Virus record (IMG/VR): IMGVR_UViG_3300022200_000053
Location: 1-56,480 of that record
Length of the DNA: 56,480 nt
Reading direction: 5' to 3' (one strand)
From: a virus
Lineage: Duplodnaviria; Caudoviricetes
Positions within the stretch are counted from its first letter, which is position 1. Each line of letters begins with the position of its first letter. The translations under genes were made by a program, and so were the position numbers. The notes beneath the pieces were generated by a model. That model made no database searches, was not told where the DNA came from, and saw nothing but the letters and a program-made list of their open reading frames with translations. Positions 1 through 56,480 of the stretch are shown here, piece after piece.

Positions 1-144
1 TTGGAAAATCGTTATCAATGAACACTTTGTTTTATCCTCCAGTGTCGCAGGAAGTGTTTTATCGGGTGAAAGATTTAGACATAGATATGTCTTATCTAAC
101 ACAAATTTTAGCAGCCGGTAATTTATTTAACTACCGGCTAAATA

Positions 145-1122
145 TCACTCCATTACAAACAGTTTGTTTGCAACGGCTTGAGGTTGGGCTTGGTTCAGAA
201 CGCGCCAGGCATTCTGTGGGTCGCGATTCATCATGTCGCTGAAGGTGCCCCAGAAGTTTTCGGGGGCCTGAGGAGCAGCTGCTGCAGGGGGAGCAGGGAA
301 CTGACCAAGTTGAGGTTGACCAACCTGCCGGGTCGGATAACCACGAGTCTCCAGTTGATCTTCGCTTTCGTACACAGGGTACGGACCTTCGGGACCAAAG
401 AACTTGAGCGTGTAATCACTCAGCACATCGGGATTGGTCAGGATCTCGTTGTAAGCAAGGTTCTCCTGATGCTCGTTAACAGCGAAGTTGGCATAACCCT
501 TGATTACATCAGCGGCGCGATTTCCCCACGCGACGGCGCTGTCCACCATCGCCTCGAGGTTTAGAGCGTAGTTGTTCAGAATCGCTGGAGCTTCCATCCC
601 GAACGCGTCCAGAACCTGACGAGTCTCGTTGCTCAGATTGTAATAATCCGCGATCGCCGCGTCCACTTCCGCGTGGGCTTCCTGCGCCGAGTATCCCGTC
701 AAGTAAGTTGGGGAAGAGCTGGGCGAGTATGCCTGGCTGGGAGACCAGGTCAGCGGAGCCGATTGTGGCGTAACTTGGGGGCTGGTTAACCCGTAATTGG
801 CCGGGGTATACGCTGTCGGAATCTGCGATTGTTGACCCTGGAACGGGGATTGGACTGGTGCGCTCAGCAGGTTCACCACCTTGTTGAACGCCGATTCCCA
901 GGGATTCCCCGCCGATTCCGCCGGTTGGGATTGGGGGGCGTACTGAGTAGGGGCTGATTGGTAGCTGGGGGCTGCCTGAGGTACCGCTTGGGGGTAGCTG
1001 GTACCCACCTGATAAGCCACCGGAGCTGCTTGTTGTGGTGCTGGTGCCACGTAGCTGCTCGGTGCGACGGCCACTGGTACTTGGCTCGTCTGTGGGATCG
1101 ATTGGACGGTAGCGTCCTGCAT
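145..1122 (-). CDS. Probable capsid scaffolding protein
   Basis: 325 aa with a P/Q/A-rich N-terminus and acidic helical core. An AGGAG RBS lies just upstream and it sits downstream of the portal-like gene in the head module. Function is from synteny only. Confidence 0.55.
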   Translation of the reverse strand: MQDATVQSIPQTSQVPVAVAPSSYVAPAPQQAAPVAYQVGTSYPQAVPQAAPSYQSAPTQYAPQSQPAESAGNPWESAFNKVVNLLSAPVQSPFQGQQSQIPTAYTPANYGLTSPQVTPQSAPLTWSPSQAYSPSSSPTYLTGYSAQEAHAEVDAAIADYYNLSNETRQVLDAFGMEAPAILNNYALNLEAMVDSAVAWGNRAADVIKGYANFAVNEHQENLAYNEILTNPDVLSDYTLKFFGPEGPYPVYESEDQLETRGYPTRQVGQPQLGQFPAPPAAAAPQAPENFWGTFSDMMNRDPQNAWRVLNQAQPQAVANKLFVME

Positions 1123-2872
1123 AACTCATCTCCTTTTGTAAAGCTTCTAAGGTGCGATATAGATACGGGGTAAGATCTAATCGCGGATCCGCAGCCATCG
1201 GTAAATCCGGTGATTGCGGGTGGGGAGTTTGCATCATTGCCCCCACTAAGCGAGCGAACTGAGAGTATGCACCCTGCAATTCGTTCACCATTCTGAACGG
1301 GAACCCAGATAACATCTCGGCCCGTTCCTCATCCGTCTTGGACGGGAAGAGGTACTTCAGTGCCTCAATGCTATCAACACCTAACTCCTGTAGATTGCGT
1401 ACCACAATGGAGTTATTAAGTATGTCTTGGGTGGAGTCCTCGTAAACAGGACCTAGCCAGCGCCATTGGATCGTTACATCACCGTCGGGAATCAACCCAA
1501 GGACGCCAGGGGGGATTTGTTGCGTACGAAGACAAGCCATCATTAACTGTTTGACTTTCTCTTCGTACATCGACATCGCATCCTCGTAAGCAGCAATATC
1601 TTCATCCGATGCTTGCTCGGGTAGCTCCAGGGGTTTCTCAAGTCCTGCCGCTGCTGCTAACGTGTCACGGAAAAGACGTTCTTCCTGGAAGATAATTAAT
1701 TCGAGACAACGACAGATGCCATAGGTGTAAATAGAGTTTGCTTTTTTCTTTGCAGTAGCCGAAACACGACCGAACAAAGACTTGTACTCTGTAGCTGTAA
1801 CACCAGCAGAAATAGAAAGTTCGTCTACGCCACCAAGAGCCGTTCGAATCTCCTCTCGGTACTGGCGTGCAAAAGAATTTTGGTCACCTGTGATTGCATC
1901 AGGAACGATGTAACCGACGCGATCATTTGGCTCTAGGTTTGCAATGATGCGTGGTACGCGAAGCTGACCATCAACACCTCGATAAACAGGATCTGCCTTA
2001 AATCGGGATTGACTCAGCGGACCTGCGCCACCAAAACCAGAGTTTGCTGCAATAGAAGGACGCTGAACAACAGATTCTCCACCCGACTCCATGAGGTCAG
2101 TCTTGGGCCGAGAAGAAAGTAGAGTTGGATTACCAAAAAACTGCACATTCTTTCGCATGGTGCGAATCATATCGTCATGCGTGCAGATGTGATTAGCAAG
2201 CGCATCAAACTCACCAACACCCTCAGTCGAGAATCCCTTAGCGTTGTTGAAGATCTCAACACAAGGAATAAATCCAAGTGTGTTTCTAAAAGTCTTGGTC
2301 TTACCAGTAATCGCCTGATAGTTGGTATCAAATGAAATCTCACCTTCCGAGTGAGTTTCTTCGATTGTTTTCCGTTTGATCGAAAGCCGGATGTAACGCT
2401 TAATGCCACCACGACCCATAGAAGCCGGGCCCGTAAGACTACTGGATTCAATATCCTGTTGATAACCAAGGCCTTGACGGACCTTGTAGCCGTAGATGAT
2501 TACAACTTCATCCAGCTCGCCATCAATGTTATAAAAGGTACGATATTCGTGCTTGCGAAAATAGTAGAGGCGGTAGTTGTTTTTTGTAGGACGAATGTAA
2601 AAAAGACCTTGTCCATCACAAAGAAAGTAATCCCAGATTGAGTCGAGCCTTGTTTCAAGTTGATTGTATTTTATTACGCGATCAATAAAATCCTTGCGCT
2701 GGTTTCCAAAGTTATCCTGAGCCGGGAAGAATTCAACACCTTGTCGAATCCCAAATAACTTCATCTGTGCAAGATGAGAGGCAACGATGCCGGTATCAAT
2801 TGCTGCTCCTCCATCTTTTTCGATGTAAGAGTCAATAATTTCTTTAAGCCTGGCTTTTGCGTCCGTTGCCAT
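509..2872 (-). CDS. Probable portal protein with a long C-terminal extension overlapping the next gene
   Basis: 787-aa ORF lying between terL and the scaffold-like gene. Size and position fit a portal; no diagnostic motif was confirmed. Confidence 0.6.
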   Translation of the reverse strand: MATDAKARLKEIIDSYIEKDGGAAIDTGIVASHLAQMKLFGIRQGVEFFPAQDNFGNQRKDFIDRVIKYNQLETRLDSIWDYFLCDGQGLFYIRPTKNNYRLYYFRKHEYRTFYNIDGELDEVVIIYGYKVRQGLGYQQDIESSSLTGPASMGRGGIKRYIRLSIKRKTIEETHSEGEISFDTNYQAITGKTKTFRNTLGFIPCVEIFNNAKGFSTEGVGEFDALANHICTHDDMIRTMRKNVQFFGNPTLLSSRPKTDLMESGGESVVQRPSIAANSGFGGAGPLSQSRFKADPVYRGVDGQLRVPRIIANLEPNDRVGYIVPDAITGDQNSFARQYREEIRTALGGVDELSISAGVTATEYKSLFGRVSATAKKKANSIYTYGICRCLELIIFQEERLFRDTLAAAAGLEKPLELPEQASDEDIAAYEDAMSMYEEKVKQLMMACLRTQQIPPGVLGLIPDGDVTIQWRWLGPVYEDSTQDILNNSIVVRNLQELGVDSIEALKYLFPSKTDEERAEMLSGFPFRMVNELQGAYSQFARLVGAMMQTPHPQSPDLPMAADPRLDLTPYLYRTLEALQKEMSYAGRYRPIDPTDEPSTSGRRTEQLRGTSTTTSSSGGLSGGYQLPPSGTSGSPQLPISPYSVRPPIPTGGIGGESLGIGVQQGGEPAERTSPIPVPGSTIADSDSVYPGQLRVNQPPSYATIGSADLVSQPGILAQLFPNLLDGILGAGSPRGSGRGDRGLLQSEQRDSSGSGRVRDGSSSDSEQLRSKPRGDGGQRRRVGKSRR

Positions 2873-2903
2873 TAACTATTACCTTTTCTTCAATACTAAC
2901 AGC

Positions 2904-3170
2904 TTAGGAAAGAGTTTTACCAGTAAAACCTGCAAGTGCTTGTCCGTATTGAGGACCGTAGAACATGCCTGCGTTCGCAAGTCCGCCCATGTTTCCAATA
3001 GCACCAGGGAGATTGCTGGAGCCGGGGATACCAGCCAGAGGGAGTTGTGGGCCGCCACCAGGTGTAATGCCGCGGCGTTTCATTTCTTCAGGTTGAATGT
3101 CAAAGCTTGGATTACCGGCTAGAAAGTTCCCAGGGGCGCCAGGAACATTGGACTCACCACCGTAAAACAT
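2904..3170 (-). CDS. Gly/Pro-rich hypothetical protein
   Basis: 88-aa ORF co-oriented in the late operon. Confidence 0.6.
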   Translation of the reverse strand: MFYGGESNVPGAPGNFLAGNPSFDIQPEEMKRRGITPGGGPQLPLAGIPGSSNLPGAIGNMGGLANAGMFYGPQYGQALAGFTGKTLS

Positions 3171-3193
3171 GTTTCTATCTCTTTTTAAGTATT

Positions 3194-3376
3194 CTACTCT
3201 TCTACAACTTCATAGCCACTAGGATCGTTGACTTTGCTAAGAACAATGCCGTTACTGCGAACATCCCAGTTGAGCACGTCTCCTTCTTGCCAGCCAAGAT
3301 CTTCAATTACCTCCTCGGGAAAAACAATATATTGATCTCCGTTCTCGTCCTCTTGGACTTCAAGAATGTAGCTCAT
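3194..3376 (-). CDS. AbrB/MazE-like swapped-hairpin DNA-binding protein
   Basis: Pattern IVFPEEVIEDLGWQEGDVLNW matches the AbrB-type IP..i...LG...GD.l motif. Confidence 0.65.
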   Translation of the reverse strand: MSYILEVQEDENGDQYIVFPEEVIEDLGWQEGDVLNWDVRSNGIVLSKVNDPSGYEVVEE

Positions 3377-3669
3377 TTTGCGTCGAGAAGCTTTTCAACC
3401 AGCTTATCAAGCTTAGCGTTGATCTGAGTAAAATTATCGTGCATCTGTTGAATTTCTCTTAGGAAATCAACTTTTAAAACGTATTCAAGCGGCATGCGTT
3501 TTAAGTCGTCTTCCAAAACGTCAATCCTTCTTTTCTGTGAACCAATGTAGTCAAACGCTCTTTGGACTTGCTCGCTTTGACGGGAAAGGATTTTACCGGC
3601 CGCCCAACCACCTCCGGTAATAGCCGAGATGACAGCTGTTAAACCGATGGCAATATATTCGGGACCCAC
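3373..3669 (-). CDS. Small membrane protein with coiled coil (holin-like or hypothetical)
   Basis: N-terminal hydrophobic helix (YIAIGLTAVISAITGGGWAA) followed by a coiled coil; GTG start. Confidence 0.55.
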   Translation of the reverse strand: MGPEYIAIGLTAVISAITGGGWAAGKILSRQSEQVQRAFDYIGSQKRRIDVLEDDLKRMPLEYVLKVDFLREIQQMHDNFTQINAKLDKLVEKLLDAK

Positions 3670-3697
3670 GGCTGAAGTGTTTTTCTTATTCTATAGT

Positions 3698-5224
3698 TTA
3701 GTAATCAAGATGGAGTTGTCCCTTTCTTGATAAACCATTAACAAGCCAGACAAGAGCATCTACGCAGTCATCATGACTACTTACTCCGAAGTTTGTGAGT
3801 TCCTCGAAGAGATTTGTGAAATTACGGAACCTGTTGAAGATTATCTTGCGGTCTTCAAACATCCCCATAATTCCACGAAAACGTGCCAACTTATCTGCAC
3901 GGAAACCTTTGACTGGATGCCAAATCAAATTGTAGAGACCTTCGTTATTTAGGCAAACCCTCTTGAAGTCTGCCTCCAGTGATGCCTGGTACTGAACCGC
4001 CTCACTCCAGATGTCACACGTTGAATAGGTCGGGAAATAATTCCCGTTGTCATCCTTACCAAGTACAGACCAATCATTTAATAGTTCTTTCAGGGCATCG
4101 AGTTTTTCTAGGTTGCCCATCACACGAATCCTTCGATAGTCAATAATATGAACCTGATCACCAATACGTCCCCCAAGAATCATTACGGTGTAATCATTCT
4201 TCTCCTTAGTACCAGCAGAAAGGTCAACCCCGACACCAAGCGTGTCAAATTCAGTGGCTATCTCCGCTTTAACAATTAACTCAGGCGCCAGGGATAACTC
4301 GTTTTGCCTAACGATTTGATTCATGTACTGGAACGAAAAAGCAATAGGTGCTTGTCGTTTTTTTTCTTTTAAATAATCAAGAGACCACATCTCTGGCCAG
4401 TACGATTTTTCCTCTCCTGTTTTCGGATCATTTTGAATCGCGGAAAGAACAATCTGCATCCAGTTGTTTTGTTTGTTAAAGGTAGTTGAGTGAATATCGT
4501 CATGACGGAATCGTGTACCAAGGCAAATCGCCCTACCTCCTTCAAACATTGTGGGTGCAATCACCGCATTCCAGTTTTCCTGCATCTGTTTCCTGATGTC
4601 AGGGTTTGAAATATCTGCAGAAGACTTAATAGCGTCATCAATACAGACAAGATGAGAACGTTTTGAAGTCACTGAACCTTTTAGGCCGGCAGCACATAAA
4701 GTAAACTGCTCGTCACCAGTGGTGTCAATACCAGCAAACTTGTGATCAATTGACCAATACTCATTGCTGGTCACATTTTTCATCAGGCGTACAGTAGGAA
4801 AGACCTCTTGGTACCGCTTGCTTTCAATGATTCGTTTGATGGTTGCAGACTTGGAACGCGCAATGTCAACCGTATAAGAAAGGTAAAGAATCTGAAGAGG
4901 TTTCTTTGCTGCCGTATGGACACCAATTGCCCATGCTGTGAACAGACCCAGGACAGTAGATTTGGCCGATCCCCGTGGAGCCAAAAGATCGATGTTGGGA
5001 CCAGCAATCCCAATCAGGCAGCTACTATCTCTTCCTGTAATAAACTGTTTGTGCCACTCTTTATGATGGGCAGCAGGAGGTTTGTCTGCTACATAGTCAC
5101 AAAAAAAGCCAAAGTCCTCGCGAGCACGCTGCAAAGACTCAGCGTTTTTGTGAGGACGAATTTGTTGGTTTCTGGCCGCAGCTTTAGCGTTACGACGATA
5201 AGCAAGGTGCGTATAACTTGGCAC
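3698..5224 (-). CDS. terL: Terminase large subunit
   Basis: Walker A APRGSAKS, Walker B VCIDD, coupling motif GTRF, RNase H-like nuclease GVDLS and C-terminal HDDCVDA. Confidence 0.95.
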   Translation of the reverse strand: MPSYTHLAYRRNAKAAARNQQIRPHKNAESLQRAREDFGFFCDYVADKPPAAHHKEWHKQFITGRDSSCLIGIAGPNIDLLAPRGSAKSTVLGLFTAWAIGVHTAAKKPLQILYLSYTVDIARSKSATIKRIIESKRYQEVFPTVRLMKNVTSNEYWSIDHKFAGIDTTGDEQFTLCAAGLKGSVTSKRSHLVCIDDAIKSSADISNPDIRKQMQENWNAVIAPTMFEGGRAICLGTRFRHDDIHSTTFNKQNNWMQIVLSAIQNDPKTGEEKSYWPEMWSLDYLKEKKRQAPIAFSFQYMNQIVRQNELSLAPELIVKAEIATEFDTLGVGVDLSAGTKEKNDYTVMILGGRIGDQVHIIDYRRIRVMGNLEKLDALKELLNDWSVLGKDDNGNYFPTYSTCDIWSEAVQYQASLEADFKRVCLNNEGLYNLIWHPVKGFRADKLARFRGIMGMFEDRKIIFNRFRNFTNLFEELTNFGVSSHDDCVDALVWLVNGLSRKGQLHLDY

Positions 5225-5253
5225 GGCAGTAAATCAACTTATTAAATACTACC

Positions 5254-5415
5254 TTATTTCTCTGTCTCTTTGTTTTTTTGTTCTTTGTACTTACGTGCTT
5301 TATCTAAAGCAGCTTTACGCTTCTCCTTGTCCGACATCTCAGTACCGTCTTCTTTCTTTGCTTCTTTCTTTTTGAAGTGCTCCAGGAGTTCCGGAGGCAT
5401 TTTGTTCTTAGCCAT
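5254..5415 (-). CDS. Small Lys-rich protein (53 aa, not in ORF track)
   Basis: Read manually: MAKNKMPPELLEHFKKKEAKK...; tightly packed in the operon. Confidence 0.6.
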   Translation of the reverse strand: MAKNKMPPELLEHFKKKEAKKEDGTEMSDKEKRKAALDKARKYKEQKNKETEK

Positions 5416-5418
5416 TAA

Positions 5419-5598
5419 TTAGCCTTTTGCAATACGACGAGCACGACCAGGGCCGAACTCAACGCCCTGTGACCTCCCAGCGGGGATCTCAGGTGTCGGT
5501 CTACGGCTGGGAAGCTCTTGATTCAATACTTCTTCCTGGCGGCTACGAATGAGCTGCCGTTGCATTGGATCTGAGGTAGCACCTGTACCTGCACCCAT
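5419..5598 (-). CDS. Hypothetical protein (59 aa, not in ORF track)
   Basis: Read manually: MGAGTGATSDPMQRQLIRSRQEE...; fills an operon gap. Confidence 0.5.
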   Translation of the reverse strand: MGAGTGATSDPMQRQLIRSRQEEVLNQELPSRRPTPEIPAGRSQGVEFGPGRARRIAKG

Positions 5599-5634
5599 AC
5601 AAAACTAAACGTTCCTGTAATTATCTTAACCGAT

Positions 5635-6252
5635 CTATTCTTCCAGTTGCATACGCGCCCAGACGCTCATTGCAGCTTCTTCCAAGGGGATTTCAATGGG
5701 GTCATCCTTGAAAATAAACAGTAACTCACGAATTGCACGATCAGCCCCTGCCATCAAAAGACCTTTTCGATCTTTGATACTCGTGAATTTTTCAATTTGA
5801 TCGATATGACCGCGGATTTCTTTTTGCATGGAAGCAATACGAGCCACCCCTGCGTCTCGTTTTACAACTTTATTTTCAACATCTTCGCGAAGCTTGCGGA
5901 CATCCTCTTGCATCTCGTCGATTTCATACAAGAGTTTTTTACGATGATCCGTTTTCTCGTAATTATCTTTGATCCAAAGCTCGCACGCAGTTACTGTCCC
6001 CTTGTAACCAAGGAAACGTGAATAGAGATAAACTTCGATCAGGGAGTAGTTATCTTTAGCAAAAGAACAAAATGATTCCTGAGTCGCTGAATCTAAGTTC
6101 TCAACCCAGGAATCAAAAAGCTCAATATCGATAAGCTCGTTGGGCCTGACCGTAGTCTCGTGCTTCGTCTTCTTGCTTGAAGCGCTGCTGCTGTTCGGCT
6201 GAGGCGCGGGATTCTTCTGCACCCTTACCAATGGTTTCACGTTCTTGTTCAC
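5635..6252 (-). CDS. Helical hypothetical protein (terminase small subunit candidate)
   Basis: Charged alpha-helical ORF close upstream of terL. True start is uncertain because it overlaps the 6122-6370 ORF. Confidence 0.5.
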   Translation of the reverse strand: MNKNVKPLVRVQKNPAPQPNSSSASSKKTKHETTVRPNELIDIELFDSWVENLDSATQESFCSFAKDNYSLIEVYLYSRFLGYKGTVTACELWIKDNYEKTDHRKKLLYEIDEMQEDVRKLREDVENKVVKRDAGVARIASMQKEIRGHIDQIEKFTSIKDRKGLLMAGADRAIRELLFIFKDDPIEIPLEEAAMSVWARMQLEE

Positions 6253-6370
6253 CAGCAGTCTCCATTTTTTTCTTTGAGAATTCGTAAGCCACGCCAGCAG
6301 CTTGGCGGTACTTATCTAGATCAAACCAATCATCGACATCGGTTTGTCCAGTGGGTACGCTACTGGTCAT
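6122..6370 (-). CDS. Hypothetical protein
   Basis: 82 aa; shares a DD(W/Y)FD(L/I)xK motif with the neighbouring 6396-6590 ORF. Confidence 0.6.
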   Translation of the reverse strand: MTSSVPTGQTDVDDWFDLDKYRQAAGVAYEFSKKKMETAGEQERETIGKGAEESRASAEQQQRFKQEDEARDYGQAQRAYRY

Positions 6371-6395
6371 GGCTTATATATCCTAGAAGAAAAGA

Positions 6396-6590
6396 TCAGA
6401 AGTTGCTCATCATGGAAGCAAGACCCTGAGCGTAGATGTCACGACGACTCTCGAGGGACTTTTGGCGCTGTTGACGGCCCTTAGAACCTTCGAGACGCTC
6501 GAGAAGCTTCTCGAATTTATTGATGTCAAAGTAATCATCTTTGTCACTTTGATCAGAGGGAACCGAAGACGCAGTTTTTGTAGAAGTCAT
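6396..6590 (-). CDS. Hypothetical protein
   Basis: 64 aa in the late operon. Confidence 0.6.
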   Translation of the reverse strand: MTSTKTASSVPSDQSDKDDYFDINKFEKLLERLEGSKGRQQRQKSLESRRDIYAQGLASMMSNF

Positions 6591-6633
6591 TTGTTAACTC
6601 AATAACTAAAATAATTATACCAAACACATTCCA

Positions 6634-7530
6634 TTAGGAGAATGAAAAAGATCCAACAATTTGCTGGTAAATGGAACCCTGACTCTTGATCTTAGCCAGT
6701 TCTTTTTCACCTTCGTTTTTCAGCTTTTGGGTTTCTTTGTCAATCTCACCTTGAAGATTCGTCAAGCCTGCACTGTACAAGTACTTGCGGGTATCTCGAA
6801 TGTTTTGCTGTTGCTCTTCAATCTCAGCAGCAGTGCCTGTAAAAGATTCACCAAAATCAGGAGTAGTGATTTTGGTACTGCCCTCAAGGCCTTCTGCGTA
6901 CTTAGGAAGAAGATTAGAAGCAAAGTTAAAAGTGCGTTGACCTGTTTTTTTACCAGATTCATCGACAGCCTGTTTACCAAACATGGTGTCGTAATAGTTG
7001 TCAAGATAGCTTTGATTGTACTTATCTTGATACTCGGAACTTTTAGCAAGCGCATCTTTTAAATCTTGAACAGACGTGTAATAACCTTGCTGGAAGCGTT
7101 CCAGGGCTTTGGTTTTCTCTTCCTCGGTTGCTTGCCTACCAAGCAGCTCCTCATATGCGGCCGAAACACCTGTAGAACGACGACCAGGGAGGAGCTCTTC
7201 TGTGTAAAGTTTTGTTAAACCAGCGATCTCAGCTTCTGGCGGTACCAGATCGTACTTAGCTGCATAGTCACGAAGTTGACCAGTTGCGTCGGAATAGCTA
7301 ATAAGACCCTGGCGAAGCTGGGACTCAATACCAGAAAGCAGTCCGCCGTATCCAGCTTGTGCAGACGACCTGCGAGCCTCTTCTTTTGCGGCAGCTTCAG
7401 CTTTCTCATCAGCAGCACGTTGCTCTGCAAGAGCTTCTTTTTGCTGTTGATAAGCTAAATACTTTTCAAAAGAATTGTCCTTTTCAATCTTTGGTGACTT
7501 GTATTCAACTTTAGTTCCACCGCCGCCCAT
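6634..7530 (-). CDS. Probable virion/internal protein
   Basis: 298 aa with an MGGGG N-terminus typical of phage internal virion proteins; GGAGG RBS. Confidence 0.55.
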   Translation of the reverse strand: MGGGGTKVEYKSPKIEKDNSFEKYLAYQQQKEALAEQRAADEKAEAAAKEEARRSSAQAGYGGLLSGIESQLRQGLISYSDATGQLRDYAAKYDLVPPEAEIAGLTKLYTEELLPGRRSTGVSAAYEELLGRQATEEEKTKALERFQQGYYTSVQDLKDALAKSSEYQDKYNQSYLDNYYDTMFGKQAVDESGKKTGQRTFNFASNLLPKYAEGLEGSTKITTPDFGESFTGTAAEIEEQQQNIRDTRKYLYSAGLTNLQGEIDKETQKLKNEGEKELAKIKSQGSIYQQIVGSFSFS

Positions 7531-7540
7531 GGGTTACCTC

Positions 7541-8152
7541 CTATACGAATAAAGTACTGACATCACGTGGTGCAATGCGGCCAAAAATACCTGCAAGTTG
7601 GCCTTCTTTCTCGGCCAAGGTACGCTTCAGTGCTTCGCGATTTTCACGCTGACGTGATTCACGTGCTTCAGCAGATTGAGAAAGCCCAAATGCCCGTCGT
7701 GCACGTTCGGTATCTAATGCTAGCTGACGCTCACCTAAGGGTCCAGCCGCAAACATAGCAGCTTCTTTTTGACGGCCAAACTCTAAGTCAGGAGCAACAG
7801 TACTCTGGAAAATACGACTTCCAAGTTCAGCACCAAGCTGTCCTTTTGCTTGTTCGCGGCCAAGCATTGTCTGCCACTTTAGCTGATCAGCGGCAGCCGC
7901 CATTTGAGCGTTGGCAATACTAGCTCGGGTTTGATTTGCGGCATTTGCACCAAAGAGACTTGCGCCGATACCAGCAGCACCTAAACCTAAAGTAACTGGA
8001 TCAAAAGCCATTCCTCCTCCTCTGCTAATACCGCCAAGTTCTTTAGATGAGTCTACTCCAAGTGTTTTTCCAAAATCAAATTTACCGCTAAAAGAATCTG
8101 CAATGCTAGGCATTGAGATTGATCTCGTACTGGGCCACGCTGGGAAATCCAT
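7541..8152 (-). CDS. Probable DNA pilot/ejection-type virion protein
   Basis: MAFDPVTLGLGAAGIGASLFG hydrophobic Gly/Ala segment followed by an A/Q/R-rich helix. Confidence 0.5.
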   Translation of the reverse strand: MDFPAWPSTRSISMPSIADSFSGKFDFGKTLGVDSSKELGGISRGGGMAFDPVTLGLGAAGIGASLFGANAANQTRASIANAQMAAAADQLKWQTMLGREQAKGQLGAELGSRIFQSTVAPDLEFGRQKEAAMFAAGPLGERQLALDTERARRAFGLSQSAEARESRQRENREALKRTLAEKEGQLAGIFGRIAPRDVSTLFV

Positions 8153-8604
8153 TAGCTGAAGTAACGAGTTGGAGTATAGCTATAACTACCGCGATCAAAA
8201 CGCGTCAAAGAAGGGATGTTTTGAGCACCTTGAGCCATAATATTGGCGATATTGCCAGCGCCTTGTGCAGCGATTATGCCTGGGGCATATGCAGCGTTTG
8301 CAATGGTCTCTGGTAAACGACCAAGCATTTCATACTTAAAGGCTTCCCTGGCAGATTCCTTGCCAAGTTTTTGAGCTTGTTCAGCACGTCTTGTAAGAAT
8401 TCCTTCAAACAACTCAGCTTGTTTGGCTTGAGCTTCTGCTCTTTGTTCTGGGGTGCCCAACAGAGTTGTTAAATCATCTCCGCCGAATGCTCGAGATGCA
8501 TCGATGAGTTCTGCATTTGAAAAACCTTTAACACGCTCCGGCCCGTACATCTGCTCAAGCCTAGAATATAAGGAGCCTGCCAATCGGGTGTTTTGTTGAG
8601 ACAT
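8152..8604 (-). CDS. Hypothetical (probable virion) protein
   Basis: 150 aa, translationally coupled to its neighbours. Confidence 0.6.
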   Translation of the reverse strand: MSQQNTRLAGSLYSRLEQMYGPERVKGFSNAELIDASRAFGGDDLTTLLGTPEQRAEAQAKQAELFEGILTRRAEQAQKLGKESAREAFKYEMLGRLPETIANAAYAPGIIAAQGAGNIANIMAQGAQNIPSLTRFDRGSYSYTPTRYFS

Positions 8605-8606
8605 TG

Positions 8607-9944
8607 TTATCGTCCAAAGGTAATTTGGGGTGCTTGGATCACAGAACCAGCATAAGGATTGGAAGAAATTGCTGTTCTTGCATAAGCACCGGCTTCGGTT
8701 AAACCTGTGTTTGCAAGTTGGAACATGCCGGCTTGACGACCAAGGCTCTGATAAATACTGCCCTGTGTATTTAGAAGAGCTTGTTGTTGGGTAAAGCGAC
8801 GACGATCTTGTTGCTCAATTAATGGAGCAATGCCGCGCATTTGATCAAGGTAAGTTTGCGTTGCAATTTGTCCTTCTTGGCGTGCAACATCAAGATCTTC
8901 TTTTGCACGTTGACGACGAATTTCAGATTCTAAACCTTGATCGGCACGGCGTTGTTCACGTTCGAACTCAGCTTGACGGCGTGCTTTTGCTCTGGCTCCA
9001 ATAGGACCAATAAAGGGAAGTTCTAGGTCAGAAAGACCGCCACCTCCTAAACCACCAAGACCATCGGACTGTAGACTTCCAGCAGCACCTTGGGCAGCAC
9101 CAACTGCACCACCTGCCAATTGTTGAGCACCGCCTACAACAGCGTTAACAGCTCCAGCAGTTGCTTGTTGTGCACCATATCCAACCATGCCTGGAACAAG
9201 GTAACGAAGACCTGCTCCGGCCAAACGTACAGGTAGTGGGCCAGCTTTCATCATCCCACTGGTCAATGCATTTGTAAGTACATTTGCAGCTTGACCAGTA
9301 GCTAAACCAACTGGAGCACCTAAAAGGGCACCTGCTGGATCACCTGACAATAAGGACTCAACAGAACCAAGGACTGCACCTGTTTTCCCACCCATTGCCT
9401 TGCGTCCTGGGCGAATACCAGCTTCATTCCTGGAGCCAAAGATTAAATCGCCAGCGGAGGAACGTAAATCACCATAGCGACCAGCGATGTCAATACCTGG
9501 ACCACGTCCGCCGGCGCCAGGAGCAGCACCGGCAGTAGTAGGGGGGCGACGACCACCTCCACCTCCACCTGCACTTCGGCCTTCCATTCCAGTGCTACCG
9601 GTCACAACAGCGGAGCCTTGCTGACCTCGTGCACCCGATTCAGTAATGGGTACGCCGCCACGAGTGGCCATCTGTCCTTCAACGTCTCCAGTAATCGAAG
9701 GGCGGCCAGAAGAAGTTGATTGTGGTCTTACAGAACCAGTGACCAAGGGATCCATGCCGACGTTACCAGTGACTCTGGAAACTGGTGTAGTTTGTTGACC
9801 ACCAATGCCAGTATTTCTAGCAAACTGATCTATTTGCTGCATCAGTCGCTGAAATAAACCGGGATCTTCTTGTTGAAGTGCTCTCAGCTGATTGGGGTCA
9901 ATATCGGATAGATCCACCCCCCTGGATCCCGTAACTCTAGCCAT
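8607..9944 (-). CDS. Gly-rich probable internal virion/ejection protein
   Basis: 445 aa with Gly/Ala-rich hydrophobic stretches and a C-terminal coiled coil. Confidence 0.55.
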   Translation of the reverse strand: MARVTGSRGVDLSDIDPNQLRALQQEDPGLFQRLMQQIDQFARNTGIGGQQTTPVSRVTGNVGMDPLVTGSVRPQSTSSGRPSITGDVEGQMATRGGVPITESGARGQQGSAVVTGSTGMEGRSAGGGGGGRRPPTTAGAAPGAGGRGPGIDIAGRYGDLRSSAGDLIFGSRNEAGIRPGRKAMGGKTGAVLGSVESLLSGDPAGALLGAPVGLATGQAANVLTNALTSGMMKAGPLPVRLAGAGLRYLVPGMVGYGAQQATAGAVNAVVGGAQQLAGGAVGAAQGAAGSLQSDGLGGLGGGGLSDLELPFIGPIGARAKARRQAEFEREQRRADQGLESEIRRQRAKEDLDVARQEGQIATQTYLDQMRGIAPLIEQQDRRRFTQQQALLNTQGSIYQSLGRQAGMFQLANTGLTEAGAYARTAISSNPYAGSVIQAPQITFGR

Positions 9945-9982
9945 TATTTTAGAAGTTGTTCCAATAAATTAATTTTATCAGC

Positions 9983-11050
9983 CTACATGCCAGGTTGGTA
10001 TTCAAGTGTATCGGGCAAACGTTCGGGATTATTATTTATAGAAGCAATTGCCCTATTTGTTAAGTTACCTGCAAGGCCTCCAGCAAGTGATCCAGCGAGT
10101 GTGATGCCAGCTGCACGACGCGCTGAACCAGGGACTCTGCGTTTAATTTCTTTGGTTCCCTTCATTTCTATGGTGACAGGAGGTTGAGATTTCATTGCAC
10201 TGCCCAGTGCAAGTGATCCACCTGTTAAAGCACCAACAGATTGCAGACCAATTGGGAAGCCAACAATACGAGCCTCAGGTTCACCTTGTAAATTTTCAGG
10301 TGTGAACTTAACCAAGCCAAGGCCGGTGACACCTTTGTCTTGGTAGTAATTCTTCATGTAATTTGTATAGCGTTCTTTAGTCAAACTTGGAATATCTTCT
10401 TTTGCTGTTTCATATTTTAAGGGGCGTCCCTGTCGACCAAGGAACATCCTCTCAATTAACTCAAGACCTGGTTGACCGCTTTCACGGCGATCTTCTGATC
10501 CTTGCTCTGCATAATTTTGAGCAAAACCTTTTTGACGGAACAATTCACCAGGATTTGTGATGTCAAATACACCCAGAGATGCAGCAGTTGGGGCGCCAAC
10601 AGCCAGACCAATTGCAGCTTTTTGTGTTGGATTAAACTCCTTATACATGGGTCCAGCGGCCTTCTCTGCAATTACATCTGCAATAGCCATGGGATGGTTA
10701 TAACGCCAATAAATGTGACGAGTGGAATCAGTACCAACATCAGTCAATAGCCTAGCGGCATAAGCACCAAGAAACTCTTGGGGTTTTTCACGAAGAGTAA
10801 TCCCCTTGACTTCCGCTAATTCTTTTTTAAATCTAGGACTTGCAGTACTGTAATTAGCAATTGAACTAAGGATGCGTTCTCCTTTTTCATCAACAAGCTC
10901 AGCCCGGGCTTCCGGCGCCATCAAATCAACGCCTGCCTGGAAACCCTGCTTTACTTTTTCAGGGAATAGACCACCAATGCCCGCCAAGGTATCTTGATAA
11001 ACCTGGCCCAGGAATGATTGTGCTTTTTGTTTTTGTACTGGAGTTGCCAT
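9983..11050 (-). CDS. Hypothetical (probable virion) protein
   Basis: 355-aa ORF in the late operon. Confidence 0.65.
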   Translation of the reverse strand: MATPVQKQKAQSFLGQVYQDTLAGIGGLFPEKVKQGFQAGVDLMAPEARAELVDEKGERILSSIANYSTASPRFKKELAEVKGITLREKPQEFLGAYAARLLTDVGTDSTRHIYWRYNHPMAIADVIAEKAAGPMYKEFNPTQKAAIGLAVGAPTAASLGVFDITNPGELFRQKGFAQNYAEQGSEDRRESGQPGLELIERMFLGRQGRPLKYETAKEDIPSLTKERYTNYMKNYYQDKGVTGLGLVKFTPENLQGEPEARIVGFPIGLQSVGALTGGSLALGSAMKSQPPVTIEMKGTKEIKRRVPGSARRAAGITLAGSLAGGLAGNLTNRAIASINNNPERLPDTLEYQPGM

Positions 11051-11616
11051 TATTGCCCTTCTGTTACGCGGTAAGGAAGTCCTTGGAGTTGATAAAGAGT
11101 TCCATCAGCTGTATATGGGGTATACATCTGATTTAAAACTTCTTGTTGTCCCAGCTGTTGTTGCTGTGTGATCATTTGATTTGTAGCTTGTTGCTGTTGC
11201 ATCTGCAGGAACAAAGGTTCTAAGCCAATAACGGCTGCCGCACTACCTCCAAGCATCGCTGCGTTCTGAGCCATGCTTGGCACATATTCTCTTTTAAGCG
11301 CGGAAGCAGGAATATTGCCAACACCTGTATATTTAGCAACATCTTCATCAGATGCATAGTTGCGATATTTGCCTGCCAGTTTGGTAATTCCTAGTGCTCG
11401 TGCAGCACCAAAGCTAAGCCCTAAGTCAGTCGCGCCAATTGCCAAGCCCGCGAGAGGGTTGCCGGTTGTAAGCGTGCTAAGAAAAGTGGTGAGTGCTGCT
11501 CCTGGGGCAGAGGAAATAAGCAGCTCTTTTCCGCCTTTATCCAGGACCTTTTGGCCGACTTTACTTTGTGCTGCTTGTTGTAAAAGACCGGAAAGCCTGC
11601 CTGCAAGTCCTGCCAT
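11050..11616 (-). CDS. Hypothetical membrane-associated/virion protein
   Basis: 188 aa with an AGGAGG RBS and hydrophobic Gly/Ala helices. Confidence 0.65.
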   Translation of the reverse strand: MAGLAGRLSGLLQQAAQSKVGQKVLDKGGKELLISSAPGAALTTFLSTLTTGNPLAGLAIGATDLGLSFGAARALGITKLAGKYRNYASDEDVAKYTGVGNIPASALKREYVPSMAQNAAMLGGSAAAVIGLEPLFLQMQQQQATNQMITQQQQLGQQEVLNQMYTPYTADGTLYQLQGLPYRVTEGQ

Positions 11617-11649
11617 ATTATCCTCCTAATACAACTATTTTATCTGTTG

Positions 11650-12303
11650 TTACTCTTGCGTTTTGCCAGGAGATACATTTGATTCAACTGTTTCTTCGTC
11701 AACCGTTTGTTTACCTTCTTTCTCTTCAGTAGCCTTCGTTGACTCCTTGCCTGATCCTTGACGCTTAAGAAGCTGAGCTACGGATTGGTTATCTTCAGCC
11801 TCATTTTTAGCACGACGTTCTGCTGCTGCCATCAGATAACCATTCGGATCAGGATTCCGAAGACGTGGCATCGGATTTTTTGCAGACTTACCAGGATTAA
11901 CAGTAGGACTTAATTTGTAAGCCTCAATCCAACCAGGATCAAAGTCTGGCTGGTCCTGTGGTCTTTGCGCAGTTCGTGGACGACCCTCATCAAAATCGTA
12001 GGCTTCTGGACGATCAAAACGACCTAACCCTTCAAACAGTTCATAGCTTGCATTGGGATCGTTATCATCAAAGAAAGGTGTATCACCAACAAAGTTAAGA
12101 TCAGGGTTCAAATTGACCTTTCTGGTCATAGACCTTTTTAACAGGTCGCGCTCATTAAACCTTGATGGGTTCCAGGGGTAATCACCGCTTTCTGGTTTAG
12201 ATCTAAATAGATCATCAAAATCTAATCGCTTAGCAATTTCGCCACGGCGATTAAACGGATTTTGAACATAACGACCTAAATCAAGCCTGGCGTCTTTTGC
12301 CAT
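11650..12303 (-). CDS. Hypothetical protein
   Basis: 217-aa ORF coupled to the upstream gene. Confidence 0.65.
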   Translation of the reverse strand: MAKDARLDLGRYVQNPFNRRGEIAKRLDFDDLFRSKPESGDYPWNPSRFNERDLLKRSMTRKVNLNPDLNFVGDTPFFDDNDPNASYELFEGLGRFDRPEAYDFDEGRPRTAQRPQDQPDFDPGWIEAYKLSPTVNPGKSAKNPMPRLRNPDPNGYLMAAAERRAKNEAEDNQSVAQLLKRQGSGKESTKATEEKEGKQTVDEETVESNVSPGKTQE

Positions 12304-12518
12304 TAGCCCTCAGACTTTTCTTTCTTTTTCTTTTTTAATCCTACCAAGGTTTGACGAAGACGCGCTTGTTTTACCGTCTTTTCGTCATACTTATCTGGAT
12401 TGGAAAGGACGTTCTCTTGAAGTTGAGCAGACGTAATACCACGGCGTTTTGCTTTGGCTGTAAAAGCGCCTTCCTTCATGTCCATGCCCTGGACCCATTT
12501 TTTCTTTTTCTTTGTCAT
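12303..12518 (-). CDS. Small basic protein
   Basis: 71 aa, Lys-rich (KEGAFTAKAKRRG...KQARLRQTL). Confidence 0.65.
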   Translation of the reverse strand: MTKKKKKWVQGMDMKEGAFTAKAKRRGITSAQLQENVLSNPDKYDEKTVKQARLRQTLVGLKKKKKEKSEG

Positions 12519-15500
12519 GACCGAGGAATATTTAAGTATTCTAATAGGAGATCTAATCCTCTACCTGTAATCCCCAATTGACGGGGATCGGCGGCAGAAG
12601 TTCGGATGGGTCCGCCACGGCGATATTCAGATCTCATTAGATCTTGACGCCAATCTTCGGCGCCAGGGTTAATACCGTAACGTGGGATGTTAGTGACCGT
12701 ACTACCCTTTGTGTATCCTGGTACTGTCACAGGTTTATCCATGCGGGGGTAAGCAATTCTCTGACCTTGAGGAGTAAGTTGAGTAACGTAAACACCTTCA
12801 CCTGCTCCTCGTACAGCTTGTTTGGTCATACCACCGATACGAGATAAACCAGAAGACTGAGTCAGTGGACCAATCGGTGGAGGTTCTTGACCGGTAATGA
12901 AACGCTCTTCCGGATAAAGACTAAAGTAACGGGCTTTCTCTCCACGGCGAGTTAAGTCAATACTGCTAGTAGGAGCGCCAATATCGCGGCGTGTTCCAGT
13001 GCTTGCTGCCGTAGGTGGAACAACAACTACTGTGCCACCAGACATCTCGCCAATAAAGGGGCTGCGTGGACCAGGTACGCTACGGCCAGGCTGGTACTGT
13101 GCGTAACCGGTACGTTGACTTGCTTCTGGACCCGTAACGCCTAAAGTTCCTTTTAGACTCATAGGAGAAATAGAAGTAGCTTGTGGTTTTGCTTCAGGAT
13201 AAAATTCTAGTTGACTTGTTGCCGCAATCCCTGGAGTCCTGTATGGTTCGGGAGTACTAATGGCTTTTTGCTGTAATCCACCGGCAATAGCATCTGCCAA
13301 GAAGTCCTGTGCATTTGCCTCGACTTGCCTTGAAATTTCACGATTGGCACGAGTACCTGCAACCTTGTAAACAGTACCAAGAACATCAGGATTATCTTGT
13401 GTCAGATAACGTCCTGTAGGTGTGTCGACGGATCCAGTAATAGGAGGTGTTGCAAGTACAGTATTTGCTTTGCTCTTGCCTGTAAAAATGACAGGTCCAG
13501 CGGCTTCTGCTGCTGCACCTGTGTATACATCGGAAGCACTAAGAACGGGGCCAAGCAACTGAATCCGTTCCGCTTTTGTCATTTTCTTTAGTTCATCCGG
13601 ATCAATATCAGTTACAAAACCAGCCCTCATTTGCTGTACAGAAGGAAGCACAGGTAAAGGTTCTGAGGGTTCAACAATCATTCCTCGACGCAATGTTTCC
13701 ATTGATCGAGCAAGATCTTGTGCTGGACCAGGGGCAATTGTTGGTCTCTGCTGACTTTGAATACGAGCTTGTTGACGAATTTCTTCCGAAGCAGCAACAG
13801 AAGCTCTCGCACGGTTTAAGGCAGCAGTTTGTAATGCTGTGGGTTCTGGATTCTTTAAAGCTCTTGCAACTAAAGTTTGAGATGCAAGATTAGTAAGATA
13901 ATTATCAAGCGAAGTGCTGCCGCTTTCTAAATCAACAGGTAAATTTAGCTGCCTGGGATCTTGATACCTTGTGAATTTCTGAGCTACTCGTTCTTTTAAT
14001 GCTTGTCTAAACGGAGAGTCTTGACCTTCAAGCACCATTGAAGTCAGCTCTTCATCCGATGCCCTACCGATGATAGGTTTAACTTCATTAGTTAAGAGAA
14101 CATGTTCTTTATATTGAGTACCTTGACCCTGCCTGGCTTTTACTCCCGTATCTGCAGAAGCATATTCCAGGCCTGATTCATCCATATAACTAATATCCCC
14201 AGCCCTATTGAGTTTGCCGCCACGGAGCGCTTTGCCACGCATTGTGGTTTCAACTTCGGGAACATCGCCAAGCAACAGAGATACAACATCTTCTCCCTCA
14301 ACGCCGGCTTGTGCTCCGCGAAGCTCTTGTCGCTGGCGAGCATTATCAACAAGTTTTAATTCAGGATTGACTTCTTCCCGATACCTACGGTTAAAGTCTT
14401 TAGCAAAATCTTCAGGAGAGAGTTGCGATGTTTGTGGCTGCACTTCACCACGAGCTTCGGCAATAATTTGCTCAGCCCGATCCTTGAGTTCTTGCGCCCG
14501 TTGAATGCGATCTTGAACTTGTGCCGCTTGACGCCTATTTTCTGCAGAATAATCAAAATCAGTGTCAACTTCTTGAGCAAGTTGCTGTCTACGTAAATAT
14601 TCTTGTGCTCTGTTAGTTAGATCATCTGATTCTTGAAAAAGTCCAACAATCCTCTCCATCCTTGGAGCTGCGCCTGACGGAAGGTTAATGGCTTGTTTGT
14701 TTCGAAGATCAATAACAGTTAAACCTTCTACCTGGTCTACAGGCATACCATCTGGACGCTGAGAAGCAACGGTGTTAATGGCTGCATCAACCTCAATAGC
14801 ACCAGCGGATTCAGGTGAGGCTTGTGCCAGGGTTGCCAGCCGTGCGTCAGCCCGATCTTCTGCTAGTTCAATAGCAGCGAGGTTTTCATCCTCATTACGC
14901 TGGAATGCAAGCTTCACACGACCGGTCTGCTGATCTTCTGCAGAGTTGACTGCGTTAACAAATTGATCGACTTGATTCAAGTTAGAAGAAACCTGTTGGT
15001 CAACAAGAGTGTCTGCTTCCGAGTAACCAGCTTGCTTTAGGTATTGCTGACTAAAAGAATCAGGACTCTTGCCACGCCTGAAGATTTCACCTGTATTTGG
15101 ATCTGTAATTAATTCAACGTCGACGCCACTTTCTGGCCTGTAAACCCTTGGTAGCTCAGACTCAGGTTTGGCAGCCACAGAAGCAATAACTTCTTTGCGG
15201 GTGAGTGGAGTAAGTGGATACGTACGTTCAGTTTGTTTTCCAAGAACCTGTGCAAGTTCAGCCTCCGTTGGTTCAGGGAGATCACCAAGGACAAAAGACA
15301 TCTCCTTGATGTTTGGACCAGGGGGGACTGTTGGTGTACCAAAAGGATCCGTAATTGTTTCTCGTCTTGTCCATGGATCAAAGTATGTCTTGGGCTGAGG
15401 AAGATCTGCAAGAACAATGCCTTGTGGACGTTCGGCCCTTGCCTGGCGCACAACCTCTTCTGCTTGTGCTTGACGTGCAGTTTGAGTTGTTGGTGCAGGA

Positions 15501-15871
15501 CGAGAAGGTGTTACGTCAACCTGTGGAGACGAAGAAGCCCTTGGAGTACGGCCCGCAAACTCATATACGAAGTTGGGATCGACACCACTCAGGTCAACCG
15601 TGGCTCCAGTTTTGGTAGCACCAGGGCGAACGATGTCTGCTGCACGTTGCCTTGCGTTGCGAAGATCAAAAACTTCAGGATTTGCCCTTGCAATACGCTT
15701 GCCTGCTACGACAGCACCAGCAGTTGCACCAGCGGCCAGGGCAATTTTGCCAATGGTGTCGAGTAAGTTGTTTTGACGGGGTGCAGCTTCCGATTCACGG
15801 CGTTTTTTATCTTCTTCCGAAAGATATGCACCCATTAGGGCCGTATTCATGGCATTGGTATTTGAATACAT
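12515..15871 (-). CDS. Large low-complexity protein (probable internal virion protein)
   Basis: 1118-aa uninterrupted ORF and first gene of the minus-strand arm. Confidence 0.7.
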   Translation of the reverse strand: MYSNTNAMNTALMGAYLSEEDKKRRESEAAPRQNNLLDTIGKIALAAGATAGAVVAGKRIARANPEVFDLRNARQRAADIVRPGATKTGATVDLSGVDPNFVYEFAGRTPRASSSPQVDVTPSRPAPTTQTARQAQAEEVVRQARAERPQGIVLADLPQPKTYFDPWTRRETITDPFGTPTVPPGPNIKEMSFVLGDLPEPTEAELAQVLGKQTERTYPLTPLTRKEVIASVAAKPESELPRVYRPESGVDVELITDPNTGEIFRRGKSPDSFSQQYLKQAGYSEADTLVDQQVSSNLNQVDQFVNAVNSAEDQQTGRVKLAFQRNEDENLAAIELAEDRADARLATLAQASPESAGAIEVDAAINTVASQRPDGMPVDQVEGLTVIDLRNKQAINLPSGAAPRMERIVGLFQESDDLTNRAQEYLRRQQLAQEVDTDFDYSAENRRQAAQVQDRIQRAQELKDRAEQIIAEARGEVQPQTSQLSPEDFAKDFNRRYREEVNPELKLVDNARQRQELRGAQAGVEGEDVVSLLLGDVPEVETTMRGKALRGGKLNRAGDISYMDESGLEYASADTGVKARQGQGTQYKEHVLLTNEVKPIIGRASDEELTSMVLEGQDSPFRQALKERVAQKFTRYQDPRQLNLPVDLESGSTSLDNYLTNLASQTLVARALKNPEPTALQTAALNRARASVAASEEIRQQARIQSQQRPTIAPGPAQDLARSMETLRRGMIVEPSEPLPVLPSVQQMRAGFVTDIDPDELKKMTKAERIQLLGPVLSASDVYTGAAAEAAGPVIFTGKSKANTVLATPPITGSVDTPTGRYLTQDNPDVLGTVYKVAGTRANREISRQVEANAQDFLADAIAGGLQQKAISTPEPYRTPGIAATSQLEFYPEAKPQATSISPMSLKGTLGVTGPEASQRTGYAQYQPGRSVPGPRSPFIGEMSGGTVVVVPPTAASTGTRRDIGAPTSSIDLTRRGEKARYFSLYPEERFITGQEPPPIGPLTQSSGLSRIGGMTKQAVRGAGEGVYVTQLTPQGQRIAYPRMDKPVTVPGYTKGSTVTNIPRYGINPGAEDWRQDLMRSEYRRGGPIRTSAADPRQLGITGRGLDLLLEYLNIPRS

Positions 15872-15980
15872 GCGCCTTAAAGCTTTATTGCTTAAGATTT
15901 TTACCTTTACACATTCTATTGTGCGTGAATCCAGGGGATATGGGGTTTATTATTGAGAAATACATGGATTTCTACCAGGA

Positions 15981-16193
15981 ATGGAAGCTGGTAAGCGCCA
16001 AAAACGGGTCGAAGCCCTAGAGGCAATTAAAAACGAAGCATTAAGACGTGCGCGAGAAGGAGAAGACTCCCTTGAGGTGCGTGATTTTGTAACTTCGGCC
16101 AAAAAAGAACTAGCTTATGAGCTGCCTGACGAGGAAGCATTTAAAAAAGCAATGAATGCAACGCTCGCATACAAGGCAAAGAAGGAAAAATAA
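15981..16193 (+). CDS. Hypothetical protein
   Basis: 70-aa charged ORF followed by an intrinsic terminator. Confidence 0.6.
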   Translation: MEAGKRQKRVEALEAIKNEALRRAREGEDSLEVRDFVTSAKKELAYELPDEEAFKKAMNATLAYKAKKEK

Positions 16194-16217
16194 TAAATTT
16201 TTAAAACATTGATTAAC

Positions 16218-16244
16218 GCCGGGGAGAAAGACCCCGGCTTTTTT
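16218..16244 (+). terminator. Rho-independent terminator
   Basis: GCCGGGG-agaaaga-CCCCGGC hairpin followed by TTTTTT. Confidence 0.85.
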
Positions 16245-16637
16245 GTTTAAATTTTTGGGTAAAACGTCATTTTTACCTACAAAAGTGCGTTTTTACCTTC
16301 AAAGTTAGGCCCTTTATAGCTCCAAATAGGGGATAAAATTACCTGACGCATCTCACACCCGCCCACCGATTGGGAATGCGTAGGGAAAAAAAGAAATGCG
16401 GAGTGTTACCCATGATACACCCCCAAATCTACAGAGAAGAACGTCAGGAAATGCTAACAATTCCCCTCTGATTCGCGCGGAACCCCCAAATCGCGCTCCC
16501 TGACTGGAGTTTGCAGAAGCAGACTGTTGTCTAAAGGGAGCTTGGGTTAATACCCGACGAAGAAGATCGGGATTTAGAGCAGTAACTGTCGTCGAGCTGG
16601 ACGTTAAACGTAGCATTGTTCACTCGCATTCAACACC

Positions 16638-16883
16638 ATGAACAAGACCAACAAGATGGCGATGGAAGCCAAAGCGAAAGCTGAGGCAATGGGTTGGGAA
16701 GCTCGGGTTCAACTGGACCAGAGCGACGTTCTCGACATGGCAACGGTGGTTGCTTGGAAGAAGGGAGCAACAGATGAGAGCCCAGCTCGCTACATCCGAT
16801 TCACGGAAGAACGGGAATCGGTTAGAGGTTGGGTTCTAGTTAAGCACGCAATGATCAAGCTGGATTATTGCAACTGTTACTGA
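16638..16883 (+). CDS. First early-region hypothetical protein
   Basis: 81 aa; its stop codon lies in the first family-A repeat. Confidence 0.6.
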   Translation: MNKTNKMAMEAKAKAEAMGWEARVQLDQSDVLDMATVVAWKKGATDESPARYIRFTEERESVRGWVLVKHAMIKLDYCNCY

Positions 16884-16950
16884 TAGCTGGTGCGAAGGGA
16901 GGTTCGATTCCTCCCATCAGACTTGCCCTCAGCGGAGATGGGCACCGCAC
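16880..16950 (+). repeat. Family A element 1 (tRNA-elbow mimic plus TGCCC/GGGCA domain)
   Basis: CTGAT/ATCAG outer stem and GGGAGG-TTCGATT-CCTCCC T-arm, then TTGCCCTCAGCGGAGATGGGCACCGCAC; identical to copy 4. Confidence 0.9.
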
Positions 16951-16964
16951 AACAGGAGATTCCA

Positions 16965-17159
16965 ATGAAGGTTTCTTTTCCCGTTGCATTGACTGCATTC
17001 ATTGCAGTTCCTCTTGCGATCCAAGTTGTTTCTGCAGTGGCTGTATTACCAGCTCTGGAGAAGGCGACGACAGAACAGTGCAAGACCCATGATTGGCCTG
17101 CTCACCAGCATGCTGCTCACATGGATTTCTGTACTAGCAACGGCTACCCAACCAACTGA
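16965..17159 (+). CDS. Small membrane-anchored protein, paralog of 17693-17872
   Basis: AGGAG RBS; TM helix followed by L(E/D)KATxEQCxTHDWP...CxxNGY. Confidence 0.75.
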   Translation: MKVSFPVALTAFIAVPLAIQVVSAVAVLPALEKATTEQCKTHDWPAHQHAAHMDFCTSNGYPTN

Positions 17160-17232
17160 GTACAAGGCGTGATGCCGGGGGATCGAATCCCCTACTCAGT
17201 TATTGCCCAGTACGCAGAGATGGGCACTGCAC
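17154..17232 (+). repeat. Family A element 2
   Basis: AACTGAGTA/TACTCAGTT stem, GGC-GTGAT-GCC hairpin, GGGGG-ATCGAAT-CCCCT arm, then TGCCC...GCAG.AGAT.GGGCA.CTGC. Confidence 0.9.
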
Positions 17233-17247
17233 AATCAGGAGATCCCT

Positions 17248-17388
17248 GTGGGTTACAAGCATCTTTCGGCGGTAGAGCGCCGCATCGTTTTCCAGACCTG
17301 GAAAGCATGGCAGCTTTATCCGGTGCCAAAGCACTGGGTACAGCAGGCCATCCAGGAAGCCCTGATTAATTTCAGGTCTCCCAACTGA
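17248..17388 (+). CDS. Small hypothetical protein
   Basis: GTG start after an AGGAG RBS, between two family-A elements. Confidence 0.6.
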   Translation: MGYKHLSAVERRIVFQTWKAWQLYPVPKHWVQQAIQEALINFRSPN

Positions 17389-17459
17389 TCCGTAAAAGCG
17401 GTCATCCCCGGTGCAATGCCGGGGTCAGTTATTGCCCCCAGCGGAGATGGGCACCGCAC
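17383..17459 (+). repeat. Family A element 3
   Basis: AACTGA/TCAGTT stem, CCG-TAAAAG-CGG hairpin, CCCCGG-TGCAATG-CCGGGG arm, then the conserved 3' domain. Confidence 0.9.
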
Positions 17460-17472
17460 CACGGAGCAACTC

Positions 17473-17610
17473 ATGGCTATCCGTAAGAACCTTGCCAAGA
17501 CCCTGATCAACGCCGCCAAGGCGGTGGAGAAGGATCAGACAAAAGAACGCATCCAGAAATGGGTGCATGACTCAAGGTTCAAGCTTGCAAAGGTTATTGA
17601 ACCTAACTGA
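17473..17610 (+). CDS. Small basic hypothetical protein
   Basis: MAIRKNLAKTLINAAKAV...; GGAG RBS. Confidence 0.65.
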   Translation: MAIRKNLAKTLINAAKAVEKDQTKERIQKWVHDSRFKLAKVIEPN

Positions 17611-17677
17611 TAGCTGGTGCGAAGGGAGGTTCGATTCCTCCCATCAGACTTGCCCTCAGCGGAGATGGGCACCGCAC
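17607..17677 (+). repeat. Family A element 4
   Basis: Exact copy of element 1. Confidence 0.9.
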
Positions 17678-17692
17678 AACCAGGAGTTTCCT

Positions 17693-17872
17693 GTGACCAA
17701 GCTTATTGCTTCCTACGTAATCATTGCCGCATTCATCATGGGCATTGGTGGACAGATTATTGTTCACCAACTGGACAAGGCTACGGCTGAGCAATGCCGT
17801 ACACACGACTGGCCGAAGGAGGCCGACCAGATCCACAGGGACTGGTGCATTGGTAACGGCTACCAGATCTAG
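17693..17872 (+). CDS. Small membrane-anchored protein, paralog of 16965-17159
   Basis: GTG start with AGGAG RBS; LDKATAEQCRTHDWP...CIGNGY. Confidence 0.75.
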   Translation: MTKLIASYVIIAAFIMGIGGQIIVHQLDKATAEQCRTHDWPKEADQIHRDWCIGNGYQI

Positions 17873-17946
17873 CTGATCCGTTAAAGCGGGTTGGGAGGTG
17901 CGAACCCTCCCACAGTTATTGCCCTTAGCGGAGATGGGCACCGCAC
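17870..17946 (+). repeat. Family A element 5
   Basis: CCG-TTAAAG-CGG hairpin, TGGGAGG-TGCGAAC-CCTCCCA arm, conserved 3' domain. Confidence 0.9.
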
Positions 17947-17960
17947 ACTAACTCAGCTCA

Positions 17961-18149
17961 ATGGACATCCTCTACTTCACCCTGACCACCGAAGATGCTG
18001 TCTACAAGTTCCAGGTCAACAAGGCAGAGAACTTGGTGCGTGTCACCAAGATGATTCTCAAGAACAAGTGCTTTGGAGAGTGGCATCGTTCCACGTCAAT
18101 GACTGTAGACGCAGGGCGAAAGCTCGTGCGTCAACTACAGGCCAGGTGA
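17961..18149 (+). CDS. Small hypothetical protein
   Basis: 62 aa between family-A elements. Confidence 0.65.
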   Translation: MDILYFTLTTEDAVYKFQVNKAENLVRVTKMILKNKCFGEWHRSTSMTVDAGRKLVRQLQAR

Positions 18150-18217
18150 GTATAGCTCCCAAGCCAGGTGCAATGCCTGGCTCTGGTCATTGCCCCCAGC
18201 GGAGATGGGCACCGCAC
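18140..18217 (+). repeat. Family A element 6
   Basis: GGCCAG/CTGGTC stem, GAG-TATAG-CTC hairpin, AGCCAGG-TGCAATG-CCTGGCT arm, conserved 3' domain. Confidence 0.85.
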
Positions 18218-18233
18218 ACTCGGAACTAACAAC

Positions 18234-18425
18234 GTGTTCTTCGTTGTTCTCAACAACCAGCAGCACAGTGCACACTTCTGCCAAGAAGATGCGTACATCG
18301 AAGCTGCTCAACTGGACCACATGCTCAACTCTCCAGAGTTGAACGATGGAGTCCAGAACTTCAACGAGGTATCCGTTCTCTCCTTCGTGGAGATGATGGA
18401 GTCTCCGGTTGAGATGGTCATCTGA
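18234..18425 (+). CDS. Small acidic hypothetical protein
   Basis: GTG start, between family-A elements. Confidence 0.55.
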   Translation: MFFVVLNNQQHSAHFCQEDAYIEAAQLDHMLNSPELNDGVQNFNEVSVLSFVEMMESPVEMVI

Positions 18426-18492
18426 CCAGGCGTGATGCCGGGGGATCGAATCCCCCACTCAACCATTGCCCCCACGGGAGATGGGCACCCAC
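18407..18492 (+). repeat. Family A element 7 (near-cloverleaf)
   Basis: GGTTGAG/CTCAACC 7-bp stem enclosing TGGTC..GACCA, GGC-GTGAT-GCC and GGGGG-ATCGAAT-CCCCC hairpins; 3' domain carries the GGG/CCC variant. Confidence 0.85.
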
Positions 18493-18506
18493 ACATGGAG
18501 AGATCC

Positions 18507-18809
18507 ATGCACGTCTACCAGCTTACCGAGAATCCTCGTGATTCGTTTTACGGTGGCGATGATTTGTCCACTGTCATCGGTTATTACGCTTCTAAGCGTA
18601 AAGCAGATGCCAAGGCTGTAGAGCTATCAGCTCGACAAGCTAAGGAAGAAGAGCTGGATTGGATTACCAATCCTTGCGAATGCGGTGATCGCCAGTGTGA
18701 TCGCCGTGACAAGTTCTTCACATCTTGGCATGTGGACAGAATTGATCTAACTGAGTTGTCGATGCGGCGACTCATGGAGATCGAGTTGGCTGATGCCGAC
18801 GAAGACTGA
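18507..18809 (+). CDS. Hypothetical protein with a CxC-x4-C cluster
   Basis: GGAG RBS; MHVYQLTENPRDS...PCECGDRQC. Confidence 0.65.
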   Translation: MHVYQLTENPRDSFYGGDDLSTVIGYYASKRKADAKAVELSARQAKEEELDWITNPCECGDRQCDRRDKFFTSWHVDRIDLTELSMRRLMEIELADADED

Positions 18810-18879
18810 TCCGTCAAAGCGGGTGACCAGGTGCAAACCCTGGTCCAGTTATTGCCCCCAGCGGAGATGGGCACCGCAC
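18804..18879 (+). repeat. Family A element 8
   Basis: CCG-TCAAAG-CGG hairpin, GACCAGG-TGCAAAC-CCTGGTC arm, conserved 3' domain. Confidence 0.9.
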
Positions 18880-18893
18880 ACCAGGAGTTTCCT

Positions 18894-19088
18894 GTGGACC
18901 AAGCTCTTGCTTACACTCTTGAAGTGCTGATCTCCCTTCGTGAGGCAGCAATTGAAGATTGCTGTCAGAGAATGGTTAGCCATGAAACCTGCATGGCCGA
19001 GATGGTTGATCGTTTCATTAAGGCTAATGATCCGAATGGTGAGATTGCCAGGAAGGTCTATGCCTCAATGTTTAGGTCAGACCACTAA
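18894..19088 (+). CDS. Small hypothetical protein
   Basis: GTG start after AGGAG. Confidence 0.6.
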   Translation: MDQALAYTLEVLISLREAAIEDCCQRMVSHETCMAEMVDRFIKANDPNGEIARKVYASMFRSDH

Positions 19089-19089
19089 T

Positions 19090-19159
19090 TAGCTGATCCG
19101 TTAAAGCGGGAGGCAGGGTGCGATCCCCTGCCCAGTTATTGCCACCCACCGAGGGTGGC
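19090..19159 (+). repeat. Family A element 9 (divergent 3' hairpin)
   Basis: CCG-TTAAAG-CGG hairpin and GGCAGGG-TGCGATC-CCCTGCC arm, then GCCACCC-ACCGA-GGGTGGC. Confidence 0.85.
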
Positions 19160-19171
19160 TTACACAAGATC

Positions 19172-19432
19172 ATGCAACCTCTAATCTATCAACCCAAGCA
19201 CGAACATAAGTATCGTGTCGCATGGTATGGCAGTAGCACCCAGCTTCACTTCCAGAAGTACTGCTTAGTTGCCACGCCTGATTTTGATGGAGATTACGAG
19301 TGGATCGACATCGATGTCCGTAATCTCATGGGTGGCCTTCCGAATGGTGTTAAGGAATTGCACCAGGAGATGGAAGATTATTACAACTATGGCATAGTCC
19401 AGGAACAGGACTATGCTGCATCACTTGTCTAA
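19172..19432 (+). CDS. Hypothetical protein
   Basis: MQPLIYQPKHEHKYRVAW..., downstream of element A9. Confidence 0.65.
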   Translation: MQPLIYQPKHEHKYRVAWYGSSTQLHFQKYCLVATPDFDGDYEWIDIDVRNLMGGLPNGVKELHQEMEDYYNYGIVQEQDYAASLV

Positions 19433-19457
19433 CAATCTAGCCTTTTATTTCAGTTAA

Positions 19458-19673
19458 TTGATCATGCAACGTAACGAATTTGTTGACGCTTGTGTTGCTA
19501 TTGTCATTGGCACTGGTAGTGGCTTACTCCTATCTGTTGGAGCACAGAAGTCGCTCAACAACCACTACAAAGCAACGTGCAATGACAGACCAGGACACAA
19601 CCTTGTCTACGCCCACGGACTCTTAGGTGATACTTACTATTGCGTTAAGAGTAAGTACGTAAGTATCAACTGA
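19458..19673 (+). CDS. Small membrane protein
   Basis: N-terminal hydrophobic helix. Confidence 0.55.
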   Translation: MIMQRNEFVDACVAIVIGTGSGLLLSVGAQKSLNNHYKATCNDRPGHNLVYAHGLLGDTYYCVKSKYVSIN

Positions 19674-19674
19674 T

Positions 19675-19720
19675 CTCTGCTCTAAGGGGCTTCGGCCCTT
19701 TACTGCAGGGTTCTCCTGCA
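19675..19720 (+). repeat. Family D element 1 (UUCG hairpin plus second hairpin)
   Basis: AAGGGGC-TTCG-GCCCTTT followed by TGCAGG-GTTCT-CCTGCA. Confidence 0.6.
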
Positions 19721-19748
19721 TCCACTCAACTCAACCCAAGCTAGTTCC

Positions 19749-19988
19749 ATGAACTACCAAGCTGTTGAACATCTCCTCACCCAGGATGCTCGTCTCCTGG
19801 CACGTCGAGATTCTCCTGTCATTGACCAAGAGCTGGAAGAACAGCGTCAAGCTGCACTCGATCTCTTCTTCCAGTGGCAGGATGGTATGTGTCAGTTCCA
19901 AGAGCTGATGCCATTCGTTGCTATCATCCAACGCAAGGTGGATCTCAACAGAGATCTGCTGCGTTGGGAACGTAAGCATGAAGACTGA
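19749..19988 (+). CDS. Hypothetical protein
   Basis: 79 aa with a C/A-rich leader. Confidence 0.65.
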   Translation: MNYQAVEHLLTQDARLLARRDSPVIDQELEEQRQAALDLFFQWQDGMCQFQELMPFVAIIQRKVDLNRDLLRWERKHED

Positions 19989-19989
19989 A

Positions 19990-20038
19990 TCCTGATCGGA
20001 GGGGCTTCGGCCCTTCCCACCAGGACTCAATATCCTGG
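19990..20038 (+). repeat. Family D element 2
   Basis: GGAGGGGC-TTCG-GCCCTTCC followed by CCAGGA-CTCAATA-TCCTGG. Confidence 0.6.
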
Positions 20039-20063
20039 GCACTAAACCCATTGTTACTACGGA

Positions 20064-20330
20064 ATGGCAATTTCAATTGACTACCACGACATCACAGCAG
20101 CTTGTGAAAAGTTCAGGCTTAAGCCCACAGATTATTACCTTGAATTCAACGATCAAGTTGTTTATATGTACTGGGTTGCATGCCCAGTTGATATATATGA
20201 CTACATGAAAGGTGATATGACGTGCCTTGATTTTCAACGTAAAGGCAAGTGGCTCAGCTTTGAAGAATGCTCTGATCAATATGAAGAGCGTCCATTCACA
20301 AACATGCGTTACATCCTGGAGACTATCTGA
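20064..20330 (+). CDS. Hypothetical protein
   Basis: 88 aa. Confidence 0.6.
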   Translation: MAISIDYHDITAACEKFRLKPTDYYLEFNDQVVYMYWVACPVDIYDYMKGDMTCLDFQRKGKWLSFEECSDQYEERPFTNMRYILETI

Positions 20331-20521
20331 TGAAGACGATCTACCGCCTTGGGAAAGGCTACGTCCACATGGATTCTTATCCTGAGACACATGAGACTCG
20401 CCCTTCTATTGCAGTAGTCCTCCTCTCCCTCCTCCTTGCCGCCATCACCGGCGGGGCATTGGTTGGTGTGGATATCACCAAGCCACAACCTGAGGTGTCG
20501 CATCACATCACTGGCTACTAA
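20330..20521 (+). CDS. Small membrane protein
   Basis: Central TM helix IAVVLLSLLLAAITGGALVGV. Confidence 0.6.
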   Translation: MKTIYRLGKGYVHMDSYPETHETRPSIAVVLLSLLLAAITGGALVGVDITKPQPEVSHHITGY

Positions 20522-20531
20522 CCACTGAACT

Positions 20532-20571
20532 ACCTGGGCATCACACGATCACGTGTGTGTAAGTCCCAGGT
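20532..20571 (+). repeat. Family B element 1
   Basis: ACCTGGG-CAT-[CACACG ATCA CGTGTG]-TGTAAGT-CCCAGGT. Confidence 0.9.
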
Positions 20572-20594
20572 CCAACCCTCATCCTCTCGATACC

Positions 20595-20942
20595 ATGACA
20601 ACTCAACTCAAAGAACACATCCAAGTTCTGGAGGCTCGAATCCAGTGCCTGATCGACGCAATGCTCGCCAAGTACGAGAAGGAGTACCAAGTGGGTGGCA
20701 TTGAATTTGAAATTGTGAAAGGCACCAAGTACTACAAGCTGATTGAGAAGAGCACCAGGGCATCAGGAATGGGTGGTACATCTGTCCATGCATTTATTGA
20801 TCGTCAGTCCGGATCTGTCATGAAACCAGCAAGTTGGAAATCACCTGCAAAGCATGTGAGGTACAATCTGATGGATGATGTTTCATATGCTGAATGTCTT
20901 GAGCGTTGTGATTGGGCAGGTGTTTACCTCTACCTTAAATAA
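20595..20942 (+). CDS. Conserved phage hypothetical protein (SVHAF..KPASWKxPAKHVRYNL family)
   Basis: Motif recognised from cyanophage hypothetical proteins. Confidence 0.7.
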   Translation: MTTQLKEHIQVLEARIQCLIDAMLAKYEKEYQVGGIEFEIVKGTKYYKLIEKSTRASGMGGTSVHAFIDRQSGSVMKPASWKSPAKHVRYNLMDDVSYAECLERCDWAGVYLYLK

Positions 20943-20944
20943 CC

Positions 20945-21391
20945 ATGGGATTTAGAACACCTGAGCAAAGGCGGCGTTATTTGCAGAACCGTTATCAACA
21001 ACGGATTCAACAATGCCGCGCTTTATTAGGAGGAAAGTGTGTCAAGTGCGGATGCACTGAAAAGCTGGAGTTTGACCACATCGATCCACTCACAAAGACG
21101 GCATCTATTTCAAGATTGCTTGCCAATGGCAATAAAGCTGACCTTGAGAAAGAGCTACAGAAGTGCCAGTTGTTATGCAATTCATGCCATGTAGCTAAAA
21201 CAGCTGAGAAGAAAGAGAACGTAACCAATGTTAAGTCTTGGTTAATAACCAAGAAAGATTCAAGTACTGTTGTCTGCACCAACTTGTCTCAATGGTGCAA
21301 AGACAATGGCTATAAAGAGCAAGTCTTACGAGACATTGCTAGGAACAGAAGATCATTGAAGTGCGACATTGCTTTTGTGGTCAAATTGTAA
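20945..21391 (+). CDS. HNH endonuclease
   Basis: CVKCG...LEFDHIDP...KCQLLCNSCH. Confidence 0.85.
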   Translation: MGFRTPEQRRRYLQNRYQQRIQQCRALLGGKCVKCGCTEKLEFDHIDPLTKTASISRLLANGNKADLEKELQKCQLLCNSCHVAKTAEKKENVTNVKSWLITKKDSSTVVCTNLSQWCKDNGYKEQVLRDIARNRRSLKCDIAFVVKL

Positions 21392-21396
21392 ACTCC

Positions 21397-21442
21397 TGGG
21401 CATCCTTATTGAGAACTCTTCTCAATAGTGGTGTAAGTCCCA
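21397..21442 (+). repeat. Family B element 2
   Basis: TGGG-CAT-[CC..TATTGAGAA CTC TTCTCAATA..GG]-TGTAAGT-CCCA. Confidence 0.9.
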
Positions 21443-21473
21443 ATCAACTTTCATTCATCACCTGAACATTCCA

Positions 21474-21848
21474 ATGCGCACTCGTATCTCTATCGTCAAA
21501 GAGAACAGGATTTGGAATCTGCGTTGTCAAGGTTACTGCTACGACTCTATCGGTAGCATTGTCAACTGCAACCCTACATCAATCACACGTGTCATCAAGC
21601 GTGTCCGTAACCGTCCACCAGTTGAACAAGATCCTATCCGACGTGGAAGATTGCATTCATTCCTGAGTGATGAGCAGGTAGAAGACATCCGTACACGCAA
21701 GGCTAACGGTGAATCTGCTGTCAAACTTGCAGATGATTACACCGTAACTATTGGTGCCATCTACCACATCACAACGCACCGTACTTACAAGGAACCTTGT
21801 GGTGATGGTGGCTACACATATAACTTTCGTAATCGCTTGATGCGTTAA
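21474..21848 (+). CDS. Helix-turn-helix DNA-binding protein
   Basis: Two HTH-like segments (GYCYDSIGSIVNCNPTSITRVI; GESAVKLADDYTVTIGAIYHI). Confidence 0.65.
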   Translation: MRTRISIVKENRIWNLRCQGYCYDSIGSIVNCNPTSITRVIKRVRNRPPVEQDPIRRGRLHSFLSDEQVEDIRTRKANGESAVKLADDYTVTIGAIYHITTHRTYKEPCGDGGYTYNFRNRLMR

Positions 21849-21850
21849 TC

Positions 21851-21901
21851 CCTGGGCATCCACACCATAATGATTACGTTATGTGTGGTGTAAGTCCCAG
21901 G
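21851..21901 (+). repeat. Family B element 3
   Basis: CCTGGG-CAT-[CCACAC.CATAA..TTATG.TGTGG]-TGTAAGT-CCCAGG. Confidence 0.9.
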
Positions 21902-21928
21902 TTCCTGTCTACTTAGTCAACTCAAATT

Positions 21929-22108
21929 ATGTACAGCAACTACGAAGCAGACTACATGGATGCAATGGCTGATCGCCTTGCTGACATTGATGATGCCATC
22001 CGTGAATCTGAGCAAGATGAATGGGGTGGTGTCGAAGAGATCTCGGCAGAAGAACGTTATGCCTGTGAGCTCTACAACGAACGTAACGTCTACCCTTACT
22101 ACGACTGA
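21929..22108 (+). CDS. Very acidic small protein (59 aa, not in ORF track)
   Basis: MYSNYEADYMDAMADRLADIDDAIRESEQDEW...; follows element B3 and a C/A-rich leader. Confidence 0.6.
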   Translation: MYSNYEADYMDAMADRLADIDDAIRESEQDEWGGVEEISAEERYACELYNERNVYPYYD

Positions 22109-22215
22109 ACCATGCCTACCAAGAAGATCAATCCATGGCAGCAGGCATGGGATGACGGTGACATCATCCTCATCCTTCTTGCTGTCATCTCACTCATCAT
22201 CACTGAACTTGCATC

Positions 22216-22584
22216 ATGTCTTATCTCAGCTGGCTCCAAGCAACCTACCCACGCACCTGGAAACTCCGGCGTGCAATCAACAGCTACAACATCCACAAAG
22301 AGTGGGAAGGTGAAGAGCCAACCACGATCACGATCCACGAAACCTACCAGTGTTACGGAGGACCCGAAGAAGGCGGCTGGTGGTACAACCAAGGCTGGCC
22401 CGTCCAAACCATCTGCATCTTCAACAAGAAGCAAGCGATCAAAGAATACATCCAGTACGCAGACGACTACGAAGTCTGGGACCAACCAGACCTCGGGCTC
22501 ACGTCGACGCGTTCGAACTATGACGTCAACTTCGCGAACGACTTTGCCAAGCACTATCCTGAACAGCGACCTGTCTATTGCTAA
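22216..22584 (+). CDS. Conserved phage protein (YGGPEEGGWW motif)
   Basis: Motif common in phage hypothetical proteins. Confidence 0.7.
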   Translation: MSYLSWLQATYPRTWKLRRAINSYNIHKEWEGEEPTTITIHETYQCYGGPEEGGWWYNQGWPVQTICIFNKKQAIKEYIQYADDYEVWDQPDLGLTSTRSNYDVNFANDFAKHYPEQRPVYC

Positions 22585-22832
22585 TGCCTGAGACCCTTGC
22601 ATTCCCTGGTCTACGGATCACGCAACGGAATCTGTATCAATACTTCTTGGCACACAAGAAGAAGTACAAGAACACACCGTGTTATGTACCAAGGATTCCA
22701 ATGCAGAACTCAAGGCTTGATCAATATCTCAATGCATTGGTCAAGCTTGAGGAGTACGGATTGATATCTGTTGACAGAAGTAGTGATAACTACACAGGCT
22801 GGATCATCACAGATCCTAAGACTGTCGCATAA
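22578..22832 (+). CDS. Winged-helix-like small protein
   Basis: TQRNLYQYF...YLNALVKLEEYGLISV pattern. Confidence 0.55.
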   Translation: MLMPETLAFPGLRITQRNLYQYFLAHKKKYKNTPCYVPRIPMQNSRLDQYLNALVKLEEYGLISVDRSSDNYTGWIITDPKTVA

Positions 22833-22902
22833 CATCATAACACTTCTGTAGTATTGGTTGGTATTGGTCATTAGGCAATACATGCCAATACTACAGTCCA
22901 CA

Positions 22903-22940
22903 CCTGGGCATCCACCTATCATGGTGGTGTAAGTCCCAGG
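22903..22940 (+). repeat. Family B element 4
   Basis: CCTGGG-CAT-[CCACC TATCAT GGTGG]-TGTAAGT-CCCAGG. Confidence 0.9.
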
Positions 22941-22969
22941 ACTTTCCATTTACTTCACACCCAAACACA

Positions 22970-23242
22970 ATGACTCAAGTTAACGCTTCCATTCAGAACG
23001 AGTACTACTATCTCGAAGAGGTGCGCTCCATCTTGAAGAATGTTCTTGCCCGTGAAAGCAAGCGTCATCAAATGGATCAACACCTTGCACCACAAACTGA
23101 AGGTGTCGTAGAAGAAATCCTTGCCATGCTTGAAGAGGAACTTGACTACGATCCCACACCTTCGGAGCAAGGCGAGCCGCCTATCACAATGTATGAACTG
23201 CATGATGCCGCATGGAAACAACATGTGGCCATGCACTCATGA
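22970..23242 (+). CDS. Hypothetical protein
   Basis: 90 aa after element B4. Confidence 0.65.
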   Translation: MTQVNASIQNEYYYLEEVRSILKNVLARESKRHQMDQHLAPQTEGVVEEILAMLEEELDYDPTPSEQGEPPITMYELHDAAWKQHVAMHS

Positions 23243-23426
23243 GTGATCCAAGCCTTGCTGGCATCTAGATAGTACATAAGTATTCCCCCCTCACACTCCC
23301 CGGTGGAGTACCAGGGGGGATCTATGTCTTATATAAGAACTTATTATGTACACTCCTCTATCTAGTACTTGCATTACCTGGTAGACTAACCCAGTCTTTA
23401 GACCACATCACATCAACTCAACACCA

Positions 23427-23639
23427 ATGACTAATCCCAACACTCCTCGTATTCCTGACTCACTTGACATGCAACGACTGCAAGCTATGCAGCTCGTAGC
23501 CAAGATGAAAGAATCAGCTGAGAAACATGGCATTGGATTCATCGGTGGATTCATTTCTCCCAATGGAGAGAAGTTTGTCATGACAAATATGGATGATCAA
23601 GATGACATCAACGCACTCATGCCGGAGGATCTTAAGTAA
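23427..23639 (+). CDS. Hypothetical protein
   Basis: 70 aa with a C/A-rich leader. Confidence 0.65.
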   Translation: MTNPNTPRIPDSLDMQRLQAMQLVAKMKESAEKHGIGFIGGFISPNGEKFVMTNMDDQDDINALMPEDLK

Positions 23640-23693
23640 ATTTAGATCAGAGCACGGTTTGTACCGTGCTCTAAACATTAATCATCTAATTAC

Positions 23694-23894
23694 ATGGCAC
23701 AAGAGAAATCACCTATCAACTTTGACAAAACTATTGCTGGATTCAATGTTACAGAACATGGAATCAAATCGTACAGCAAATCATTTAAACTTGGTCCATT
23801 CCAACTCACACTCAATGCACGTGAGTCTGGTGTGCGTGGATCAATCAGTATCCCTGGCACTGGACTAAGCAAACGAAACATTAAATTAATCTAA
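23694..23894 (+). CDS. DUF4236-like small protein
   Basis: KSFKLGPFQLTLN...SISIPGTGLS resembles DUF4236. Confidence 0.55.
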   Translation: MAQEKSPINFDKTIAGFNVTEHGIKSYSKSFKLGPFQLTLNARESGVRGSISIPGTGLSKRNIKLI

Positions 23895-23897
23895 AGA

Positions 23898-23983
23898 TTG
23901 GGCATCTAACAGAATACATCCTCCCCTCACACTCCCCTAGTGGAGTACCAAGGGGATCTTTTATTCTTTAGTGTAAGTCCTAG
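23898..23983 (+). repeat. Family B element 5 (long insert)
   Basis: TTGGG-CAT-[CTAA...long hairpin...TTAG]-TGTAAGT-CCTAG. Confidence 0.8.
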
Positions 23984-24011
23984 GTTTATTCTCTATTTAC
24001 TTAACACAAAC

Positions 24012-24218
24012 ATGACTGATACCAAGCTCGACGAATTCCACGCAAAAGCAGCACAACTCATTCGTGCAATTATTATCAACGCAATTAAAGACACTGCCGA
24101 TTGTCATTGGCGTGTTGCTGAAGGACCAGAGGAAGGTAGCCAGATGGTTCGTGTCCGTGACCTAATGGCATGGGCCGAACAAACTGCATCCAACCTGGAG
24201 AAAACTGATGACAACTGA
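24012..24218 (+). CDS. Hypothetical protein
   Basis: MTDTKLDEFH..., after element B5. Confidence 0.6.
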   Translation: MTDTKLDEFHAKAAQLIRAIIINAIKDTADCHWRVAEGPEEGSQMVRVRDLMAWAEQTASNLEKTDDN

Positions 24219-24576
24219 ACCAAACCCAGCATTGAAATTAGGTGACTTAATAGAACAGCTTGAATCAGACATTGATTGCTATAAGATTAGCACGAGCGAG
24301 GCTCTTGCACGTGCCTATGCCGCTGGCGCTGATCAGCAACTTGCAGAAGACGCAAAGTGGCTAGATCACCATGCTCTGAATGCAGCACATCTAAAAACTA
24401 TTCCCGTAGGTGACTTGCTAAAAGAAGCTATGCGTCCCAAACCGCCGAGCTTAAAGGCACAGGCACTGCAGGCTCTTGCAAATGCAGACGGTGCTGATCA
24501 TCCGGTGGTTGCCACTGTCCTCACTGCAGATCAACACGCGCTGATCCGCCGCGCTCTTGAACTCTTACCTGACTAA
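24208..24576 (+). CDS. Hypothetical protein, paralog of 30747-31079
   Basis: Shares GADx(Q/E)L...RPxPxSLKxQAL...IRRALExLPD. Confidence 0.7.
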   Translation: MTTEPNPALKLGDLIEQLESDIDCYKISTSEALARAYAAGADQQLAEDAKWLDHHALNAAHLKTIPVGDLLKEAMRPKPPSLKAQALQALANADGADHPVVATVLTADQHALIRRALELLPD

Positions 24577-24581
24577 ACACC

Positions 24582-24899
24582 ATGCCTAAGAAACCTGAAC
24601 TCAATCCGCACTTTCCATCTGGACCACGAACAATTACTCTTGACCTTGAAGAGAACCAATGGTGGCATCTTATTTATACCCTTAGGGGTGAAATTGATAA
24701 CTACAAGACACTTCGACTTGATCTTGTTAATAGAGGCAAAGAGAAGTACAAAGAGCACATTGATTTGTATACAGACAGCATTCGAAATACAATCTCTCTT
24801 CTCGAGTCTCTTGAGACACAGATTGCTCCTTTGTATTTCACCAGGGATAGACAAGCTGAATACAGAAAGCGCAAGCTTGACACTATAGAATTTGATTAA
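24582..24899 (+). CDS. Hypothetical protein
   Basis: 105 aa. Confidence 0.6.
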   Translation: MPKKPELNPHFPSGPRTITLDLEENQWWHLIYTLRGEIDNYKTLRLDLVNRGKEKYKEHIDLYTDSIRNTISLLESLETQIAPLYFTRDRQAEYRKRKLDTIEFD

Positions 24900-24902
24900 A
24901 GC

Positions 24903-24958
24903 TTGGGCGTCTGTACTCGTTGTGCAAACAGCACAGAAGGAGGCAGTGTAAGTCCCAA
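24903..24958 (+). repeat. Family B element 6
   Basis: TTGGG-CGT-[CTG...TGTGC AAACA GCACA...CAG]-TGTAAGT-CCCAA. Confidence 0.85.
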
Positions 24959-24988
24959 TGTCCACACCACTCTTATCTCAACTCAACC

Positions 24989-25174
24989 ATGCAAACATTT
25001 GAATCCAATCTTAATCTTTTTCAACGTAACAACATTGCTTCTTGTGCAATACAACGTGCTAAAGAACACCTCTGTGACAACGATCGTTTTGATGGAGAGT
25101 ACGCAACTGTAAAGATGTGGACACGTTACAAGTGTCACATCTCGACCACTGTTTCTTTTGTGGAGCCTGACTGA
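24989..25174 (+). CDS. Hypothetical protein
   Basis: MQTFESNLNLF..., after element B6. Confidence 0.55.
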   Translation: MQTFESNLNLFQRNNIASCAIQRAKEHLCDNDRFDGEYATVKMWTRYKCHISTTVSFVEPD

Positions 25175-25428
25175 TGACTGTTCTTGCCATTGAACATACT
25201 TCATTCATTGATGATACCCATGTCACAATTACAGCAGTTGTTGACGAGATGCGCCTGCTCTATCGGGCAACTCATTTCGAACCTGAAGAGTGGGCTCCTG
25301 CTCTTTGCATTACAACTATCCAGCTGGATCCAGAGGAACCGATTCCTCTTGACGAAGATGGCTTCTGCAGCTATCTTGATCACCTCGATCCTGACTGGCA
25401 AATCGTTGACACCTCAGACGAACAATGA
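25174..25428 (+). CDS. Acidic hypothetical protein
   Basis: 84 aa, coupled start/stop. Confidence 0.65.
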   Translation: MTVLAIEHTSFIDDTHVTITAVVDEMRLLYRATHFEPEEWAPALCITTIQLDPEEPIPLDEDGFCSYLDHLDPDWQIVDTSDEQ

Positions 25429-25580
25429 TTGGCTTCTCAATTGAATTCAAGCGTTGGTATGTGATTGTACGTGGTCCCAAAGGACGTACGTACTTGGCAA
25501 CTGGTTTTGCTAAATGCATGCCAATCATCACACCAACCGGTACCTACACCATTGATCAATACTTAGGACAGTAATGATCA

Positions 25581-25608
25581 CGTCCTGGGCATGACGTTAA
25601 ACTGTCCA
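25581..25608 (+). repeat. Family C pseudoknot 1
   Basis: CGTC-CT-GGGCA-T-GACG-TTAAAC-TGTCC. Confidence 0.9.
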
Positions 25609-25630
25609 TTCCCTTTACCTATTCAATTCA

Positions 25631-25831
25631 ATGCAATTCCAAATTACCAAAATACACTTTGATTTGGATTCTAATGATTTAATTCAGCAACCAAATCTTC
25701 AAGAAAGTTTACAAGAAGAATATGTTGGTCAAATTTGGGAAGCAGACGACGAAGATGACTTAGTTGAAGAGCTAACCTGTGCAACAGGCTGGTGCATTAA
25801 GTCTATAGATTATCGTCACATTCTCAATTGA
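25631..25831 (+). CDS. Small acidic cyanophage-type hypothetical protein
   Basis: WEADDEDDLVEELTCATGWCIKSIDY motif. Confidence 0.7.
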   Translation: MQFQITKIHFDLDSNDLIQQPNLQESLQEEYVGQIWEADDEDDLVEELTCATGWCIKSIDYRHILN

Positions 25832-25836
25832 CCAAC

Positions 25837-25864
25837 CGTCCTGGGCATGACGTTAAACTGCCTA
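25837..25864 (+). repeat. Family C pseudoknot 2
   Basis: CGTC-CT-GGGCA-T-GACG-TTAAAC-TGCCT. Confidence 0.9.
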
Positions 25865-25889
25865 CACTTAACTCAACCCCAACCGCATC

Positions 25890-27617
25890 ATGCAATTTTC
25901 TCTTCCTTCTAACCTGCAACAAGAGCTCCTGGCTTACGATCCAAAGCTCAAAGCTTTAGCTAAGGAGACCAAGGTCAAGACAACCAAGAAGCCTAAGTTT
26001 CCTCTTGGTAAGATTCCTTGCCTCATCCCTACACACATTGTGCGTGAACAACTGCAGCTTGATGCAGTCGAACAGATCAATGCATCGCCTGCAGCAGAAC
26101 GTTTCCATCGATTTACCAAGGTGGTAGATGTTGCTACACCACAAGCACGTACTATCACCACAGCTATTCTGTATCACTTTGAACAATGCTGGTATGCAGC
26201 ATGGCTACCTGGTAAAGATGATGACTACATCTATGGTTACTCTTATGCATTCAAAGATACTGCTGCTGCAGCTAAGGTTGTTCCTAATCAAATCTGGAAT
26301 AGCCGCGAGCATTACAACCAATATGACTTAGGTCGCGGCAGTATTCTTTACTACTGCACTGTATATATGACTAGGAAAGCAATCATTAATGGTGATGATT
26401 CCAGGCGTTGGCGTGCTATTGGTTTATCATCTTGGTCACAGAAAGGACGTGAGATAGCTACTGCACTTTCTCAGTTTGAAGAAGCATTGCAAGCGACTAT
26501 TCCCACATGGACCGATAGTCGTTCTATGTTTGATCGTATCAGCTGTAAAGATATCTGGGATGCACTTGAGATTCCTAGGTTGATGTTCCAGAATGTTACT
26601 AATAAATCACAGCTCTCTCTAACAGTTGATACGTTTATTACCTTGGCCAATAACTGGAGCAATACTGTTAATTACTCATCAACTAGTTATCACATCCTGA
26701 CGCACATCTCCCATATTATCTCAAAGCCTGCGATCAAGAAAAGATTACAGGCTTCACTTGATCGGTCTCTTGTTGCTTACCAAGATGTGACCACAGAGAA
26801 ACGCAAGCAAGTCAAGTATGGCTACAAAGAATTCAGTAAGGTATGTAACTCTATCTATAAGATCAATTGCATCTGGCCTGATACTCCTATTGATCATTAC
26901 CTGAACTACTACGAAGAACTGCGTACATTAGATATTGAGCATTTGCGTACCAGTGGGGTATCGGGTTCTTCTTTATTGATTACTTGGTTGCAAGAAAATA
27001 TGCCCGTTGCATCATTTTTTAACATGGTACGGAAGACCAAAGAAAAGTATGACGCAGAACGTAGTCGTCTCAGCAATTACTCTGATTATGACTACATCAC
27101 TCATAGTCTTTATGAGATGAATGACACATTCTCCATGCTTACTCGTTTGCTTGAGAATGGAAAGATTGTTGAACCTCCCAAGCGTTGGAGGATGCCTGAC
27201 TTCCATGACTATGTGCAAGCAGAGAACTGGAAGATCCAGAACCCTAAGCTCAAGCTGCACCAAGACCTCTTCCCTCAGCCTATCAAGATTGATGTAGCTG
27301 GCGAGACTTGGACTTTCCTGCAGCCTATTGATACGCATCAGCTAGCTGCTTGGGGACAAGCAGTACGTAACTGTGTCGGATCTGCCTCTCACTACGCAGA
27401 AGACATTAAGAAACGTAAGCACTTCATTGTTTTGTGCATGGTAGGTAGCAAGCCAACCTTCACGATTCAGATGGATGTATCCATGGGTGTCATGAACGTC
27501 AAACAAATTGCTGGCGTTGCTAACCAGCGGTTGTCTGATGAGGAACGCGACAAGTACAGCGCTGCCTTCAAGCAGGCTTTACAGCAGCGTGAAAAGCAGC
27601 TAGCATCTGAGAGCTGA
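25890..27617 (+). CDS. PcfJ-domain protein
   Basis: C-terminal HD...QLAAWGQAVRNCVGS...FTI...QIAGVAN pattern typical of PcfJ-like domains. Confidence 0.75.
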   Translation: MQFSLPSNLQQELLAYDPKLKALAKETKVKTTKKPKFPLGKIPCLIPTHIVREQLQLDAVEQINASPAAERFHRFTKVVDVATPQARTITTAILYHFEQCWYAAWLPGKDDDYIYGYSYAFKDTAAAAKVVPNQIWNSREHYNQYDLGRGSILYYCTVYMTRKAIINGDDSRRWRAIGLSSWSQKGREIATALSQFEEALQATIPTWTDSRSMFDRISCKDIWDALEIPRLMFQNVTNKSQLSLTVDTFITLANNWSNTVNYSSTSYHILTHISHIISKPAIKKRLQASLDRSLVAYQDVTTEKRKQVKYGYKEFSKVCNSIYKINCIWPDTPIDHYLNYYEELRTLDIEHLRTSGVSGSSLLITWLQENMPVASFFNMVRKTKEKYDAERSRLSNYSDYDYITHSLYEMNDTFSMLTRLLENGKIVEPPKRWRMPDFHDYVQAENWKIQNPKLKLHQDLFPQPIKIDVAGETWTFLQPIDTHQLAAWGQAVRNCVGSASHYAEDIKKRKHFIVLCMVGSKPTFTIQMDVSMGVMNVKQIAGVANQRLSDEERDKYSAAFKQALQQREKQLASES

Positions 27618-27650
27618 AGCCAAGGCAAGGGGCGTCTATCCTCGTTATAG

Positions 27651-27890
27651 ATGCTCTGTTTATCTATGCCTGATTACACAGACGATCAGCTACTTGCCAT
27701 GGCTATGGCAAATCTTGGAGAGTACATCCATGAAAACTCACCTCGTTATGTATTAATTGAAGATCCTCGCAACGAGGATGACTACGATAGCTGGACTTAC
27801 GGAATGGAAGTCCTGCCGCAAGATCACACTTGGCAGTCAACATCAATTGATGTTGATGTAAGTCCAAGTGATGCAGATATGGCGGAATAG
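27651..27890 (+). CDS. Acidic hypothetical protein
   Basis: Likely start is MPDYTDDQ; the 3' end overlaps element B7 and the tRNA. Confidence 0.45.
   Translation: MLCLSMPDYTDDQLLAMAMANLGEYIHENSPRYVLIEDPRNEDDYDSWTYGMEVLPQDHTWQSTSIDVDVSPSDADMAE
27827..27870 (+). repeat. Family B element 7 (directly 5' of tRNA-Leu)
   Basis: CACTTGG-CAG-[TCAACATC AATT GATGTTGA]-TGTAAGT-CCAAGTG. Confidence 0.8.
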
Positions 27891-27958
27891 GTAGACGCAA
27901 CGGACTTAAAATCCGTAGGCCACTGGCCGTGAGAGTTCGAGTCTCTCTATCTGCACCA
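27873..27958 (+). tRNA. trnL: tRNA-Leu(TAA)
   Basis: GCAGATA/TATCTGC acceptor stem, GGTAGACGC D-arm, ACGGA-CTTAAAA-TCCGT anticodon arm, long variable arm, GTTCGAG T-loop and encoded CCA. Confidence 0.95.
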
Positions 27959-27980
27959 ACCCATCACATCACACAACACC

Positions 27981-28343
27981 ATGCAAATCTTTGCTGCATT
28001 CAAACACCTCATCCCTGAATTCCATGCATACTCTGACGAGGACAAGCGTTACAACATTGGTGCTACCTGGACTGCTGCTGATGGGCTCCAGGACTTTCAC
28101 AACCTAGAGCTACGGTATGTCCGTAACTCTGAGAGGCTTGCGCTCCAAGGTGATCCACAGCCTGATGGAAGCTGGAAGTATGTCGAACCCAATGGCTGCG
28201 TCCATACCATCTCCGCTGAACGTGCTAAGCACTTTATGGAGCAGACCCAAGCACATGCACACATCGTGTGTGACATGCTCGATAAGCTAAGGGAGTCTGG
28301 TATAGGGCAGGAAGTCCTGGACACACAAGCCCATCCCGCATAG
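27981..28343 (+). CDS. Hypothetical protein
   Basis: 120 aa with a C/A-rich leader. Confidence 0.65.
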   Translation: MQIFAAFKHLIPEFHAYSDEDKRYNIGATWTAADGLQDFHNLELRYVRNSERLALQGDPQPDGSWKYVEPNGCVHTISAERAKHFMEQTQAHAHIVCDMLDKLRESGIGQEVLDTQAHPA

Positions 28344-28371
28344 AATCTCTGAGGAATGTTCGGCCCCTGCA

Positions 28372-28764
28372 ATGCAGGGGTCTTTCTCTATGACAAATGA
28401 AACCCAAACTGGACTCATTGATCTTGACCTTGTTGACAAAGTCCATGCAATGATTCCCAAGTCAACATGGCCTGTTGTTACCAAGGGTGTTGTCTCTTAT
28501 ATCGTTGACAACATGCCTGGTTCTGTTGTTGAACAACTGACGGGTTCATACACTGACTTCGAAGAAGCAGAGAAGATTCTCTTGAGTTATTACCAAGATG
28601 AATCCAGGTCTGATGGTAAAGAATTGATCACTGATTCTTTTGGCATTCTTGGTGCAGAGAATATCCTTTACTACTTGGATTCACTGCAACTTGATAAGCT
28701 AGCTGATCATCTAAACAACAAGACTCCCACTGAAGATGACATTTCAGAAACAGGAGAGGGGTAA
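28372..28764 (+). CDS. Hypothetical protein
   Basis: 130 aa; start may be MTNETQ. Confidence 0.65.
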   Translation: MQGSFSMTNETQTGLIDLDLVDKVHAMIPKSTWPVVTKGVVSYIVDNMPGSVVEQLTGSYTDFEEAEKILLSYYQDESRSDGKELITDSFGILGAENILYYLDSLQLDKLADHLNNKTPTEDDISETGEG

Positions 28765-29101
28765 ATGCCCAAGCTGTAATGGTCTTGGTGTATGGACCAT
28801 CCAATCACGTAAAGCTACACATGGTCAAAGGCGACGCAAAGAGTGCAGGCTCTGTGGCCATCGCTTCACCACATATGAGATTTCATCTGAGGACTATGCC
28901 AAGTATGATCACTTCCTTTACATGCATGAAGAATTATGTAGACGATTGGGTACATTCGAGGTAAAGCCTGCAACTGAGGATAAGATCACGTGCATCACAT
29001 GCGCCCATAACAAAGGTGATACATGTGACTACGACTTCCCTGAGTACAACACATCCGATTCATCTGATTGCATTCACTATGAGTTCGAAACGTCAGTTTG
29101 A
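28736..29101 (+). CDS. NrdR-like zinc-ribbon protein lacking an ATP-cone
   Basis: CPSC...RRRKECRLCGHRFTTYE plus a second Cys cluster. Confidence 0.7.
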   Translation: MTFQKQERGKCPSCNGLGVWTIQSRKATHGQRRRKECRLCGHRFTTYEISSEDYAKYDHFLYMHEELCRRLGTFEVKPATEDKITCITCAHNKGDTCDYDFPEYNTSDSSDCIHYEFETSV

Positions 29102-29381
29102 TTACCGTATTGGTGATCGTGTTGCCGAACGTCCTAAGACTCATGGCTTGTTCACCAGGTCACCTGAGTTACGTCAACAGCTACAGAAGTACCGCACTCA
29201 GCGGTACGGAACTGTGGTAGGGATGAGCACCAGGGTAAATAAGAATGGTGCACGCTTTAAAGTTCTTCTTATCCAATGGGATGGACTTAAGACACCATCT
29301 GAACATGCACGCATGCGCATCTGTCCTGCCTCAGAAATTGCACGCCTTACTAACGAAGTTGTGGTGCCAGGAGATATGTAA
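29016..29381 (+). CDS. Hypothetical protein
   Basis: Likely start is MSSKRQF; YRIGDRV SH3-like pattern. Confidence 0.55.
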   Translation: MIHVTTTSLSTTHPIHLIAFTMSSKRQFDYRIGDRVAERPKTHGLFTRSPELRQQLQKYRTQRYGTVVGMSTRVNKNGARFKVLLIQWDGLKTPSEHARMRICPASEIARLTNEVVVPGDM

Positions 29382-29383
29382 GC

Positions 29384-29593
29384 ATGGATGATCTACAGAA
29401 AGCTTTTCTGCGTGGTGCATGCGTTACCATCCTTGGCTTTGCAGCAACTGGTTTGTTGGCATCAATCTTCTTGACGCCTGATGAACCCAAAGACACATCT
29501 AAGTTTGAAGTCCTTGATCAGTATCAGGGTTGCTCAGTAATCCGATACACTGATCCAACATCACGTTGGCATTATTTCCTTAAGTGTTCATGA
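29384..29593 (+). CDS. Small membrane protein
   Basis: TM helix plus FEVLDQYQGCSVIRYT motif. Confidence 0.65.
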   Translation: MDDLQKAFLRGACVTILGFAATGLLASIFLTPDEPKDTSKFEVLDQYQGCSVIRYTDPTSRWHYFLKCS

Positions 29594-30315
29594 TTAACGA
29601 TCCTTACTTCCGTGTTGATGTCCTTAATAGGACAGAGAATCCTCAGACGCTGTGCTGGTATGCGATGCATCAAGACTACAGCGAAGAGTATGTGTTCAAT
29701 GAAGATCCACCGTCTGAAACAGAAGCTGGCAATTTAATTGTCAAGCATCTGCTAGCAGGTGAGCGTGGTCATTACGGACCACTGGAACATCCTTCTATCA
29801 CATTCAATGTTGGATGGTTTCCACACTCAGTAATGCAACAAGCACGCACCCATCGTGTTGGTGTCAGCTTTGATGTGCAGTCCGGTAGGTATACCGGTAA
29901 GCGCATCATGGATGTGCATAAAACTAAACGTAAACCAGAAGAAGTGTTTTACCTCAGACCTGTTGGTGAGTACACCGATAGGTCTGGTAAGCGGTATAGA
30001 TACGGCATGCAGGAACGCAATGATGATATTGCAGAATGTCTTGTTGCTTCCGCTCATTACGTTGACAAGATTGAAAAAGGATACGCAGAGGAACATGCAC
30101 GTGACATGATTCCTTACGCAATCCGTCAACACTTTGTTGTGTCATTCAATCTTCGTAGTGCACTTCACTTCATGGACTTACGTTCCAAGAAGGATGCACA
30201 AGAAGAGATCCGTGCCATGTGTGATCTCATGTGGCCGCACCTCCAAATATGGGCACCAGAGGTCACGGCCTGGTACGAGAAGACTCGCTTGCACAAGGCA
30301 AGACTGGCTCCCTAG
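29590..30315 (+). CDS. thyX: Flavin-dependent thymidylate synthase
   Basis: GHYGPLEH and RTHRVGVSFDVQSGRY ThyX signature; NLRSALHFMDLR and AQxEIR. Confidence 0.95.
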   Translation: MINDPYFRVDVLNRTENPQTLCWYAMHQDYSEEYVFNEDPPSETEAGNLIVKHLLAGERGHYGPLEHPSITFNVGWFPHSVMQQARTHRVGVSFDVQSGRYTGKRIMDVHKTKRKPEEVFYLRPVGEYTDRSGKRYRYGMQERNDDIAECLVASAHYVDKIEKGYAEEHARDMIPYAIRQHFVVSFNLRSALHFMDLRSKKDAQEEIRAMCDLMWPHLQIWAPEVTAWYEKTRLHKARLAP

Positions 30316-30491
30316 AACATGGCAGCAGGTTGCTTTTTGAGTTCTTTGATGGCATGCTTGGACTCAACATCCTTGCGTGCCATCTTTTTCTTTTGATCAA
30401 TTAAGTACACAATCAATGCATTGTTCAATTTGGTTAGCTCCAATGTTTTTTGTGCTAGCTCCAATGAGGTTTTTGCAATTTCTTGATTCAT
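30312..30491 (-). CDS. Small hypothetical protein (59 aa, not in ORF track)
   Basis: MNQEIAKTSLELAQKTLEL...; ATGA overlap with the DUF4278-like gene. Confidence 0.55.
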   Translation of the reverse strand: MNQEIAKTSLELAQKTLELTKLNNALIVYLIDQKKKMARKDVESKHAIKELKKQPAAMF

Positions 30492-30640
30492 TTGATCTGA
30501 CCTCCTGTTACATAAGGAAAGTAACAGGCGTTACGGTACTTCAAGCAAAGCCACGGACGATGTGCTAGATTCCACCAGGCTCTATCTTTCTCAGCCTGTG
30601 CCTTTTGGTTGTACTTGACACCTCGATACGTAAGAGTCAT
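30488..30640 (-). CDS. DUF4278-family small protein
   Basis: MTLTYRGVKY...LKYRNACY, a double L(T/K)YRG-type motif. Confidence 0.7.
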   Translation of the reverse strand: MTLTYRGVKYNQKAQAEKDRAWWNLAHRPWLCLKYRNACYFPYVTGGQIK

Positions 30641-30746
30641 GATGCATTCGGCATCTATCAATACAGTAAGAATACTTCTGTATTGATATTGATGTCGTTC
30701 GTCATGTAACACAACCACCAATTAGTTCTACACACTACCAACTCTC

Positions 30747-31079
30747 ATGACTAACAACAATCACCCGATCACTCCGCCGCCTGAACTGGTAGAGCAGTGG
30801 TACGAGGCCATAGACAACTCGTCTACATCTTGGAAACAGGAGCTAGCCACCCAAGCCGCCCGTTGGGGCGCAGACATGGAGCTGGAAACATGCTGTCAGT
30901 GGTTATCCATAGAAGGATATGACTTAGTTGCTGCTAAGTTCCGCGCCGCCCGCCGCCCCGAGCCGTCGAGCTTGAAGGAGCAGGCGCTTGAGGCTCTTAA
31001 GCACACAGAGGAAGGTTGGCGGCCTGTTCCTGCAGACTGTGCGATTATCCGCCGCGCTCTTGAATCCCTGCCCGATTAG
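30747..31079 (+). CDS. Hypothetical protein, paralog of 24208-24576
   Basis: HPITPPPELVEQW...AARWGADMELE...SLKEQAL. Confidence 0.7.
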   Translation: MTNNNHPITPPPELVEQWYEAIDNSSTSWKQELATQAARWGADMELETCCQWLSIEGYDLVAAKFRAARRPEPSSLKEQALEALKHTEEGWRPVPADCAIIRRALESLPD

Positions 31080-31097
31080 TCAACATCACTTCTCACC

Positions 31098-31295
31098 TTG
31101 ACAATGATTAAAATCCTCAACTGTTTCAAATCACTCTTCAAGAAACGAACTGAGTATTATGTGAAGATTGATAATTCTGGTGCTTCTACTGCGATGAATA
31201 TGTTGGATTACTTTATGTCTTCAGAAGGACAAGAAGAACTCAAAAAGACCAAAGAGTTCTATATGAAATACAAAAACATTCCACTGAAGGATTAA
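31098..31295 (+). CDS. Hypothetical protein
   Basis: 65 aa. Confidence 0.5.
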   Translation: MTMIKILNCFKSLFKKRTEYYVKIDNSGASTAMNMLDYFMSSEGQEELKKTKEFYMKYKNIPLKD

Positions 31296-31423
31296 AGCCT
31301 AGTAGTCCACAGTCCAGGTTTGAAGGACCCCCCCCTGGTGCAGTCGAGACCGCTCTTGATTACGACGCCACTCAAACGGATTGCATCCCTGTTCACCTCT
31401 CCTAATGAAAACAACTTATCATC

Positions 31424-31720
31424 ATGAAAGGTTTTAATTCAACAAAGCAATCCACCCGCTCTTCTTCCTATTGGGTTGCATCTTACACAAAAGATAACGA
31501 AGATGAACCACTTGGTATCCACAAGAAAGTTTTGTCTTATAAACCAGGGCAAGACAAAGAAGCTTTGATGACTAAGTACTGTCACTCACTTATGAAACTT
31601 AATCCACACGTATGGGAAGTCTTGGTGCACCAGGGGCCATCTGAGATTCCGAACTCAGGTGATCAGATCGTGATCAGACTATCCCGTGAACCCTTCAAGG
31701 GATGCTCTGAACTGAGGTAA
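31424..31720 (+). CDS. Hypothetical protein
   Basis: 98 aa. Confidence 0.6.
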   Translation: MKGFNSTKQSTRSSSYWVASYTKDNEDEPLGIHKKVLSYKPGQDKEALMTKYCHSLMKLNPHVWEVLVHQGPSEIPNSGDQIVIRLSREPFKGCSELR

Positions 31721-31725
31721 ATTAT

Positions 31726-31753
31726 GGACCTGAGCATGTCCTTAAACTGCTCA
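31726..31753 (+). repeat. Family C pseudoknot 3
   Basis: GGAC-CT-GAGCA-T-GTCC-TTAAAC-TGCTC, with compensatory changes in both stems. Confidence 0.9.
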
Positions 31754-31783
31754 TTAGTTTTCTTTATCATTCAACTCAACATC

Positions 31784-32545
31784 ATGAAGCTCCTCAAGTT
31801 TTCCACAGGCAACGGTAAGCTTAAGAATCGTTTGATCTTTAACCTACCAGCTGGTTATGCTTGTCCGCATGCTGGTGTATGCAAGACAATGGCTGACCGC
31901 ACTACAGGCTTGATCACTGATCTACCTCAGTACAACGGCACTGATGCAGCTGAGTACCGTTGCTTTGCTGCCATGGCAGAGACACGTCCTACTGTGCGTC
32001 AAGCTCGCTGGCACAACTGGGATCTCATCCGTGAAACCATGTACATGGATGGTGACCAGGCAACACTGATCCATGACCTGATTGAGCTTTCACTACTGGC
32101 ACAACCTAAGCGTGATCTCATTCGTATCCACGAGAGTGGTGACTACTGGACAGAGAACTACATGAAGGCCTGGATCCTTACAGCACAAGAGCATCCCGAC
32201 ATCAACTTCTACAGCTACACGAAGTCTCTTGGGATGTGGTACCAGCTGAAAGATCTGATGCCATCCAACTTTTATCTCACCGCATCATGCGGTGGGACAC
32301 TTGACTACTTGATCCCTAAGTATCCTGAGGTGTTCCAGCGTGTGGCATATGTTGTGTACACAGAAGAAGAGGCGGTAGAACGTGGGCTCTCTGTGGACCA
32401 TGATGACAGTCACTGCCTTGGTGACAAGCCTTTCGCACTCTTGGTCCATGGTTCCCAACGGGCTGGCTCTGATGCAATGGCTGCATTAACAAAACGCAAG
32501 AAAGAAGGCAAGTTTGTTGGCTATGGCGCATCCAACAAAAAATAA
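31784..32545 (+). CDS. Phage GP88-like protein
   Basis: GNGKL...FNLPAGYACPHAGVC...C(F/Y)A...RIHESGDY...FYSYTK. Confidence 0.75.
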   Translation: MKLLKFSTGNGKLKNRLIFNLPAGYACPHAGVCKTMADRTTGLITDLPQYNGTDAAEYRCFAAMAETRPTVRQARWHNWDLIRETMYMDGDQATLIHDLIELSLLAQPKRDLIRIHESGDYWTENYMKAWILTAQEHPDINFYSYTKSLGMWYQLKDLMPSNFYLTASCGGTLDYLIPKYPEVFQRVAYVVYTEEEAVERGLSVDHDDSHCLGDKPFALLVHGSQRAGSDAMAALTKRKKEGKFVGYGASNKK

Positions 32546-32608
32546 TCTGTAGACCCTTGCGGATCAGATGGGATGACGTAACATGCAACCGTCTTTCATC
32601 TGATCCCA

Positions 32609-32842
32609 ATGTCTTATGTCATTGCTTGCTGGCGGTGGGGTACACCACATGCCATTACTGCCAACAAAGAAAGCAATAAGTTTGAGTTGATTCCACTAGA
32701 CTCTGATGTAGCTTTAAATAAGATCTTTTCCCATCCGTATCGTGCGGGTGCCCAACAGATCTTGACGTGGATCAACGACAACGATGAAGACCTCTCAGGT
32801 AAAGAACTCCAAGTTTGCGATGAAAGCCAGTTCCGCAAATGA
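32609..32842 (+). CDS. Hypothetical protein
   Basis: 77 aa. Confidence 0.55.
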   Translation: MSYVIACWRWGTPHAITANKESNKFELIPLDSDVALNKIFSHPYRAGAQQILTWINDNDEDLSGKELQVCDESQFRK

Positions 32843-34643
32843 TAAATGGCTAGTGTTCGACCTTGAGAGTGATGGACTGTATGATGTGGCTACCAAAATC
32901 CACTGCATTGTTATCCATGACATTACAGCCGAACAAACTTTTAGTTATGGGCCTGATTGCATTGCTGATGCTATTGATCATCTGGCAACCGCTGATGTTT
33001 TAATAGGGCATAATCTGATTTTTTTCGATCTTCCTGTCCTGCAAAAGCTGCATTCATTTGTCAGCAAAGCACGCATCATTGACACACTCATCTGCACACG
33101 ACTCATCTGGCCCAAAGAAAAACTCTATGACCTTGACATCGAACAATATCCGCAGGTTCCAAAGAATCTACGTGGATCCGCATCACTTAAGGCCTGGGGA
33201 TGGCGCTTGGCCGATCATAAGATCAGCTTCAAAGACTTCTCCGAATATTCTCAGGAGATGCTGGAGTACTGTATCCAGGACGTTAATGTCACAACAAAAC
33301 TTTGGAGGCACATCTCCAAGGAGAACTATCCGGAATCAGCTCTTAAGTTGGAGCACGACTTTGCACTGGCAATTAACAAACAAATTAGAGCAGGTGTTCC
33401 TTTTGATGTGGATGCATGTATTGATCTCGTGGATGATCTACGAGCAAAACAAACACAGCTTGAAGCACAATTAAAAGATATTTTTCCTCCAATCGAACAC
33501 AGGTCTTGGTTTACACCCAGGGTCAACAACAAAACGCGTGGCTATGTTAAAGGAGTCCCTTTTGAAAAGATCAGCCACGAAGAGTTCAATCCTGGATCTC
33601 GTCAGCAAATTATTGATCGACTTAAGGCTAAGTACGGATGGGAACCAACGAAAACAACTGCGAAAGGAAATCCAAGCATTGATGATGAAGTGTTAGAACA
33701 GCTGCCTTACCCCGAGGCCAAACCTCTGGCAGAATATATGCTCATCCAGAAACGCCTTGGTCAGATTGCTGATGGAAACAATGCTTGGCTCAAGTTGGTT
33801 AATAACGATACTGGTCGAATGCACGGTGACGTTGTTACTTCTGGTTGTATCACTGGTCGCTGTGCTCACCGCAACCCCAACATGGGCCAGGTTCCAGCGG
33901 GCTATTCACCGTACGGCAAAGAATGTCGGTCGTTGTTTCATGCGCCACAAGGATGGGACATGATTGGTATCGATGCCAAAGCATTGGAGCTTAGATGCTT
34001 GGCTGGATACCTTGCCCTATGGGATGGCGGTGAGTATGCACGTGTTGTTACTAATCCAGAGATTGATATTCACGAATACAACAGGTCAATGTTTGATGTG
34101 CCAACTAGGGATATTTCAAAACGTTTATTATACGCTGTTCTATACGGGGCTGGTTATTTAAAGGCTGGTAGCATTGTGGATCCGAATGAAAAAGATGAAG
34201 AAACACTGCGTCAATTAGGAAAAACTGCAATCAATTCATTCATGAAAGGGGTACCAGCATTGAAGAAATTAAAGCAGCAGATTGAAGATAACATTGCGAA
34301 TCGTAATCATTTAATTGGATTAGATCGACGCATTCTTTATTGCAGGTCTGCATTCAAAGGATTGAATGTGTTGTTGCAATCAGCAGGTGCAATCCTTATG
34401 AAGCAAGTTGTCATCAACATCCATGAGAACATTGAGTCTGCCCTGTCTTTGCCCCATGGGCAGGGTTGGGAACAGGTACTTATGGTGCACGATGAAGTAG
34501 AAATCGTTTGCAAACCTCAATACACAAAAGTTATTAAAGAACAAGCAATGATAGCTTTTCCTCAAGCGCAAGAATTTTTTGGTTTCTTGTGTCCCATTGA
34601 AGGAGATGCTAGGGTAGGTCACACTTGGTACGACGTGCATTGA
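32784..34643 (+). CDS. polA: Family A DNA polymerase with 3'-5' exonuclease
   Basis: ExoI FDLE, ExoII GHNLIFFD, ExoIII YCIQD; motif A DAKALELR, motif B RDISKRLLYAVLYG, motif C VHDE. Confidence 0.97.
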   Translation: MKTSQVKNSKFAMKASSANDKWLVFDLESDGLYDVATKIHCIVIHDITAEQTFSYGPDCIADAIDHLATADVLIGHNLIFFDLPVLQKLHSFVSKARIIDTLICTRLIWPKEKLYDLDIEQYPQVPKNLRGSASLKAWGWRLADHKISFKDFSEYSQEMLEYCIQDVNVTTKLWRHISKENYPESALKLEHDFALAINKQIRAGVPFDVDACIDLVDDLRAKQTQLEAQLKDIFPPIEHRSWFTPRVNNKTRGYVKGVPFEKISHEEFNPGSRQQIIDRLKAKYGWEPTKTTAKGNPSIDDEVLEQLPYPEAKPLAEYMLIQKRLGQIADGNNAWLKLVNNDTGRMHGDVVTSGCITGRCAHRNPNMGQVPAGYSPYGKECRSLFHAPQGWDMIGIDAKALELRCLAGYLALWDGGEYARVVTNPEIDIHEYNRSMFDVPTRDISKRLLYAVLYGAGYLKAGSIVDPNEKDEETLRQLGKTAINSFMKGVPALKKLKQQIEDNIANRNHLIGLDRRILYCRSAFKGLNVLLQSAGAILMKQVVINIHENIESALSLPHGQGWEQVLMVHDEVEIVCKPQYTKVIKEQAMIAFPQAQEFFGFLCPIEGDARVGHTWYDVH

Positions 34644-34644
34644 A

Positions 34645-35142
34645 ATGGGCTACCACATTTATTTGAAACCTTTACCAAGCAAAGAAATGTTGCACAGAAT
34701 TTTGCAATATGAAAAAGAAACTGGATATCTTTACTGGAAAAAAACTGGAAAACTTGTAAAAGCCTGCGCTAAAGATTTGGAGAATAAATATAAACGAATA
34801 ATGATTGATAAAGAACATTACGTATTACATCGCATTATCTATCAAATGCATTATGTGGATTTGAAAACAGATGAAGTAATTGATCACATTGATAGGAATA
34901 AACAAAACAATAGAATTGAAAACTTAAGAAAAGTTAATGTTTTTATTAATAATCAAAACCAGGGAAATCGCAAAAACAATACATCTGGATATAAAGGAGT
35001 TTCTTGGTCAAAGCAAAAACAAAAGTGGCGTGCAACAATCACAGTTAAAAGAAAACATAAAACGCTTGGATTTTTTACTACCAAAGAAGAAGCTTTTGAA
35101 TGTTACAAAAAAGCTAAACAAGCATTTCACTCTTGCGTTTGA
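34645..35142 (+). mobile_element. HNH/AP2 homing endonuclease gene inserted at the polA 3' end
   Basis: HRIIY...IDHIDRNKQNNRIENLR and NTSGYKGVSW...KWRA AP2-like domain; AT-rich. Confidence 0.9.
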
Positions 35143-35146
35143 AAAC

Positions 35147-35185
35147 CACTCTCGAGTAGGATCTGACTGGAGCCAGACCCACTAA
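35147..35185 (+). pseudogene. Displaced duplicate of the polA C-terminus
   Basis: Encodes HSRVGSDWSQTH*, which aligns with the polA end DARVGHTWYDVH*. Confidence 0.7.
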
Positions 35186-35187
35186 CA

Positions 35188-35367
35188 ATGGACCTTGAAC
35201 CAAAAAACTTTATTAACATTCAACCATCAACATTAAAGATTGTATGCCCCAAACATGGAACGCATTCTCAATATATTGAAAGCACAATCCAAGGTCATGA
35301 GGGTTATTGGTGCATGATCTGTTGGCTGGAAACTCTTGGTGATTCACTTCCCGTTGTAAAAGAATGA
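35188..35367 (+). CDS. Small Zn-binding protein (59 aa, not in ORF track)
   Basis: IVCPKHG...YWCMIC. Confidence 0.6.
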   Translation: MDLEPKNFINIQPSTLKIVCPKHGTHSQYIESTIQGHEGYWCMICWLETLGDSLPVVKE

Positions 35368-35372
35368 TTACA

Positions 35373-35399
35373 CGTCCTAAGCATGACGTTAAACTGCTT
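35373..35399 (+). repeat. Family C pseudoknot 4
   Basis: CGTC-CT-AAGCA-T-GACG-TTAAAC-TGCTT. Confidence 0.9.
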
Positions 35400-35420
35400 T
35401 AACACCTAACATCTGATTTC

Positions 35421-36242
35421 ATGAATTACGTTGACGCATGCGCTGTCCTCAACGAAAATCCTCGTGAGGTATACACCAGTGCAACATCATCCAATCTGTG
35501 TGCAGAAGTAATCCTGCCTCCGGTTGGTAACAAAGCATCAACTCAACTCACGCTTCATGTTTATGGAAAATCTTGTGAGAAGTTCAAAGATCTCACCAAA
35601 GGAACCCGTGTGTACATTCACGGCTCCAAGTTACGTCACGATCTCGACACCAAAACGCATTCGCTTCATGGAGGAATTATTGTTCCGGTTACAGAAGCAT
35701 TCCCAGTCTTCAATGATGTCATCCTTACTGGACGTTGTGTAAAGGATATTGATGAATCTGATCCCCGGTCCTTCAGGACCACAGGGGAAGGTTTGATGAT
35801 TTGTAACCAGACTCTTGCTGTTAATACTGGTCGCAATCAATCAGATCTTTTCAACTTTTCTGCAATCAATACAGTGCAAGATAAGTTGAACCAGGCTGAG
35901 CTTCTTGCTAACTTCACACGTAAAGGAACCGGTCTTACAATCCGTGGTCGTCTTGTTACAGATGCATGGGTTGATAAGGACACTAAAGAGCGCAGGACCA
36001 ACGTCAAGATTCAGTTGGTGCAGATGACCCTGGCACCTAAGGCCAGTGGTGAATCTCAAACAAAACCTGTGGGATCCAGGACTCAGCAATCCTCGCCAGA
36101 GGAGAGTGCTAGTCTGTGGGGAGGAAAGACAACTGATGAATCCCCTGATCCTTGGAACCAAGCATCGGGTGGTGGTCTTCCTGATCTCCCTGGCCAGTAC
36201 GGCTCCGCACCCAGCTTTGACTCAGACGAACCTCCCTTTTGA
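35421..36242 (+). CDS. ssb: Single-stranded DNA-binding protein (tandem OB-fold-like)
   Basis: KGTRVYIHG and KGTGLTIRGRLVTDAWVDK OB patterns; acidic DSDEPPF tail. Confidence 0.75.
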   Translation: MNYVDACAVLNENPREVYTSATSSNLCAEVILPPVGNKASTQLTLHVYGKSCEKFKDLTKGTRVYIHGSKLRHDLDTKTHSLHGGIIVPVTEAFPVFNDVILTGRCVKDIDESDPRSFRTTGEGLMICNQTLAVNTGRNQSDLFNFSAINTVQDKLNQAELLANFTRKGTGLTIRGRLVTDAWVDKDTKERRTNVKIQLVQMTLAPKASGESQTKPVGSRTQQSSPEESASLWGGKTTDESPDPWNQASGGGLPDLPGQYGSAPSFDSDEPPF

Positions 36243-36502
36243 GCATCATGCCAATCAACGTTGAAATTCAAGACAATCAAATGTCTTTACGTGATGCCAT
36301 TGCCTACGAGTTTTACATGGACAACCTTACCGGCTACATGGAGAACTGGAGGAAAGAAAATGAAGAAGAACGTGAAGACATTGCCGTTGCTCTTGCAAAA
36401 CTTGCAGTAGCTGCCTTTGCAGTTGCTGATGTTTTTTGCGTAACACGTGATGACATTGTGAACAAAGAAACAACACAAGAAGCTAATGACACCGACGCAT
36501 GA
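36239..36502 (+). CDS. Hypothetical protein
   Basis: 87 aa. Confidence 0.6.
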   Translation: MSIMPINVEIQDNQMSLRDAIAYEFYMDNLTGYMENWRKENEEEREDIAVALAKLAVAAFAVADVFCVTRDDIVNKETTQEANDTDA

Positions 36503-36728
36503 TCAGTTCACTCTCCTTTACGAGGATGAGCACACCAAAGTTCTTTATGAATTTAAAGGTGTTGTTGCAGATGATGTCATTACGCACATCATTGATTTCT
36601 TAAAAGGCTGTGGCTATTGCGAGCACTCTATTTATTCAGTGATGCAAGATGCAGCCGAAGCTTATTTTGAAGCTCAGCAACCATTAAGATTTCCTGCACA
36701 ACAGGATGATCTCATTGGTCTCGACTGA
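36486..36728 (+). CDS. Hypothetical protein
   Basis: DFLKGCGY motif common in phage hypothetical proteins. Confidence 0.65.
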   Translation: MTPTHDQFTLLYEDEHTKVLYEFKGVVADDVITHIIDFLKGCGYCEHSIYSVMQDAAEAYFEAQQPLRFPAQQDDLIGLD

Positions 36729-36733
36729 TAATA

Positions 36734-36761
36734 CGTCCTGGGCATGACGTTAAACTGCCCA
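36734..36761 (+). repeat. Family C pseudoknot 5
   Basis: CGTC-CT-GGGCA-T-GACG-TTAAAC-TGCCC. Confidence 0.9.
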
Positions 36762-36782
36762 TCACCAAACTACGAACAGACT

Positions 36783-37802
36783 ATGACCAGCTCCGTGACT
36801 ACTAAGAAAAACACTTCGCTTGCAACACGTGGCCTTGATTCCTTCAAGCTTTTTCAATCCAAAGAATTTGTCTCGGGATACCAAAATCTCGTTACCATCC
36901 AGCCACTCAATAAGTCCAAGGTACGGGGTTGGTTCGTGCGGAAGTCAGACCTTGACACTTGTGGATGGAGTGCCACTGAAGATCAATTTGCTGACGGTTC
37001 TGTTCTCTGGAACTACAAGCAAACTTTTGGTATGGCTCCCAATACTTCAGTGGAAGAAGGGCTCAATTTCGTTGAGCCTCGCATTCAAATCCTTTTACGT
37101 TCTCCCCTCATGGTTGAGGAGACCACCGGGATGCGACAAGTGATTGGCACCTTTGATGACCCAGAGGTGAAACAGATGTTTGAGAACGATAAGGTTGCGG
37201 CTGATCTCTCCAACAGCAAAGGTGAGATGTATAAGCGTAAGTATGGTGTGCGTACTAAGTATCTGGTCTACATTCTGACCAAGGACAATAAGCGTGCACA
37301 TAAGATCCCGATGGTGCTTACTATCAAGGGGCTAAACGGTACAGACATCTCGGACAAGATCAAACTATACGAGAAGGAAATGTCCAAGTGCCTTAGCAAA
37401 GCACTGGATTCTGAAGTGCCTCTGGCATTCAACGAAAAGTTTTATGCCACCACAGTGTTTGCTCCTGTGCTTGCTAATGAGATGCGTGGTGCAAACAACG
37501 TTGAGATCTGTGCTATCGAATCGTTCGAGATCCCTGATTATTCAACGCAAGAAGCTGCGATCGAATCGCTGAGTCGTCTTTCGATCCCCGATGAAGATCG
37601 TGAGTCTACCTGGAAGTATCAAGATATGTTCCAGGACTACATCAACATCCATGCTAAGCAGGATGCAGACAAGCTTGGTGGTGCCTATGGCATCAAGCAA
37701 GGTGTTGAGATTTTGCCCGTGGCTCGCTCCACGGATGCAGTTGACGTGAAAGCACTGCCTGCCCGTGATCCCCTGACTGGAGAGGACGATTCACTCCTCT
37801 GA
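36783..37802 (+). CDS. Hypothetical replication/recombination-module protein
   Basis: About 339 aa with an acidic tail, near SSB; function not established. Confidence 0.65.
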   Translation: MTSSVTTKKNTSLATRGLDSFKLFQSKEFVSGYQNLVTIQPLNKSKVRGWFVRKSDLDTCGWSATEDQFADGSVLWNYKQTFGMAPNTSVEEGLNFVEPRIQILLRSPLMVEETTGMRQVIGTFDDPEVKQMFENDKVAADLSNSKGEMYKRKYGVRTKYLVYILTKDNKRAHKIPMVLTIKGLNGTDISDKIKLYEKEMSKCLSKALDSEVPLAFNEKFYATTVFAPVLANEMRGANNVEICAIESFEIPDYSTQEAAIESLSRLSIPDEDRESTWKYQDMFQDYINIHAKQDADKLGGAYGIKQGVEILPVARSTDAVDVKALPARDPLTGEDDSLL

Positions 37803-38012
37803 TTGAGCTGGGAGCTGATGTGAGAATTGTCCTTGCATCAGCTCCATTGCATCTTTGACCAATCCTTTAATTGCAATCTGCCGTGTTGCTGCGATCTTCG
37901 TAAGCAGCACGGCCATTTCTTTTACTTCTTCCAGGGAGGTAGATTCATTGATGGATCGAATAGTTTTTTCTTGCCAGAACAGATCTTCTGGTGACATTTC
38001 AAATTTGAGCAT
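37791..38012 (-). CDS. nblA: NblA-like phycobilisome degradation protein
   Basis: Helix-loop-helix MSPEDLFWQEKTIRSI...SLEEVKEMAVLL resembles the NblA LSLEQQF...L pattern. Confidence 0.55.
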   Translation of the reverse strand: MLKFEMSPEDLFWQEKTIRSINESTSLEEVKEMAVLLTKIAATRQIAIKGLVKDAMELMQGQFSHQLPAQSEE

Positions 38013-38178
38013 GTTATTTAATTGTCTTTTGTTATTGTACTCGACCAGTTAAAACCATTTGAGATCTTTGTGTTGTGTTAAGAATTACACACAGACCGCG
38101 ACCTCCTCCCCTACACCCTGTTATGCTTGGTCGGTCGGCTGCACCAAGTATGCTTGACAACTCAACTCCATTCCAATC

Positions 38179-39117
38179 ATGTCCATCCAAACACAAACTG
38201 AACTCAACGCAGCGCAGGCGTCGATCTACTCGCAGACGAACATTACGCGTGCATACCAGGGCTTTGATGACACCGAGATTGCTGGCATTTATCTGCGAGG
38301 CGATCATTGTATTGTGGTGCGTCGCGATGGTAGTGAGCAGGCTTATGACCGTGAATTAATCAAGACCCAGTACAATACCTACACCTATCGACTGAAAGAT
38401 TTCTTTTCTTACCTTGGCCCTAATTATCGTGGCCCTAGTGTATGGCATAACAATGCTTACATTATGTTTAAGGGCTGGCATTACTCACACGCACTCGGAC
38501 ACTTGACATCCAATGCAAAACTTCAAGCTCACTGGGCTGACAAATTTATACATGTATCCGAACAACAAAAGCTTGTCCACCTGCTCCAGTCCGATCAGAC
38601 GGATCTTGGCCATCTGGTTGCACCAGACGGAATGCGGCTTCAGGGTCGGCCCATTGATCTTGACAGCGACATGGAAGGCGAACAGGCACCTGTCATGGGT
38701 GAACCTTGGTGTTCGTGTGGGTCGTATCAGCGTCAGCTCAGCAACTTATCTGACTTTGAGGCCGAAATCACAGGATTCAAACCCTGGTGCATCCACCTGA
38801 GCTGGTTCAACAAGTACCGTGAACTGCTGTGTAAACGCACCGAAGCACGGAACGCAAGCCCCAGTGGCACACCTGAGAAGTGCGTTGCCTGGTGGTTTGC
38901 TCCGCCTGCTGACCACATCAGCGATGGTCGTTTTGTACTTTTGTACACCAACTCAGGGGCACAAGCTCCACTGACTCACTGGCGTACCTACAAACCTAAG
39001 GAGATCTTTACGCAGCACGACGCATGGGATTTGTTCTTTAATATGTGTGATGCAGGCTACGTTCCATTCCCTGGTACTGCGCTGCCACAACTCAAGTCTG
39101 CTGTTAAGAAACAATGA
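38179..39117 (+). CDS. SWIM zinc-finger protein
   Basis: CSCGSY...WCIH (CxC...CxH). Confidence 0.7.
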   Translation: MSIQTQTELNAAQASIYSQTNITRAYQGFDDTEIAGIYLRGDHCIVVRRDGSEQAYDRELIKTQYNTYTYRLKDFFSYLGPNYRGPSVWHNNAYIMFKGWHYSHALGHLTSNAKLQAHWADKFIHVSEQQKLVHLLQSDQTDLGHLVAPDGMRLQGRPIDLDSDMEGEQAPVMGEPWCSCGSYQRQLSNLSDFEAEITGFKPWCIHLSWFNKYRELLCKRTEARNASPSGTPEKCVAWWFAPPADHISDGRFVLLYTNSGAQAPLTHWRTYKPKEIFTQHDAWDLFFNMCDAGYVPFPGTALPQLKSAVKKQ

Positions 39118-39362
39118 CACCTAAACTTGATTATGTTCTGATATCAGATTTGTATGATTACACTTTAGGCTTGGTATCAAAACCATTTACCCAAATGCAA
39201 TTGCACAACAGCAAGTACACCATGAACCTTGAAGTTGACGAAGACACCTACTGGGGTCTTGTTAAGCTAGGTGCAGAGATTAAAACCGACTGTGAAACCT
39301 ATGCAGAAAACGTACTCCTCGGCCATGTGCAATCCGAGTTCGATAAACAAACTGAAGATTGA
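39114..39362 (+). CDS. Hypothetical protein
   Basis: 82 aa. Confidence 0.5.
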   Translation: MTPKLDYVLISDLYDYTLGLVSKPFTQMQLHNSKYTMNLEVDEDTYWGLVKLGAEIKTDCETYAENVLLGHVQSEFDKQTED

Positions 39363-39516
39363 ATTCATCGAAGAAGATGATGGATCCGGTACCATCCACA
39401 TCGAGTGGGACGAGAAAGATCCAGATCTTCAATGGTGGACTGACCTTGGTGACGAAGGTCAAAAAACCTTTATACTTGATGCACTCCACAAAGCTTGTTC
39501 CAACCATGTCGATTGA
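39325..39516 (+). CDS. Hypothetical protein
   Basis: IEEDDGSGTIHIEWDEKDP motif. Confidence 0.55.
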   Translation: MCNPSSINKLKIEFIEEDDGSGTIHIEWDEKDPDLQWWTDLGDEGQKTFILDALHKACSNHVD

Positions 39517-39931
39517 CACCTACGGACTTTCAACAGAGCAGTACCAAGAGTTCTTTGAAGATAATGTTCGGTTTGCTGCTGAGCTTTATCTACAAACTTG
39601 CAACATCTTGACCACCAAAGGTGTTGGGAATGTGGACTTCAAAACAGTCCTTGATATGTACCAAGAATGCACCTATCAGACCAACGATGATTGTCGTCGC
39701 TACCAAAAAGCAAACAACCCTGAAGCCGTTAAGGATGATGTGTTGTTTGAATTGAGTCCTACCAGGCAAGAGCTTCTTCTGCGCATGGAATCTGTTGATG
39801 CCAAGATCGAAGCACTCACTGATTACATCTGTAAACTGACCGACTACATTAATAAACTGACTGAGATTGTAACTGCTGGTCTTAATGGCGTCACCGATGC
39901 CCTGGGTACCGACCAAACAGTGCTAGACTAA
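39506..39931 (+). CDS. Hypothetical protein
   Basis: Likely start is MSIDTYG; short LTDYI tandem repeat. Confidence 0.6.
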   Translation: MSIDTYGLSTEQYQEFFEDNVRFAAELYLQTCNILTTKGVGNVDFKTVLDMYQECTYQTNDDCRRYQKANNPEAVKDDVLFELSPTRQELLLRMESVDAKIEALTDYICKLTDYINKLTEIVTAGLNGVTDALGTDQTVLD

Positions 39932-39949
39932 TCACGTCTTCCAAGGGAC

Positions 39950-39977
39950 CGTCCTGAGTATGACGTAAAACTGCTCA
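39950..39977 (+). repeat. Family C pseudoknot 6
   Basis: CGTC-CT-GAGTA-T-GACG-TAAAAC-TGCTC. Confidence 0.9.
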
Positions 39978-39999
39978 CCACACCATCTCAACTTCAATC

Positions 40000-40113
40000 G
40001 TGTTTGAATCCTTGTTTGCCGCCGTACTTCCGGTAATGAAAGATTTGTTATGGGCAGCAGCAGGTATACTGCTGACCTATGCATTTAATAAGTACCAAGC
40101 TCACTTCAACTGA
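40000..40113 (+). CDS. 37-aa hydrophobic peptide (not in ORF track)
   Basis: GTG start after element C6 and a C/A-rich leader: VFESLFAAVLPVMKDLLWAAAGILLTYAF... Confidence 0.5.
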   Translation: MFESLFAAVLPVMKDLLWAAAGILLTYAFNKYQAHFN

Positions 40114-40121
40114 CTTGAACC

Positions 40122-40838
40122 ATGACAACTCAAATCACACAAGCTAAACTCAAAGATCTCAACATCATTAAACTCTACGAGCACTATGCTGCTCTCGAAA
40201 AGTCTCTGCCTCTTCTCACTCCTGAGTCCCAAGACCTGGCAAAAGCAGAGCTTGAAGCTTGTGCCAACCTACGCTCAGAGAAGGTTGATCGTATTCATTA
40301 CGCAATGGCTGCCCATGAGGACGCATTGGAGCGCATCAAGAAAGAAAGTGACCTCATCACCCAGTCCAAACGCCACCATGAAGCACAGCTCAAATCACTC
40401 AAAGGCCTGTTAAATTACTTGCGTCGGGTCCTTCCACTGGATTCGAACAAGATCACAGGTCGTAATTATCAGTTCACCCTTGTCAAAAAGAAGGATCTTA
40501 CCGTCGAGATCACCTCGGACCCAGAGTTTTGGCACACTGAGGAACGATCAAATTATTGCATTGAGGAAGAAGTCACAACAACCAAGCGAGTTGTGTTACG
40601 TTCAATGTCAGGAGAAGTTCTGTCCGACAGAACTGAACCCAAAACAACCACTAAAGTCCTCCCTAATCTCGATGCCATACGCAGCGCCTATCAAGAAGGC
40701 CAACAACTCCCCTCTGGAGTCAAGGTCATCCAAGAATATTCCGTCCGCACCAAACGAATCTTCGGAGAACCAAAGGTGGACTTGGTTCCATCCGAGTATC
40801 CAGGATTCGTTCTACCAGAAGATTCCAGCGCCGATTGA
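40122..40838 (+). CDS. Siphovirus Gp157-like protein
   Basis: EKVDRI...LERIKKE...LKSLKGLL...PNLDAIRSAYQEGQQLPSGV pattern. Confidence 0.7.
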   Translation: MTTQITQAKLKDLNIIKLYEHYAALEKSLPLLTPESQDLAKAELEACANLRSEKVDRIHYAMAAHEDALERIKKESDLITQSKRHHEAQLKSLKGLLNYLRRVLPLDSNKITGRNYQFTLVKKKDLTVEITSDPEFWHTEERSNYCIEEEVTTTKRVVLRSMSGEVLSDRTEPKTTTKVLPNLDAIRSAYQEGQQLPSGVKVIQEYSVRTKRIFGEPKVDLVPSEYPGFVLPEDSSAD

Positions 40839-41085
40839 TGTCGAGGATGCTCGTATCAAGATGAGCTGTCATGAGCACGCCCTCAAAGACTTTGATCTTC
40901 AGTTGGAGATGAATGGTCTGCAGATGGATATGCTCATGGATGGTGATCGTGTGTGCTCATACAAGATTGATGAGTACGACGAGCTGGAAGAGAAGAAGCT
41001 TAAGTTGCTTCTTGGTAAACGCTTCCATCAAAATGCTGCCAATGCATATTGGTATCACATCCAGCGAGAGAAAGCAGCTAAGTAA
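40672..41085 (+). CDS. Hypothetical protein
   Basis: C-terminal part looks genuinely coding; start uncertain and overlaps the Gp157-like gene. Confidence 0.5.
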   Translation: MPYAAPIKKANNSPLESRSSKNIPSAPNESSENQRWTWFHPSIQDSFYQKIPAPIDVEDARIKMSCHEHALKDFDLQLEMNGLQMDMLMDGDRVCSYKIDEYDELEEKKLKLLLGKRFHQNAANAYWYHIQREKAAK

Positions 41086-41088
41086 ACG

Positions 41089-41970
41089 CTATACAGGGGT
41101 ACCATAGTACCCCTTTTCAATTGGCTCACCCCATGTATTCCGACGTGTAAACACTGGTGTTTCTGTTAGCATCCATGAGGGTTTTTTTCTATCTACTTCT
41201 AATGCATTTTGTTGCGCTGCACTAATCTGTTTAACATGCGGCATTTTAATTTTTTGTAATCTTGATAAGCCTTGTTTTGCCATATCCAAAGCAGCCGCTG
41301 GATTGTTGTAGGTATTTGTCATGATATTAAATTCACCAACTTCATTTACTAAAGAACTAAATAACTGTGCTTCATCTGTTAAACCTGCAGCTGCTAAGCC
41401 ATTTCCAACATGATAAGCCAATGCACCGGCTTGTTCACTTGGTGTTTTAAGCTCAGTTGCTAATCCAAAATCAATTTGCATTGGGCGATTGGAAAGTTTG
41501 TTTACAAAAATATTCTCCATATGCCTATCATTAAGCATTACGTTGTTTAGTGCCAGGTGCGCTAGTTGTTTATGCGTATCTACTTGCGCCATTTGTTGTT
41601 GTGCTTTATTTAACTGATTATTTGCTTCAATGTGTTTTACAGCCCATTCTCCTCCTGTCCAATCAGGTTCTACCCAGTCGTTTACATCAACTCCTAAAGG
41701 TACGTAATTTTCTCTTAAGTCTTGCATTGCAATTGTTCCACCTGCATTAGAAACTGTTACTTCATTAATGCGCGGAGCTATGTTTAATTCTGCAGCACGA
41801 GCCTGTAAATTGGCCTCGTTTAAAATATTTGCAGGTGATTCTCCTAAAATTTCTTTTCGTACTACTCCGGGGGAATCAACATGAACTGTTCCGTATTGAC
41901 CGTGACCAATAAGTTCTTTTGCTTCTTTTGCAACTTTAGTTGCCATTAAAGCTTTAAGCTTATCAAACAT
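41089..41970 (-). CDS. Protein-kinase-like protein
   Basis: Gly-rich loop IGHGQYGTV, VRKE lysine, catalytic DRHMEN and IDFG. Confidence 0.8.
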   Translation of the reverse strand: MFDKLKALMATKVAKEAKELIGHGQYGTVHVDSPGVVRKEILGESPANILNEANLQARAAELNIAPRINEVTVSNAGGTIAMQDLRENYVPLGVDVNDWVEPDWTGGEWAVKHIEANNQLNKAQQQMAQVDTHKQLAHLALNNVMLNDRHMENIFVNKLSNRPMQIDFGLATELKTPSEQAGALAYHVGNGLAAAGLTDEAQLFSSLVNEVGEFNIMTNTYNNPAAALDMAKQGLSRLQKIKMPHVKQISAAQQNALEVDRKKPSWMLTETPVFTRRNTWGEPIEKGYYGTPV

Positions 41971-42029
41971 TTTTCTTTTATTTACAAGTCTATGATGAGT
42001 TAAACTAGAAGTACTAGCACAGGAGTCTC

Positions 42030-42293
42030 ATGAACGGTGATGCAGCCCTTAATAAGTTGATTGCTGGGTTCACCAATGATGGGACTCCTCTTTCTGCAAC
42101 GATCGGTTCCAAGATGGAACATGGTGTTGTCATCTTGACAGCCGCCATGCTTGCTAATGAAAACCTTGCATCATCCATGGATCCAACTGAGATGGTTGAT
42201 GCTGCCATCAGTTATTACCAGATCATCCAAGAACGGCTGGGCTACTACCAGCAAAACCAAACAAATTCCCTAGAACGCTTGATCAATAAGTAA
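42030..42293 (+). CDS. Hypothetical protein
   Basis: 87 aa with an AGGAG RBS. Confidence 0.65.
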   Translation: MNGDAALNKLIAGFTNDGTPLSATIGSKMEHGVVILTAAMLANENLASSMDPTEMVDAAISYYQIIQERLGYYQQNQTNSLERLINK

Positions 42294-42328
42294 AGACTGC
42301 TAGCCTGATCAAGCCAATACATACACAG

Positions 42329-42523
42329 ATGGACACCGTTCCTGTTCCCAAGCTCACCTTGTCTTTTGAGGTGGATATTGAAATTGAGCACAACTCTTTT
42401 TCCGGGAAAACACCTGAGGAGATTGCCGACTCTCTTCAAGATGAAATCCATGATATGGTCTTTGAGCTTAACCAGGTCATTGGTATGACTTCCTCCCTGA
42501 CTGGCATTGCATCCAACGACTGA
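42329..42523 (+). CDS. Hypothetical protein
   Basis: 64 aa. Confidence 0.55.
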   Translation: MDTVPVPKLTLSFEVDIEIEHNSFSGKTPEEIADSLQDEIHDMVFELNQVIGMTSSLTGIASND

Positions 42524-42776
42524 CATGATGAATACTGACTACCTTGCCGGCTGGGATGTAGCATCTGAGCAACGCAAAGCAGATTTCATGGAGCATATGT
42601 ATCAATGCTCTGGTCGTCACCAAGGGCCTCCTGGAGTCAAAGGTCTGTACACCGGGTTGTGGGAAGAGTTTTGCATCCGCGAAGCTGGTCCAGCCATGCG
42701 CGACAAGTGGTTTGAGATGATGGAAGCAGTCCGTCTCTATGAAGAAGGTAAGCTGCAACCTGTGACTATGTCTTAA
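42507..42776 (+). CDS. Hypothetical protein
   Basis: RKADFMEHMY...GLYTGLWEEF. Confidence 0.6.
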   Translation: MHPTTDMMNTDYLAGWDVASEQRKADFMEHMYQCSGRHQGPPGVKGLYTGLWEEFCIREAGPAMRDKWFEMMEAVRLYEEGKLQPVTMS

Positions 42777-42804
42777 GGTTTACATTGAACACACTTCTGG
42801 TCTT

Positions 42805-42835
42805 GGACGTGCCACACTAGTGGTACGTCCTTTTT
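42805..42835 (+). terminator. Probable Rho-independent terminator
   Basis: GGACGTGCCAC-ACTA-GTGGTACGTCC followed by TTTTT. Confidence 0.7.
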
Positions 42836-42841
42836 ATTCAG

Positions 42842-43180
42842 ATGGATCTCACCGACAAACCAATGGAAGCCATCGAGCAATGGCAAGACTGGTACCGTAA
42901 ACACAAAGTGGTAGCGGAGATTGATGAGCCTCTTGTTACCAAGGATTCACGTGAAGCGTTGCATGACACGCAACACGCTGTCAATACATACACAAAAGCG
43001 CGTTGGATGAAAAAAGCACAAGAGCATTTTGCAGATACCATCTGTGAATTCACTAATGAACTCACAGGACAAGATCTCTATAAGGCCTTTTATGCTGCGG
43101 CAATAGAAAATTTAAATATTGCAGCAAAAGAATACGCCAAAGCAAAAAGTCTTGTTGACTGTCTTAAAGGATTGAAGTGA
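42842..43180 (+). CDS. Hypothetical protein
   Basis: 112 aa. Confidence 0.6.
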   Translation: MDLTDKPMEAIEQWQDWYRKHKVVAEIDEPLVTKDSREALHDTQHAVNTYTKARWMKKAQEHFADTICEFTNELTGQDLYKAFYAAAIENLNIAAKEYAKAKSLVDCLKGLK

Positions 43181-43419
43181 TGGGACGCACCAAAGAAGCC
43201 GGTTATCCTCAATGGATTTGTCACGGATGTGGCGAAGCTTATGGCTCTTGGTATAAAAGAGGAAACTACATTGGTCCCCCGCATCATTGTGCTACTTATC
43301 ACCAAGGATCCTGTGACTTATGTGGTGCATTAGATGTGTTGGTTACAGAGCCCAGGGACTATGGACATCTAAAGGCTAGTTGGAGGAGAGATCTACTTAA
43401 AGATCAAGTATCTTCTTGA
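43177..43419 (+). CDS. Small zinc-finger protein
   Basis: WICHGCG...CDLCG...VTEPRDYG. Confidence 0.65.
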   Translation: MMGRTKEAGYPQWICHGCGEAYGSWYKRGNYIGPPHHCATYHQGSCDLCGALDVLVTEPRDYGHLKASWRRDLLKDQVSS

Positions 43420-43509
43420 TCTTTGGTTGTTAAACCAATGGGATGCAGCAAGTGGCACTGCTCAAGTAACAGATTACGTTTGATAAACTAAATACATCGC
43501 TAATGTTCT

Positions 43510-44061
43510 ATGTATACCCCAGGTCATGGTCGGCTACCGCAAACTCAACCCCCTGTTGCACAAGAGGCTCCGCAACAACAGGCAAAGCCTAAAGCGCCTG
43601 GTAAATCAAAGAATGGTGATGTCGGGGCCTTTATCCAGCAATGCATCTCTCTCTGTTCCTATCTCAAGGAACTTCAAACACAATCCCATCTCATTCACCT
43701 GAACCACGAGGGGGCGAACTTCCTCGGGGTGCATGCATTCCTTAAAGACCAGTACGAAGCTCATCTGACGCAGTTCGATACGCTGGGTGAATTTATTCGC
43801 AGCATGGACTACCTGATGCCCATGTGCGCCAAGGGACTAGCTGATGCCGGTCCTGGTATCCAGCATGTTACCAGCTACAAAGGAACGGATCAACTCGCTA
43901 CGTACTATAAGAATCTGGAGGAGCTAGGCATGAAAGCCAAGAAGCTGGAGCCCATTGCTGCCAAGGTAGGTGCTATTGACATCCAGAACTACCTAAGCGA
44001 TTTGTGTGGCCAAGCATTTAAGGCTGCTTGGTTTATTAAAGCTACGTTGCGGACTAACTAA
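43510..44061 (+). CDS. dps: Dps/ferritin-like DNA-protection protein
   Basis: HLIHLNHEGANFLGVHAFLKDQY...DTLGEFIR matches the Dps ferroxidase-site pattern. Confidence 0.85.
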   Translation: MYTPGHGRLPQTQPPVAQEAPQQQAKPKAPGKSKNGDVGAFIQQCISLCSYLKELQTQSHLIHLNHEGANFLGVHAFLKDQYEAHLTQFDTLGEFIRSMDYLMPMCAKGLADAGPGIQHVTSYKGTDQLATYYKNLEELGMKAKKLEPIAAKVGAIDIQNYLSDLCGQAFKAAWFIKATLRTN

Positions 44062-46445
44062 TGGAATTAACACCTGCAGAACGTGTAAAATTAAATGCAG
44101 CAATTGTTAATGCTGCTAGAACCGGTCAACCTTTAGCAGGTGAACTGCAAAGTTTGTATGATCGTGCTGCTAAGTTTGAAGCCGCAAAACAACAACAATT
44201 AGCACGGCAAGCTATACAGTTATCTGCTGAAAGAGCAAGTCAAATCGCTGCAGAAAACTATGCAAATAGAGGGCCTGCTGGATTATTAAATCCAGGTTTT
44301 CCAACGCGGAATACACCTATTGCATCTCCGGATTATTCAATACCTGGTCAAATTCACATTAAAACAATATATCCACAAGGACCAACTAGTGATCTACCTG
44401 TTACCAATTTTGAAGAACTATATCCTAAACGTGTTCCTGTACTTAATCTAGAAGATAAAGATTACGCTCCAACTGCTTCACCATTTGGAAAAGAGTTTGA
44501 TTTTACAGAAGAACCTGTCGATATTAGAAACACAGAAACTGTTAATGAACGGGCTCAAAGATTTTTAGATCAATACTTCCCAGGGCAAAAACCAGGGCAG
44601 GCTCAAGTAATCAATCCACAAACGCGTCAACCTTATGGAAATGAATTAATCTTGCATGACGCCATGCATGATTTTGCTAATGTTGGTAATACATTACGTG
44701 GAGAAGAATTAATCACAATTGCAGAAAATGTTGGTGCAACTCCACTTGGAACAGATCGTATTGGCCTTAAAGGACTGACACAACAACTTGATTATCTTGA
44801 TGATTTAAATCCTGCTCAAGCTTACGATATTGGATTAGATCTTGCACGTCAAAACGCAAGAATGGGTGGTCGAACCCTTGTTCAACAACGTGGCGCTGCA
44901 AGAGGAAGTTCATTATTCCGCGATCAAAATAGAGTTGAATCTTTCTTAAGCCCTCCAATTAGCACAGAAGAATTCAACACCATGGCCCAAAGGGGTCAAG
45001 AGTTTTACGATCAAGTTAATCAAAACTGGAATGCGTTTAAACGTGGAGGTTCTGTTGAGTGGGATGATGCACGCACACGAGAAGCATTTGCTAAACGTAA
45101 TCAAGCCCTTGATGAATTTATGGGCAATGATCCTACAAAAAACTATGGCCCTCCTCGTGTAACCACGCAAAGGATTGCTGGTGGATACAACAAGGGTGGC
45201 ATTCCTTATGGAAATCCACTGTCTTTAATGAATGCACCCTTAGTTCCCACTGTAGATCAAAATCTTTACTTCCAAGAATTACAAAATAAAATCAATCAAG
45301 CAACTCCTACTCTTAGAACTGCTATTGAAAAAGAAGAACAATTCTTTAATACACCTGAGCAAACTGCCTTAAGAGAAGCGCCAAAACAATGGGAGCTTAA
45401 AGCAGATGCTTTAAACGAGATGAGCCAAGGCTATGTTTTACCTGAAACAATTAATAGTCTTAAAAGCCAGGGGATTGATGTAGAGTCTCCTGGATTTGAA
45501 AGGGATTTGCGTGTATACCAAGCTTTGTTGGGAGATAAAGCCATTGGTGGTCGCACGGTTCGTAATGTTTTGGAAGATACTATTGGGCCTAAACCACAAA
45601 GGCCCTATGCGCGTGATATTGCTCCTGTCGCTTCAGCTGTAAGCGATGTAGGAAATACGTTTTATACTAAATCAATTTACAATGATCCAAACTTTTTCCA
45701 AGACCTAAAAGAAGATGTAAATCTTAAATCAGCTCTTACTGAAGCATTTACTACCGCACGTGGTGCTCAACCTGGAGCAAGTGGAATTAGTGCTGCTGCT
45801 CCAGTGGACTTTACCGGTGGAGAAAGAATATATTTAAACCCTCCAAACCTAGGGTCTGAAGCTAATTTAAATCCTATTAATTTTACTACTAATGTATTTA
45901 AGGGTGCTGGTATAGATCCAAAAGATGCGTTGCTTGAAGCTGCCGCTAAAGCAAAGCAAATTGAGGGATACAATAAAGCTTTACCAAACATTAAGCAAGC
46001 AATACGAACCGGTTTTAACACAACAACAGACCTTGCTGGTTCTGTTCCGTTGTTTGATCCAGAATTTAGGCAGGCAGTTGAAACGGGTGACGTACGTAAA
46101 GCAGCTACTCAAGTTGCAAAAGAATATGCAATTGGCGCAGCTACTGCTCCACTAGTTGGTGCTGGCGCTGGCCTGGCTCAACGTTTGGCTCCACAAACGG
46201 CTGCTGCTGTTATCCCTGCAGCCGCAACTACTTTGCGCATTGCTAACCCAATTGCCGTAACGTCTCAATTAGGTGGCTCATCTAAAATAAACGCCGCAGC
46301 AGATAAGAAAGCAATTGAAGCTCAATTTAGGCGGGCAGAAGCCGCACGCAAACGAGGTGGTAAATGGAAGTTCCCAACTCCCTTTGGTACTTTTACTGTT
46401 CCAGAATTAGGTATTTCTGAAGCAGGTGGTTTATTCTTTCGTTAA
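44061..46445 (+). CDS. Large hypothetical protein
   Basis: 794 aa; HDAMH..E metal-binding-like motif and an Ala-rich hydrophobic C-terminus. Confidence 0.7.
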   Translation: MELTPAERVKLNAAIVNAARTGQPLAGELQSLYDRAAKFEAAKQQQLARQAIQLSAERASQIAAENYANRGPAGLLNPGFPTRNTPIASPDYSIPGQIHIKTIYPQGPTSDLPVTNFEELYPKRVPVLNLEDKDYAPTASPFGKEFDFTEEPVDIRNTETVNERAQRFLDQYFPGQKPGQAQVINPQTRQPYGNELILHDAMHDFANVGNTLRGEELITIAENVGATPLGTDRIGLKGLTQQLDYLDDLNPAQAYDIGLDLARQNARMGGRTLVQQRGAARGSSLFRDQNRVESFLSPPISTEEFNTMAQRGQEFYDQVNQNWNAFKRGGSVEWDDARTREAFAKRNQALDEFMGNDPTKNYGPPRVTTQRIAGGYNKGGIPYGNPLSLMNAPLVPTVDQNLYFQELQNKINQATPTLRTAIEKEEQFFNTPEQTALREAPKQWELKADALNEMSQGYVLPETINSLKSQGIDVESPGFERDLRVYQALLGDKAIGGRTVRNVLEDTIGPKPQRPYARDIAPVASAVSDVGNTFYTKSIYNDPNFFQDLKEDVNLKSALTEAFTTARGAQPGASGISAAAPVDFTGGERIYLNPPNLGSEANLNPINFTTNVFKGAGIDPKDALLEAAAKAKQIEGYNKALPNIKQAIRTGFNTTTDLAGSVPLFDPEFRQAVETGDVRKAATQVAKEYAIGAATAPLVGAGAGLAQRLAPQTAAAVIPAAATTLRIANPIAVTSQLGGSSKINAAADKKAIEAQFRRAEAARKRGGKWKFPTPFGTFTVPELGISEAGGLFFR

Positions 46446-46696
46446 CTAACCCAATGCTCAAGCCTGTGGCAGTTGCAGCAGAGCGGGATGCACTTCTCGA
46501 TCTCTGCTTCGACTCTGCTCCAGGAGTACCCATGATTCACCATGGATGAGATGTTATTATCCTTGTCACCTACGTGGTGGAACTCAAGGACGCGGTGATC
46601 ATCCAACCCACACTTCTCGCACTGCAAAGTCTTCTTGTACTCCAGAAGCTTCTGTCGATTTTTATCGATACGTTTTTTGGCATCAGCCCAAGCCAC
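46442..46696 (-). CDS. HNH endonuclease (minimal)
   Basis: CEKCG...LEFHH...EKCIPLCCNCHRLEH. Confidence 0.85.
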   Translation of the reverse strand: MAWADAKKRIDKNRQKLLEYKKTLQCEKCGLDDHRVLEFHHVGDKDNNISSMVNHGYSWSRVEAEIEKCIPLCCNCHRLEHWVS

Positions 46697-46769
46697 GTAT
46701 AGTTTTTATCAGACGTAAATATAATTTATCAGTATTTCCAATAAACGTCATTTATTGAGATTCTCGATA

Positions 46770-46847
46770 GCACCTGGGTAGGATTCGAACCTACATCGTC
46801 CTGCAATCGGCAGTAACCGTCTTATCCAATTAGCGTCGGACCAGGTG
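46770..46847 (-). tRNA. Degenerate tRNA / tRNA-like RNA (anticodon position reads GAT)
   Basis: CACCTGG/CCAGGTG acceptor stem and GTAGG-TTCGAAT-CCTAC T-arm are canonical. The D stem is weak and the anticodon loop (CCGATTG) is non-canonical. Confidence 0.55.
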
Positions 46848-46848
46848 A

Positions 46849-46919
46849 TCGGGATGGAAGGTACTGCCCCTTCTCCTTTGCGTCCCAAACGCAATGTGAT
46901 ACTTTTCTACTACATCCCG
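46849..46919 (-). tRNA. trnP: tRNA-Pro(TGG) with atypical D and T loops
   Basis: CGGGATG/CATCCCG acceptor stem with discriminator A, TTGCG-TTTGGGA-CGCAA anticodon arm, GAAGG-GGCAGTA-CCTTC T-arm. Confidence 0.8.
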
Positions 46920-47094
46920 AGTGACCCCCAGGTTTGTGCGTCATCTGGCGTCCCAGAGCTAAGCATAGGGGGTGTTGTTAAGGGCAAGGATGTCCGCCTA
47001 CGGTAATCTACGATGCGGCTGATGGGATCCTTTGTTTAATGCAACGTTCCTTGTTGCACCCTTGCTGCCCCATCAAAAGAGAGGGGGAACGGAT

Positions 47095-47772
47095 TTATTC
47101 TACACCTTTTTCATTGGGAGTTTGCCAGAAGTAATCGTCGCATTCGCCTAAGCGGCCCCATTTTAACGCTTTCTCGGAGTCAAAATATCGTGTTGAAACC
47201 TTAAAGTCTGGGGTCTTAAGGTCATGGTTGCTTAGTGATGGATCAACCATGCGGCAACGGTTATTGGGATAAGCGCCAATTTGACCGTTGTCCAAAGCCA
47301 CAATGTTATGGGATTTGTGTTCATCAGGAAACTCCGCAAAATAAAAGTCGGGTTCGTTCCGATGTGGATGATAATTGTCAATCGTAAATAGGTATGTGCC
47401 CGTCATTACACCGGCACTGCGTGTCATCACTTGGAACTCCATATTAAAGATCAAGTTCTTTTCAATGACCGTAAGACCATGATCAAACCCATTCCAGAAC
47501 TGCAGGTCGGTCAGCTCCAGGTCTGGTGTTGGACTTTCTGGTTTTTCCGGATGGTTGGGATCCCAGCCAAGGAATGCGCTGATGGGAAGCTTGTCATATA
47601 ACGCACCATACTCAGTTAGGTAAGTTTCAAACTGTAATGCTCTACCTGTTAAGGACTTGCAAGTTACCCAATAACCCAGCGTATATTCACCATGACCATC
47701 ACGTAAGTCACGCAGGTATTCACGACGCACCCAAACCTTGACGGGCGGTACGTTGGCAACAAGAGTAGTCAC
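47095..47772 (-). CDS. Conserved phage hypothetical protein
   Basis: NVPPVKVWVRREYLRDL..GHGE...EHKSHN...PNNR motifs seen in many phage hypothetical proteins. Confidence 0.75.
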   Translation of the reverse strand: MTTLVANVPPVKVWVRREYLRDLRDGHGEYTLGYWVTCKSLTGRALQFETYLTEYGALYDKLPISAFLGWDPNHPEKPESPTPDLELTDLQFWNGFDHGLTVIEKNLIFNMEFQVMTRSAGVMTGTYLFTIDNYHPHRNEPDFYFAEFPDEHKSHNIVALDNGQIGAYPNNRCRMVDPSLSNHDLKTPDFKVSTRYFDSEKALKWGRLGECDDYFWQTPNEKGVE

Positions 47773-47801
47773 AAAAAAATCCCGGTGTACTAAACCGGGA
47801 T
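47773..47801 (-). terminator. Probable Rho-independent terminator
   Basis: Minus strand: ATCCCGGT-TTAGTAC-ACCGGGAT followed by a T run. Confidence 0.7.
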
Positions 47802-47913
47802 CATAGCTTCCTACCTACTCAACTTGTTGCGAAGCACCACGTTCGTAACAGTTAGGGACTGTTCGACTATTAGTCCCAGAGCGGTATTGCTCCGTTTGTC
47901 AGGATATCATAAC

Positions 47914-48114
47914 TTACTTGCTGTCGCGGTAGCGACGTGCAGCCCGTCCAGCTTTCTTTGCTTTTTCAGTGTTTGGTACGAACTGTTTGCCTTCTCGGCT
48001 ACCAGCTCTTTTCTTCTGATCAGTCTCCTCACGTTCTTTTTTAGACAGTGAGGCCCAAGCTTTTTCTGGTAGGTAACGCTTGGTGTATCCTTTTTGAATT
48101 GCGCGGTCTGCCAT
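47914..48114 (-). CDS. DUF5872-like protein, C-terminal half
   Basis: TKRYLPEKAWASLS...KKRAGSREGKQFVPNT. Confidence 0.7.
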   Translation of the reverse strand: MADRAIQKGYTKRYLPEKAWASLSKKEREETDQKKRAGSREGKQFVPNTEKAKKAGRAARRYRDSK

Positions 48115-48116
48115 GG

Positions 48117-49049
48117 TTAACGAATATTGACGGGATAAATAAATGATTTGTCTGGCATTTTCATTACGACTGCACGACCAAAATTGGTAAGTGGATGCGC
48201 GCTAGGTGCAAAAGAAGGGCCTCCGCCAATCCCAGAGAATAAGTATTTTGTCGCCATAGCCGCAGACAAAGCTGTTTCTTGAGAGGGGTTTAATGGTGCA
48301 ATTCCACCAGGGATCTGTTGCATTGGTTCTTTTCTATCTGCAGCACCATAGGAAAAGTCATATTTTTCATTGGCTGTATATCCTTGTTCGTCGGGAGTGA
48401 ACCAGACTCTTCCAAGAGAAGTAGAGGGGGAACTCAATGGATTGCTTCCCGCTGAAGTTGAGTAGGCATCATAGGGGATCTGCCCTGTTCCCATTCTTTT
48501 TATTCTGCTTCTTGTTTCGGCTAATGCATCATTTGCAAACTTCCTAACATTAGGCATATCCATGCCTGAAGCAGAAGGTGAATTTAAAATGGCACTTAAG
48601 TTTCTTTCTTCATCTATAGCAGCTTTAAGTAAATTTTTTTGATAGTCAGGCTTGCTTATAACTTTATTCACTTCACTTGTAAGTTCTTTTGGTATCTCTA
48701 ATCCAGTTGGGCCAAGTCCAGTGTAATATCTTCCAAAGAGATTTACGCTAAAAGGTAAAGCATTTAAACCTTTTGATATACCTTGTTGAACAATAGGAGG
48801 AGAAGAGCGTACTGCTCGCTCAACAAAAGGTTGGGCATTGCTTATGCTACTAGCTGCTGCGTCAATTAAAGATGCCTGCCTGCGTTCTAAATCAGTTGGC
48901 TGTGCTCCTTTTGGGATACCTGATCTTTGAAATGCTGCACCTATAGGTGTTGCTGCGCCACCAGGTAACAAACCACCAAAAACATTTTTGTCGACTTGAC
49001 CGTACGTGCGGCCTACACGATTTAAAAACTTCTGAAATAATTCCATCAC
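48117..49049 (-). CDS. Hypothetical protein lying between the DUF5872-like halves
   Basis: 310-aa ORF that is somewhat more AT-rich. Confidence 0.7.
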   Translation of the reverse strand: MMELFQKFLNRVGRTYGQVDKNVFGGLLPGGAATPIGAAFQRSGIPKGAQPTDLERRQASLIDAAASSISNAQPFVERAVRSSPPIVQQGISKGLNALPFSVNLFGRYYTGLGPTGLEIPKELTSEVNKVISKPDYQKNLLKAAIDEERNLSAILNSPSASGMDMPNVRKFANDALAETRSRIKRMGTGQIPYDAYSTSAGSNPLSSPSTSLGRVWFTPDEQGYTANEKYDFSYGAADRKEPMQQIPGGIAPLNPSQETALSAAMATKYLFSGIGGGPSFAPSAHPLTNFGRAVVMKMPDKSFIYPVNIR

Positions 49050-49327
49050 TTACTCTCCTTATACTTCTTGGCAGCAGACTTAGCTTTCTTTCGTTTTTCG
49101 TACTCGTCTTTTGTCATCCACTTCTCTTTGCCCCACTTTTCTAAAGACTTTTGTTTTTCACCCTTTCCGCCTTTATAGCCACCGCCTGCTTTTTCATACT
49201 CCTGTGCAAGTAGCTGGGCCTTACGTGCGCTCCATTGACCTGGCTTACCGCCCTTGGAGCCGGCCATGATCCTATCTTTGATGCGTTCACGCATCCCAGG
49301 TTTTGTATATTTATTCTCCTGAGACAT
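49046..49327 (-). CDS. DUF5872-like protein, N-terminal half
   Basis: YTKPGMRERIK...GGKPGQWSARKAQLLAQEYEKAGGGY. Confidence 0.75.
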   Translation of the reverse strand: MSQENKYTKPGMRERIKDRIMAGSKGGKPGQWSARKAQLLAQEYEKAGGGYKGGKGEKQKSLEKWGKEKWMTKDEYEKRKKAKSAAKKYKESK

Positions 49328-49449
49328 CAGGATTTTTATTACGCTCTTCTAGTATTCTACGCCACTTACACGGACGCAAGAATACCTGCTCCATTTCCTT
49401 AGGAGTTGGCTCAGGTATTGGTAACGTCGCTAGGTATCTTTCGAGGCGT

Positions 49450-49698
49450 TCAGCCTCGGTAGGGATGCTTCTTCTCGTCATCCTTCTTTGTAAATTGCTG
49501 CATCAAATCATCAACTTGCTCCAGGGATTCGATGCGGATCAAAAGATCAGATAACGTATTCACCGTAAGCGGGTGCTCCGTGCGTGCAGCAAACGCAAGT
49601 GCTTCACGTAGGCATGCTGAGGCTTGATCCAAAGAATCCTTGACTTGCGTAGAAAGAGACATTTCAGAAGTGCGTGGTGCTCTAACTATAGTAAACAT
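49450..49698 (-). CDS. Hypothetical protein
   Basis: Likely start is MSLSTQVKDSL; LREALAFAARTEHP motif. Confidence 0.6.
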   Translation of the reverse strand: MFTIVRAPRTSEMSLSTQVKDSLDQASACLREALAFAARTEHPLTVNTLSDLLIRIESLEQVDDLMQQFTKKDDEKKHPYRG

Positions 49699-49759
49699 AG
49701 CTGTTCTTTGTCACATTACTATTATGCATCAAGAACAACACAATGAAAAGTACGGATAA

Positions 49760-50341
49760 CTAGTACCAGAGCCAGCCAATTTGATACGAGTCAAACCATG
49801 GTTCAATACCAATCGACTCCATCAGTTCGTAAACAAGGCGACCTTTGCCATGTCGGCGTCCATCAGGTGCTTTGATATTGTCATCAACAACAATTAAAGT
49901 ACCAGGATTCAGGAGTTGGTAGGCAGCAAGCAATTCCTTTAGGTGATGCGCGGCTGGTGCCCAGTCATTATTCCAGTCAGTAATGTTGTACGAGTCCAAG
50001 TACAACAAGTCACAAGCACCATAAAAGGTGTCAAGTGCTTCCACGGAATCAGACTCGATTACCTCCGCATGTTTAGTGTTCTTACGTGCCAGGGCGCAGG
50101 CACCTGGGTCAATGTCAATTGAAATCAGCTGACCTTCCCCACGTATGTCAATGTAATTGTCAAATAAAAGAGTTGAGCAACCATCGCCTGTGTAGTTGTT
50201 TTCTTCTCGATACGTCCCGGTTTCAATAATAATTGGTTTATGACACTCGTCTAGATGGTCAAAGATTTTTTGGAAAGTGAGCTCGCGTGCACCAAGGCGT
50301 GGTTTCAGTGGTTCAAAATACTCATTCCAGGTGCGTGTCAT
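49760..50341 (-). CDS. Class I SAM-dependent methyltransferase
   Basis: IIETGT, ISIDID, SDSVEAL, DLLYLDS, IVVDD. Confidence 0.85.
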   Translation of the reverse strand: MTRTWNEYFEPLKPRLGARELTFQKIFDHLDECHKPIIIETGTYREENNYTGDGCSTLLFDNYIDIRGEGQLISIDIDPGACALARKNTKHAEVIESDSVEALDTFYGACDLLYLDSYNITDWNNDWAPAAHHLKELLAAYQLLNPGTLIVVDDNIKAPDGRRHGKGRLVYELMESIGIEPWFDSYQIGWLWY

Positions 50342-50343
50342 AA

Positions 50344-50505
50344 CTAAAGATCAATTCGAGTGTACGGGATATCCTTGGATTGTAGCTCTTTTTCGTACGC
50401 ATCAGCTTCAATGGTTTCAACATCCTCGAAAGCAAGGTTGTTCAGACAGCCAGTTCTGCAGTCCTCATCAAAGTCAAAATAAAAACGCGTAAGGTTGGAG
50501 CCCAT
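50344..50505 (-). CDS. Small acidic protein (53 aa, not in ORF track)
   Basis: MGSNLTRFYFDFDEDCRTG... Confidence 0.5.
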   Translation of the reverse strand: MGSNLTRFYFDFDEDCRTGCLNNLAFEDVETIEADAYEKELQSKDIPYTRIDL

Positions 50506-50663
50506 GGTTACTGGCGAGAAAGGACTTCGGTAAAAAAGAGGTATGCATCCATGCTGATCACCACGAGCATAGCCCCCAGGATCGACGCAATTGCGTAGTT
50601 AAAGTTGTCCACTGCACTCTGGTTCTTTTCATGCTAAGTTAGCAGCAATATACAAAACCATCA

Positions 50664-51518
50664 ATGGTTGCTAAAATTGAAAACAGCGATCCCTGGTCGC
50701 TGAAATATCAAGAGCAACCAGAGCTAATGCGGGAGCTAAACAGCCGTCCCGCCCGAATTACAATCAACGGTAAGAGACATTATCATACCCCATTTGTAAC
50801 AGGGCCGGCGCCCAGTGTGACGACAATCCTATCAGAAACTGCTTCCGAAGCAAACAAACGGAAGCTTGAAATGTGGTCCAAGGCTAATCCGGGTGTTAAA
50901 GAACAAGCTGCTGAGAGGGGTACGGCAATCCACTATGGTATGGAATGCTACCTAAAAGGAGATAAAAACCCTGAAATCCCAGAGGAGTACGCAGAGTTTT
51001 GGTCTGGGATGCCACAGATTCTGGATCAATTTGAAGAAGTGTTATGGGCTGAGACTCCTCTTTTGGATAAACATCAGTTTGCTCTGTCAAACGATGGGGT
51101 TGGTCGAGTATGGGGCCAGGATGAAGAAGGGAGGGCTTGGTCAGGAAGTCCTGACATTATTGGTGTAGTAGGCGGCAAGTTGACATTGGCCGACCTTAAG
51201 ACCAGTGTCAAACCATACAGTCGTAAATGGCCAAAAGATCTTGAAAAAGGGTCCCAGGAATGGCGAGACCTTCTTGGTGGTCACCTGAAGTTCAAGAAAT
51301 GCCTAAAACAGTTAGCTGCTTATGACTTAGGTATTACCCAAACATTGGGAATGAAGGTGCAGCAGGCGGCAGTGCTGGTATCAACTCCTCTGCGGACCCA
51401 GGTCTTCAAGATCGGTCGTCGTTACTTGGATATGTTGCACGAAGATTGGTATAAACTTGTCGAAGAATACTATACGCAAATTGAAAATTGCGGTGTCTAT
51501 GACGCTGATCTGATCTGA
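50664..51518 (+). CDS. PD-(D/E)XK exonuclease (Cas4/RecB-like)
   Basis: PSVTTIL, RGTAIH, E...GSPD...ADLKTS...QLAAY. Confidence 0.9.
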   Translation: MVAKIENSDPWSLKYQEQPELMRELNSRPARITINGKRHYHTPFVTGPAPSVTTILSETASEANKRKLEMWSKANPGVKEQAAERGTAIHYGMECYLKGDKNPEIPEEYAEFWSGMPQILDQFEEVLWAETPLLDKHQFALSNDGVGRVWGQDEEGRAWSGSPDIIGVVGGKLTLADLKTSVKPYSRKWPKDLEKGSQEWRDLLGGHLKFKKCLKQLAAYDLGITQTLGMKVQQAAVLVSTPLRTQVFKIGRRYLDMLHEDWYKLVEEYYTQIENCGVYDADLI

Positions 51519-51538
51519 GGACGTGCTCTGATAAGATC

Positions 51539-51721
51539 ATGGCTTACAACCCTCAAGCTCCCATGGAATGCCGTAAGCGCCTGGCCTGGACTATTGCCTG
51601 CGAGCGTGCTGTTGTAACAAAAGAAGATGCTGTTGAGTTGTACAACAAACTGATGAAAGAATTTATGGCAATTGATAAAAGGGCTAAATATAAAGAACAT
51701 GAGTCCAATAAGACTCAGTGA
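51539..51721 (+). CDS. Hypothetical protein
   Basis: 60 aa. Confidence 0.55.
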   Translation: MAYNPQAPMECRKRLAWTIACERAVVTKEDAVELYNKLMKEFMAIDKRAKYKEHESNKTQ

Positions 51722-51980
51722 TTTAACGCAATCTTGGGAAGACAGCCAGATAACCGGCCGTAGGATAAGAAGACACACAACTGAGCCTTCCATGGACATC
51801 CACGTAATCTGCGTGGGTGAGTGGATCAATACTCTCCTGAACCGCATGAATACTGCGGTGGACGGGGATTGTTTTGTCCTGCCCACCCTTATGCATCTCC
51901 ATGCCTACAACATCCTAAAGGAAAGCTCATTCCCAGAGAAAAACCTTAAAGTAGAAGTTCTGCAGCAAACGGAAGTATGA
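51672..51980 (+). CDS. Hypothetical protein
   Basis: Likely start is MDIHVIC. Confidence 0.5.
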   Translation: MIKGLNIKNMSPIRLSDLTQSWEDSQITGRRIRRHTTEPSMDIHVICVGEWINTLLNRMNTAVDGDCFVLPTLMHLHAYNILKESSFPEKNLKVEVLQQTEV

Positions 51981-54628
51981 CAAGCCAAAGTCAACAAGCT
52001 CTTAAGCCTGGCGAAATTAGGCTTGATCTTATTCCAATTGATTGGCCCCTGACTCCACTGGGTGCAAATAAAGATCCGTACATCCAGGGCTGGCAGAACA
52101 AACCATTTAGTGTCAAAGAAATTGAAGAGGAGCTAGCAACAGGTGACTGTAAAGCAATTGGCGTACTTGGCGGCCCTACCTATAACCATCCTTATGGTTT
52201 GGTTTGGGTTGATGTTGACGGACCAAGCGTCTACAAACTCATCGAAAAAATCAGTGGATTCTGTTGGTATGACGCCTTGCCTCCCACCCTTACCATCTTT
52301 AGCGGTAAAAAGGGAAGGGAACGTCGCCTCTACAAGTTAGACCGCGACAAGCACAAACATTTTTTAAGAAATAAATACACCTGGCACGCAGAAGAAAATA
52401 AAGAAAAGCTTGAGATCCTTTGGAAAAAACACCAGGGTGTCTTGATGGGTCTGCACCCAGAGACAGAAGGCTACTACACAGGAGAAGGGTTGGGTTTTGA
52501 GTGGGCGGACAAGCTGCCTGAACTTCCTGGTTGGATCTTGGATGGCATCATTACTAAAAACGCAAAACAAGGAAAACCAGCTCAGGAAGTCTCTCGAATT
52601 ATTGGTAGCGGATTTGCTATAACCTCATCGATAGGACTAGAGCGAGATATCCAACTTGCAATTGAAGCAACGTGGGGTATGCCTCCAGAGGCAGCAGATG
52701 ATTATGACATCTGGATTACAGTTGGTCAAACGCTTCATGCATTGGACGAATCCTTGCTAGAGCAATGGGATGAATGGTCTAAGCAATCTGAAAAATATCG
52801 AGAAGGTGAATGCCATAAACGTTGGTTGTCCTTTAGTAAAAGCGGTGGACGCGGTCTTGGTTCCTTGATCCATGTAGCCAAGGAACAGGGATGGACGCCA
52901 TCCATGGATTATAAAGTGATGAATGTAGATGACTCAACGCTTGAGCACATCGCATCAGAGCTTGAAAAAATTGAGTCACATATTCAAGAGCAAAGTACTA
53001 TGCCGGCGATCAAAGAAGAAAAAACCACGATCTTATCTACAGCAAAAACATGGGGTAAAGAAAGAAAAGGGAAAAGTAAAGAACCTCGCCCCAAAAATCA
53101 ATCATCTGATGTTGTTGCTGAGAAAATTCTCAGTATGTATAACGGGAATTTAAGGTATAGCGAAAACCAGGGCTTTTTCTATATCTATGGCCATCGTTCG
53201 CCTGGTGTCTGGTGTCACCTCTCAGAGCTTGAAATGAAAAGCTCTATTAAAGAGCATCTTGAGTATGTAAAAGAATCACTGCTTCCCAATGGATATTCCA
53301 TGAATATGATCTCGGATGTCATGGAGCAGCTCAGGATTTCAACCCTGCATGAAGATTGGTATGAAGACAATGAGCTACTACTTTTTACCAATGGGATCTT
53401 GAACGTTAAAACAAGGGAGCTTCTTCCATTCAACAAAGAAATGTACATGATACAACAACTGCCTTATGACTACGATCCAGGGGCAGGTTGTGAACCCATC
53501 ATTAAATGGCTGAAGGAAGCACAGAATAATGATTGGAGTCGCGTTCAGGTATTAAGGGCTTGGCTTCGTGCTGTACTTCTTAGTCACTCGGAAATACAAA
53601 AGTTTGTTGAGATTGTAGGCCCAGGGAAATCTGGTAAGTCGACCTATTCAAACCTTGCCCATGCATTGGTGGGCGATGAGAACGCAATGATCTCATCCTT
53701 GGAACACCTTGAGAAAAATAGGTTTGAGACAGCAAATCTGTATAAGAAAAAACTGTTGCTGTTCAATGATGTGGAGCGGTATGGCGGATCGGTATCTGTG
53801 TTAAAAGCAGTGACCGGTCGTGACCTAATTCGTAAAGAACGTAAGTTCCAAGCTGGGTCTCAAAAACCGTTTAAATTTAATGGTCTCGTTATTATTACAG
53901 CAAACGAACCAATTCAAACTACAGATCCAACTTCTGGTCTTGCCAGGCGGCGTCTTACGATTCCATTTGATAAACCATTTACTGGTAACTCGGCAGAACA
54001 ACGTACCCTTATTGATATGGACGACAACGGTCGTCCGTTTGGAGAGTTTGCTTCTTTGCTTCCAGGGCTGGTGAATTGGGTTCTGGATATGTCAGAAGTT
54101 GAAATGCGAGAATACCTTATGGAAACCACCAGCAAGGTTGAGTTTTTTGCCAAACACCATCGAGAACAAATTCTGAAGTCCAATCAAATTATGGATTGGC
54201 TAGAGCACTGTATTGTTTTCGATCCAGATGTGTCGTCTGCCATCGGATTGGCAAAGAACGCAGTAGCTGGTTCCGGTAAACTATACTCCAATTCTGATAA
54301 CTGGCTTTACGCCAACTACTGTGAGTTTTCCAGGGCGTCAAATAATAACATCCTAGGGCGCAGCCGATTTGAAACTCTTCTGATGGATGTGTGTCGTCAT
54401 CAACTTGCTCTGAATGTTTATAAATTTAAGACCAAAGGAGGCTGGAGGGTCGGCAATATTGCTTGTCGACTTGCTGATCCAACCAAGTACAAAACCTATC
54501 CTTCGATTGTAGAAGTCGGTTTAAACAAAGAAAATTGGCAGGATCAATATGGAAATGTCTTGGATAACAAGACTAATGAAACAATAAATGAAGATGAATT
54601 ATCCAAATGGGGAATGGTCGACATTTAA
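51977..54628 (+). CDS. Bifunctional primase-polymerase / SF3 (D5/P4-like) helicase
   Basis: Prim-Pol DVD motif, PriCT-2-like DYDIWITVG...WDEWSKQS, D5_N FTNGILN, Walker A GPGKSGKS and ANEP. Confidence 0.92.
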   Translation: MTSQSQQALKPGEIRLDLIPIDWPLTPLGANKDPYIQGWQNKPFSVKEIEEELATGDCKAIGVLGGPTYNHPYGLVWVDVDGPSVYKLIEKISGFCWYDALPPTLTIFSGKKGRERRLYKLDRDKHKHFLRNKYTWHAEENKEKLEILWKKHQGVLMGLHPETEGYYTGEGLGFEWADKLPELPGWILDGIITKNAKQGKPAQEVSRIIGSGFAITSSIGLERDIQLAIEATWGMPPEAADDYDIWITVGQTLHALDESLLEQWDEWSKQSEKYREGECHKRWLSFSKSGGRGLGSLIHVAKEQGWTPSMDYKVMNVDDSTLEHIASELEKIESHIQEQSTMPAIKEEKTTILSTAKTWGKERKGKSKEPRPKNQSSDVVAEKILSMYNGNLRYSENQGFFYIYGHRSPGVWCHLSELEMKSSIKEHLEYVKESLLPNGYSMNMISDVMEQLRISTLHEDWYEDNELLLFTNGILNVKTRELLPFNKEMYMIQQLPYDYDPGAGCEPIIKWLKEAQNNDWSRVQVLRAWLRAVLLSHSEIQKFVEIVGPGKSGKSTYSNLAHALVGDENAMISSLEHLEKNRFETANLYKKKLLLFNDVERYGGSVSVLKAVTGRDLIRKERKFQAGSQKPFKFNGLVIITANEPIQTTDPTSGLARRRLTIPFDKPFTGNSAEQRTLIDMDDNGRPFGEFASLLPGLVNWVLDMSEVEMREYLMETTSKVEFFAKHHREQILKSNQIMDWLEHCIVFDPDVSSAIGLAKNAVAGSGKLYSNSDNWLYANYCEFSRASNNNILGRSRFETLLMDVCRHQLALNVYKFKTKGGWRVGNIACRLADPTKYKTYPSIVEVGLNKENWQDQYGNVLDNKTNETINEDELSKWGMVDI

Positions 54629-54966
54629 TCCTTGATCTTTATGGGTGTGACCCAGGAATTCTGGATGATTACGAGAAGCTTCAACAGTTGCTTGAAGCTT
54701 CTCTTGTTATGGCAAAAGCAACTATTCTTCGGATTTTTGGGGAAAAGTTTCAGCCACAAGGAGTGACTCTCCTAGCACTGCTGTCGGAATCACATGCAAG
54801 TATCCACACCTGGCCAGAGATCGGGTACTGCGCTATCGATCTTTATACCTGCGGGGACACAACGCGAACACATAGAGCTGCTGAGTTTTTAAAGAAGAAA
54901 CTAAAAGCAAAAACAACAGAAGAAAAAGAGTTAGTACGGTCAATAACACCTACTGTTTCTGTATAG
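54607..54966 (+). CDS. speD: S-adenosylmethionine decarboxylase proenzyme
   Basis: GRHLILDLYGC...FQPQGVT...LSESHASIHTWPE...DLYTCG. Confidence 0.95.
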   Translation: MGNGRHLILDLYGCDPGILDDYEKLQQLLEASLVMAKATILRIFGEKFQPQGVTLLALLSESHASIHTWPEIGYCAIDLYTCGDTTRTHRAAEFLKKKLKAKTTEEKELVRSITPTVSV

Positions 54967-54991
54967 TAAGGCGAGAACTGTTTCATTTTCA

Positions 54992-56266
54992 ATGTCAAAA
55001 AAGAAAACTAAAGTCTTGTGGGTGGCAGATTTTGCTGCCATGACTGGCTTTGGACGAGTTAGTGGTGCCGTATTGCCCAGGCTGAGAGATAACTTTGAAT
55101 TTGTTGTGTTGGCCTGTAATTGGCATGGTGATCCAACAGATGAACAGAAAGATTTCAAGATGTACCCGGCGTCTAACCGATTTCAGCAGGCGCCCTTTGG
55201 AGAAGATCGCATCCGTGAAATCGTCGAAAAAGAACAACCTGACATTGTCTTTAGTCTGAATGATCCATGGATCGTTAGTGAGCAGTACCGTCGTATCGAG
55301 GACTTGCATAAAGCTGGTAAGTTTAAGTTCGTCGGTTACCTGACGATGGACAGCTATAACTGGCTTGGTGGCATTGATCCACATATCAATGGATGGGATG
55401 GGTTGGTTGCTTTTACTGAATTCGGTGCGTACGAATTTGTAAAAGCAGGTATTACCAAGCCTATTGCCGTAATTCCACATGGTTTAGATTCGGATGTTTT
55501 CTATCCCATGGACCAGGGGGAGGCTAGGGAGAAGCTGGGTCTCAAGAAAGACATCTTTATTGTGTTGAACGGAAACAGAAACCAGTTCCGCAAACGGATG
55601 GACATCACGATTGCTGCCTTTGCCAAGTTTGCTGTTGGTAGGCCGGATGCTCAGTTGTATATGCACATGGGCCTGAAGGACCAAGGCTGGGATCTGATGC
55701 CTCTGTTTGCCAGGGAGATGGGTAAGAACGGTCTTGATCCAAATGGTCGGATCATCATGACATCTAACAGCCATAACCCCCCGAATGTGCCGGTGGAGAT
55801 GCTGAACTGGATTTATAACTGCGCTGATGTTGGTGTCAATACCACCAAGGGTGGTGGTTGGGAGCTGGTCAACTTTGAAAACGCTGCCTGCCGTGTCGCT
55901 CAGGTGGTACCAGACCATACCAGTACTAAGGAGATTTTTGAGGGGTATGGAGAGTTGATCCGGTGCGACCACGTTGATGTGGATACAAATTATGGCCGGG
56001 AGATGCCATGCCCCTCCACGGAGCATTTAGTCGAGATCCTCTCGCACTTGTATGAGGACAAGACATATCGAGAGCATGTGGCAGAAAAGTGCTACCAGCG
56101 CGTCACTGACAAACAATTCTCATGGGACACAATTGCGTCTCAGTTTGGCGGCGTCTTCGAAGATGTGATGAATGATGTCAGCCACAGCGTGTTACCAGAG
56201 GCTGAGGTGGCGGTCAAACCTAAGAAGAATAGGAAGGAACGGAAGCGTCGTTCCCTGGCCGTGTAG
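54992..56266 (+). CDS. GT-B (GT4-like) glycosyltransferase
   Basis: TGFGRV, VIPHGLD, NRNQFRKR, IYNCADV, WELVNFENAAC. Confidence 0.88.
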   Translation: MSKKKTKVLWVADFAAMTGFGRVSGAVLPRLRDNFEFVVLACNWHGDPTDEQKDFKMYPASNRFQQAPFGEDRIREIVEKEQPDIVFSLNDPWIVSEQYRRIEDLHKAGKFKFVGYLTMDSYNWLGGIDPHINGWDGLVAFTEFGAYEFVKAGITKPIAVIPHGLDSDVFYPMDQGEAREKLGLKKDIFIVLNGNRNQFRKRMDITIAAFAKFAVGRPDAQLYMHMGLKDQGWDLMPLFAREMGKNGLDPNGRIIMTSNSHNPPNVPVEMLNWIYNCADVGVNTTKGGGWELVNFENAACRVAQVVPDHTSTKEIFEGYGELIRCDHVDVDTNYGREMPCPSTEHLVEILSHLYEDKTYREHVAEKCYQRVTDKQFSWDTIASQFGGVFEDVMNDVSHSVLPEAEVAVKPKKNRKERKRRSLAV

Positions 56267-56286
56267 GGTCATCTGGAAGCCAGCTG

Positions 56287-56315
56287 CCCCGTTCCCACAA
56301 GGAGCGGGGTTTTTT
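56287..56315 (+). terminator. Rho-independent terminator
   Basis: CCCCGTTCC-CACAA-GGAGCGGGG followed by TTTTTT. Confidence 0.85.
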
Positions 56316-56480
56316 AGTGCCAGGGGATCTCAATGTTGGAATCAGATAAGAACAATGGAGGGGTATAGGTGATTGGTGTCAGTAAAAAGGGTATACGTAT
56401 AGTTTTGCTTAGTTCTTAGAGTGTCAGACATTTTGGCCAAAATGTAGGTCACCATACCCTGTCTATATAGTCTTACGATG

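Follow-up and report, generated by a model that had tools for sequence, protein, structure and literature searches.

Four families of folded RNA elements at gene boundaries of a cyanophage, candidate sites of mRNA processing and protection

The early/middle transcription unit of a tailed phage (IMG/VR record IMGVR_UViG_3300022200_000053, analysed here over a window of 56,480 nt) raises the question of why so many of its gene boundaries carry related RNA folds. An earlier note on this DNA had described 24 elements in four families, and had suggested that they may cut one long transcript into single-gene units, protect the new 5′ ends from host RNases J and E, or both. All 24 are confirmed at the positions claimed, as nine copies of family A, two of D, seven of B and six of C (Table 1).

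Placement, strand and order of the elements

The siting of the elements at gene boundaries, as first described, is borne out. Elements overlap an ORF stop or start no more than 30 nt past it in 22 of 24 cases, distances being taken from ORFs of at least 40 codons in a rough in-house gene list, and a start codon follows 1–31 nt downstream, again in 22 of 24. By the same rough gene list, 24 of the 34 intergenic gaps of at least 40 nt hold an element, against none of the 21 tighter junctions.

Covariance models were run over the whole window, on both strands and with filters off. The family C model gives six matches (E 1e-12 to 2.4e-11), all on the plus strand and at the coordinates first described, the next best match having an E of 0.35. 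Five of the seven B copies are found at E<=3.7e-4, two copies with large apical insertions scoring weakly, and five of the nine A copies at E<=4e-15, the remaining A subtypes matching weakly or not at all. None of the four families is present in Rfam 15; within the window, at the gathering score or E<=10, a tRNA is the only match.

All 24 elements lie on the sense strand only. Across the window and 26 related loci the sense and antisense counts are 57 and 0 for A, 97 and 2 for B, 101 and 3 for C, and 11 and 0 or 15 and 0 for D. Twenty-five related IMG/VR contigs and Synechococcus phage S-EIVl carry all four families too, and the order of use, A, D, B and C, is likewise kept in relatives. Of the 24 elements, 17 contain the TGGGCA core that had been proposed for many copies (A 8, B 5, C 3, D 1), and these account for 17 of its 21 occurrences within 16.8–40 kb; it does not stand as a conserved core, because in relatives the hexamer co-varies with its pairing partner. 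The TGGGCA core is thus local to the phage of the window and is no conserved recognition sequence.

Table 1. Elements and associated features (models R1, R2 and R3 are those of families B, A and C)
Feature	Position	Strand	Description	Support
C0	16589..16616	+	degenerate C-like hairpin and UUAAAC spacer, 21 nt before first early gene	weak match, E 1.1; same sequence in relative L004
A1	16879..16950	+	canonical UUCGAUU T-loop, pseudoknot	upstream TGA inside element
A2	17155..17232	+	7-bp acceptor stem, GGC-GUGAU-GCC arm, T-arm, pseudoknot	sequence and fold
A3	17383..17459	+	tRNA-like, pseudoknot	R2, E 2.7e-16
A4	17606..17677	+	tRNA-like, pseudoknot	repeat family D5, 100% identity to A1
A5	17871..17946	+	tRNA-like, pseudoknot	R2, E 3.4e-16
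A6	18140..18217	+	tRNA-like, pseudoknot	R2, E 4e-15
A7	18407..18493	+	two small arms (near-cloverleaf), pseudoknot	upstream TGA in first arm
A8	18804..18879	+	tRNA-like, pseudoknot	R2, E 2.9e-15
A9	19091..19160	+	tRNA-like, then plain hairpin CCACCC/GGGUGG	R2, E 8.3e-18; S-EIVl ortholog
D1	19675..19727	+	UUCG-capped hairpin and second hairpin, possible alternative pairing	repeat search, fold
D2	19990..20040	+	UUCG-capped hairpin and conserved CAGGA-CUCAAUA-UCCUG hairpin	repeat search, fold
B1	20531..20572	+	UAAGU-bulge hairpin	R1, E 1.4e-7; fold
B2	21397..21442	+		R1, E 1.1e-4
B3	21849..21903	+		R1, E 8.5e-7; E 3.7e-4 in whole-window run
B4	22901..22942	+		R1, E 5.8e-8
B5	23895..23986	+	B base with 60-nt apical insertion carrying repeat E	weak match, E 3
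B6	24900..24961	+	B base with long apical part	E 0.53
C1	25578..25612	+	coremin-like H-type pseudoknot	R3, E 3.8e-12
C2	25834..25868	+		R3, E 5e-12
B7	27826..27871	+	ends 1 nt (A27872) before tRNA-Leu; position kept in relatives	R1, E 7.6e-6
tRNA-Leu(UAA)	27873..27958	+	true tRNA within element-bearing transcription unit	tRNA search
C3	31723..31757	+	before GP88-family gene	R3, E 9.4e-12
C4	35370..35404	+	before SSB gene	R3, E 2.4e-11
C5	36731..36765	+	before DUF5895 gene	R3, E 1.2e-12
C6	39947..39981	+		R3, E 1.1e-11

Folds of families A and B

The compensatory stem changes reported earlier are confirmed for A, B and C, in which base-pair covariation lies far above that of shuffled or slid controls. 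Family A is a mini tRNA-like element, made of an acceptor stem, a tiny arm and a T-arm, which encloses the upstream stop codon. In a MAFFT alignment of 14 copies its three helices are 92.4% paired (71.7% when shuffled) with 10 of 16 pairs changed on both sides, and the acceptor helix by itself is 82.7% paired with five of seven pairs so changed. In tRNA, the T-arm has a 5-bp stem closed by G53–C61 and a 7-nt loop that begins U54-U55-C56-R57-A58. The equivalent G–C pair of family A is invariant (14/14), as in a tRNA T-arm, and the loop reads U-G/U-C-R-A, with U-G-C-R-A-N-N in most copies and position 55 mostly G; A1 and A4 have UUCGAUU, A2 and A7 AUCGAAU. The acceptor of family A has 5–7 bp and the T-stem 5–6 bp; in tRNA a 7-bp acceptor is stacked on the T-stem as a 12-bp minihelix. 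Family A has no D arm, anticodon arm or CCA, just one or two arms of 3–4 bp, and neither ARAGORN nor the Rfam tRNA model, even with E<=10 allowed, recognises it. A hairpin or pseudoknot lies 1–3 nt downstream of the tRNA-like part, and in all 42 distinct copies the UUGCC of this next hairpin is found 1–3 nt past the acceptor 3′ strand. The two helices that follow have no linker between their 3′ strands, which would be hard to accommodate in a stacked pseudoknot, and they may alternate instead. The module also occurs in cyanopodoviruses: Syn5 has it between gp9 and gp10, and S-SBP1 upstream of its capsid gene.

In family B a hairpin carries an invariant UAAGU bulge and is 90.4% paired against 78.5% when shuffled (model-fitted alignment). 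Copies range from 34 to 92 nt and keep 11 or so invariant bases (GGC ... G/A-UAAGUCC), whilst the apex is freely variable. Invariant bases around such an apex are a pattern typical of a protein-recognised bulge, and the families form blocks along the unit in an order kept in relatives, so that the elements might be operators for phage- or host-encoded RNA-binding proteins, each family marking a temporal gene class that is switched together. This reading is improbable. No RNA-binding protein family was found among 20 ORFs scanned (two sets of 10, with 2 ORFs in both), a scan outside which lay the small ORFs and ORFs of at least 150 aa at 5635-6252, 6634-7530, 7541-8152, 8152-8604, 11050-11616, 11650-12303, 34645-35142, 39377-39931, 43510-44061, 47095-47772, 49760-50341 and 50664-51518. 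The occurrence of C and A in unrelated phage families with different gene sets favours a host partner.

Family C and the coremin motif

Family C is predicted from its sequences to be an H-type pseudoknot whose hairpin and spacer match ‘coremin’, an Xrn1-resistant motif. Over 49 distinct copies 90.5% of cells are paired, against 79.6% when shuffled and 20–45% when slid, and the helix between the loop and the downstream strand is 93.5% paired with four of six pairs changed on both sides; none of 500 shuffles reaches either result. In a wider set of 126 distinct copies from a pattern scan of IMG/VR, this second helix is 90.9% paired and five of six pairs are changed on both sides, at least five pairs forming in 133 of 144 matches as against 23 of 576 slid controls. 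Spacing is also regular: the commonest distance between the last base of the upstream stop and the G of GUCC is 6 nt (22/58; 27/145 in the wide set), shorter ones hardly ever occur, and the pseudoknot ends 20–29 nt before the next ATG in 44 of 58 cases.

These data bear on the possibility that the elements serve at the DNA level, as recombination substrates that shuffle small early genes, much as the promoter-early stem-loop cassettes of T4-type phages do, or as promoters, hairpin promoters included. A1 and A4 share 75 nt at 100% identity and flank paralogous small ORFs, relatives differ in the number of A copies (9 here, 2 in S-EIVl), S. aureus phage records carry a BPROM-predicted promoter annotation at the C site, and some IMG/VR copies of C lie 6 nt downstream of an ATAATA-like box. 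Such a role is nevertheless very unlikely, given the almost exclusive use of the sense strand, the frequent strand-specific G–U pairs (for example 40 U–G and 23 G–U cells in two pairs of C helix 2) and an interleaved covariation between loop and downstream strand that is unexpected for a site in duplex DNA. The region has 16 sigma-70-like matches, fewer than the mean of 32 found after shuffling.

As an RNA motif, coremin is reported from experiment to stall a 5′–3′ exoribonuclease (PMC6546385, PMC10520033), one nucleotide before its first hairpin. The C consensus and the 20-nt coremin motif given in PMC10520033 both have GUC, C as first loop base, A as penultimate loop base, GAC and the spacer GUUAAACU.C. 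In both, the spacer lies directly 3′ of the hairpin, the loop pairs with the end of the spacer and intergenic siting is frequent. According to PMC6546385, coremin needs a first hairpin of at least 3 bp, a loop-closing C–G pair (U–A being tolerated and G–C not) and the spacer bases AAACU. The C–G pair and AAACU are invariant or nearly so in C: columns 7-16 are C–G and columns 5-18 G–C in 49 of 49 copies, columns 6-17 are U–A in 40 and A–U in 9, and in the spacer U20, A22-A24 and C25 are invariant, with U26 in 48 of 49. In the 10-nt coremin spacer GUUAAACUAC, AAACUA is described as essential and UU as replaceable by AA (PMC10520033, PMC6546385); the AA variant of the C spacer occurs in Mycobacterium phage Labelle. 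Position 27 of C is G (A in six copies), where coremin has A.

The loop and the second helix differ. PMC10520033 gives the coremin loop as YGAD (4 nt) or YGNNAD (6 nt), with up to 8 nt able to work, and reports a natural 8-nt octaloop variant that gave Xrn1 resistance in vitro in a BNYVV construct, whilst C as last loop base failed in its tests. The 8-nt loop of family C, C-(U/C)-NNNN-A-(U/C/A), departs from that consensus. Its first pyrimidine and penultimate A are invariant and its last base is C in some copies; its second base, G in coremin, is U or C and never G in the S-EIV set. A second hairpin, hp2, is stated to be needed for Xrn1 resistance (PMC10520033, PMC10321173). Family C has no hp2 after the spacer, the leaders in the window being unstructured C/A-rich runs to ATG, and a 6-bp Watson–Crick helix between loop and downstream strand takes its place. 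PMC10321173 describes the in vitro selection of a coremin type with a Watson–Crick loop-to-spacer pseudoknot, and reports that Xrn1 was not stalled by known frameshifter pseudoknots of about this size; a pseudoknot alone is therefore insufficient. The coremin fold itself is described as unresolved in PMC10520033 and PMC10321173. Coremin (xrRNA-C) belongs to eukaryotic RNA viruses (beny-, cucumo-, polero- and others) and faces Xrn1; family C comes from DNA phages and bacterial contigs and would meet RNase J or RNase E, Xrn1 being different from RNase J.

Family C has a wide distribution among phages that infect cyanobacteria, Firmicutes and Actinobacteria. The fold is present in all eight isolate matches inspected, with hosts including Moorella, Nostoc, Corynebacterium, Mycobacterium, Staphylococcus and Synechococcus, and one verified copy in a Vibrio phage lies on the strand opposite to the annotated genes. 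No Rfam family at E<=1 covers the C-like motif in 10 bacterial loci. BLAST finds the motif in 83-90 Staphylococcus phage records; in the one inspected, S. aureus phage B166, it lies between a head-morphogenesis gene and the ORF41/major-capsid genes, where greater stability of the downstream part would make sense and the stoichiometry of late proteins may perhaps be set.

A boundary role and its precedents

On the directly observed folds, conservation, covariation and placement, there is about an even chance that the elements are cis-acting boundaries that process and stabilise mRNA, using host RNases Z and P for a predicted cleavage and blocking 5′-to-3′ decay. They would act within long sense-strand early/middle transcripts of an S-EIV1-like cyanophage, each fitted into the minimal room that is left between one ribosome terminating and the next one initiating, and would together split the polycistronic RNA into segments, the ends of each being generated and protected independently. 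Family A would recruit the host tRNA 3′-processing enzyme RNase Z, and perhaps RNase P. A cut after its discriminator-like base would give an upstream mRNA that keeps its stop codon and has a tRNA-like 3′ end, and a downstream mRNA whose new 5′ end is 1–2 nt from a hairpin or pseudoknot. Family C would form a one-way mechanical block to decay arriving from upstream (by cyanobacterial RNase J, possibly by scanning RNase E) and so stabilise the downstream cistron; by analogy, its coremin signature fits the RNase J protection suggested in the earlier note. Families B and D would be hairpins at unit boundaries that protect the upstream unit at its 3′ end, are bound by some factor, or both, and B7, whose end lies 1 nt ahead of the RNase P site of tRNA-Leu, is in keeping with such 3′ protection. 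Against this reading count the departures of C from coremin as tested, the Vibrio phage copy opposite to the annotated genes and, for A, the missing arms and the failure of tRNA finders to recognise it. The acceptor 5′ strand of A moreover contains the upstream stop codon, which an RNase P cut would remove, and each ribosome that terminates has to melt the element.

The same geometry could serve translation, the elements blocking sliding or re-initiating ribosomes, or providing a clean unstructured landing site, so that cistrons are initiated independently. Elements 4–6 nt past stops and about 20–30 nt before starts, with C/A-rich leaders behind them that are unstructured and in most cases lack a Shine–Dalgarno sequence, would suit such insulation, and coremin motifs are reported to stall scanning ribosomes and to stimulate -1 frameshifting in vitro (PMC10520033, PMC10321173). 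We consider it rather unlikely, since those ribosome data come from eukaryotic scanning and in vitro frameshift assays, the 21 tight junctions work without an element, and neither the tRNA-like shape of A nor the siting of B directly before a tRNA is explained.

Were C to block RNase J, as the processing and protection reading proposes, no earlier class of exoribonuclease-resistant RNA from bacteria and phages would precede it in the literature searched, in which a search joining xrRNA, RNase J and phage found no report of such an RNA, and phage and eukaryotic virus RNA biology would be linked. Hundreds of natural covarying C copies offer a direct structural model for coremin, and the A module, if processed, would mean that phages, like organelles, make use of tRNA processing for mRNA punctuation. 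It is attractive, if somewhat doubtful, to consider a wider picture: phages of bacteria with 5′-to-3′ exoribonucleases would use the coremin fold as plant and fungal RNA viruses do against Xrn1, a cross-kingdom resistant RNA whose natural, covarying 6-bp helix 2 would reveal the long-sought coremin pseudoknot, and cyanophage mini-tRNAs at stop codons would let host tRNA-processing enzymes cut early polycistrons into capped, stable single-gene messages. The folds of A, B and C are compact and modular, so that engineered operons could use them as insulators or stabilisers.

Parallels can be drawn with three further known systems. The RNase III sites of phage T7 early RNA likewise form a series of related hairpins, each having an internal loop and placed between early genes. 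A T7-type site has about two duplex turns and an internal loop, and the analogy, put forward at the outset, fits B poorly, its shortest natural form (eight distinct copies of 34 nt) having only about 11 bp; B moreover conserves a 5-nt bulge and its flanks, and A and C are not simple hairpins. In mitochondrial tRNA punctuation, and in the ‘t-elements’ of plant mitochondria, tRNA-shaped folds are processed at mRNA ends. The tRNA-like shape of A brings this second analogy closer than had been recognised: A too has a tRNA shape, lies between coding regions and could be a substrate of RNase P or Z, and the transcription unit also contains a true tRNA, tRNA-Leu. Unlike those folds, A is reduced to an acceptor stem and a T-arm with one or two tiny arms besides, overlaps the upstream stop and is always followed by a hairpin or pseudoknot, and its cutting is a prediction. 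Finally, the leader pseudoknot of T4 gene 32 is a stabilising structure at the 5′ terminus of an mRNA. Here too a pseudoknot or hairpin is followed by an unstructured leader and then a start codon, and C4 precedes the phage SSB gene; unlike the T4 leader, the elements occur in many copies before unrelated genes, with a sequence signature common to several phage families.

Inventory and placement of the elements

The earlier note had described about 24 structured RNA elements between positions 16880 and 39977 of the window, in four families: A (nine copies), D (two), B (seven) and C (six). All 24 were recovered where it had placed them. Covariance models were searched across the whole window on both strands with filters off. 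The family C model gave six matches (E 1e-12 to 2.4e-11), the next best being not below E 0.35. With their own models, five of the seven B copies scored E<=3.7e-4 and five of the nine A copies E<=4e-15. Weak scores belong to the B elements in which the apex carries a long insertion, and to A subtypes that differ from the seed in the middle arm. The Rfam search proposed in the earlier note returned no match for any of the four families at the gathering score or at E<=10.

The DNA polymerase of the window (family-A polymerase) is 69% identical to its counterpart in the Synechococcus phage S-EIVl, the only phage with a DNA match to the window, across several kilobases. At the left side, the minus strand encodes the structural genes. 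The plus strand from about 16.6 to 41 kb carries some 56 ORFs, mostly small, and this run encodes a PcfJ-like protein, ThyX, GP88, the DNA polymerase, SSB, DUF5895 and a Gp157-like protein. RNA polymerase and RNase families were absent from the 20 ORFs scanned (two of them twice), a scan which left out many ORFs of at least 150 aa and roughly 60 small ones. A strong terminator-like hairpin is found at 16218-16238. Between two genes at 28318-28382 a sigma-70-like match, TGGACA-17-TAGAAT, is followed immediately by another strong terminator-like hairpin (28362-28382), and this region may form the border of an A/D/B-rich and a C-rich unit. At 46849-46919 on the minus strand Rfam reports a tRNA (42.3 bits) which ARAGORN does not.

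Placement relative to genes was assessed on our own rough gene list. An element occupies 24 of the 34 junctions with gaps of at least 40 nt and none of the 21 tighter junctions. The described position between stop and start codons holds on this list: 22 of the 24 elements start no more than 30 nt from, or overlap, the upstream stop, and the next start follows 1-31 nt downstream in 22 of 24. The relatives compared were 25 IMG/VR loci found with the PcfJ-like protein (46-62% identity), together with S-EIVl. All four families are present in these with their order unchanged, in agreement with the claim that the families are used in order. Such block-wise ordering would suit a role as class-specific protein operators, a reading to which we attach a low probability.

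The elements are also strongly oriented. Counts of sense and antisense copies in the window and relatives are 57 and 0 for family A, 101 and 3 for C, and 11 and 0 or 15 and 0 in two counts for D; family B has 97 sense against 2 antisense copies, and 100 of its 104 model matches are sense. The strand-specific G-U pairs and the interleaved covariation both argue against a function at the level of DNA, which we consider very improbable. We give about an even chance to a different reading, in which families A-D are cis-acting boundaries for processing, by a putative cleavage, and for stabilisation. Family C would be a one-way block against 5'-3' decay; family A would act by signalling tRNA 3'-processing, leaving a capped downstream 5' end; and the hairpins of families B and D would protect 3' ends or bind a factor.

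Families A, B and D

As modelled, family A combines a miniature tRNA with a cap structure downstream of it. The tRNA-like part has an acceptor-like stem of 5-7 bp, one or two arms of 3-4 bp, and a T-arm with a 5-6-bp stem and a 7-nt loop, which keeps a G-C pair at its closing position and the bases U-(G/U)-C-R-A; the loop of copies A1 and A4 is the textbook UUCGAUU. Neither ARAGORN nor the Rfam tRNA model recognises it. Across 14 copies aligned with MAFFT, pairing in the three helices reaches 92.4%, versus 71.7% in shuffled controls, and 10 of 16 pairs are changed on both sides. A model built from these copies recovers 46, all sense. The upstream stop codon falls within the element in eight of the nine window copies. 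UUGCC starts 1-3 bases past the acceptor 3' strand, opening a plain hairpin in most relatives and in A9, and two interleaved helices in eight window copies. These are 98.8% paired with three pairs changed on both sides, albeit over nine sequences only. Since there are zero bases between their 3' strands, the two helices may alternate rather than coexist. Two other phages have the family A module: Syn5, within its early gp9/gp10 gap, and S-SBP1, upstream of the capsid gene.

Family B consists of an outer stem of 5-7 bp, a C-G pair and an invariant 5-nt bulge, UAAGU, on the 3' strand. The length of its inner hairpin is free, giving units of 34 to 92 nt. Pairing is 90.4%, versus 78.5% when shuffled, in a model-fitted alignment that leans towards structure; to this extent the compensatory changes reported earlier for A and B are borne out. 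Copy B7 ends 1 nt upstream of a tRNA-Leu (model match to 27871, tRNA from 27873), and in relatives too B elements directly precede a tRNA. An exact B 15-mer is found at 72 IMG/VR loci, mostly S-EIV-like contigs; BLAST against isolate phages produced one chance match only, and full-text literature searches with the bulge sequence yielded nothing relevant. On reading the sequence for a K-turn, bulge-helix-bulge, hairpin-ribozyme or hammerhead site, the defining bases were absent. Family D comprises two hairpins. The first varies and in many copies is capped by UUCG; the second, CAGGA-CUCAACA-UCCUG, is conserved. Where the cap is UUCG, the strand in the middle has two alternative pairings open to it.

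Further hairpins lie nearby. A fifth repeat, CCCCUCACACUCCCC..GUGGAGUACCA.GGGG, is found at 23283-23325, where it caps a long hairpin within a gap (23243-23426) that has no family element, and at 23926-23960, as the apex of B5. A perfect 10-bp hairpin, AGAGCACGG...CCGUGCUCU, stands immediately past a stop codon at 23646-23670 in a gap without a family element. Upstream of B4, at 22850-22895, is a hairpin with conserved AAUACAUGCCAAUAC, which is in the same place in many relatives.

The family C fold and its distribution

The family C unit is 35 nt and aligns without gaps. A 5-bp hairpin carries an 8-nt loop, six bases of which pair with six bases after the invariant spacer UUAAAC. The compensatory changes claimed for this family are evident in 49 distinct copies, where pairing in the second helix stands at 93.5% and both sides are changed in four of its six pairs. 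The observed overall pairing or covariation was reached in 0 of 500 shuffles, and slid controls were 20-45% paired. In our reading the loop lengths (1 nt, 1 nt and 5-6 nt) correspond to a classical H-type pseudoknot. For 22 of 58 copies (27 of 145 in a wide set) the distance from the stop to the G of GUCC is 6 nt, and it is almost never smaller; an ATG is found 20-29 nt downstream of the knot in 44 of 58. Because both placements are tight, family C appears to be a structure fitted between terminating and initiating ribosomes and unfolded by neither. The invariant UAAACU was considered as a -10 box and rejected, since transcripts begun there would be without the covarying helices.

A pattern scan of IMG/VR found the motif at no fewer than 116 loci, with at least 144 matches. 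Among the 144 matches listed, 133 have at least five of six second-helix pairs, compared with 23 of 576 slid controls, and in the 126 distinct copies among them five of six pairs are changed on both sides; the pattern itself prescribed helix 1 as well as two other positions, which thus carry no information. In one group of IMG/VR contigs (L163, L169, L189, L249 and L252) an ATAATA(N)CTAGT box abuts the motif on its upstream side, 0 nt apart, so the knot may be the extreme 5' end of a primary transcript there. Isolate phages were found by BLAST with three loop variants, and the fold is present in all eight matches inspected.

Isolate phages with the family C fold
Phage	Locus	Position	Context
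Moorella MTATph1			
Nostoc NMeng1	L332		knot 6 nt upstream of annotated pseudo-tRNA
Corynebacterium phi673			
a microvirus			
S. aureus B166	L335	21042-21069	between head-morphogenesis and ORF41/major-capsid genes
Mycobacterium Labelle	L337		knot about 180 nt upstream of tRNA-Gln
Synechococcus S-H35			
a Vibrio phage			opposite strand to annotated genes

Knots and tRNA or tRNA-like genes are thus found together in unrelated phages (NMeng1 and Labelle). The B166 record annotates its site as a BPROM-predicted promoter, and 83-90 Staphylococcus phage records match the motif by BLAST. Phages of Escherichia, Klebsiella, Salmonella and Pseudomonas are absent from the organism names listed in three BLAST searches, two of which tallied 9 and 5 further genera beyond those named, and 78 and 53 records beyond those listed; BLAST detects near-identical family C loops only. 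A link between the hosts and possession of RNase J is suggestive only. Exceptions to the trend are one Vibrio phage cluster (27 records) and, by BLAST match alone, two Stenotrophomonas and two Aeromonas records.

The full fold also occurs in about nine bacterial contigs from a 14-mer scan, in which most of the 120 rows listed are chance, the 14-mer being too short for a prevalence count. Rfam has no match over the motif in these bacterial contigs. In three bacterial MAG contigs (L050, L083 and L130) the knot overlaps the 3' end of a small conserved ORF ending ...YMLRPxAHCKxGCxxLSRA, whose TGA stop is inside the hairpin's 3' strand; the genes downstream are putative Rrf2-like (L050) and flavodoxin-like (L130). 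A CRISPR spacer at about 1790-1830 of L095, a contig binned as Bradymonadales, matches the AAGCA loop variant.

Comparison with coremin

A full-text literature search with the family C spacer led to coremin, the Xrn1-resistant RNA motif of plant and fungal RNA viruses. A likeness of family C to the preQ1-I riboswitch or the pistol ribozyme was considered and dropped, since the Rfam models of both gave no match and the agreement with coremin holds base for base. The searched passages of PMC6546385, PMC10520033 and PMC10321173 make no mention of bacteria or phages, and a literature search found no paper combining xrRNA, RNase J and phages. Ribosome-stalling data for coremin favour translational insulation by the elements, which we regard as unlikely, if the least so of the alternatives.

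Returning to family C as a block against decay, the 20-nt motif printed in PMC10520033 agrees with it in the GUC/GAC stem, in having C as the first and A as the penultimate loop base, and in the spacer GUUAAACU.C. According to PMC6546385, the essential positions of coremin are the loop-closing C-G and AAACU, with AA tolerated for UU, and these coincide with invariant positions of family C. The second loop base is U or C in family C and G in coremin, and coremin has a second hairpin which family C is without. In the same papers, natural coremin loops reach eight bases, an octaloop is Xrn1-resistant in a BNYVV construct, and a form with Watson-Crick loop-to-spacer pairing was obtained by in vitro screen (PMC10321173). 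Judged by its sequence, family C can be classed as a coremin-type pseudoknot.

What the first reader, a model, noticed from the sequence alone, without database searches (positions are those of the whole stretch)
16880..19159. Family A: nine anticodon-less tRNA-elbow mimics between consecutive early genes
Seen: each copy has an outer stem, a small D-like element and a T-arm. T-arm stems differ between copies yet always pair: GGGAGG/CCTCCC, CCCCGG/CCGGGG, AGCCAGG/CCTGGCT, GACCAGG/CCTGGTC, GGCAGGG/CCCTGCC. The loop is always a 7-nt T-loop-like sequence (TTCGATT, ATCGAAT, TGCAATG, TGCGAAC, TGCAAAC, TGCGATC). D-like loop type co-varies with T-loop type: AGCTGGT with TTCGA, TNAAAG/TATAG with TGCRA, GTGAT with ATCGA. 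This suggests a D/T-loop tertiary contact. Copy 7 has a 7-bp acceptor-like stem and ends ...CCA. Established: RNase P and RNase Z recognise the acceptor/T-arm elbow, as in mascRNA and the tmRNA tRNA-like domain. Inference: host tRNA-processing enzymes cut the mRNA here. Released mini-tRNAs could also decoy tRNA-binding defence proteins.
Basis: partly seen in the sequence, partly recalled or inferred. Interest (0 to 1): 0.88.

Follow-up and report, generated by a model that had tools for sequence, protein, structure and literature searches.

The report
tRNA-shaped punctuation marks in cyanophage mRNA
Between ten small genes of a freshwater cyanophage lie nine copies of a short RNA fold that imitates a tRNA without its anticodon arm, and related phages carry real tRNAs at the matching spot, so these folds probably tell host tRNA-trimming enzymes where to cut the phage message.

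Summary
All nine gaps between ten small + strand ORFs (16880-19159) carry a 41-58 nt multi-branch fold. It has an acceptor-like P1, a mini D-like hairpin P2 and a T-arm-like hairpin P3 with a 7-nt loop. Eight copies are three-way junctions. Copy 7 is a four-way junction. Across about 150 related viral contigs all three helices covary. A P2-loop base covaries with T-loop base 2 (A with G, G with U), as G18:U55 does in tRNA. P1+P3 is usually 12 bp. Each fold is followed, 13-14 nt after the T-loop, by a second conserved module, a covarying pseudoknot or a hairpin starting UUGCC. The same composite occurs in marine T7-like cyanophages (S-SBP1, S-TIP37, P-SSP7), in early-gene regions and before the capsid gene. 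There, other phages carry genuine tRNA-Gly or tRNA-Leu genes at the same spot and in the same register. Most likely these are tRNA surrogates that recruit host tRNA 3'-end processing (RNase Z; RNase P less likely, because the upstream stop codon lies inside P1). No RNA data were available, so cleavage is inferred. No Rfam family matched and no paper was found. I rate it a new variant of a known kind, of high interest.

The parts
16880..16920 (+). Copy 1, tRNA-like three-way junction. P1 is CUGAU/AUCAG, the mini hairpin has a UGGU loop, and the T-like arm is 6 bp with loop UUCGAUU. The UGA stop of ORF 16638-16883 lies in P1.
   Evidence: 18.2 bits; MFE, z -2.15
16921..16950 (+). Copy 1, module 2a pseudoknot: stem UGCCC/GGGCA plus GCGG/CCGC. 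It is followed by an SD and ATG 16965.
17154..17201 (+). Copy 2, tRNA-like junction. P1 is long (7-8 bp), P2 is GGC-GUGAU-GCC, and the T-like arm is 5 bp with loop AUCGAAU. The UGA stop of the upstream ORF lies in P1.
   Evidence: 17.9 bits; z -4.60
17202..17232 (+). Copy 2, module 2a with the compensated second pairing GCAG/CUGC.
17383..17430 (+). Copy 3, tRNA-like junction. P2 loop is UAAAAG and the T-like loop is UGCAAUG.
   Evidence: (56.3 bits)
17431..17459 (+). Copy 3, module 2a.
17607..17647 (+). Copy 4, identical in sequence to copy 1. It precedes a paralogue of the gene that follows copy 1.
17648..17677 (+). Copy 4, module 2a.
17870..17918 (+). Copy 5, tRNA-like junction. P2 loop is UUAAAG and the T-like loop is UGCGAAC. 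The upstream ORF's stop is the UAG at 17870-17872, the first three bases of the extended 6-bp P1 (UAGCUG/CAGUUA).
   Evidence: (67.3 bits)
17919..17946 (+). Copy 5, module 2a.
18140..18188 (+). Copy 6, tRNA-like junction. P1 includes CCAG/CUGG, P2 is GAG-UAUAG-CUC, and the T-like loop is UGCAAUG.
   Evidence: (37.3 bits)
18189..18217 (+). Copy 6, module 2a.
18407..18464 (+). Copy 7, a four-way-junction variant. The outer stem is 7 bp (GGUUGAG/CUCAACC). There is an extra hairpin holding the upstream UGA stop, P2 is GGC-GUGAU-GCC, and the T-like arm has loop AUCGAAU.
   Evidence: 9.8 bits, E 0.57; z -3.77
18466..18493 (+). Copy 7, module 2a with the shifted second pairing GGG/CCC.
18804..18850 (+). 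Copy 8, tRNA-like junction, the family's consensus form. P2 loop is UCAAAG and the T-like loop is UGCAAAC.
   Evidence: (69.4 bits)
18851..18879 (+). Copy 8, module 2a.
19090..19138 (+). Copy 9, tRNA-like junction. The T-like loop is UGCGAUC. The upstream stop is UAA at 19086-19088.
   Evidence: (65.0 bits)
19139..19159 (+). Copy 9, module 2b: a plain hairpin (7-bp stem GCCACCC/GGGUGGC plus loop) in place of the pseudoknot. The same type occurs in S-EIVl with a compensated stem.
16638..19432 (+). An array of ten small ORFs (45-100 aa) separated by the nine composite elements. None matches Pfam above its cut-off, and none matches PHROGs.

Best explanation
Each intergenic gap holds a two-part cis-acting RNA signal in the polycistronic phage mRNA.

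Part 1 is a minimal tRNA mimic. An acceptor-like stem P1 stacks on a T-arm-like hairpin P3, for about 12 bp in all. A small D-like hairpin P2 touches the T-like loop and forms a tRNA 'elbow'. There is no anticodon arm. One unpaired base follows the stack, mostly A, like a discriminator. Then comes UU.

Part 2 starts right there, at UUGCC, and is a stable pseudoknot or hairpin just upstream of the next gene's ribosome-binding site.

Proposed mechanism (inferred, not shown): the host's tRNA 3'-end endonuclease RNase Z reads the elbow and the 12-bp stack as it does on a CCA-less pre-tRNA, and cuts after the discriminator-like base. The upstream cistron is left with its stop codon and a tRNA-like 3' cap. 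The downstream cistron is left with a 5' end buried in a stable structure. One early transcript thus becomes a set of separately stable mRNAs. This would do the job that RNase III sites do in coliphage T7 early mRNA (recalled knowledge). RNase P may also act but is less likely to be the productive cut.

Shown here: the structure, its tRNA-like tertiary covariation, the fixed register, and its interchange with real tRNAs.

Inferred: the enzyme, the cut and the stabilising effect.
For: 1. Structure. On a 59-sequence alignment (7 window copies, 52 from related contigs) the three helices are 94.1% paired against 71.1% in shuffles. There are 214 double-change cells against 60.7, with 0 of 500 shuffles as high. 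Slid controls give 28-56% paired. Fifteen of 17 pairs carry compensatory changes. The commonest pair at one P2 position is U-G (42 of 59), so the fold belongs to the transcribed strand only.

2. T-arm signature, in a sample not selected on the loop. Of 107 unique 60-mers that begin with the 5' half, 93 have a hairpin with a 7-nt loop. The loop reads U,G,C,R,A,W,Y and is closed by GG/CC in 90 of 93.

3. Tertiary contact. When T-loop base 2 is G, the penultimate P2-loop base is A in 150 of 177. When it is U, the base is G in 16 of 20. Matched loop backgrounds exist: UUAAAG/UUAAGG, UAAAAG/UAAAGG, UACAAG/UACAGG, UACCCAAG/UACCCAGG. The same switch recurs in the separately sampled podovirus set, GUUAAG+UGCAAGU against GUUAGG+UUCAAGU.

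4. Ruler. P1+P3 is 12 in 135, 11 in 65 and 13 in 40 of 247 unique elements. The two lengths trade off: 7+5, 6+6 and 5+7. Position 13 after the loop is A in 205 of 274, position 14 is U in 238 and position 15 is U in 266. The pair +1:12 forms in 198 of 274, but -1:13 forms in only 69. The UU[G/A]CC anchor lies 13 nt after the loop in 240 and 14 nt in 28 of the 278 unique hits that have it, out of 355 unique hits.

5. Interchange with real tRNAs. In T7-like cyanophages the mimic sits before a conserved leader that starts UUGGC, ahead of the capsid gene. This holds for P-SSP7, S-SBP1, P-SSP3, S-TIP37 and S-RIP1. NATL1A-7 has an annotated, ARAGORN-confirmed tRNA-Gly(UCC) there instead. Among 105 IMG/VR instances, 6 have ARAGORN tRNAs at that spot, 4 Gly(UCC) and 2 Leu(AAG); two of the four Gly were called only at ARAGORN's relaxed setting (-ps90; 4 of the 6 at default). 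Another 29 have the strict mimic. The offset from loop to anchor is 13 for the real tRNAs (4 unique plus NATL1A-7), and 13 (15 unique) or 14 (9 unique) for the mimics. None of these tRNAs encodes CCA.

6. Position. In S-SBP1 three copies lie among gp01-gp03 at the left end. The nine small left-end genes there are the early class by RNA-seq (PMC7885011, section 3.3 passages).

7. Arrangement. Elements lie in 148 loci, never on both strands of one locus, with a median spacing of 285 nt.

8. Enzymes. Cyanobacteria have RNase Z, P, E and J (PMC10989914, Table 1 passages).
Against: There are no RNA data, so no cut, product or CCA addition has been seen (one search listed no RNA holder).

Neither ARAGORN nor Rfam's tRNA model recognises the elements. 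The only related Rfam signal is a 17-nt tmRNA T-arm match at E 7.5.

Most copies have G where every tRNA has U55. Its effect on RNase Z or P is unknown.

At the podovirus capsid site the commonest occupant is a hairpin with a conserved 15-nt loop that does not look like tRNA (56 of 105). A tRNA shape is therefore not obligatory there, and a generic structural role is possible.

The upstream stop codon lies inside P1. This argues against RNase P and hence against release of a free mini-tRNA.

Single-sequence folding z-scores are modest. The 98-nt composite of copy 8 is not better than shuffles (z -0.87).

The related loci were fished with patterns taken from this window and are related by descent, so the counts are not independent events.

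The stimulation of RNase Z by uridines after the discriminator is recalled from the literature. I did not check it here.
Confidence: 0.55

Rival explanations
1. The folds are uncut stabilisers or insulators, like REP hairpins in E. coli operons. They would block 3'-to-5' exonucleases and shield neighbouring cistrons. The tRNA shape would then be just one of several compact folds that serve this purpose.
For: Module 2 comes in interchangeable forms: a pseudoknot, or hairpins of several kinds. At the podovirus capsid site, 56 of 105 instances carry a hairpin that is not tRNA-like in place of the mimic. No cleavage has been seen.
Against: A generic roadblock would not need a T-loop signature, a D/T-like tertiary covariation, a 12-bp ruler or a fixed 13-14 nt register. 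Real tRNAs, which are necessarily excised, sit at the same register.
Confidence: 0.15
2. Host RNase E, which cyanophages are known to exploit, cuts the short A/U linker between the two structured modules. The flanking folds would only present the site.
For: The bases between the modules are A, U, U and are highly conserved. E. coli RNase E cuts 1-3 nt after tRNA 3' ends (abstract of PMC2190699, seen in the listing). Papers on P-SSP7 and host RNase E exist (listing, abstracts only).
Against: Only 1-2 nt are unpaired between P1 and the module 2 stem. That is little room for an enzyme that needs single-stranded RNA. This rival does not explain the elbow covariation.
Confidence: 0.1
3. RNase P and RNase Z both cut and release 45-50 nt mini-tRNAs. 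These act in trans as decoys or sponges for tRNA-binding host factors, such as defence nucleases, CCA-modifying toxins or modification enzymes.
For: There are nine copies in one early transcript. The elbow is well conserved.
Against: The upstream stop codon lies within P1 in most copies. The stop's first base falls at -7 to 0 of the P1/P2 border in 193 of 332, with a peak of 105 at -2. A 5' cut would therefore make non-stop mRNAs. There is no anticodon loop to decoy anticodon nucleases. No partner protein is evident in the window.
Confidence: 0.07
4. The repeats are mainly DNA-level recombination modules that shuffle small early-gene cassettes, like the stem-loop cassettes of T4-type phages (recalled). 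RNA structure would be secondary.
For: Copies 1 and 4 are identical, and each precedes a paralogous membrane-protein gene (36% identity, E 1e-16). The elements flank ORFan genes, and gene content differs between related contigs.
Against: Compensatory changes keep pairing rather than sequence. G-U pairs make the fold strand-specific. All copies run in gene orientation, with no locus of 148 mixed. The stop and start codons keep a fixed relation to the fold.
Confidence: 0.05
5. The fold acts in translation. A tRNA mimic placed on the stop codon would affect termination, ribosome recycling or re-initiation at the next gene.
For: The stop codon lies inside P1 or P2 in most copies. The next start lies about 45-60 nt downstream.
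Against: The same element works with stops placed upstream of it (copy 9). It also occurs in a 5' leader before the first early gene of S-SBP1. No pairing links it to the next ribosome-binding site.
Confidence: 0.05

Closest known systems
tRNA punctuation of mitochondrial polycistronic transcripts, and plant mitochondrial 't-elements' (PMC1920247; abstract seen in the listing)
   Same: tRNAs or tRNA-like folds between coding regions define mRNA 5' and 3' ends through RNase P and RNase Z. Real tRNAs and mimics are interchangeable at such sites.
   Different: This case is in dsDNA phages of cyanobacteria. The mimic lacks an anticodon arm altogether. It is always coupled to a second structured module. 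Its 5' strand overlaps the upstream stop codon.
mascRNA / MALAT1 and MEN-beta tRNA-like 3'-end processing (recalled knowledge)
   Same: A tRNA-like fold inside a long transcript is recognised by tRNA-processing enzymes and sets the end of the neighbouring RNA.
   Different: That case is eukaryotic and nuclear, uses a full cloverleaf, and RNase P makes the productive cut. Here a 3'-side cut fits better.
RNase III sites between the early genes of coliphage T7 (recalled knowledge)
   Same: Repeated structured signals lie between small early genes at the genome's left end and are cut by a host enzyme into separately stable mRNAs. T7-like cyanophages carry the present element in that region.
   Different: The fold differs (a tRNA mimic, not a long duplex), and so would the host enzyme.
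tRNA-like domain of tmRNA
   Same: It has an acceptor stem, a T-arm and a reduced D-loop, with no anticodon arm. Copy 1's T-arm gives a weak local match to the cyanobacterial tmRNA model (10.7 bits, E 7.5).
   Different: There is no tag reading frame, no long helix 2 and no pseudoknot ring. The element is embedded in mRNA, is repeated, and shows no evidence of charging.
3' tRNA-like structures of plant RNA viruses (PMC5723415 and PMC8127992, listings only)
   Same: A viral RNA mimics tRNA to use host tRNA enzymes and to protect an RNA 3' end.
   Different: Those sit at genome 3' ends, are usually aminoacylated, and have pseudoknotted acceptor stems. These are internal, minimal and belong to DNA phages.

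Membership tests
tRNA (Rfam RF00005 / ARAGORN cloverleaf) | A four-arm cloverleaf with an anticodon arm, detectable by tRNA models | tested here: not met
   ARAGORN finds only tRNA-Leu at 27873-27958. Rfam at gathering score gives tRNA only at 27873 and at 46849(-). No tRNA match at E up to 10 in 16400-19700.
tRNA-like 'elbow' (acceptor/T-arm stack plus D/T loop contact) | A T-arm with a 7-nt loop (U at position 1, C at 3, purine at 4, A at 5), closed by G-C as G53-C61 is in tRNA | tested here: met
   In 93 hairpins that were not selected on the loop, the loop reads U,G,C,R,A,W,Y, and GG/CC closes 90 of 93. Position 2 is G in this class, where tRNA has U.
tRNA-like 'elbow' (acceptor/T-arm stack plus D/T loop contact) | A tertiary pair between the D-loop and T-loop (G18:U55, G19:C56) | tested here: met
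   This is met at the level of sequence covariation only. A pairs with G in 150 of 177, and G pairs with U in 16 of 20. The switch recurs in podovirus copies. The last P2-loop G and the T-loop C do not vary. No 3D test was possible.
tRNA-like 'elbow' (acceptor/T-arm stack plus D/T loop contact) | A 12-bp coaxial acceptor+T stack followed by an unpaired discriminator | tested here: met
   P1+P3 is 12 in 135, 11 in 65 and 13 in 40 of 247. Position 13 is A in 205 of 274, and -1:13 pairs in only 69 of 274.
Substrate of RNase Z / RNase P | Cleavage by the enzyme at the end of the acceptor-like stem | not testable with these tools
   There is indirect support only. Real CCA-less tRNAs sit at the same place and register in related phages.
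tmRNA tRNA-like domain | Linkage to a tag-peptide reading frame and a pseudoknot-rich body | tested here: not met
   No tmRNA was found by ARAGORN. Rfam gives only a 17-nt T-arm match far below the gathering score (10.7 against 70 bits).
Any Rfam 15 family (including hammerhead, twister, pistol, riboswitches) | A match to a curated covariance model | tested here: not met
   No family matched the elements in the window, in four related loci, or in P-SSP7 and S-SBP1. Only the neighbouring Glutamine-II riboswitch matched.
H-type pseudoknot (module 2a) | Two helices in the order S1a-S2a-S1b-S2b, both supported by covariation | tested here: met
   In 88 sequences, 98.1% of cells are paired against 90.0% in shuffles. 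There are 79 double-change cells against 18.7. Slid controls give 24-42%. Two of 5 S1 pairs and 3 of 4 S2 pairs have compensatory changes. The zero-length link between S1b and S2b is unusual. Whether both helices form at once was not tested.

The most novel reading that the evidence does not exclude
Cyanophages of at least two unrelated lineages (S-EIV1-like phages and T7-like Autographiviridae) use a dedicated, roughly 45-nt tRNA mimic without an anticodon arm as a portable 'cut here' signal. This would give bacteria-infecting viruses a tRNA-punctuation system like that of mitochondria. Host RNase Z (and perhaps RNase P and the CCA-adding enzyme) would convert early and late polycistronic transcripts into monocistronic mRNAs capped by a tRNA-like 3' end and a pseudoknotted 5' end. 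The mimic would also show that an A:G pair can replace the universal G18:U55 elbow contact.
Probability: 0.45. Interest if true: 0.88.

Novelty: new variant of a known kind. Interest (0 to 1): 0.8.

Why it matters
If host tRNA enzymes cut here, this would be the first dedicated tRNA-mimic punctuation system described for phage or bacterial mRNA. It would be a counterpart of T7's RNase III sites built on a different host enzyme.

It would explain long-unannotated conserved intergenic sequence in model cyanophages. In P-SSP7 that sequence lies between the glutamine riboswitch ORF and the capsid gene. In S-SBP1 it lies in the early region.

It is directly testable, because cultured phage-host pairs and published RNA-seq already exist.

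The fold is also a very small natural tRNA-elbow mimic with an unusual tertiary pair, which is of structural interest.

A compact host-processed spacer could be useful for multi-gene expression in cyanobacteria.

Tried and rejected
Known RNA families. Rfam was searched at gathering score and at E up to 10. Nothing matched but tRNAs elsewhere, noise, and the Glutamine-II riboswitch next to the podovirus copies. I considered hammerhead and other small ribozymes because of the CUGA and the three-way junction. I rejected them: no Rfam match, and the CUG is paired.

Promoter or terminator. The simple scan found 0 sigma-70-like sites in 15700-21000 (5.2 expected) and no terminator at the elements. 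There is no U-tract after the hairpins.

Expression data. The look-up of sequencing runs listed no RNA holder. All 23 holders are DNA metagenome contigs. Read laying was therefore not used, and this blank is no evidence either way.

Host genomes. One exact-pattern scan of genome contigs found a single 4.7-kb MAG contig.

Protein clues. Twenty larger ORFs were scanned in Pfam. They include terminase, DNA polymerase A, ThyX, SSB and primase. No RNA polymerase, nuclease or tRNA enzyme was seen. The ten small ORFs gave no PHROGs match and one sub-threshold Pfam match.

Literature. Seven searches and passages of five papers found no description of this element. PMC10690425 predicted 10,006 structured RNA candidates in IMG/VR. 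Its main-text passages do not mention this motif. Its supplementary tables, which I could not open, may list it.

The whole 98-nt composite does not fold better than shuffles. Folding energy alone is therefore not used as evidence for module 2.

Full report
WHAT THE WINDOW IS. The window is a complete IMG/VR virus record of 56,480 nt, estimated 71% complete. Its only similar cultured phage is the freshwater Synechococcus phage S-EIVl, with 12% of a 4-kb query covered at 75% identity. Minus-strand genes, including a terminase, end at 15871. Plus-strand genes start at 15981. A run of small ORFs is followed by ThyX, DNA polymerase A, SSB and a primase. No RNA polymerase was seen among the 20 larger ORFs scanned. 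A strong terminator-like hairpin lies at 16218-16238, followed by a leader of about 400 nt. After that come ten ORFs of 45-100 aa (16638-19432). None has a PHROGs match and none has a Pfam match above the cut-off. That these are 'early genes' is an inference from position and size.

THE OBSERVATION. A descriptor for the three-way junction finds 8 hits in the window, all on the + strand between 16880 and 19138, and none on the - strand or elsewhere. Shuffled windows give a mean of 1.89 and a maximum of 7 on both strands. ViennaRNA gives the multi-branch fold as the MFE structure for all nine, with z from -2.15 to -4.60. Copy 7 lacks the usual 5' partner. Instead it pairs a stretch inside the upstream ORF with its 3' strand. 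This gives a 7-bp outer stem and a four-way junction. Its 'CCA' is the end of that stem plus the unpaired A, not a tail.

A SECOND MODULE. Every copy is followed at once by a second conserved element. Seven of nine match a 16-mer of it, with 0.23 expected by chance. In eight copies it is a hairpin (UGCCC/GGGCA) whose loop (GCGG) pairs with the four bases right after the stem (CCGC). In copy 9, and in one S-EIVl copy, it is a plain 7-bp hairpin. Next come a spacer of a few bases, often a Shine-Dalgarno sequence, and the start codon.

RELATIVES. In these loci the descriptor finds 424 hits. Of these, 339 have the module 2 anchor, and 247 of those are unique. A covariance model, R1, was built from 59 sequences. 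It finds 200 and 114 matches at E up to 0.01 in the two halves of the locus set. In the window it finds the eight clean copies and weakly copy 7 (9.8 bits). Apart from one partial 13.8-bit match (E 0.022) on the - strand inside the array (17854-17883), nothing else scores better than 11 bits. Seven window copies were in the seed, so their match is by construction. Elements lie in 148 loci and are never on both strands of one locus. Median spacing is 285 nt, the size of one small gene. One exact-pattern scan of 185,579 prokaryotic species genomes found a single 4.7-kb MAG contig.

THE FOLD IS REAL AND IS RNA. On the 59-sequence alignment, 94.1% of cells are paired against 71.1% in shuffles. Double-change cells number 214 against 60.7, and 0 of 500 shuffles reach this. 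Sliding the partners drops pairing to 28-56%. Fifteen of 17 pairs show compensatory changes, spread over all three helices. One P2 position is most often U-G (42 of 59), and P1 has many G-U pairs. On the other strand these would be mismatches, so the structure belongs to the transcript. For module 2a (88 sequences), both pairings are supported. Pairing is 98.1% against 90.0%, double changes number 79 against 18.7, and slid controls give 24-42%. Two of 5 pairs in the first helix and 3 of 4 in the second are compensated. The two helices are joined without a linker, which is unusual for a pseudoknot. Whether they form at the same time was not tested.

HOW tRNA-LIKE IT IS. Five points bear on this.

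(a) T-arm. Take 107 unique sequences chosen only by the 5' half of the fold. Of these, 93 have a hairpin with a 7-nt loop reading U,G,C,R,A,W,Y, and GG/CC closes 90 of the 93. This is the tRNA T-arm signature, except that position 2 is G. Other classes read UUCGAUU, UUCAAUN or AUCGAAU.

(b) Elbow contact. The penultimate base of the P2 loop tracks T-loop base 2. It is A with G in 150 of 177, and G with U in 16 of 20. Four loop backgrounds differ only by this switch. The switch recurs in the separately sampled podovirus set. The last P2-loop base (G) and T-loop base 3 (C) do not vary. This mirrors G18:U55 and G19:C56 of tRNA.

(c) Ruler. P1+P3 is 12 in 135, 11 in 65 and 13 in 40 of 247 elements. 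Short T-like stems go with long P1, and long T-like stems with short P1.

(d) Discriminator. Position 13 after the loop is A in 205 of 274 and rarely pairs (69 of 274). Positions 14 and 15 are U in 238 and 266.

(e) Register. Module 2's UU[G/A]CC starts 13 nt after the loop in 240 and 14 nt in 28 of the 278 unique hits that have it. In the window it starts at 13 nt in six copies and at 14 nt in three.

Against membership in the tRNA family proper: there is no anticodon arm, no ARAGORN call and no Rfam tRNA match.

THE KEY COMPARISON. Two outlying loci led to marine T7-like cyanophages. There the same fold sits between a small ORF controlled by a Glutamine-II riboswitch and the major capsid gene. 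R1 scores are P-SSP7 35.2 bits (E 4e-10), P-SSP3 35.2, S-SBP1 50.5, S-TIP37 21.3 and S-RIP1 19.7. Again it is followed 13-15 nt after the loop by a conserved structured leader that starts UUGGC.

In cyanophage NATL1A-7, an annotated and ARAGORN-confirmed tRNA-Gly(UCC) occupies that place, directly before the same leader. I then took 105 IMG/VR instances of the leader that have enough upstream sequence. Six carry ARAGORN tRNAs ending within 4 nt of the leader, four Gly(UCC) and two Leu(AAG). Four of these six were called at ARAGORN's default setting and two Gly only at a relaxed one. Twenty-nine carry the strict mimic. Twelve are 'other', mostly mimics with a weak P1 or tRNA-like sequences. Fifty-six carry a different hairpin with a conserved 15-nt loop. 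Two have no anchor.

The offset from loop to anchor is 13 for the real tRNAs (4 unique plus NATL1A-7), and 13 or 14 for the mimics (15 and 9 unique). None of these tRNAs encodes CCA. A real tRNA must be excised by RNase P and by a 3' endonuclease, so the mRNA is necessarily cut at that register in those phages. The mimic at the same register is most simply read as a surrogate for that cut. The frequent non-tRNA hairpin shows that other solutions exist, and it tempers this inference.

EARLY REGIONS. A whole-record search finds further copies at the left ends of T7-like cyanophages. S-SBP1 has them at 586-634, 927-976 and 1324-1372, the last at 67.4 bits. S-TIP37 has them at 985-1034 and 1440-1487. 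The S-SBP1 copy between gp02 and gp03 has the same CCUGA stop-in-P1, the same fold, and a module 2 starting AUUGCC. In S-SBP1 the nine small left-end genes are the early class by RNA-seq (PMC7885011, passages of section 3.3). That paper does not discuss intergenic elements.

WHICH ENZYME. In the relatives, the first base of the upstream ORF's stop codon falls at -7 to 0 of the P1/P2 border in 193 of 332 cases, with peaks at -2 (105) and -5 (40). In the window it lies inside P1 in six copies (1, 2, 3, 4, 5 and 8, reading the extended P1 for copy 5), straddling the P1/P2 border in copy 6, in the extra hairpin in copy 7, and upstream of the fold only in copy 9. A cut at the 5' edge of P1, where RNase P would act, would therefore delete the stop codon. 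A cut after the discriminator-like A keeps it. The base before P1 is not enriched for U. The invariant UU after the A recalls the uridines that stimulate B. subtilis RNase Z on CCA-less precursors. I recall this from the literature and did not check it. Cyanobacteria have RNase Z, P, E and J (PMC10989914, Table 1 passages). After such a cut the downstream mRNA would begin 0-2 nt before a stable stem, and the upstream mRNA would end in a compact tRNA-like fold. That both ends would be protected is inference from general knowledge of bacterial mRNA decay.

WHAT IS KNOWN. No Rfam 15 family matches. Seven literature searches found no description. The 2010 survey that defined the neighbouring riboswitch does not mention a fold after the ORF (passages). 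A 2023 survey of IMG/VR predicted 10,006 candidates, and its closed supplements may list this one (passages). The concept is established elsewhere: tRNA or tRNA-like punctuation in mitochondria, plant t-elements and mascRNA. For phage or bacterial mRNA, a dedicated mimic without an anticodon arm, coupled to a 5' cap structure, appears to be new. I therefore rate it a new variant of a known kind.

LIMITS. No RNA evidence was available. The relatives were fished with patterns from this window and share descent, so counts are not independent events. The three-way descriptor fixes part of the T-loop, so loop conservation is quoted only from the unselected sample.

Noticed in passing
window 46768-46848 (- strand): A cloverleaf-like sequence lies directly downstream of the Rfam tRNA at 46849-46919(-). 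It has a 7-bp acceptor stem and a canonical T-arm, GUAGG-UUCGAAU-CCUAC. Its anticodon-like loop has only 5 nt. ARAGORN does not call it, and R1 hits only its T-arm (11.1 bits). It may be a degenerate tRNA or another tRNA-like element.
   Followed up: partly
window 27873-27958 (+): tRNA-Leu(UAA) sits between two + strand ORFs, about 22 nt before the next start codon. The same tRNA in the same kind of place occurs in 15 related loci. It is a real tRNA embedded in an operon of the same phage lineage, without module 2.
   Followed up: partly
window 16965-17159 and 17693-17872: Two paralogous small membrane-protein genes (36% identity, E 1e-16) are each preceded by an identical copy of the composite element (copies 1 and 4). 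S-EIVl has one homologue. This suggests cassette duplication through the repeats.
   Followed up: partly
L178 402-455 (P-SSP7), L030 346-400, L179 303-336: In T7-like cyanophages, a Glutamine-II riboswitch and its short conserved ORF lie directly upstream of the tRNA mimic, before the capsid gene. In P-SSP7 the ORF's UAA stop lies in the P2 loop of the mimic.
   Followed up: partly
IMG/VR podovirus loci, e.g. L190, L217; also S-RIP2 (L180 about 640-670) and P-SSP10 (L183 about 368-400): The commonest occupant of the site before the capsid leader (56 of 105) is a hairpin with covarying stems and a nearly invariant 15-nt loop, CACCUCAGAGUCGGA. It has no Rfam match in the loci searched. Its function is unknown, and its loop CACC could pair with the GGUG of the downstream leader.
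   Followed up: no
T7-like cyanophage capsid leaders (L030 569-625, L178 562-622, L182 401-460): A conserved three-part leader lies before the major capsid gene: a UUGGC...GCC bipartite hairpin, a GUCUAGAC palindrome, and a GGUGG-GAUAGA-CCAC hairpin followed by ACA. The last part resembles the second pairing of module 2a in the window.
   Followed up: no
window 16218-16238 and 16240-16637: A strong terminator-like hairpin follows ORF 15981-16193 and is also conserved in S-EIVl. After it comes a non-coding leader of about 400 nt before the array, with no sigma-70-like promoter by the simple scan. The promoter of the array is unidentified.
   Followed up: no

Follow-up and report, generated by a model that had tools for sequence, protein, structure and literature searches.

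The window, the whole stretch of DNA analysed here, is the 56,480-nucleotide record IMGVR_UViG_3300022200_000053 of a lake cyanophage. In it eight consecutive small early genes are preceded by the same short leader motif, and the same arrangement is found in hundreds of relatives. The motif has the form TGCCC-N3-5-GCGG-AGAT-GGGCA-CCGC-AC and occurs in eight + strand copies between 16924 and 18879 (Table 1), where none is expected by chance. The exact pattern TGCCC-N2-6-GAGATGGGCA gave seven + strand matches, at the starts listed for copies 1 and 3 to 8, against a mean of 0.00 matches in 100 dinucleotide shuffles. It missed copy 2, which has a 5-nt first loop and was recovered with AGATGGGCAC. 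No further copies were found outside the array in the rest of the 56.5-kb record. A preliminary description had counted eight copies in 16923-18879, with GCAG/CTGC in copy 2, GGG/CCC in copy 7 and a plain hairpin in place of the domain in copy 9, and the pattern scan and the sequence bear out each of these points. It had also placed the motif directly upstream of the ribosome-binding site. This holds for six of the eight copies (GGAG) but not for copy 5, which is followed by no Shine-Dalgarno sequence, or for copy 6, which is followed by GGAA only.

The start codon after copy 1 lies 14 nt downstream. Copy 4 together with its tRNA-like module is 100% identical to copy 1 over 75 nt (family D5), and this cassette has evidently been duplicated. 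The shortened copy 7 has an orthologue with the canonical GCGG/CCGC (L187), and a covarying version of the copy 9 hairpin is present in the isolated phage S-EIVl. A small open reading frame starting at the internal ATG was considered and rejected, as its frame is not conserved and AGGCA variants lack this ATG.

Table 1. Leader motif copies and upstream tRNA-like modules in the window (S1 and S2, first and second helix)
Feature	Position	Strand	Description
tRNA top-half mimic, copy 1	16880..16920	+	acceptor-like stem over stop TGA; T-arm GGGAGG-TTCGATT-CCTCCC; 3-nt spacer to S1
Copy 1	16924..16950	+	S1 TGCCC/GGGCA, loop TCA, S2 GCGG/CCGC, AGAT linker, AC tail; 48.3 bits
tRNA top-half mimic, copy 2	17154..17201	+	13-bp stack, loop ATCGAAT
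Copy 2	17204..17232	+	S2 GCAG/CTGC (compensated), first loop AGTAC (5 nt); 40.3 bits
tRNA top-half mimic, copy 3	17383..17430	+	12-bp stack, loop TGCAATG
Copy 3	17433..17459	+	canonical; 53 bits
tRNA top-half mimic, copy 4	17607..17647	+	identical to mimic of copy 1
Copy 4	17651..17677	+	canonical
tRNA top-half mimic, copy 5	17870..17918	+	13-bp stack
Copy 5	17920..17946	+	canonical; downstream leader without Shine-Dalgarno sequence
tRNA top-half mimic, copy 6	18140..18188	+	13-bp stack
Copy 6	18191..18217	+	canonical; 53.7 bits
tRNA-like module, copy 7	18416..18459	+	T-arm intact; acceptor-like stem degenerate (3 bp)
Copy 7	18467..18492	+	S2 cut to GGG/CCC (3 bp); 4-nt first loop; 39.9 bits
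tRNA top-half mimic, copy 8	18804..18850	+	12-bp stack, loop TGCAAAC
Copy 8	18853..18879	+	canonical; 54.6 bits
tRNA top-half mimic, copy 9	19090..19138	+	13-bp stack
Copy 9	19141..19159	+	plain 7-bp hairpin GCCACCC-ACCGA-GGGTGGC, same slot after tRNA-like module

Fold and covariation

The motif, hereafter the knot, forms a leader module in the RNA that is complete in itself, 26-31 nt long and 27 nt in its canonical form. S1 is a single 4-5-bp hairpin stem, (U)GCCC/GGGC(A), that closes an 11-13-nt loop and has no internal loop. S2 comprises 3-5 bp in which the middle of the S1 loop pairs with the bases directly after S1. The eleven best-conserved letters run from the invariant S2 closing pair through AGAU into the S1 3′ strand and form one closed ring.

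In a first alignment of 104 distinct rows 98.2% of the cells are paired, compared with only 22-42% in slid controls. Here 69 cells carry changes on both sides, where shuffles give 20.1 +/- 3.0 (0/500), and in a second alignment of 53 distinct rows, 96.4% paired, 61 cells are changed on both sides against 13.9 (0/500), these counts being cells among related rows and not independent events. The pair types of S1 number 69/34/1 for G-C/A-U/G.U and 66/21/16 for C-G/U-A/U.G. At covarying positions G.U or U.G fills 18 cells in the 104 rows and 12 cells in the 53 rows. Because these intermediates would read as C.A mismatches in the opposite strand, both helices are, on the evidence of the aligned sequences, pairings at the RNA level on the + strand. 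The preliminary description had paired TGCCC with GGGCA and had seen GCGG and CCGC covary, and had named a larger alignment lacking the covariation as grounds for giving up the fold. That comparison was run; the compensating changes are kept in both alignments and the covariation persists in a much larger set of sequences.

The search model R1 was built on S1 alone, so that S2 was not fitted. With the S2 3′ strand left free in the scan 60 of 63 matches are fully paired, the three exceptions lying outside the element context, and in metagenomes 129 of 136 are paired among the matches listed. Covariation in S2 is located at the inner pairs. Its forms include GCGG/CCGC, GCAG/CUGC, GUGG/CCAC, GCCG/CGGC, GAGG/CCUC, GGGG/CCCC, CCGG/CCGG and AGGG/CCCU, as well as 5-bp versions. 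In one MFE fold CCGC finds its partner in the tRNA-like module, namely the GCGG of the small hairpin there; this pairing was rejected, as that hairpin is unchanged when S2 changes. Folding of single sequences gives unremarkable z-scores (-0.4 to -1.4 and +0.2), and the whole element of copy 9 has a z-score of -3.36.

The third loop, between GGGCA and CCGC, measures 0-1 nt throughout alignments A2 and A3 (157 distinct rows). The 1-nt gap occurs where the outermost S1 pair is missing, and in four variants one linker letter is lost together with that pair (GAU with GGGCU). A classical H-type pseudoknot has two coaxial stems and a loop of at least 2-3 nt across the shallow groove of stem 1. In the knot the 4 nt instead separate the 5′ strand of S2 from the 3′ strand of S1. 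On geometric grounds, helices interleaved with 0-1 nt between GGGCA and CCGC should therefore not form a classical coaxial H-type fold, a doubt that the preliminary description had already voiced from the missing linker.

Genetic context and distribution

In eight of the nine window copies S1 begins 1-3 nt past an acceptor-like stem that stacks onto a mimic of the T-arm. Of 177 copies, 89 have a stack of 12 bp and 146 one of 11-13 bp. The T-arm-like hairpin ends 7-10 nt before S1 in 178 of 193 contexts, and the acceptor-like strand overlaps the stop codon in 118 of 165. ARAGORN did not call these 5′ modules as tRNAs; in Rfam the T-arm before copy 1 weakly matches that of cyano_tmRNA (E 8.4). 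A hairpin, a terminator or a coremin-like motif precedes the knot in place of the tRNA mimic in about 10 of 193 contexts, so the motif does not always lie at a processing site and is independent of a cut at the mimic. First-gene leaders have another hairpin 5′ of the knot. On the downstream side the distance from the motif to the start codon is 11-18 nt (mode 14) for 77 of the 87 called starts, and nine of the ten outlying starts are in-frame ATGs further upstream. Every copy is co-oriented with its gene. No sigma-70-like promoter or terminator was found inside the array, and promoter-like sites between 16000 and 20200 number 0 against a mean of 3.9 in shuffles. The preliminary description had proposed a pseudoknot or two-state switch that a cut 3′ of the tRNA mimic would place at the 5′ end of each mRNA, where it might block a 5′-3′ exonuclease. 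This is supported in part: the location of the knot is compatible with such a cut, the cut itself being putative.

Among orthologous genes one and the same leader slot is filled by the knot, by a plain hairpin or by a module of the coremin-like kind, and the knot modules are interchangeable cassettes common to unrelated small genes. A coremin-like family, GUC-N8-GAC-GUUAAACUGC, occupies this slot in the window and its relatives, and at two loci (L267 and L185) the coremin-like module stands directly 5′ of the knot.

At least 125 contigs of IMG/VR carry the knot, as do at least 120 from metagenomes. The IMG/VR loci L009-L127, chance matches to a looser pattern, were left out with the exception of L084, a real element, and copies lacking the leading U, sought across IMG/VR, came to 10 loci and no additional lineage. 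Among isolated phages the motif is found in S-EIVl only, in one copy, and it is found in none of the plasmids. The 185,579 species genomes give 28 exact matches, about the number estimated for chance, and the only real element among these lies on a small pond MAG contig (L220). The motif is confined to phages, with cellular genomes devoid of it. It also occurs in an unrelated phage of 66.5% GC that shows no similarity to the window at the protein level (460 ORF queries); this high-GC element has no AU linker, and no relatives of it were found in the metagenome scan.

No Rfam family matches the knot when the whole window is scanned at the gathering score, and a scan of 16500-20200 at E up to 10 returned chance-level matches and the weak cyano_tmRNA T-arm only. 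None of the papers searched, whether on S-EIV1, on tRNA-like phage mRNA processing or for the motif letters, describes the motif. The knot is a real, uncatalogued RNA fold.

Relation to known RNA elements

To our knowledge, structured RNAs that stop 5′-3′ exonucleases are known from eukaryotic viruses only. The available text on the class 3 exoribonuclease-resistant RNAs (xrRNAs) describes them as xrRNA-D/LT elements of the dianthovirus and polerovirus type in plant viruses (PMC6299227, PMC7668246, PMC11702639). Their stem P1 must unwind for the loop-to-3′-end pseudoknot to ring the 5′ end (PMC7668246, PMC11702639), P1 and P2 are coaxial and their L1 and L2B motifs show over 97% conservation (PMC6299227), and a J1/3 linker of 3-6 nt with a conserved AGY lies between P1 and the pseudoknot 3′ strand (PMC7668246). 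As far as these accounts go, the knot has the defining loop-to-3′-flank pseudoknot, in which an apical hairpin loop pairs with sequence just 3′ and both stem and pseudoknot covary. Further likenesses are a basal helix that would clash with the closed knot and have to open, and a position upstream of the protected RNA, sometimes intergenic ahead of a coding sequence, the protection by the knot being putative. The knot also differs from the class 3 elements as described there. It measures 26-31 nt as against about 44-55 nt, it has one short 4-5-bp stem in place of P1/P2 and neither the L1 nor the L2B motif, and 0-1 nt stand where J1/3 has 3-6 nt with AGY. Class 3 xrRNAs stall their 5′-3′ exoribonuclease, Xrn1, at the hairpin base, whereas for the knot the enzyme would be bacterial RNase J, to which resistance is putative.

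The coremin motif (xrRNA-C), of the Xrn1-stalling type, is found in beny- and cucumoviruses (PMC6546385, PMC10520033) and, as described there, is made up of two hairpins, one of 3 bp capped by a YGAD-type loop, and a conserved spacer of 10 nt (PMC6546385). Like the knot it is a small viral RNA module with a presumed loop-to-spacer interaction. The knot has no GUUAAAC spacer, YGAD loop or second hairpin and by that description is a separate family. Coremin features are approximated in the window only by the separate family D4, whose motif had been considered as a promoter until the comparison with coremin.

Bacterial 5′-terminal stabilisers, such as those of ompA, papA and aprE, are simple hairpins at primary 5′ ends. 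They resemble the knot in placing a stable structure at most a few nucleotides from the 5′ end and near the ribosome-binding site, and plain hairpins can replace the knot; it differs from them by a second interlocking helix, a conserved ring and a 5′ end presumably made by processing. Stabilisers of this type lie within about 0-4 unpaired nt of the mRNA 5′ end, and the 1-3 nt that separate the acceptor-like stem from S1 in eight of the nine window copies would agree with this only if the RNA is cut there. In phage T7, RNase III sites between early genes cut and stabilise individual messages. These are also repeated structured elements between genes of a host-transcribed early operon, but the knot elements have no long double-stranded stem. 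Since their upstream half mimics the top half of a tRNA, tRNA-processing enzymes would be indicated and not RNase III. The operator in the gene 32 mRNA of phage T4 is a classical H-type pseudoknot of one autoregulated gene. Like the knot it is small and precedes the ribosome-binding site in the leader of a phage mRNA, whereas the knot is linker-free, repeated before many unrelated genes and interchangeable with hairpins. The acceptor pseudoknot of the TYMV type has different loop lengths and was set aside.

Possible functions of the knot

We favour, at a probability of roughly 40%, a reading in which the knot is a 5′-end shield for processed cistrons that resembles the class 3 xrRNAs. The early arm would be transcribed as one long RNA, and a host RNase Z-type tRNA 3′-end enzyme or RNase E would cleave the short AU linker that follows the mimic. 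This would leave the tRNA-like fold at the 3′ end of the upstream message and S1 nearly flush with the 5′ end of the downstream one, where S1/S2 would guard the 5′ monophosphate end against RNase J and 5′-end-dependent RNase E. Because full S1 and S2 without a linker cannot stack coaxially, the knot may close once the outer S1 pairs open, as in class 3 xrRNAs, or the helices may pack side by side. A generic role of this kind is favoured by the swapping of knot, hairpin and coremin-like module in orthologous leaders, and no phage-encoded binding protein shared with the high-GC phage was detected. Against the shield stand the copies away from a tRNA mimic, the additional 5′ hairpin of first-gene leaders, the high-GC phage without the AU linker, the unremarkable folding z-scores, and a size far below that of any proven xrRNA. 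A role in translation would suit the fixed spacing of 14 nt from the start codon equally well.

Such a role would be that of a translational operator or standby element, with the knot docking on the 30S platform or binding a host or early phage protein to set or shut off translation of the early cistrons, and with the ring letters as the recognition surface. Besides the tight spacing, the invariance of the unpaired AGAU and the AC tail points in this direction, as do the hairpin that buries the Shine-Dalgarno sequence and start codon behind many copies and the occurrence of some copies ahead of leaders with no Shine-Dalgarno sequence. A specific operator is hard to square with plain hairpins or unrelated modules in orthologous genes or with a high-GC phage that has the same core and shares no protein; the lack of the motif in cellular genomes speaks against the mimic of a host operator, and the internal GGAG is not conserved, GCCGAGAU, GCAGAGAU and GCUGGGAU all being found. 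We consider an operator unlikely. (A Shine-Dalgarno decoy or RegB-type site was rejected outright, again as GGAG is not conserved.) Distinctly unlikely is a folding insulator or two-state switch acting without cleavage, in which S1 and S2 alternate or lock the leader and the ribosome-binding site folds alike whatever gene lies upstream. The steric incompatibility expected of full S1 and full S2 if coaxially stacked, the interchangeability of the cassettes among unrelated small genes and the duplication of copies 1 and 4 along with their genes would all suit it. A simple insulator would have no need of a second covarying helix and eleven near-invariant letters, and for a switch there is no evident trigger, while the joint loss of a linker letter and the outermost S1 pair in four variants hints that both helices form together.

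Two further readings fare worse. In the promoter-early stem-loop (PeSL) cassettes of T4-type phages a sigma-70 early promoter adjoins the stem-loop in each repeat, and these have been proposed as recombination junctions for cassette shuffling. That the knot is a DNA-level feature of this kind, or the site of a DNA-binding protein, is suggested by paralogous genes flanked by the same 75-nt element and by different leaders on orthologous genes in different phages, from which cassettes do shuffle. We nevertheless hold it very improbable, since the array has no promoter-like site, every copy follows gene orientation at a fixed start-codon distance, what is conserved is pairing and not sequence, and the 18 and 12 covarying G.U/U.G cells would mismatch on the other strand; cassette shuffling may still be a side effect. 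A very small self-cleaving ribozyme that cuts next to the tRNA mimic could account for invariant unpaired letters within a pseudoknot adjoining a tRNA-like fold, and HDV-like ribozymes do adjoin tRNAs in some phages. Its probability is close to nil: no Rfam ribozyme family matches at the gathering score or at E up to 10, 26-31 nt is smaller than every known class, plain hairpins substitute for the knot, and the knot is also found without the mimic. HDV-like, hammerhead and pistol topologies disagree in helix order or core letters, with the Rfam scans as the test.

A stronger form of the shield reading, tentative and on balance doubtful, would make the knot the smallest exoribonuclease-resistant RNA so far known, and the first at work in bacterial mRNAs. 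The ring of this linker-free 27-nt knot would close only as RNase J begins to open the outer part of S1, and with a tRNA mimic that recruits tRNA 3′-end processing of the host the knot would form a portable 'cut here, protect both ends' cassette. The knot itself is very small, abundant and strongly covarying, it is coupled to tRNA-like punctuation and it swaps with coremin-like modules. A pseudoknot without a linker between its two 3′ strands is structurally unusual, and its size suits NMR or crystallography. The isolated phage S-EIVl with its one copy provides a directly testable system, and the knot is a candidate 27-nt part for gene insulation and stabilisation in synthetic operons. We know of little on how long host-transcribed early operons of phages are partitioned and stabilised beyond the RNase III sites of T7. 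If the shield reading is true, one long early transcript would be turned into stable single-gene messages.

Knot copies in the small-gene array

Eight copies of the knot, the 3′ domain of the leader elements, lie on the + strand between consecutive small ORFs, confirming the element TGCCC-N3-5-GCGG-AGAT-GGGCA-CCGC-AC of the preliminary description. It comprises a hairpin (S1, TGCCC/GGGCA) and a second helix (S2) between its loop (GCGG) and the CCGC just 3′ of it. One exact pattern retrieves seven of the eight copies, against none in shuffles, and the eighth was recovered through its core; no knot was found elsewhere in the window record. The individual features described for the array are also borne out, namely GCAG/CTGC in copy 2, an S2 consisting of GGG/CCC alone in copy 7, and a plain 7-bp hairpin replacing the knot in the ninth intergenic element. 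Copies 1 and 4 share a 75-nt stretch without a single difference (16880-16953 and 17607-17680). The genes behind them (16965-17159 and 17693-17872) encode paralogous small membrane proteins with a common ...KAT.EQC.THDWP... motif, found in S-EIVl too; these leaders and their genes are co-duplicated.

The window spans an entire IMG/VR record (56,480 bases, estimated completeness 71%). Of the isolated phages only Synechococcus phage S-EIVl, a 79-kb virus from a High Arctic lake, is related to it. The left-arm genes, including terminase, are on the minus strand, while the small ORFs of the rightward arm are followed by the replication genes ThyX, DNA polymerase A, SSB and primase. No RNA polymerase turned up in a scan of 20 large ORFs. 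The array looks like a single host-made transcript, since no sigma-70-like promoter or terminator was found in 16000-20200 other than the terminator at 16218. Directly 3′ of the DNA polymerase A gene, 34645-35142 encodes an HNH endonuclease that also has an AP2 domain, probably a homing enzyme. ARAGORN and Rfam agree on a tRNA-Leu(UAA) gene at 27873-27958 (+); another tRNA match, at 46849-46919 (-) and with 42.3 bits, comes from Rfam and has no ARAGORN call.

Positions of array landmarks and leader modules in the window
Feature	Position	Strand	Remarks
Strong terminator	16218-16238		
Rightward arm	16638 (start)		about eleven small ORFs, 45-100 aa
Knot copies 1-8	16924, 17204, 17433, 17651, 17920, 18191, 18467, 18853 (starts)	+	pattern and core search
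D4 family, six copies	25566-25606, 25822-25862, 31711-31751, 35358-35398, 36719-36759, 39935-39975		
D4 variant	16591-16614		
D11 family	19669-19709, 19984-20024		intergenic; GGGGCTTCGGCCC hairpin, then CTGCAGG
D13 family	20532-20570, 22902-22940		intergenic; ACCTGGGCATC...GTAAGTCCCAGG

Covariation and geometry of the two helices

An 18-base core pattern provided a seed set of 99 copies on 82 IMG/VR contigs, and the covariance model was built with S1 only, leaving S2 unfittable. With E up to 10 allowed, the 776 kb of seed loci yield 173 model matches (164 at E ≤ 1.1e-5); a further 65 come from 427 kb of later-scan loci. Counted as cells from related sequences rather than as independent events, 98.2% are paired in alignment A2 (104 distinct rows) and 96.4% in alignment A3 (53 distinct rows); 69 and 61 cells are changed on both sides, against 20.1 ± 3.0 and 13.9 after shuffling (0/500 shuffles reach the observed value in either case), and slid registers are only 22-42% and 23-43% paired. 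The second pair of S1 is G-C in 69 rows, A-U in 34 and G.U in one, the top pair C-G in 66, U-A in 21, U.G in 16 and mismatched in one; S1 reads UGCUU/AAGCA in one copy and UACCU/AGGUA in others. In S2 the two inner pairs vary, as does the outer one in single copies (CCGG/CCGG and AGGG/CCCU). Five-bp forms of S2 (GCAGG/CCUGC, GCUGG/CCAGC, GUAGG/CCUAC) were misaligned by MAFFT and the model and scored as unpaired, so that the pair counts are conservative.

Two IMG/VR scans required a change in the S2 5′ strand while allowing any letter at the inner 3′ positions. Full S2 pairing was present in 60 of 63 matches, two of them via U.G; the other three are without element context and look like chance. 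A metagenome scan with both inner S2 positions free matched at least 120 contigs, and in 80 loci from these 129/136 distinct matches pair fully, the seven exceptions lying in unrelated sequence. Altogether 230 model rows were examined, of which 199 are distinct including flanks. S2 is complementary in all 197 that could be parsed (194 scored by script, three judged by eye), and the remaining two are a deletion variant and the single-copy S1 variant noted above. Since the search patterns depend on the conserved core, these sets miss more divergent relatives. Read on the opposite strand, the G.U intermediates would become C.A mismatches, and all copies are co-oriented with the downstream gene; the pairing thus belongs to the + strand RNA.

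Three parts vary: the first loop (mostly 3 nt, 6 at most), the S1 partner letters, and S2 at its inner and outer pairs. An eleven-letter block is near-invariant, consisting of the G of the S2 closing pair, AGAU, GGGYA and the C pairing with that G, with the AC tail behind it. From its conservation, this block is predicted to be a closed ring sealed by the sole unvarying S2 pair. The outermost U-A pair of S1 is absent in knots without a tRNA-like neighbour, the A still being retained; the core stem therefore has 4 bp and the junction 0-1 nt. By A-form geometry such a junction would prevent S1 and S2 from stacking coaxially in either order, which upholds the earlier doubt about a classical H-type geometry. 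Four related variants have a linker one letter shorter (GAU) and a changed final S1 letter (GGGCU), i.e., one nucleotide shifted from linker to junction. They hint at simultaneous formation of S1 and S2, but a single evolutionary event may explain all four.

Genomic setting and exchange of leader modules

Of 87 called starts, 77 lie 11-18 nt (mode 14) downstream of the AC tail, and nine of the ten outlying ones are an upstream in-frame ATG within a start-codon hairpin. Often the Shine-Dalgarno sequence and start codon are sequestered in a third small hairpin (in the window at 18880-18897 and 18494-18509, and at many related loci), which changes with the start: CAGGA...TCCTG and CACGG...CCGTG occur with GTG, CATGGA...TCCATG with ATG. 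Other knot copies have no Shine-Dalgarno sequence whatever. On the 5′ side, a T-arm-like hairpin (≥ 5 bp, 7-nt T-loop type NNCRANN, most commonly UGCAAAC or AUCGAAU) is found in 178 of 193 usable contexts and ends 7-10 nt from S1. Its stack with the acceptor-like stem, together the tRNA mimic, is 12 bp in 89/177 copies and 11-13 bp in 146/177; tRNA end-processing enzymes measure an acceptor-plus-T stack of 12 bp. The acceptor-like stem ends 1-3 nt from S1 in 8/9 window elements. The upstream stop codon is TGA in 137/174 and overlaps the 5′ strand of this stem in 118/165. In about ten contexts the knot instead follows a CUGCG...CGCAG hairpin (first-gene leaders), an intrinsic terminator (locus L270) or a coremin-like motif (L267, L185). 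Being found behind these other neighbours, the knot is an independent 5′-leader module.

The ten window proteins g1-g10 were compared by tblastn with all loci, and the leaders of orthologous genes vary by phage: knot, GCCACCC-type hairpin, GCCAC-AAUCCC-GUGGC hairpin, coremin-like motif or other folds. The gene at 17473, for example, has a knot leader whereas its S-EIVl orthologue (43% identity, 44 aa, E 1e-10) has a plain hairpin. Three module types behind the tRNA mimic share an initial AUUGCC, and the D11 and D13 repeat families are reused in relatives as alternative leaders of orthologous genes. D4, another repeat family, consists of a small hairpin (GUC-N8-GAC) with GUUAAACUGC behind it and precedes replication genes as well as the first early gene. 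The spacer GUUAAACUGC matches the conserved spacer of coremin, the plant-virus xrRNA-C motif, given in PMC6546385 as G12, U13U14, A15A16A17, C18U19, A20 and C21; its loop has 8 nt rather than the 4 nt described for coremin.

S-EIVl is the only isolated phage with a knot; none was found in plasmids, and among cellular genomes a single small MAG contig carries the motif. The unrelated phage G001 (41.6 kb, direct terminal repeats, 66.5% GC, myovirus-like structural module) has four knots near its left end. They keep the core but lack the AU linker, and the hairpin upstream of them is simpler. Protein similarity between G001 and the window was not detectable (best E 0.002 from 460 ORF queries). 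Its knots (G001:C1:600-2400, locus L183) precede small ORFs consisting largely of Gly-Asp-Gly-Tyr repeats, just 5′ of the portal and head genes. No further knot-bearing lineage appeared in additional scans. Two Hydrogenophaga genomes of two species (L221, L233) have the 19-base core in the same conserved context after a GCCCC-GCA-GGGGC hairpin, the S1 5′ strand being absent; this probably reflects chance and common ancestry of the locus.

Candidate roles and related RNAs

Beyond the structure itself, we infer, with a probability of about 0.4, that the transcript is cut after the tRNA mimic, leaving a tRNA-like 3′ end upstream and the knot shielding the 5′ end downstream. RNase Z or RNase E would cleave the linker behind the mimic, and a cut past the discriminator-like base would start the downstream RNA almost flush with S1. 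The upstream message would gain a tRNA-like 3′ end; behind the cut, the knot would guard the 5′ monophosphate of the following message against RNase J and RNase E.

Less probable is a role in translation, as an operator or standby site, and the use of different leader modules by orthologous genes speaks against a gene-specific operator; judged from these comparisons, it argues for a generic structural role at the cistron 5′ edge. That the knot serves as a folding insulator or switch is somewhat more doubtful still. A recombination junction acting at the DNA level is improbable, and a ribozyme more so. In favour of a shielding knot, class 3 exoribonuclease-resistant RNAs (xrRNAs) are, by analogy, the closest mechanistic model: in the accounts of PMC7668246, PMC11702639 and PMC6299227, a hairpin has its apical loop paired with the 3′ flank, the P1 helix must unwind before this pseudoknot can close a ring round the 5′ end, and such unwinding is the proposed work of the arriving exonuclease. 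The knot differs from the P1/P2, L1/L2B and 3-6-nt linker by which those accounts define the class, and likewise from the defining architectures of coremin, as far as described, of classical H-type knots and of promoter-stem-loop cassettes, so that at most it may function like them. It matches no Rfam family and nothing in the searched literature, the distinction from xrRNAs being drawn from their descriptions in text. We regard the knot as a candidate protective or regulatory structured leader; its topology is unusual, and the comparative evidence behind it is unusually strong.

Follow-up and report, generated by a model that had tools for sequence, protein, structure and literature searches.

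A covarying hairpin element with a TAAGT internal loop upstream of early genes in an S-EIV1-type cyanophage: RNA punctuation signal or promoter wrapped in a hairpin

Introduction

The S-EIV1-type phages form a widespread, almost unannotated freshwater and polar cyanophage lineage, and we found no published description of gene-expression control in them. The viral DNA analysed here (IMGVR_UViG_3300022200_000053:1-56480; 56,480 nucleotides, the whole of which is called the window) belongs to a relative of Synechococcus phage S-EIV1. Just upstream of many of its early genes and of a tRNA gene stands a motif built of an outer stem, a C-G and an A-U pair, a one-base bulge, a variable hairpin and an unpaired TAAGT. 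What is this motif, and does it act as RNA or as DNA? Here, we report that the element is real, that it matches no catalogued RNA family (Rfam 15), and that it is one of two things: a punctuation signal in RNA, or an unusual promoter enclosed in a hairpin.

Results

Seven copies of the element in the window

A sequence-only reading had described seven copies of the motif, and all seven were found, on the + strand, within 20532-27870 (Table 1), so that the element is confirmed. The covariation it had seen in the outer stems is right (CCTGGG/CCCAGG, TTGGG/CCCAA and CACTTGG/CCAAGTG), and the inner hairpins, described as varying from about 16 to over 60 nt, measured 16-66 nt. Its CAT block was present in five copies; copy 6 has CGT instead, giving a G-U pair with the T of TG, and copy 7 has CAG. 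The covariance model R1 recovered six of the seven copies (E 1e-11 to 1.5e-3) and missed copy 5 because of its long insert, although this copy has the same fold. Copy 2 begins 2 nt past the stop of an ORF at 20945-21391 (HNH), copy 3 begins 1 nt past a stop at 21848, and copy 7 ends 2 nt ahead of tRNA-Leu, an arrangement with an orthologous version in most relatives.

Seven of the nine + strand TGTAAGT words of the window lie within 20532-27870, while TGTAAGT alone is not enriched window-wide (11 matches, where shuffled sequence averages 7.5 and attains 11 in 12 of 100 shuffles). The composite GGGCATC-N10-40-TGTAAGTCC occurs four times forward and never in reverse in the window, and its backwards control gave 0 and 0.

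Table 1 Copies of the element and the adjoining tRNA gene in the window
Feature	Position	Strand	Structure	z	R1 score (bits)	Next ATG
Copy 1	20532..20571	+	ACCTGGG-CA-T-(16-nt hairpin)-TG-TAAGT-CCCAGGT	-2.85	46.4	20595
Copy 2	21394..21445	+	TGGG/CCCA outer stem, 28-nt hairpin		23.1	21474
Copy 3	21850..21902	+	CCTGGG/CCCAGG, 29-nt hairpin	-3.86	45	21929
Copy 4	22902..22941	+	CCTGGG/CCCAGG, 16-nt hairpin		50	22970
Copy 5	23896..23985	+	TTGGG/CCTAG (with G-U), 66-nt branched insert			~26 nt downstream
Copy 6	24901..24960	+	TTGGG/CCCAA, 36-nt hairpin		21.7	28 nt downstream
Copy 7	27827..27870	+	CACTTGG/CCAAGTG, 20-nt hairpin		31.1	
tRNA-Leu (UAA)	27873..27958	+	5' end 9 nt past copy 7 TAAGT			

Two covarying helices clamp an invariant internal loop

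Minimum-energy folding pairs CA with UG and leaves an internal loop of 1 x 5 (U / UAAGU) between two coaxial helices, namely the outer stem and the CA/UG pairs continued by the free-form hairpin. Across all copies the hairpin ranges from 7 to more than 90 nt with unrelated loops, and the two conserved blocks are therefore 11 to ~100 nt apart (inner hairpin plus 4); the helices total from ~9 bp in the smallest copies to more than 30 bp. TGTAAGT had been taken as invariant, which fails across relatives, where TATAAGT, CGTAAGT, GGTAAGT and TTTAAGT are also seen. Full invariance is confined to GGC...TAAGTCC, the G of TAAGT included, with invariant G-C, G-C and C-G pairs clamping the loop. In 245 distinct copies the box stands in the context G (79%) T (87%) G (90%) TAAGT C.

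Among 63 distinct R1 matches, 90.9% of cells were paired, against 26.5-46.9% with slid partners, and 8 of 13 pairs had changes on both sides. RNAalifold predicted the same structure, and both helices covaried in a sample ascertained independently of the motif (25 relatives or loci chosen through a PcfJ-like protein), which bears out the single-stranded folding proposed in the sequence-only reading. At the CA/UG pair, G-U replaced A-U on the sense strand in 11 of 50 scored distinct matches. The inner hairpins had no strand asymmetry, with mean energies of -5.95 kcal/mol sense vs -5.73 kcal/mol antisense and 39 vs 36 G-U pairs, respectively; flanked mismatches were G-U in seven cases vs A-C in five.

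When the whole window was scanned with Rfam 15 at gathering thresholds, only two tRNA matches were obtained, and at E<=5 the region 16000-28100 gave only the tRNA and one chance match on its opposite strand. The earlier failure to place the motif among ribozyme or riboswitch consensuses thus holds for Rfam 15, whose hammerhead, twister, pistol, hatchet, HDV-like and riboswitch models gave no match.

Distribution among viruses

A search of metagenomes and Rfam had been proposed as a check; it returned no Rfam family, whereas the motif proved abundant in viral contigs, with at least 119 stretches in a scan with a 22-base pattern. The same pattern had a single match in 596 Gb of prokaryote genomes. 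On the 25 PcfJ-chosen loci R1 gave 97 matches at E<=1, 93 of them on the gene strand, and R1 matches at E<=0.05 were co-oriented with the genes in 99 of 99 cases. Complete genomes have their copies clustered on one strand in a single stretch of 8.2-8.5 kb. Five records outside the S-EIV1 type, two of them complete genomes, carry a single copy. A large 1118-aa virion-module protein was found in none of four tested carriers outside the S-EIV1 type, and a 90-aa protein in one of the four.

Spacing to genes and tRNAs, and the promoter question

Start codons follow the motif at ~35 nt (mode 34-35 nt), and the leader between them is G-poor and has no Shine-Dalgarno sequence. Where a tRNA follows closely (30 cases, five tRNA identities), its 5' end always lies 8-11 nt past TAAGT, and this distance varies less when TAAGT is the reference point (sd 1.1) than when the end of the stem is (sd 1.85). 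Since 8-11 nt is the distance expected between a -10 box and a start site, this spacing, together with the modal start-codon distance, speaks for a promoter. The base at the predicted +1, which is a purine in only 27% of the 245 distinct copies and T in 49%, speaks against one.

The sequence-only reading had also held that variable spacing argues against a double-stranded promoter. This went too far: only a two-box promoter is excluded, and a one-box (-10/-12) promoter is compatible with the spacing. Between 15.5 and 30 kb, two-box sigma-70 sites are fewer than expected (8 vs 21.8 +/- 4.5), and no copy coincides with any of these eight sites (hexamers 16-18 bp apart, 15500-30000). Two other lineages have a near-consensus sigma-70 promoter whose end lies 9 or 23 nt ahead of the motif-plus-tRNA, so that the motif would there fall inside the transcript. 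Overall, such upstream sites show no enrichment (5 of 269 at >=10/12, vs 4 and 1 in two controls). Terminator-like sites number 14 vs 10.7 expected.

Sister families in the same cluster

Three covarying structured-element families punctuate one 30-kb co-directional gene cluster, the third of them lying at 16.9-19.2 kb. The sister family that shares the operon with the motif is an H-type pseudoknot, CGTC-C-TGGGCA-T-GACG-TTAAAC-TGCCYA, with a 1-nt loop 1, a 6-bp stem 2, a 1-nt junction, a 4-bp stem 1 and a 6-nt A-rich loop 3. Its pairing holds in 96% of cells vs 21-47% when slid, both helices covary, and its internal positions include 44 wobble cells vs 16 non-pairs. Its GGGCA-like block varies freely with compensation, which means that pairing is kept and not sequence. 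The two scanned copies had no Rfam match at E<=5. The family occupies leaders between genes, with an ATG following after 26-28 nt, and it swaps with the motif upstream of an orthologous GP88-like gene. Because a pseudoknot requires a long single strand, duplex DNA or a cruciform does not suit it, and the fold favours RNA over duplex DNA.

Discussion

A structured RNA leader, probably processed

Our leading reading, held tentatively and at somewhat below even confidence, is that the element is a structured RNA leader or punctuation signal whose internal loop is recognised by a host factor and which is probably processed there. It would be a cis-acting module on the presumed sense transcript of the co-directional early/middle cluster, and would mark the 5' boundary of every downstream RNA. 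The loop and its clamping pairs would be the recognition site; we infer that the factor comes from the host, since single copies occur in unrelated phages that share no phage proteins. The likeliest action would be endonucleolytic processing in or beside the bulge. Such a cut would split the polycistronic RNA into units: the downstream piece would begin with a freed single-stranded leader, accessible to the ribosome or to RNase P, and the upstream piece would carry the variable hairpin at its 3' end.

What inclines us, still with reserve, towards this reading is the covariation, the co-orientation with the gene strand, the single-strand clustering, the sister pseudoknot, the sense wobbles and the portability among phages; the rarity of a purine at the predicted +1 and the upstream sigma-70 promoters in two lineages are counted with these. 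Against it, we count the lack of strand asymmetry in the inner hairpins and the overall absence of enrichment of upstream sigma-70 sites, and the tight TAAGT-tRNA spacing and the host-promoter-like box fit a promoter at least equally well. Processing in particular sits poorly with the copies of ~9 bp, whose helices are too short to make a classical RNase III site and too weak to protect a 3' end, and a cleavage site immediately behind a promoter has no obvious use.

A host promoter inside a selected fold

A promoter read by the host is the main rival and a serious possibility, although on balance we doubt it. (T)GTAAGTC would be the single -10/-12 element of a SigF-type (group 3 sigma) promoter inside a selected fold, with transcription starting where the stem ends on its 3' side; a SigF-type promoter would be expected to start 6-7 nt past the box. 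The 5' GGCA block would be conserved only through its pairing with the box flanks, and the stems would be a superimposed constraint, acting in read-through RNA or as a supercoil-extruded non-template hairpin that exposes the box. Neither a T7-type polymerase (0/5 records; Syn5 control 4e-77) nor a sigma region 2 (0/5; control positive in 11/14 genomes) was found in S-EIV1-type phages, which must therefore use host holoenzymes; a host sigma factor would account for the portability among unrelated phages, and the depletion of two-box sites is in keeping with it. The unpaired TAAACT of the sister family also fits TAnnnT, the form of cyanobacterial -10 boxes.

According to PMC2532724, the Synechocystis pilA1 promoter, which only SigF recognises, carries GGG (-15 to -13) and AAG (-11 to -9) and is described with TAAGTT at -9 and TAGGCA at -31; the core given there consists of GGTAA in the -12 region and TAGGC in the -32 region, and supercoiled templates are preferred by the enzyme. 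Seven of nine aligned positions of the motif are identical with pilA1. The GTAAGT of the invariant box is the same as -13 to -8 of pilA1, and a TAGGCA-like block stands upstream. From SigF promoters as described there, the motif differs in lacking the AG-rich tract and in sitting in covarying stems, and in the 245 distinct copies the first G of the core is replaced by T in 87% and kept in 4%, GTAA being the invariant part. The T(G/A/T)GGCA block is paired and stands at a variable distance from the box instead of a fixed ~17 nt, so that in most copies it cannot act as a -32 box, and the motif was rejected as a regular SigF promoter with TAGGC at a fixed distance and an AG-rich region. Moreover, a simple promoter leaves unexplained the covarying stems across the start site and the sister pseudoknot, where the compensated GGGCA-like block retains pairing and not sequence.

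It is also conceivable, but unlikely, that the fold itself is the promoter: a supercoil-extruded non-template hairpin would present TAAGT, held between two duplex clamps, as a pre-melted -10/-12 box to a SigF-like host holoenzyme. If so, it would be the bacterial-polymerase counterpart of the N4 hairpin promoters, and the pseudoknot and 16.9-19.2 kb families would be further structure-embedded promoter classes timing the infection.

Less probable readings

An antitermination or polymerase-modifying leader RNA, like HK022 put or lambda nut, seems improbable to us. The nascent fold, binding the host polymerase or a small factor, would make the polymerase resist pausing or termination across the next gene or tRNA. 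The position at the start of each unit, behind a sigma-70-like promoter in two lineages, agrees with this, and the portability without a partner from the phage would follow if host polymerase were bound; free stems around an invariant internal loop are a typical mark of RNA contacted by protein. Known put and nut sites, however, occur once per operon and not before every gene, the count of terminator-like sites does not point to terminators between genes that need suppression, and the tight spacing to tRNA 5' ends would not be required.

We consider it very improbable that the motif is a hairpin promoter for a phage single-subunit RNA polymerase (N4 early-like or split Syn5-like) that initiates at the G of TAAGT. 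In Syn5 the promoter reads ATTGGGCACCCGTAA and then G (PMC3950665), and we located two copies of it in the Syn5 genome. It shares GGGCA...GTAA|G with the motif, whose unpaired letters would map to about -3 to +2 with an invariant G, although in the motif a hairpin of free length splits the box. The GGGCA block also varies with compensation, and the 1118-aa protein is absent from other motif-bearing genomes. A T7/Syn5-type promoter was rejected on the absence of the cognate polymerase gene, PF00940 being missing from all 14 motif-bearing records searched (0/5, 0/4 and 0/5), five of them complete (Syn5 control E 4.2e-77). N4 promoter hairpins, which serve a virion polymerase, have a fixed small size and a conserved loop; an N4-type assignment was rejected for the variable length, the unrelated loops and the lack of an identified polymerase.

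Least credible is a small self-cleaving ribozyme or self-contained insulator whose catalytic internal loop cuts without protein, for despite ribozyme-like habits (invariant loop, variable stems, portability, positions before tRNAs and ribosome-binding leaders) the element has only ~7 unpaired conserved letters and two helices, far smaller than any natural self-cleaving class known to us, and Rfam 15 gave no ribozyme match even at E<=5.

Significance

The motif may prove to be a new signal, for RNA processing or as a leader, on which a host enzyme acts; it may also be an alternative-sigma promoter of the host that phages have hijacked, or a promoter working as a fold. Model R1 provides a sensitive metagenome marker for S-EIV1-type phages, and the motif points to a natural insulator-like part before tRNAs and leaders without a Shine-Dalgarno sequence.

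Comparison with known systems

The T7 early region has repeated RNase III hairpins with an asymmetric internal loop between its genes, each site being about two turns of double-stranded RNA broken by that loop. Both kinds of element repeat between genes of a phage early polycistronic unit and have their conserved unpaired letters on the 3' side, where a T7-like cut would leave the upstream RNA with a hairpin and the downstream RNA with a free leader. A helix of about two turns is reached by long copies of the motif, whereas minimal copies stay at ~9 bp and many copies are too short for RNase III; in addition, the loop of the motif is invariant across very distant phages, it also precedes tRNAs, and its host is cyanobacterial. 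The N4 promoters are the precedent for a phage promoter acting as an extruded hairpin. The sister family shares the classic H-type geometry of frameshift and readthrough pseudoknots and of small riboswitch aptamers, but it lies in intergenic leaders and not behind slippery sites or in-frame stops. Integron attC sites, the ends of gene cassettes, are loosely similar in architecture (paired ends, extrahelical bases, variable centre), and they fit poorly with the strict 35-nt ATG spacing and tRNA association of the motif.

The PeSLs of T4-like phages are composite terminator/promoter cassettes in which a two-box, early sigma-70 promoter stands behind a stem-loop (PMC4122927, PMC2839356). The motif was not assigned to them: its location and stem-loop fit, whereas the sigma-70 boxes are missing and its two halves flank the hairpin and pair together. 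Both are short conserved cassettes repeated in a plastic, ORFan-rich region, with stem-loops of varying sequence, and both probably ease modular gene exchange; in the present phages, motif and sister family swap before orthologous genes.

Genomic context of the bulged-hairpin motif

The window holds 56,480 bases, the whole IMG/VR virus record, with an estimated completeness of 71%. Synechococcus phage S-EIV1 (KJ410740, 79 kb) is the sole named relative found; one of its proteins shares 79% identity with the 787-aa virion protein of the window. A DNA search with 20000-28500 returned no match except the tRNA. Structural and packaging genes (terminase; PHROG "virion structural protein") occupy the minus strand below 15.9 kb, and between about 16.6 and 47 kb the plus strand carries small ORFs first and replication genes after (ThyX, GP88-like, DNA polymerase A, SSB and DUF5895, with primase beyond). 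The 1118-aa (12515-15871) and 794-aa (44061-46445) proteins matched no Pfam or PHROG family and gave no usable Atlas match. An ORF of 293 aa on the other strand (41089-41970, minus) has weak protein-kinase-like matches under the Pfam cut-offs. The first plus-strand ORF is followed, at 16218-16238, by a strong hairpin that resembles a terminator and has a T-run.

Repeat families and endonuclease genes in the plus-strand cluster of the window
Feature	Position	Strand	Remarks
HNH endonuclease gene	20945-21391	+	among early and replication genes, directly between two bulged-hairpin copies
HNH endonuclease gene with AP2 domain	34645-35142	+	among early and replication genes
Pseudoknot family	25582-25608, 25838-25864, 31727-31753, 35374-35400, 36735-36761, 39951-39977	+	intergenic; repeat finder
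Third family	16877-18897; 8 copies anchored at 16938, 17220, 17447, 17665, 17934, 18205, 18481, 18867	+	repeat finder

Structure and covariation of the motif

Seven copies of the bulged-hairpin motif were found in the window, all on the plus strand between 20532 and 27870, in the order outer stem, GG, C-A, one bulged base, hairpin, T-G, TAAGT, CC and outer stem. Single-sequence folds gave the outer stem and the inner hairpin with CA:UG paired and UAAGU unpaired (z-scores -1.3 to -3.9). The composite pattern occurred four times in the forward sequence and never in the reverse and backwards controls; the bare 7-mer TGTAAGT was not enriched across the window. The sequence-only reading had proposed a covarying outer stem, freely variable inner hairpins and an invariant TGTAAGT. 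Its first two points held, with outer stems such as CTGGG/CCCAG, ATGGG/CCCAT, GTGGG/CCCAC, CTAGG/CCTAG, TTGG/CCAA and AAAGG/CCTTT, and with inner hairpins of unrelated sequence ranging from CC-loop-GG (7-8 nt) to more than 90 nt. The third had to be narrowed: only GGC...TAAGTCC is invariant across relatives, and in a sample of relatives found by protein the two letters preceding TAAGT are mostly TG, and also TA, CG, GG or TT. No Rfam family matched the motif, in agreement with the earlier failure to recognise a known ribozyme or riboswitch consensus.

In IMG/VR, at least 119 stretches matched a 16-base split pattern and likewise at least 119 a stricter 22-base pattern, which in 596 Gb of prokaryote genomes occurred in one stretch only, on a 2.5-kb MAG contig. 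The first locus set gave 209 candidate instances, 159 with an outer stem of at least four pairs, representing 115 distinct variants. Among the matches listed, 59 of the 119 first-scan loci have proteins in common with the window; the other 60 include many chance matches without the fold and several clearly folded copies from other phage types. Unrelated phages with genomes between 34 kb and 258 kb carry the motif too, each as a single copy.

A covariance model (R1), built from copies of other contigs and two window copies, scored six of the seven window copies and missed the one with a 66-nt insert. For an unbiased sample, 25 loci were chosen through a PcfJ-like protein (46-62% identity) and not through the motif. 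R1 gave 97 matches in 23 of them at E<=1, 93 on the gene strand and the remaining four weak and AT-rich; at E<=0.05, all 99 matches in these loci, the window and S-EIV1 were co-oriented with the genes. Across 63 distinct sequences, 90.9% of cells were paired compared with 26.5-46.9% for slid partners, and both sides had changed in 8 of 13 pairs, in a model-fitted alignment that favours structure. In a MAFFT alignment of copies chosen for their outer stems (A1), the inner-helix pairs, which were not selected for, were 97% paired, and RNAalifold predicted the same structure. We regard the structure and the family as solid; the mechanism is what we infer.

Two structural ideas were rejected. A pseudoknot between the UAAGU bulge and a leader ACUUA is out as a general feature, with ACTTA in only 9 of 52 leaders (3.2 expected). 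Strand asymmetry of the inner hairpin as a test of RNA versus DNA gave no sense/antisense difference, and informative mismatches were too few.

Placement before genes and tRNAs

Complete relatives carry four to eight copies per genome (two in S-EIV1) on one strand within 8.2-8.5 kb. Among 73 distinct contexts, an upstream stop codon lies 1-10 nt before the motif in 32 and an ORF-opening ATG 22-31 nt past it in 52. The distance from TAAGT to ATG peaks at 34-35 nt and falls within 25-42 nt in 176 of 201 cases. The leader behind the motif is G-poor, without Shine-Dalgarno sequence, and usually has ACTCAAYTCAA adjoining the ATG.

Among 272 distinct copies, 32 have a tRNA behind them, in 30 cases at 1-7 nt from the stem end. 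By identity these tRNAs are Leu-UAA (25), Leu-UAG (2), Thr (2), Gly (2) and Asn (1). For the 30 close ones, TAAGT and the tRNA 5' end are always 8-11 nt apart, and this distance is less spread when taken from TAAGT (sd 1.1) than from the stem end (1.85). Because the motif precedes Thr, Asn, Gly and Leu(UAG) tRNAs as well, pairing of the bulge with the tRNA-Leu(UAA) anticodon loop was rejected. A conserved 79-aa ORF (27651-27890, plus) crosses motif copy 7 and reaches 18 nt into tRNA-Leu; tblastn matched it in 23 loci, and its stop differs between relatives. A second tRNA-like Rfam match (46849-46919, minus; 42.3 bits), which ARAGORN does not call, has no motif upstream.

Two further families in the same gene cluster

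The pseudoknot family, CGTC-C-TGGGCA-T-GACG-TTAAAC-TGCCYA, was found in six copies by the repeat finder and in eight in the window by a later regex. It is an H-type pseudoknot in which both helices covary (TGAGCA/TGCTCA, TGGACA/TGTCCA, CAAGCA/TGCTTG), with 96% pairing versus 21-47% for slid partners in 91 distinct sequences from many contigs. Copies stand 26-28 nt before start codons of replication genes; equal box-to-ATG spacing in both families was rejected, the modes being 34-35 for the bulged hairpin versus 26-28. The unpaired TAAACT looks like a -10 box.

In 31724-31786, the first 60 bases of the mechanical GP88-like ORF 31724-32545 are pseudoknot element and leader, and the real start is probably the in-frame ATG at 31784, downstream of the element, which gives a leader of the same kind as that behind the bulged hairpin. 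On another viral contig (L007) the bulged hairpin precedes the orthologous GP88-like gene, so the two families are interchangeable.

Copies of the third family start immediately at upstream stop codons. They consist of a GC-rich hairpin, whose stem covaries and whose 7-nt loop is T-loop-like (e.g. GGGAGG-TTCGATT-CCTCCC), the block TTGCCC...GGAGATGGGCACCGCAC and a real Shine-Dalgarno sequence. Behind the hairpin, in TTGCCC...GCGG-AGATGGGCA-CCGC, two pairings compete, and AGGAG and then ATG or GTG follow. Leaders behind the other two families (for example 20572-20594, 22942-22969 and 31754-31783) are G-poor, with ACTCAAYTCAA by the ATG and no Shine-Dalgarno sequence. Given AGGAG before the genes of the third family (16.9-18.9 kb) and no Shine-Dalgarno sequence behind the other two, two translation-start classes share one operon.

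RNA element or promoter

We tentatively favour an RNA punctuation or leader element that would be recognised by the host and probably processed. Covariation together with strict co-orientation with genes suggests a role at the RNA level, as do the pseudoknot formed by the interchangeable sister family, the sense-strand wobble pairs and the pyrimidine-rich predicted start position. Two other lineages point the same way, with a near-consensus sigma-70 promoter 9 or 23 nt ahead of motif-plus-tRNA. On these unrelated viral contigs (L021:3870-4000 and L056:1270-1400) the motif lies between the promoter (TTGACA-N18-TATGAT; TTTACA-N17-TATAAT with TG) and a tRNA (Gly-UCC; Leu-UAG). Apical loops are ACC-repeat-rich in one lineage. 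A general enrichment of sigma-70 promoters upstream of the motif was rejected: no overall enrichment was found, and these two lineages alone have such promoters. In the window, no two-box sigma-70 promoter was found at the motif copies, and two-box sigma-70-like sites are depleted in 15500-30000 (8 versus 21.8 +/- 4.5 in shuffles). A search for RNA runs containing sequence from 18500-28400 listed none.

Of 40 ORFs of the window scanned against Pfam and PHROG, none matched an RNase, RNA-binding protein, polymerase or sigma factor. Sigma region 2 was not detected in five records (the positive control matched 11 of 14 genomes). The 1118-aa protein was absent from all four unrelated single-copy motif genomes tested, and a 90-aa protein (22970-23242) was present in one of the four. 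The latter was rejected as a travelling partner: its homologue lies 2 kb off on the other strand in a complete motif-bearing genome (G004), and it is missing in four of five records. Given single copies in unrelated phages and the near-absence of these two proteins from those tested, a trans factor, if any, would most simply be supplied by the host.

Comparison with known systems

No description of the motif was found among the papers listed for S-EIV1 and for the motif's own sequence. A promoter inside a selected fold, with the invariant box acting in initiation, is the main rival reading, somewhat less probable than the RNA element, and several points speak for it. The box is identical to the stretch from -13 to -8 of the pilA1 promoter, which depends on SigF, favours supercoiled DNA and carries TAGGCA as an upstream block (PMC2532724). 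A narrow spacing of 8-11 nt before tRNA 5' ends is -10-box-like, and the phage needs host-type promoters, of which no others are visible. The 5' block GGCA exactly matches what pairing with the box flanks requires, so a sequence-level explanation is needed for the box only. Against initiation, the first G of the SigF core is usually T in the motif, the upstream block sits at a variable distance and the stems extend across the predicted start site. An antitermination RNA is improbable, and a ribozyme hardly credible; a small remainder of the probability goes to no named explanation. A hairpin promoter for a phage polymerase is very improbable: no polymerase gene was found in motif-bearing phages (T7-type, 0 of 14 records; Syn5 control 4e-77), although the Syn5 polymerase promoter (PMC3950665) shares GGGCA...GTAA|G with the motif. 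GGGCACC is common to this Syn5 promoter and the third family.
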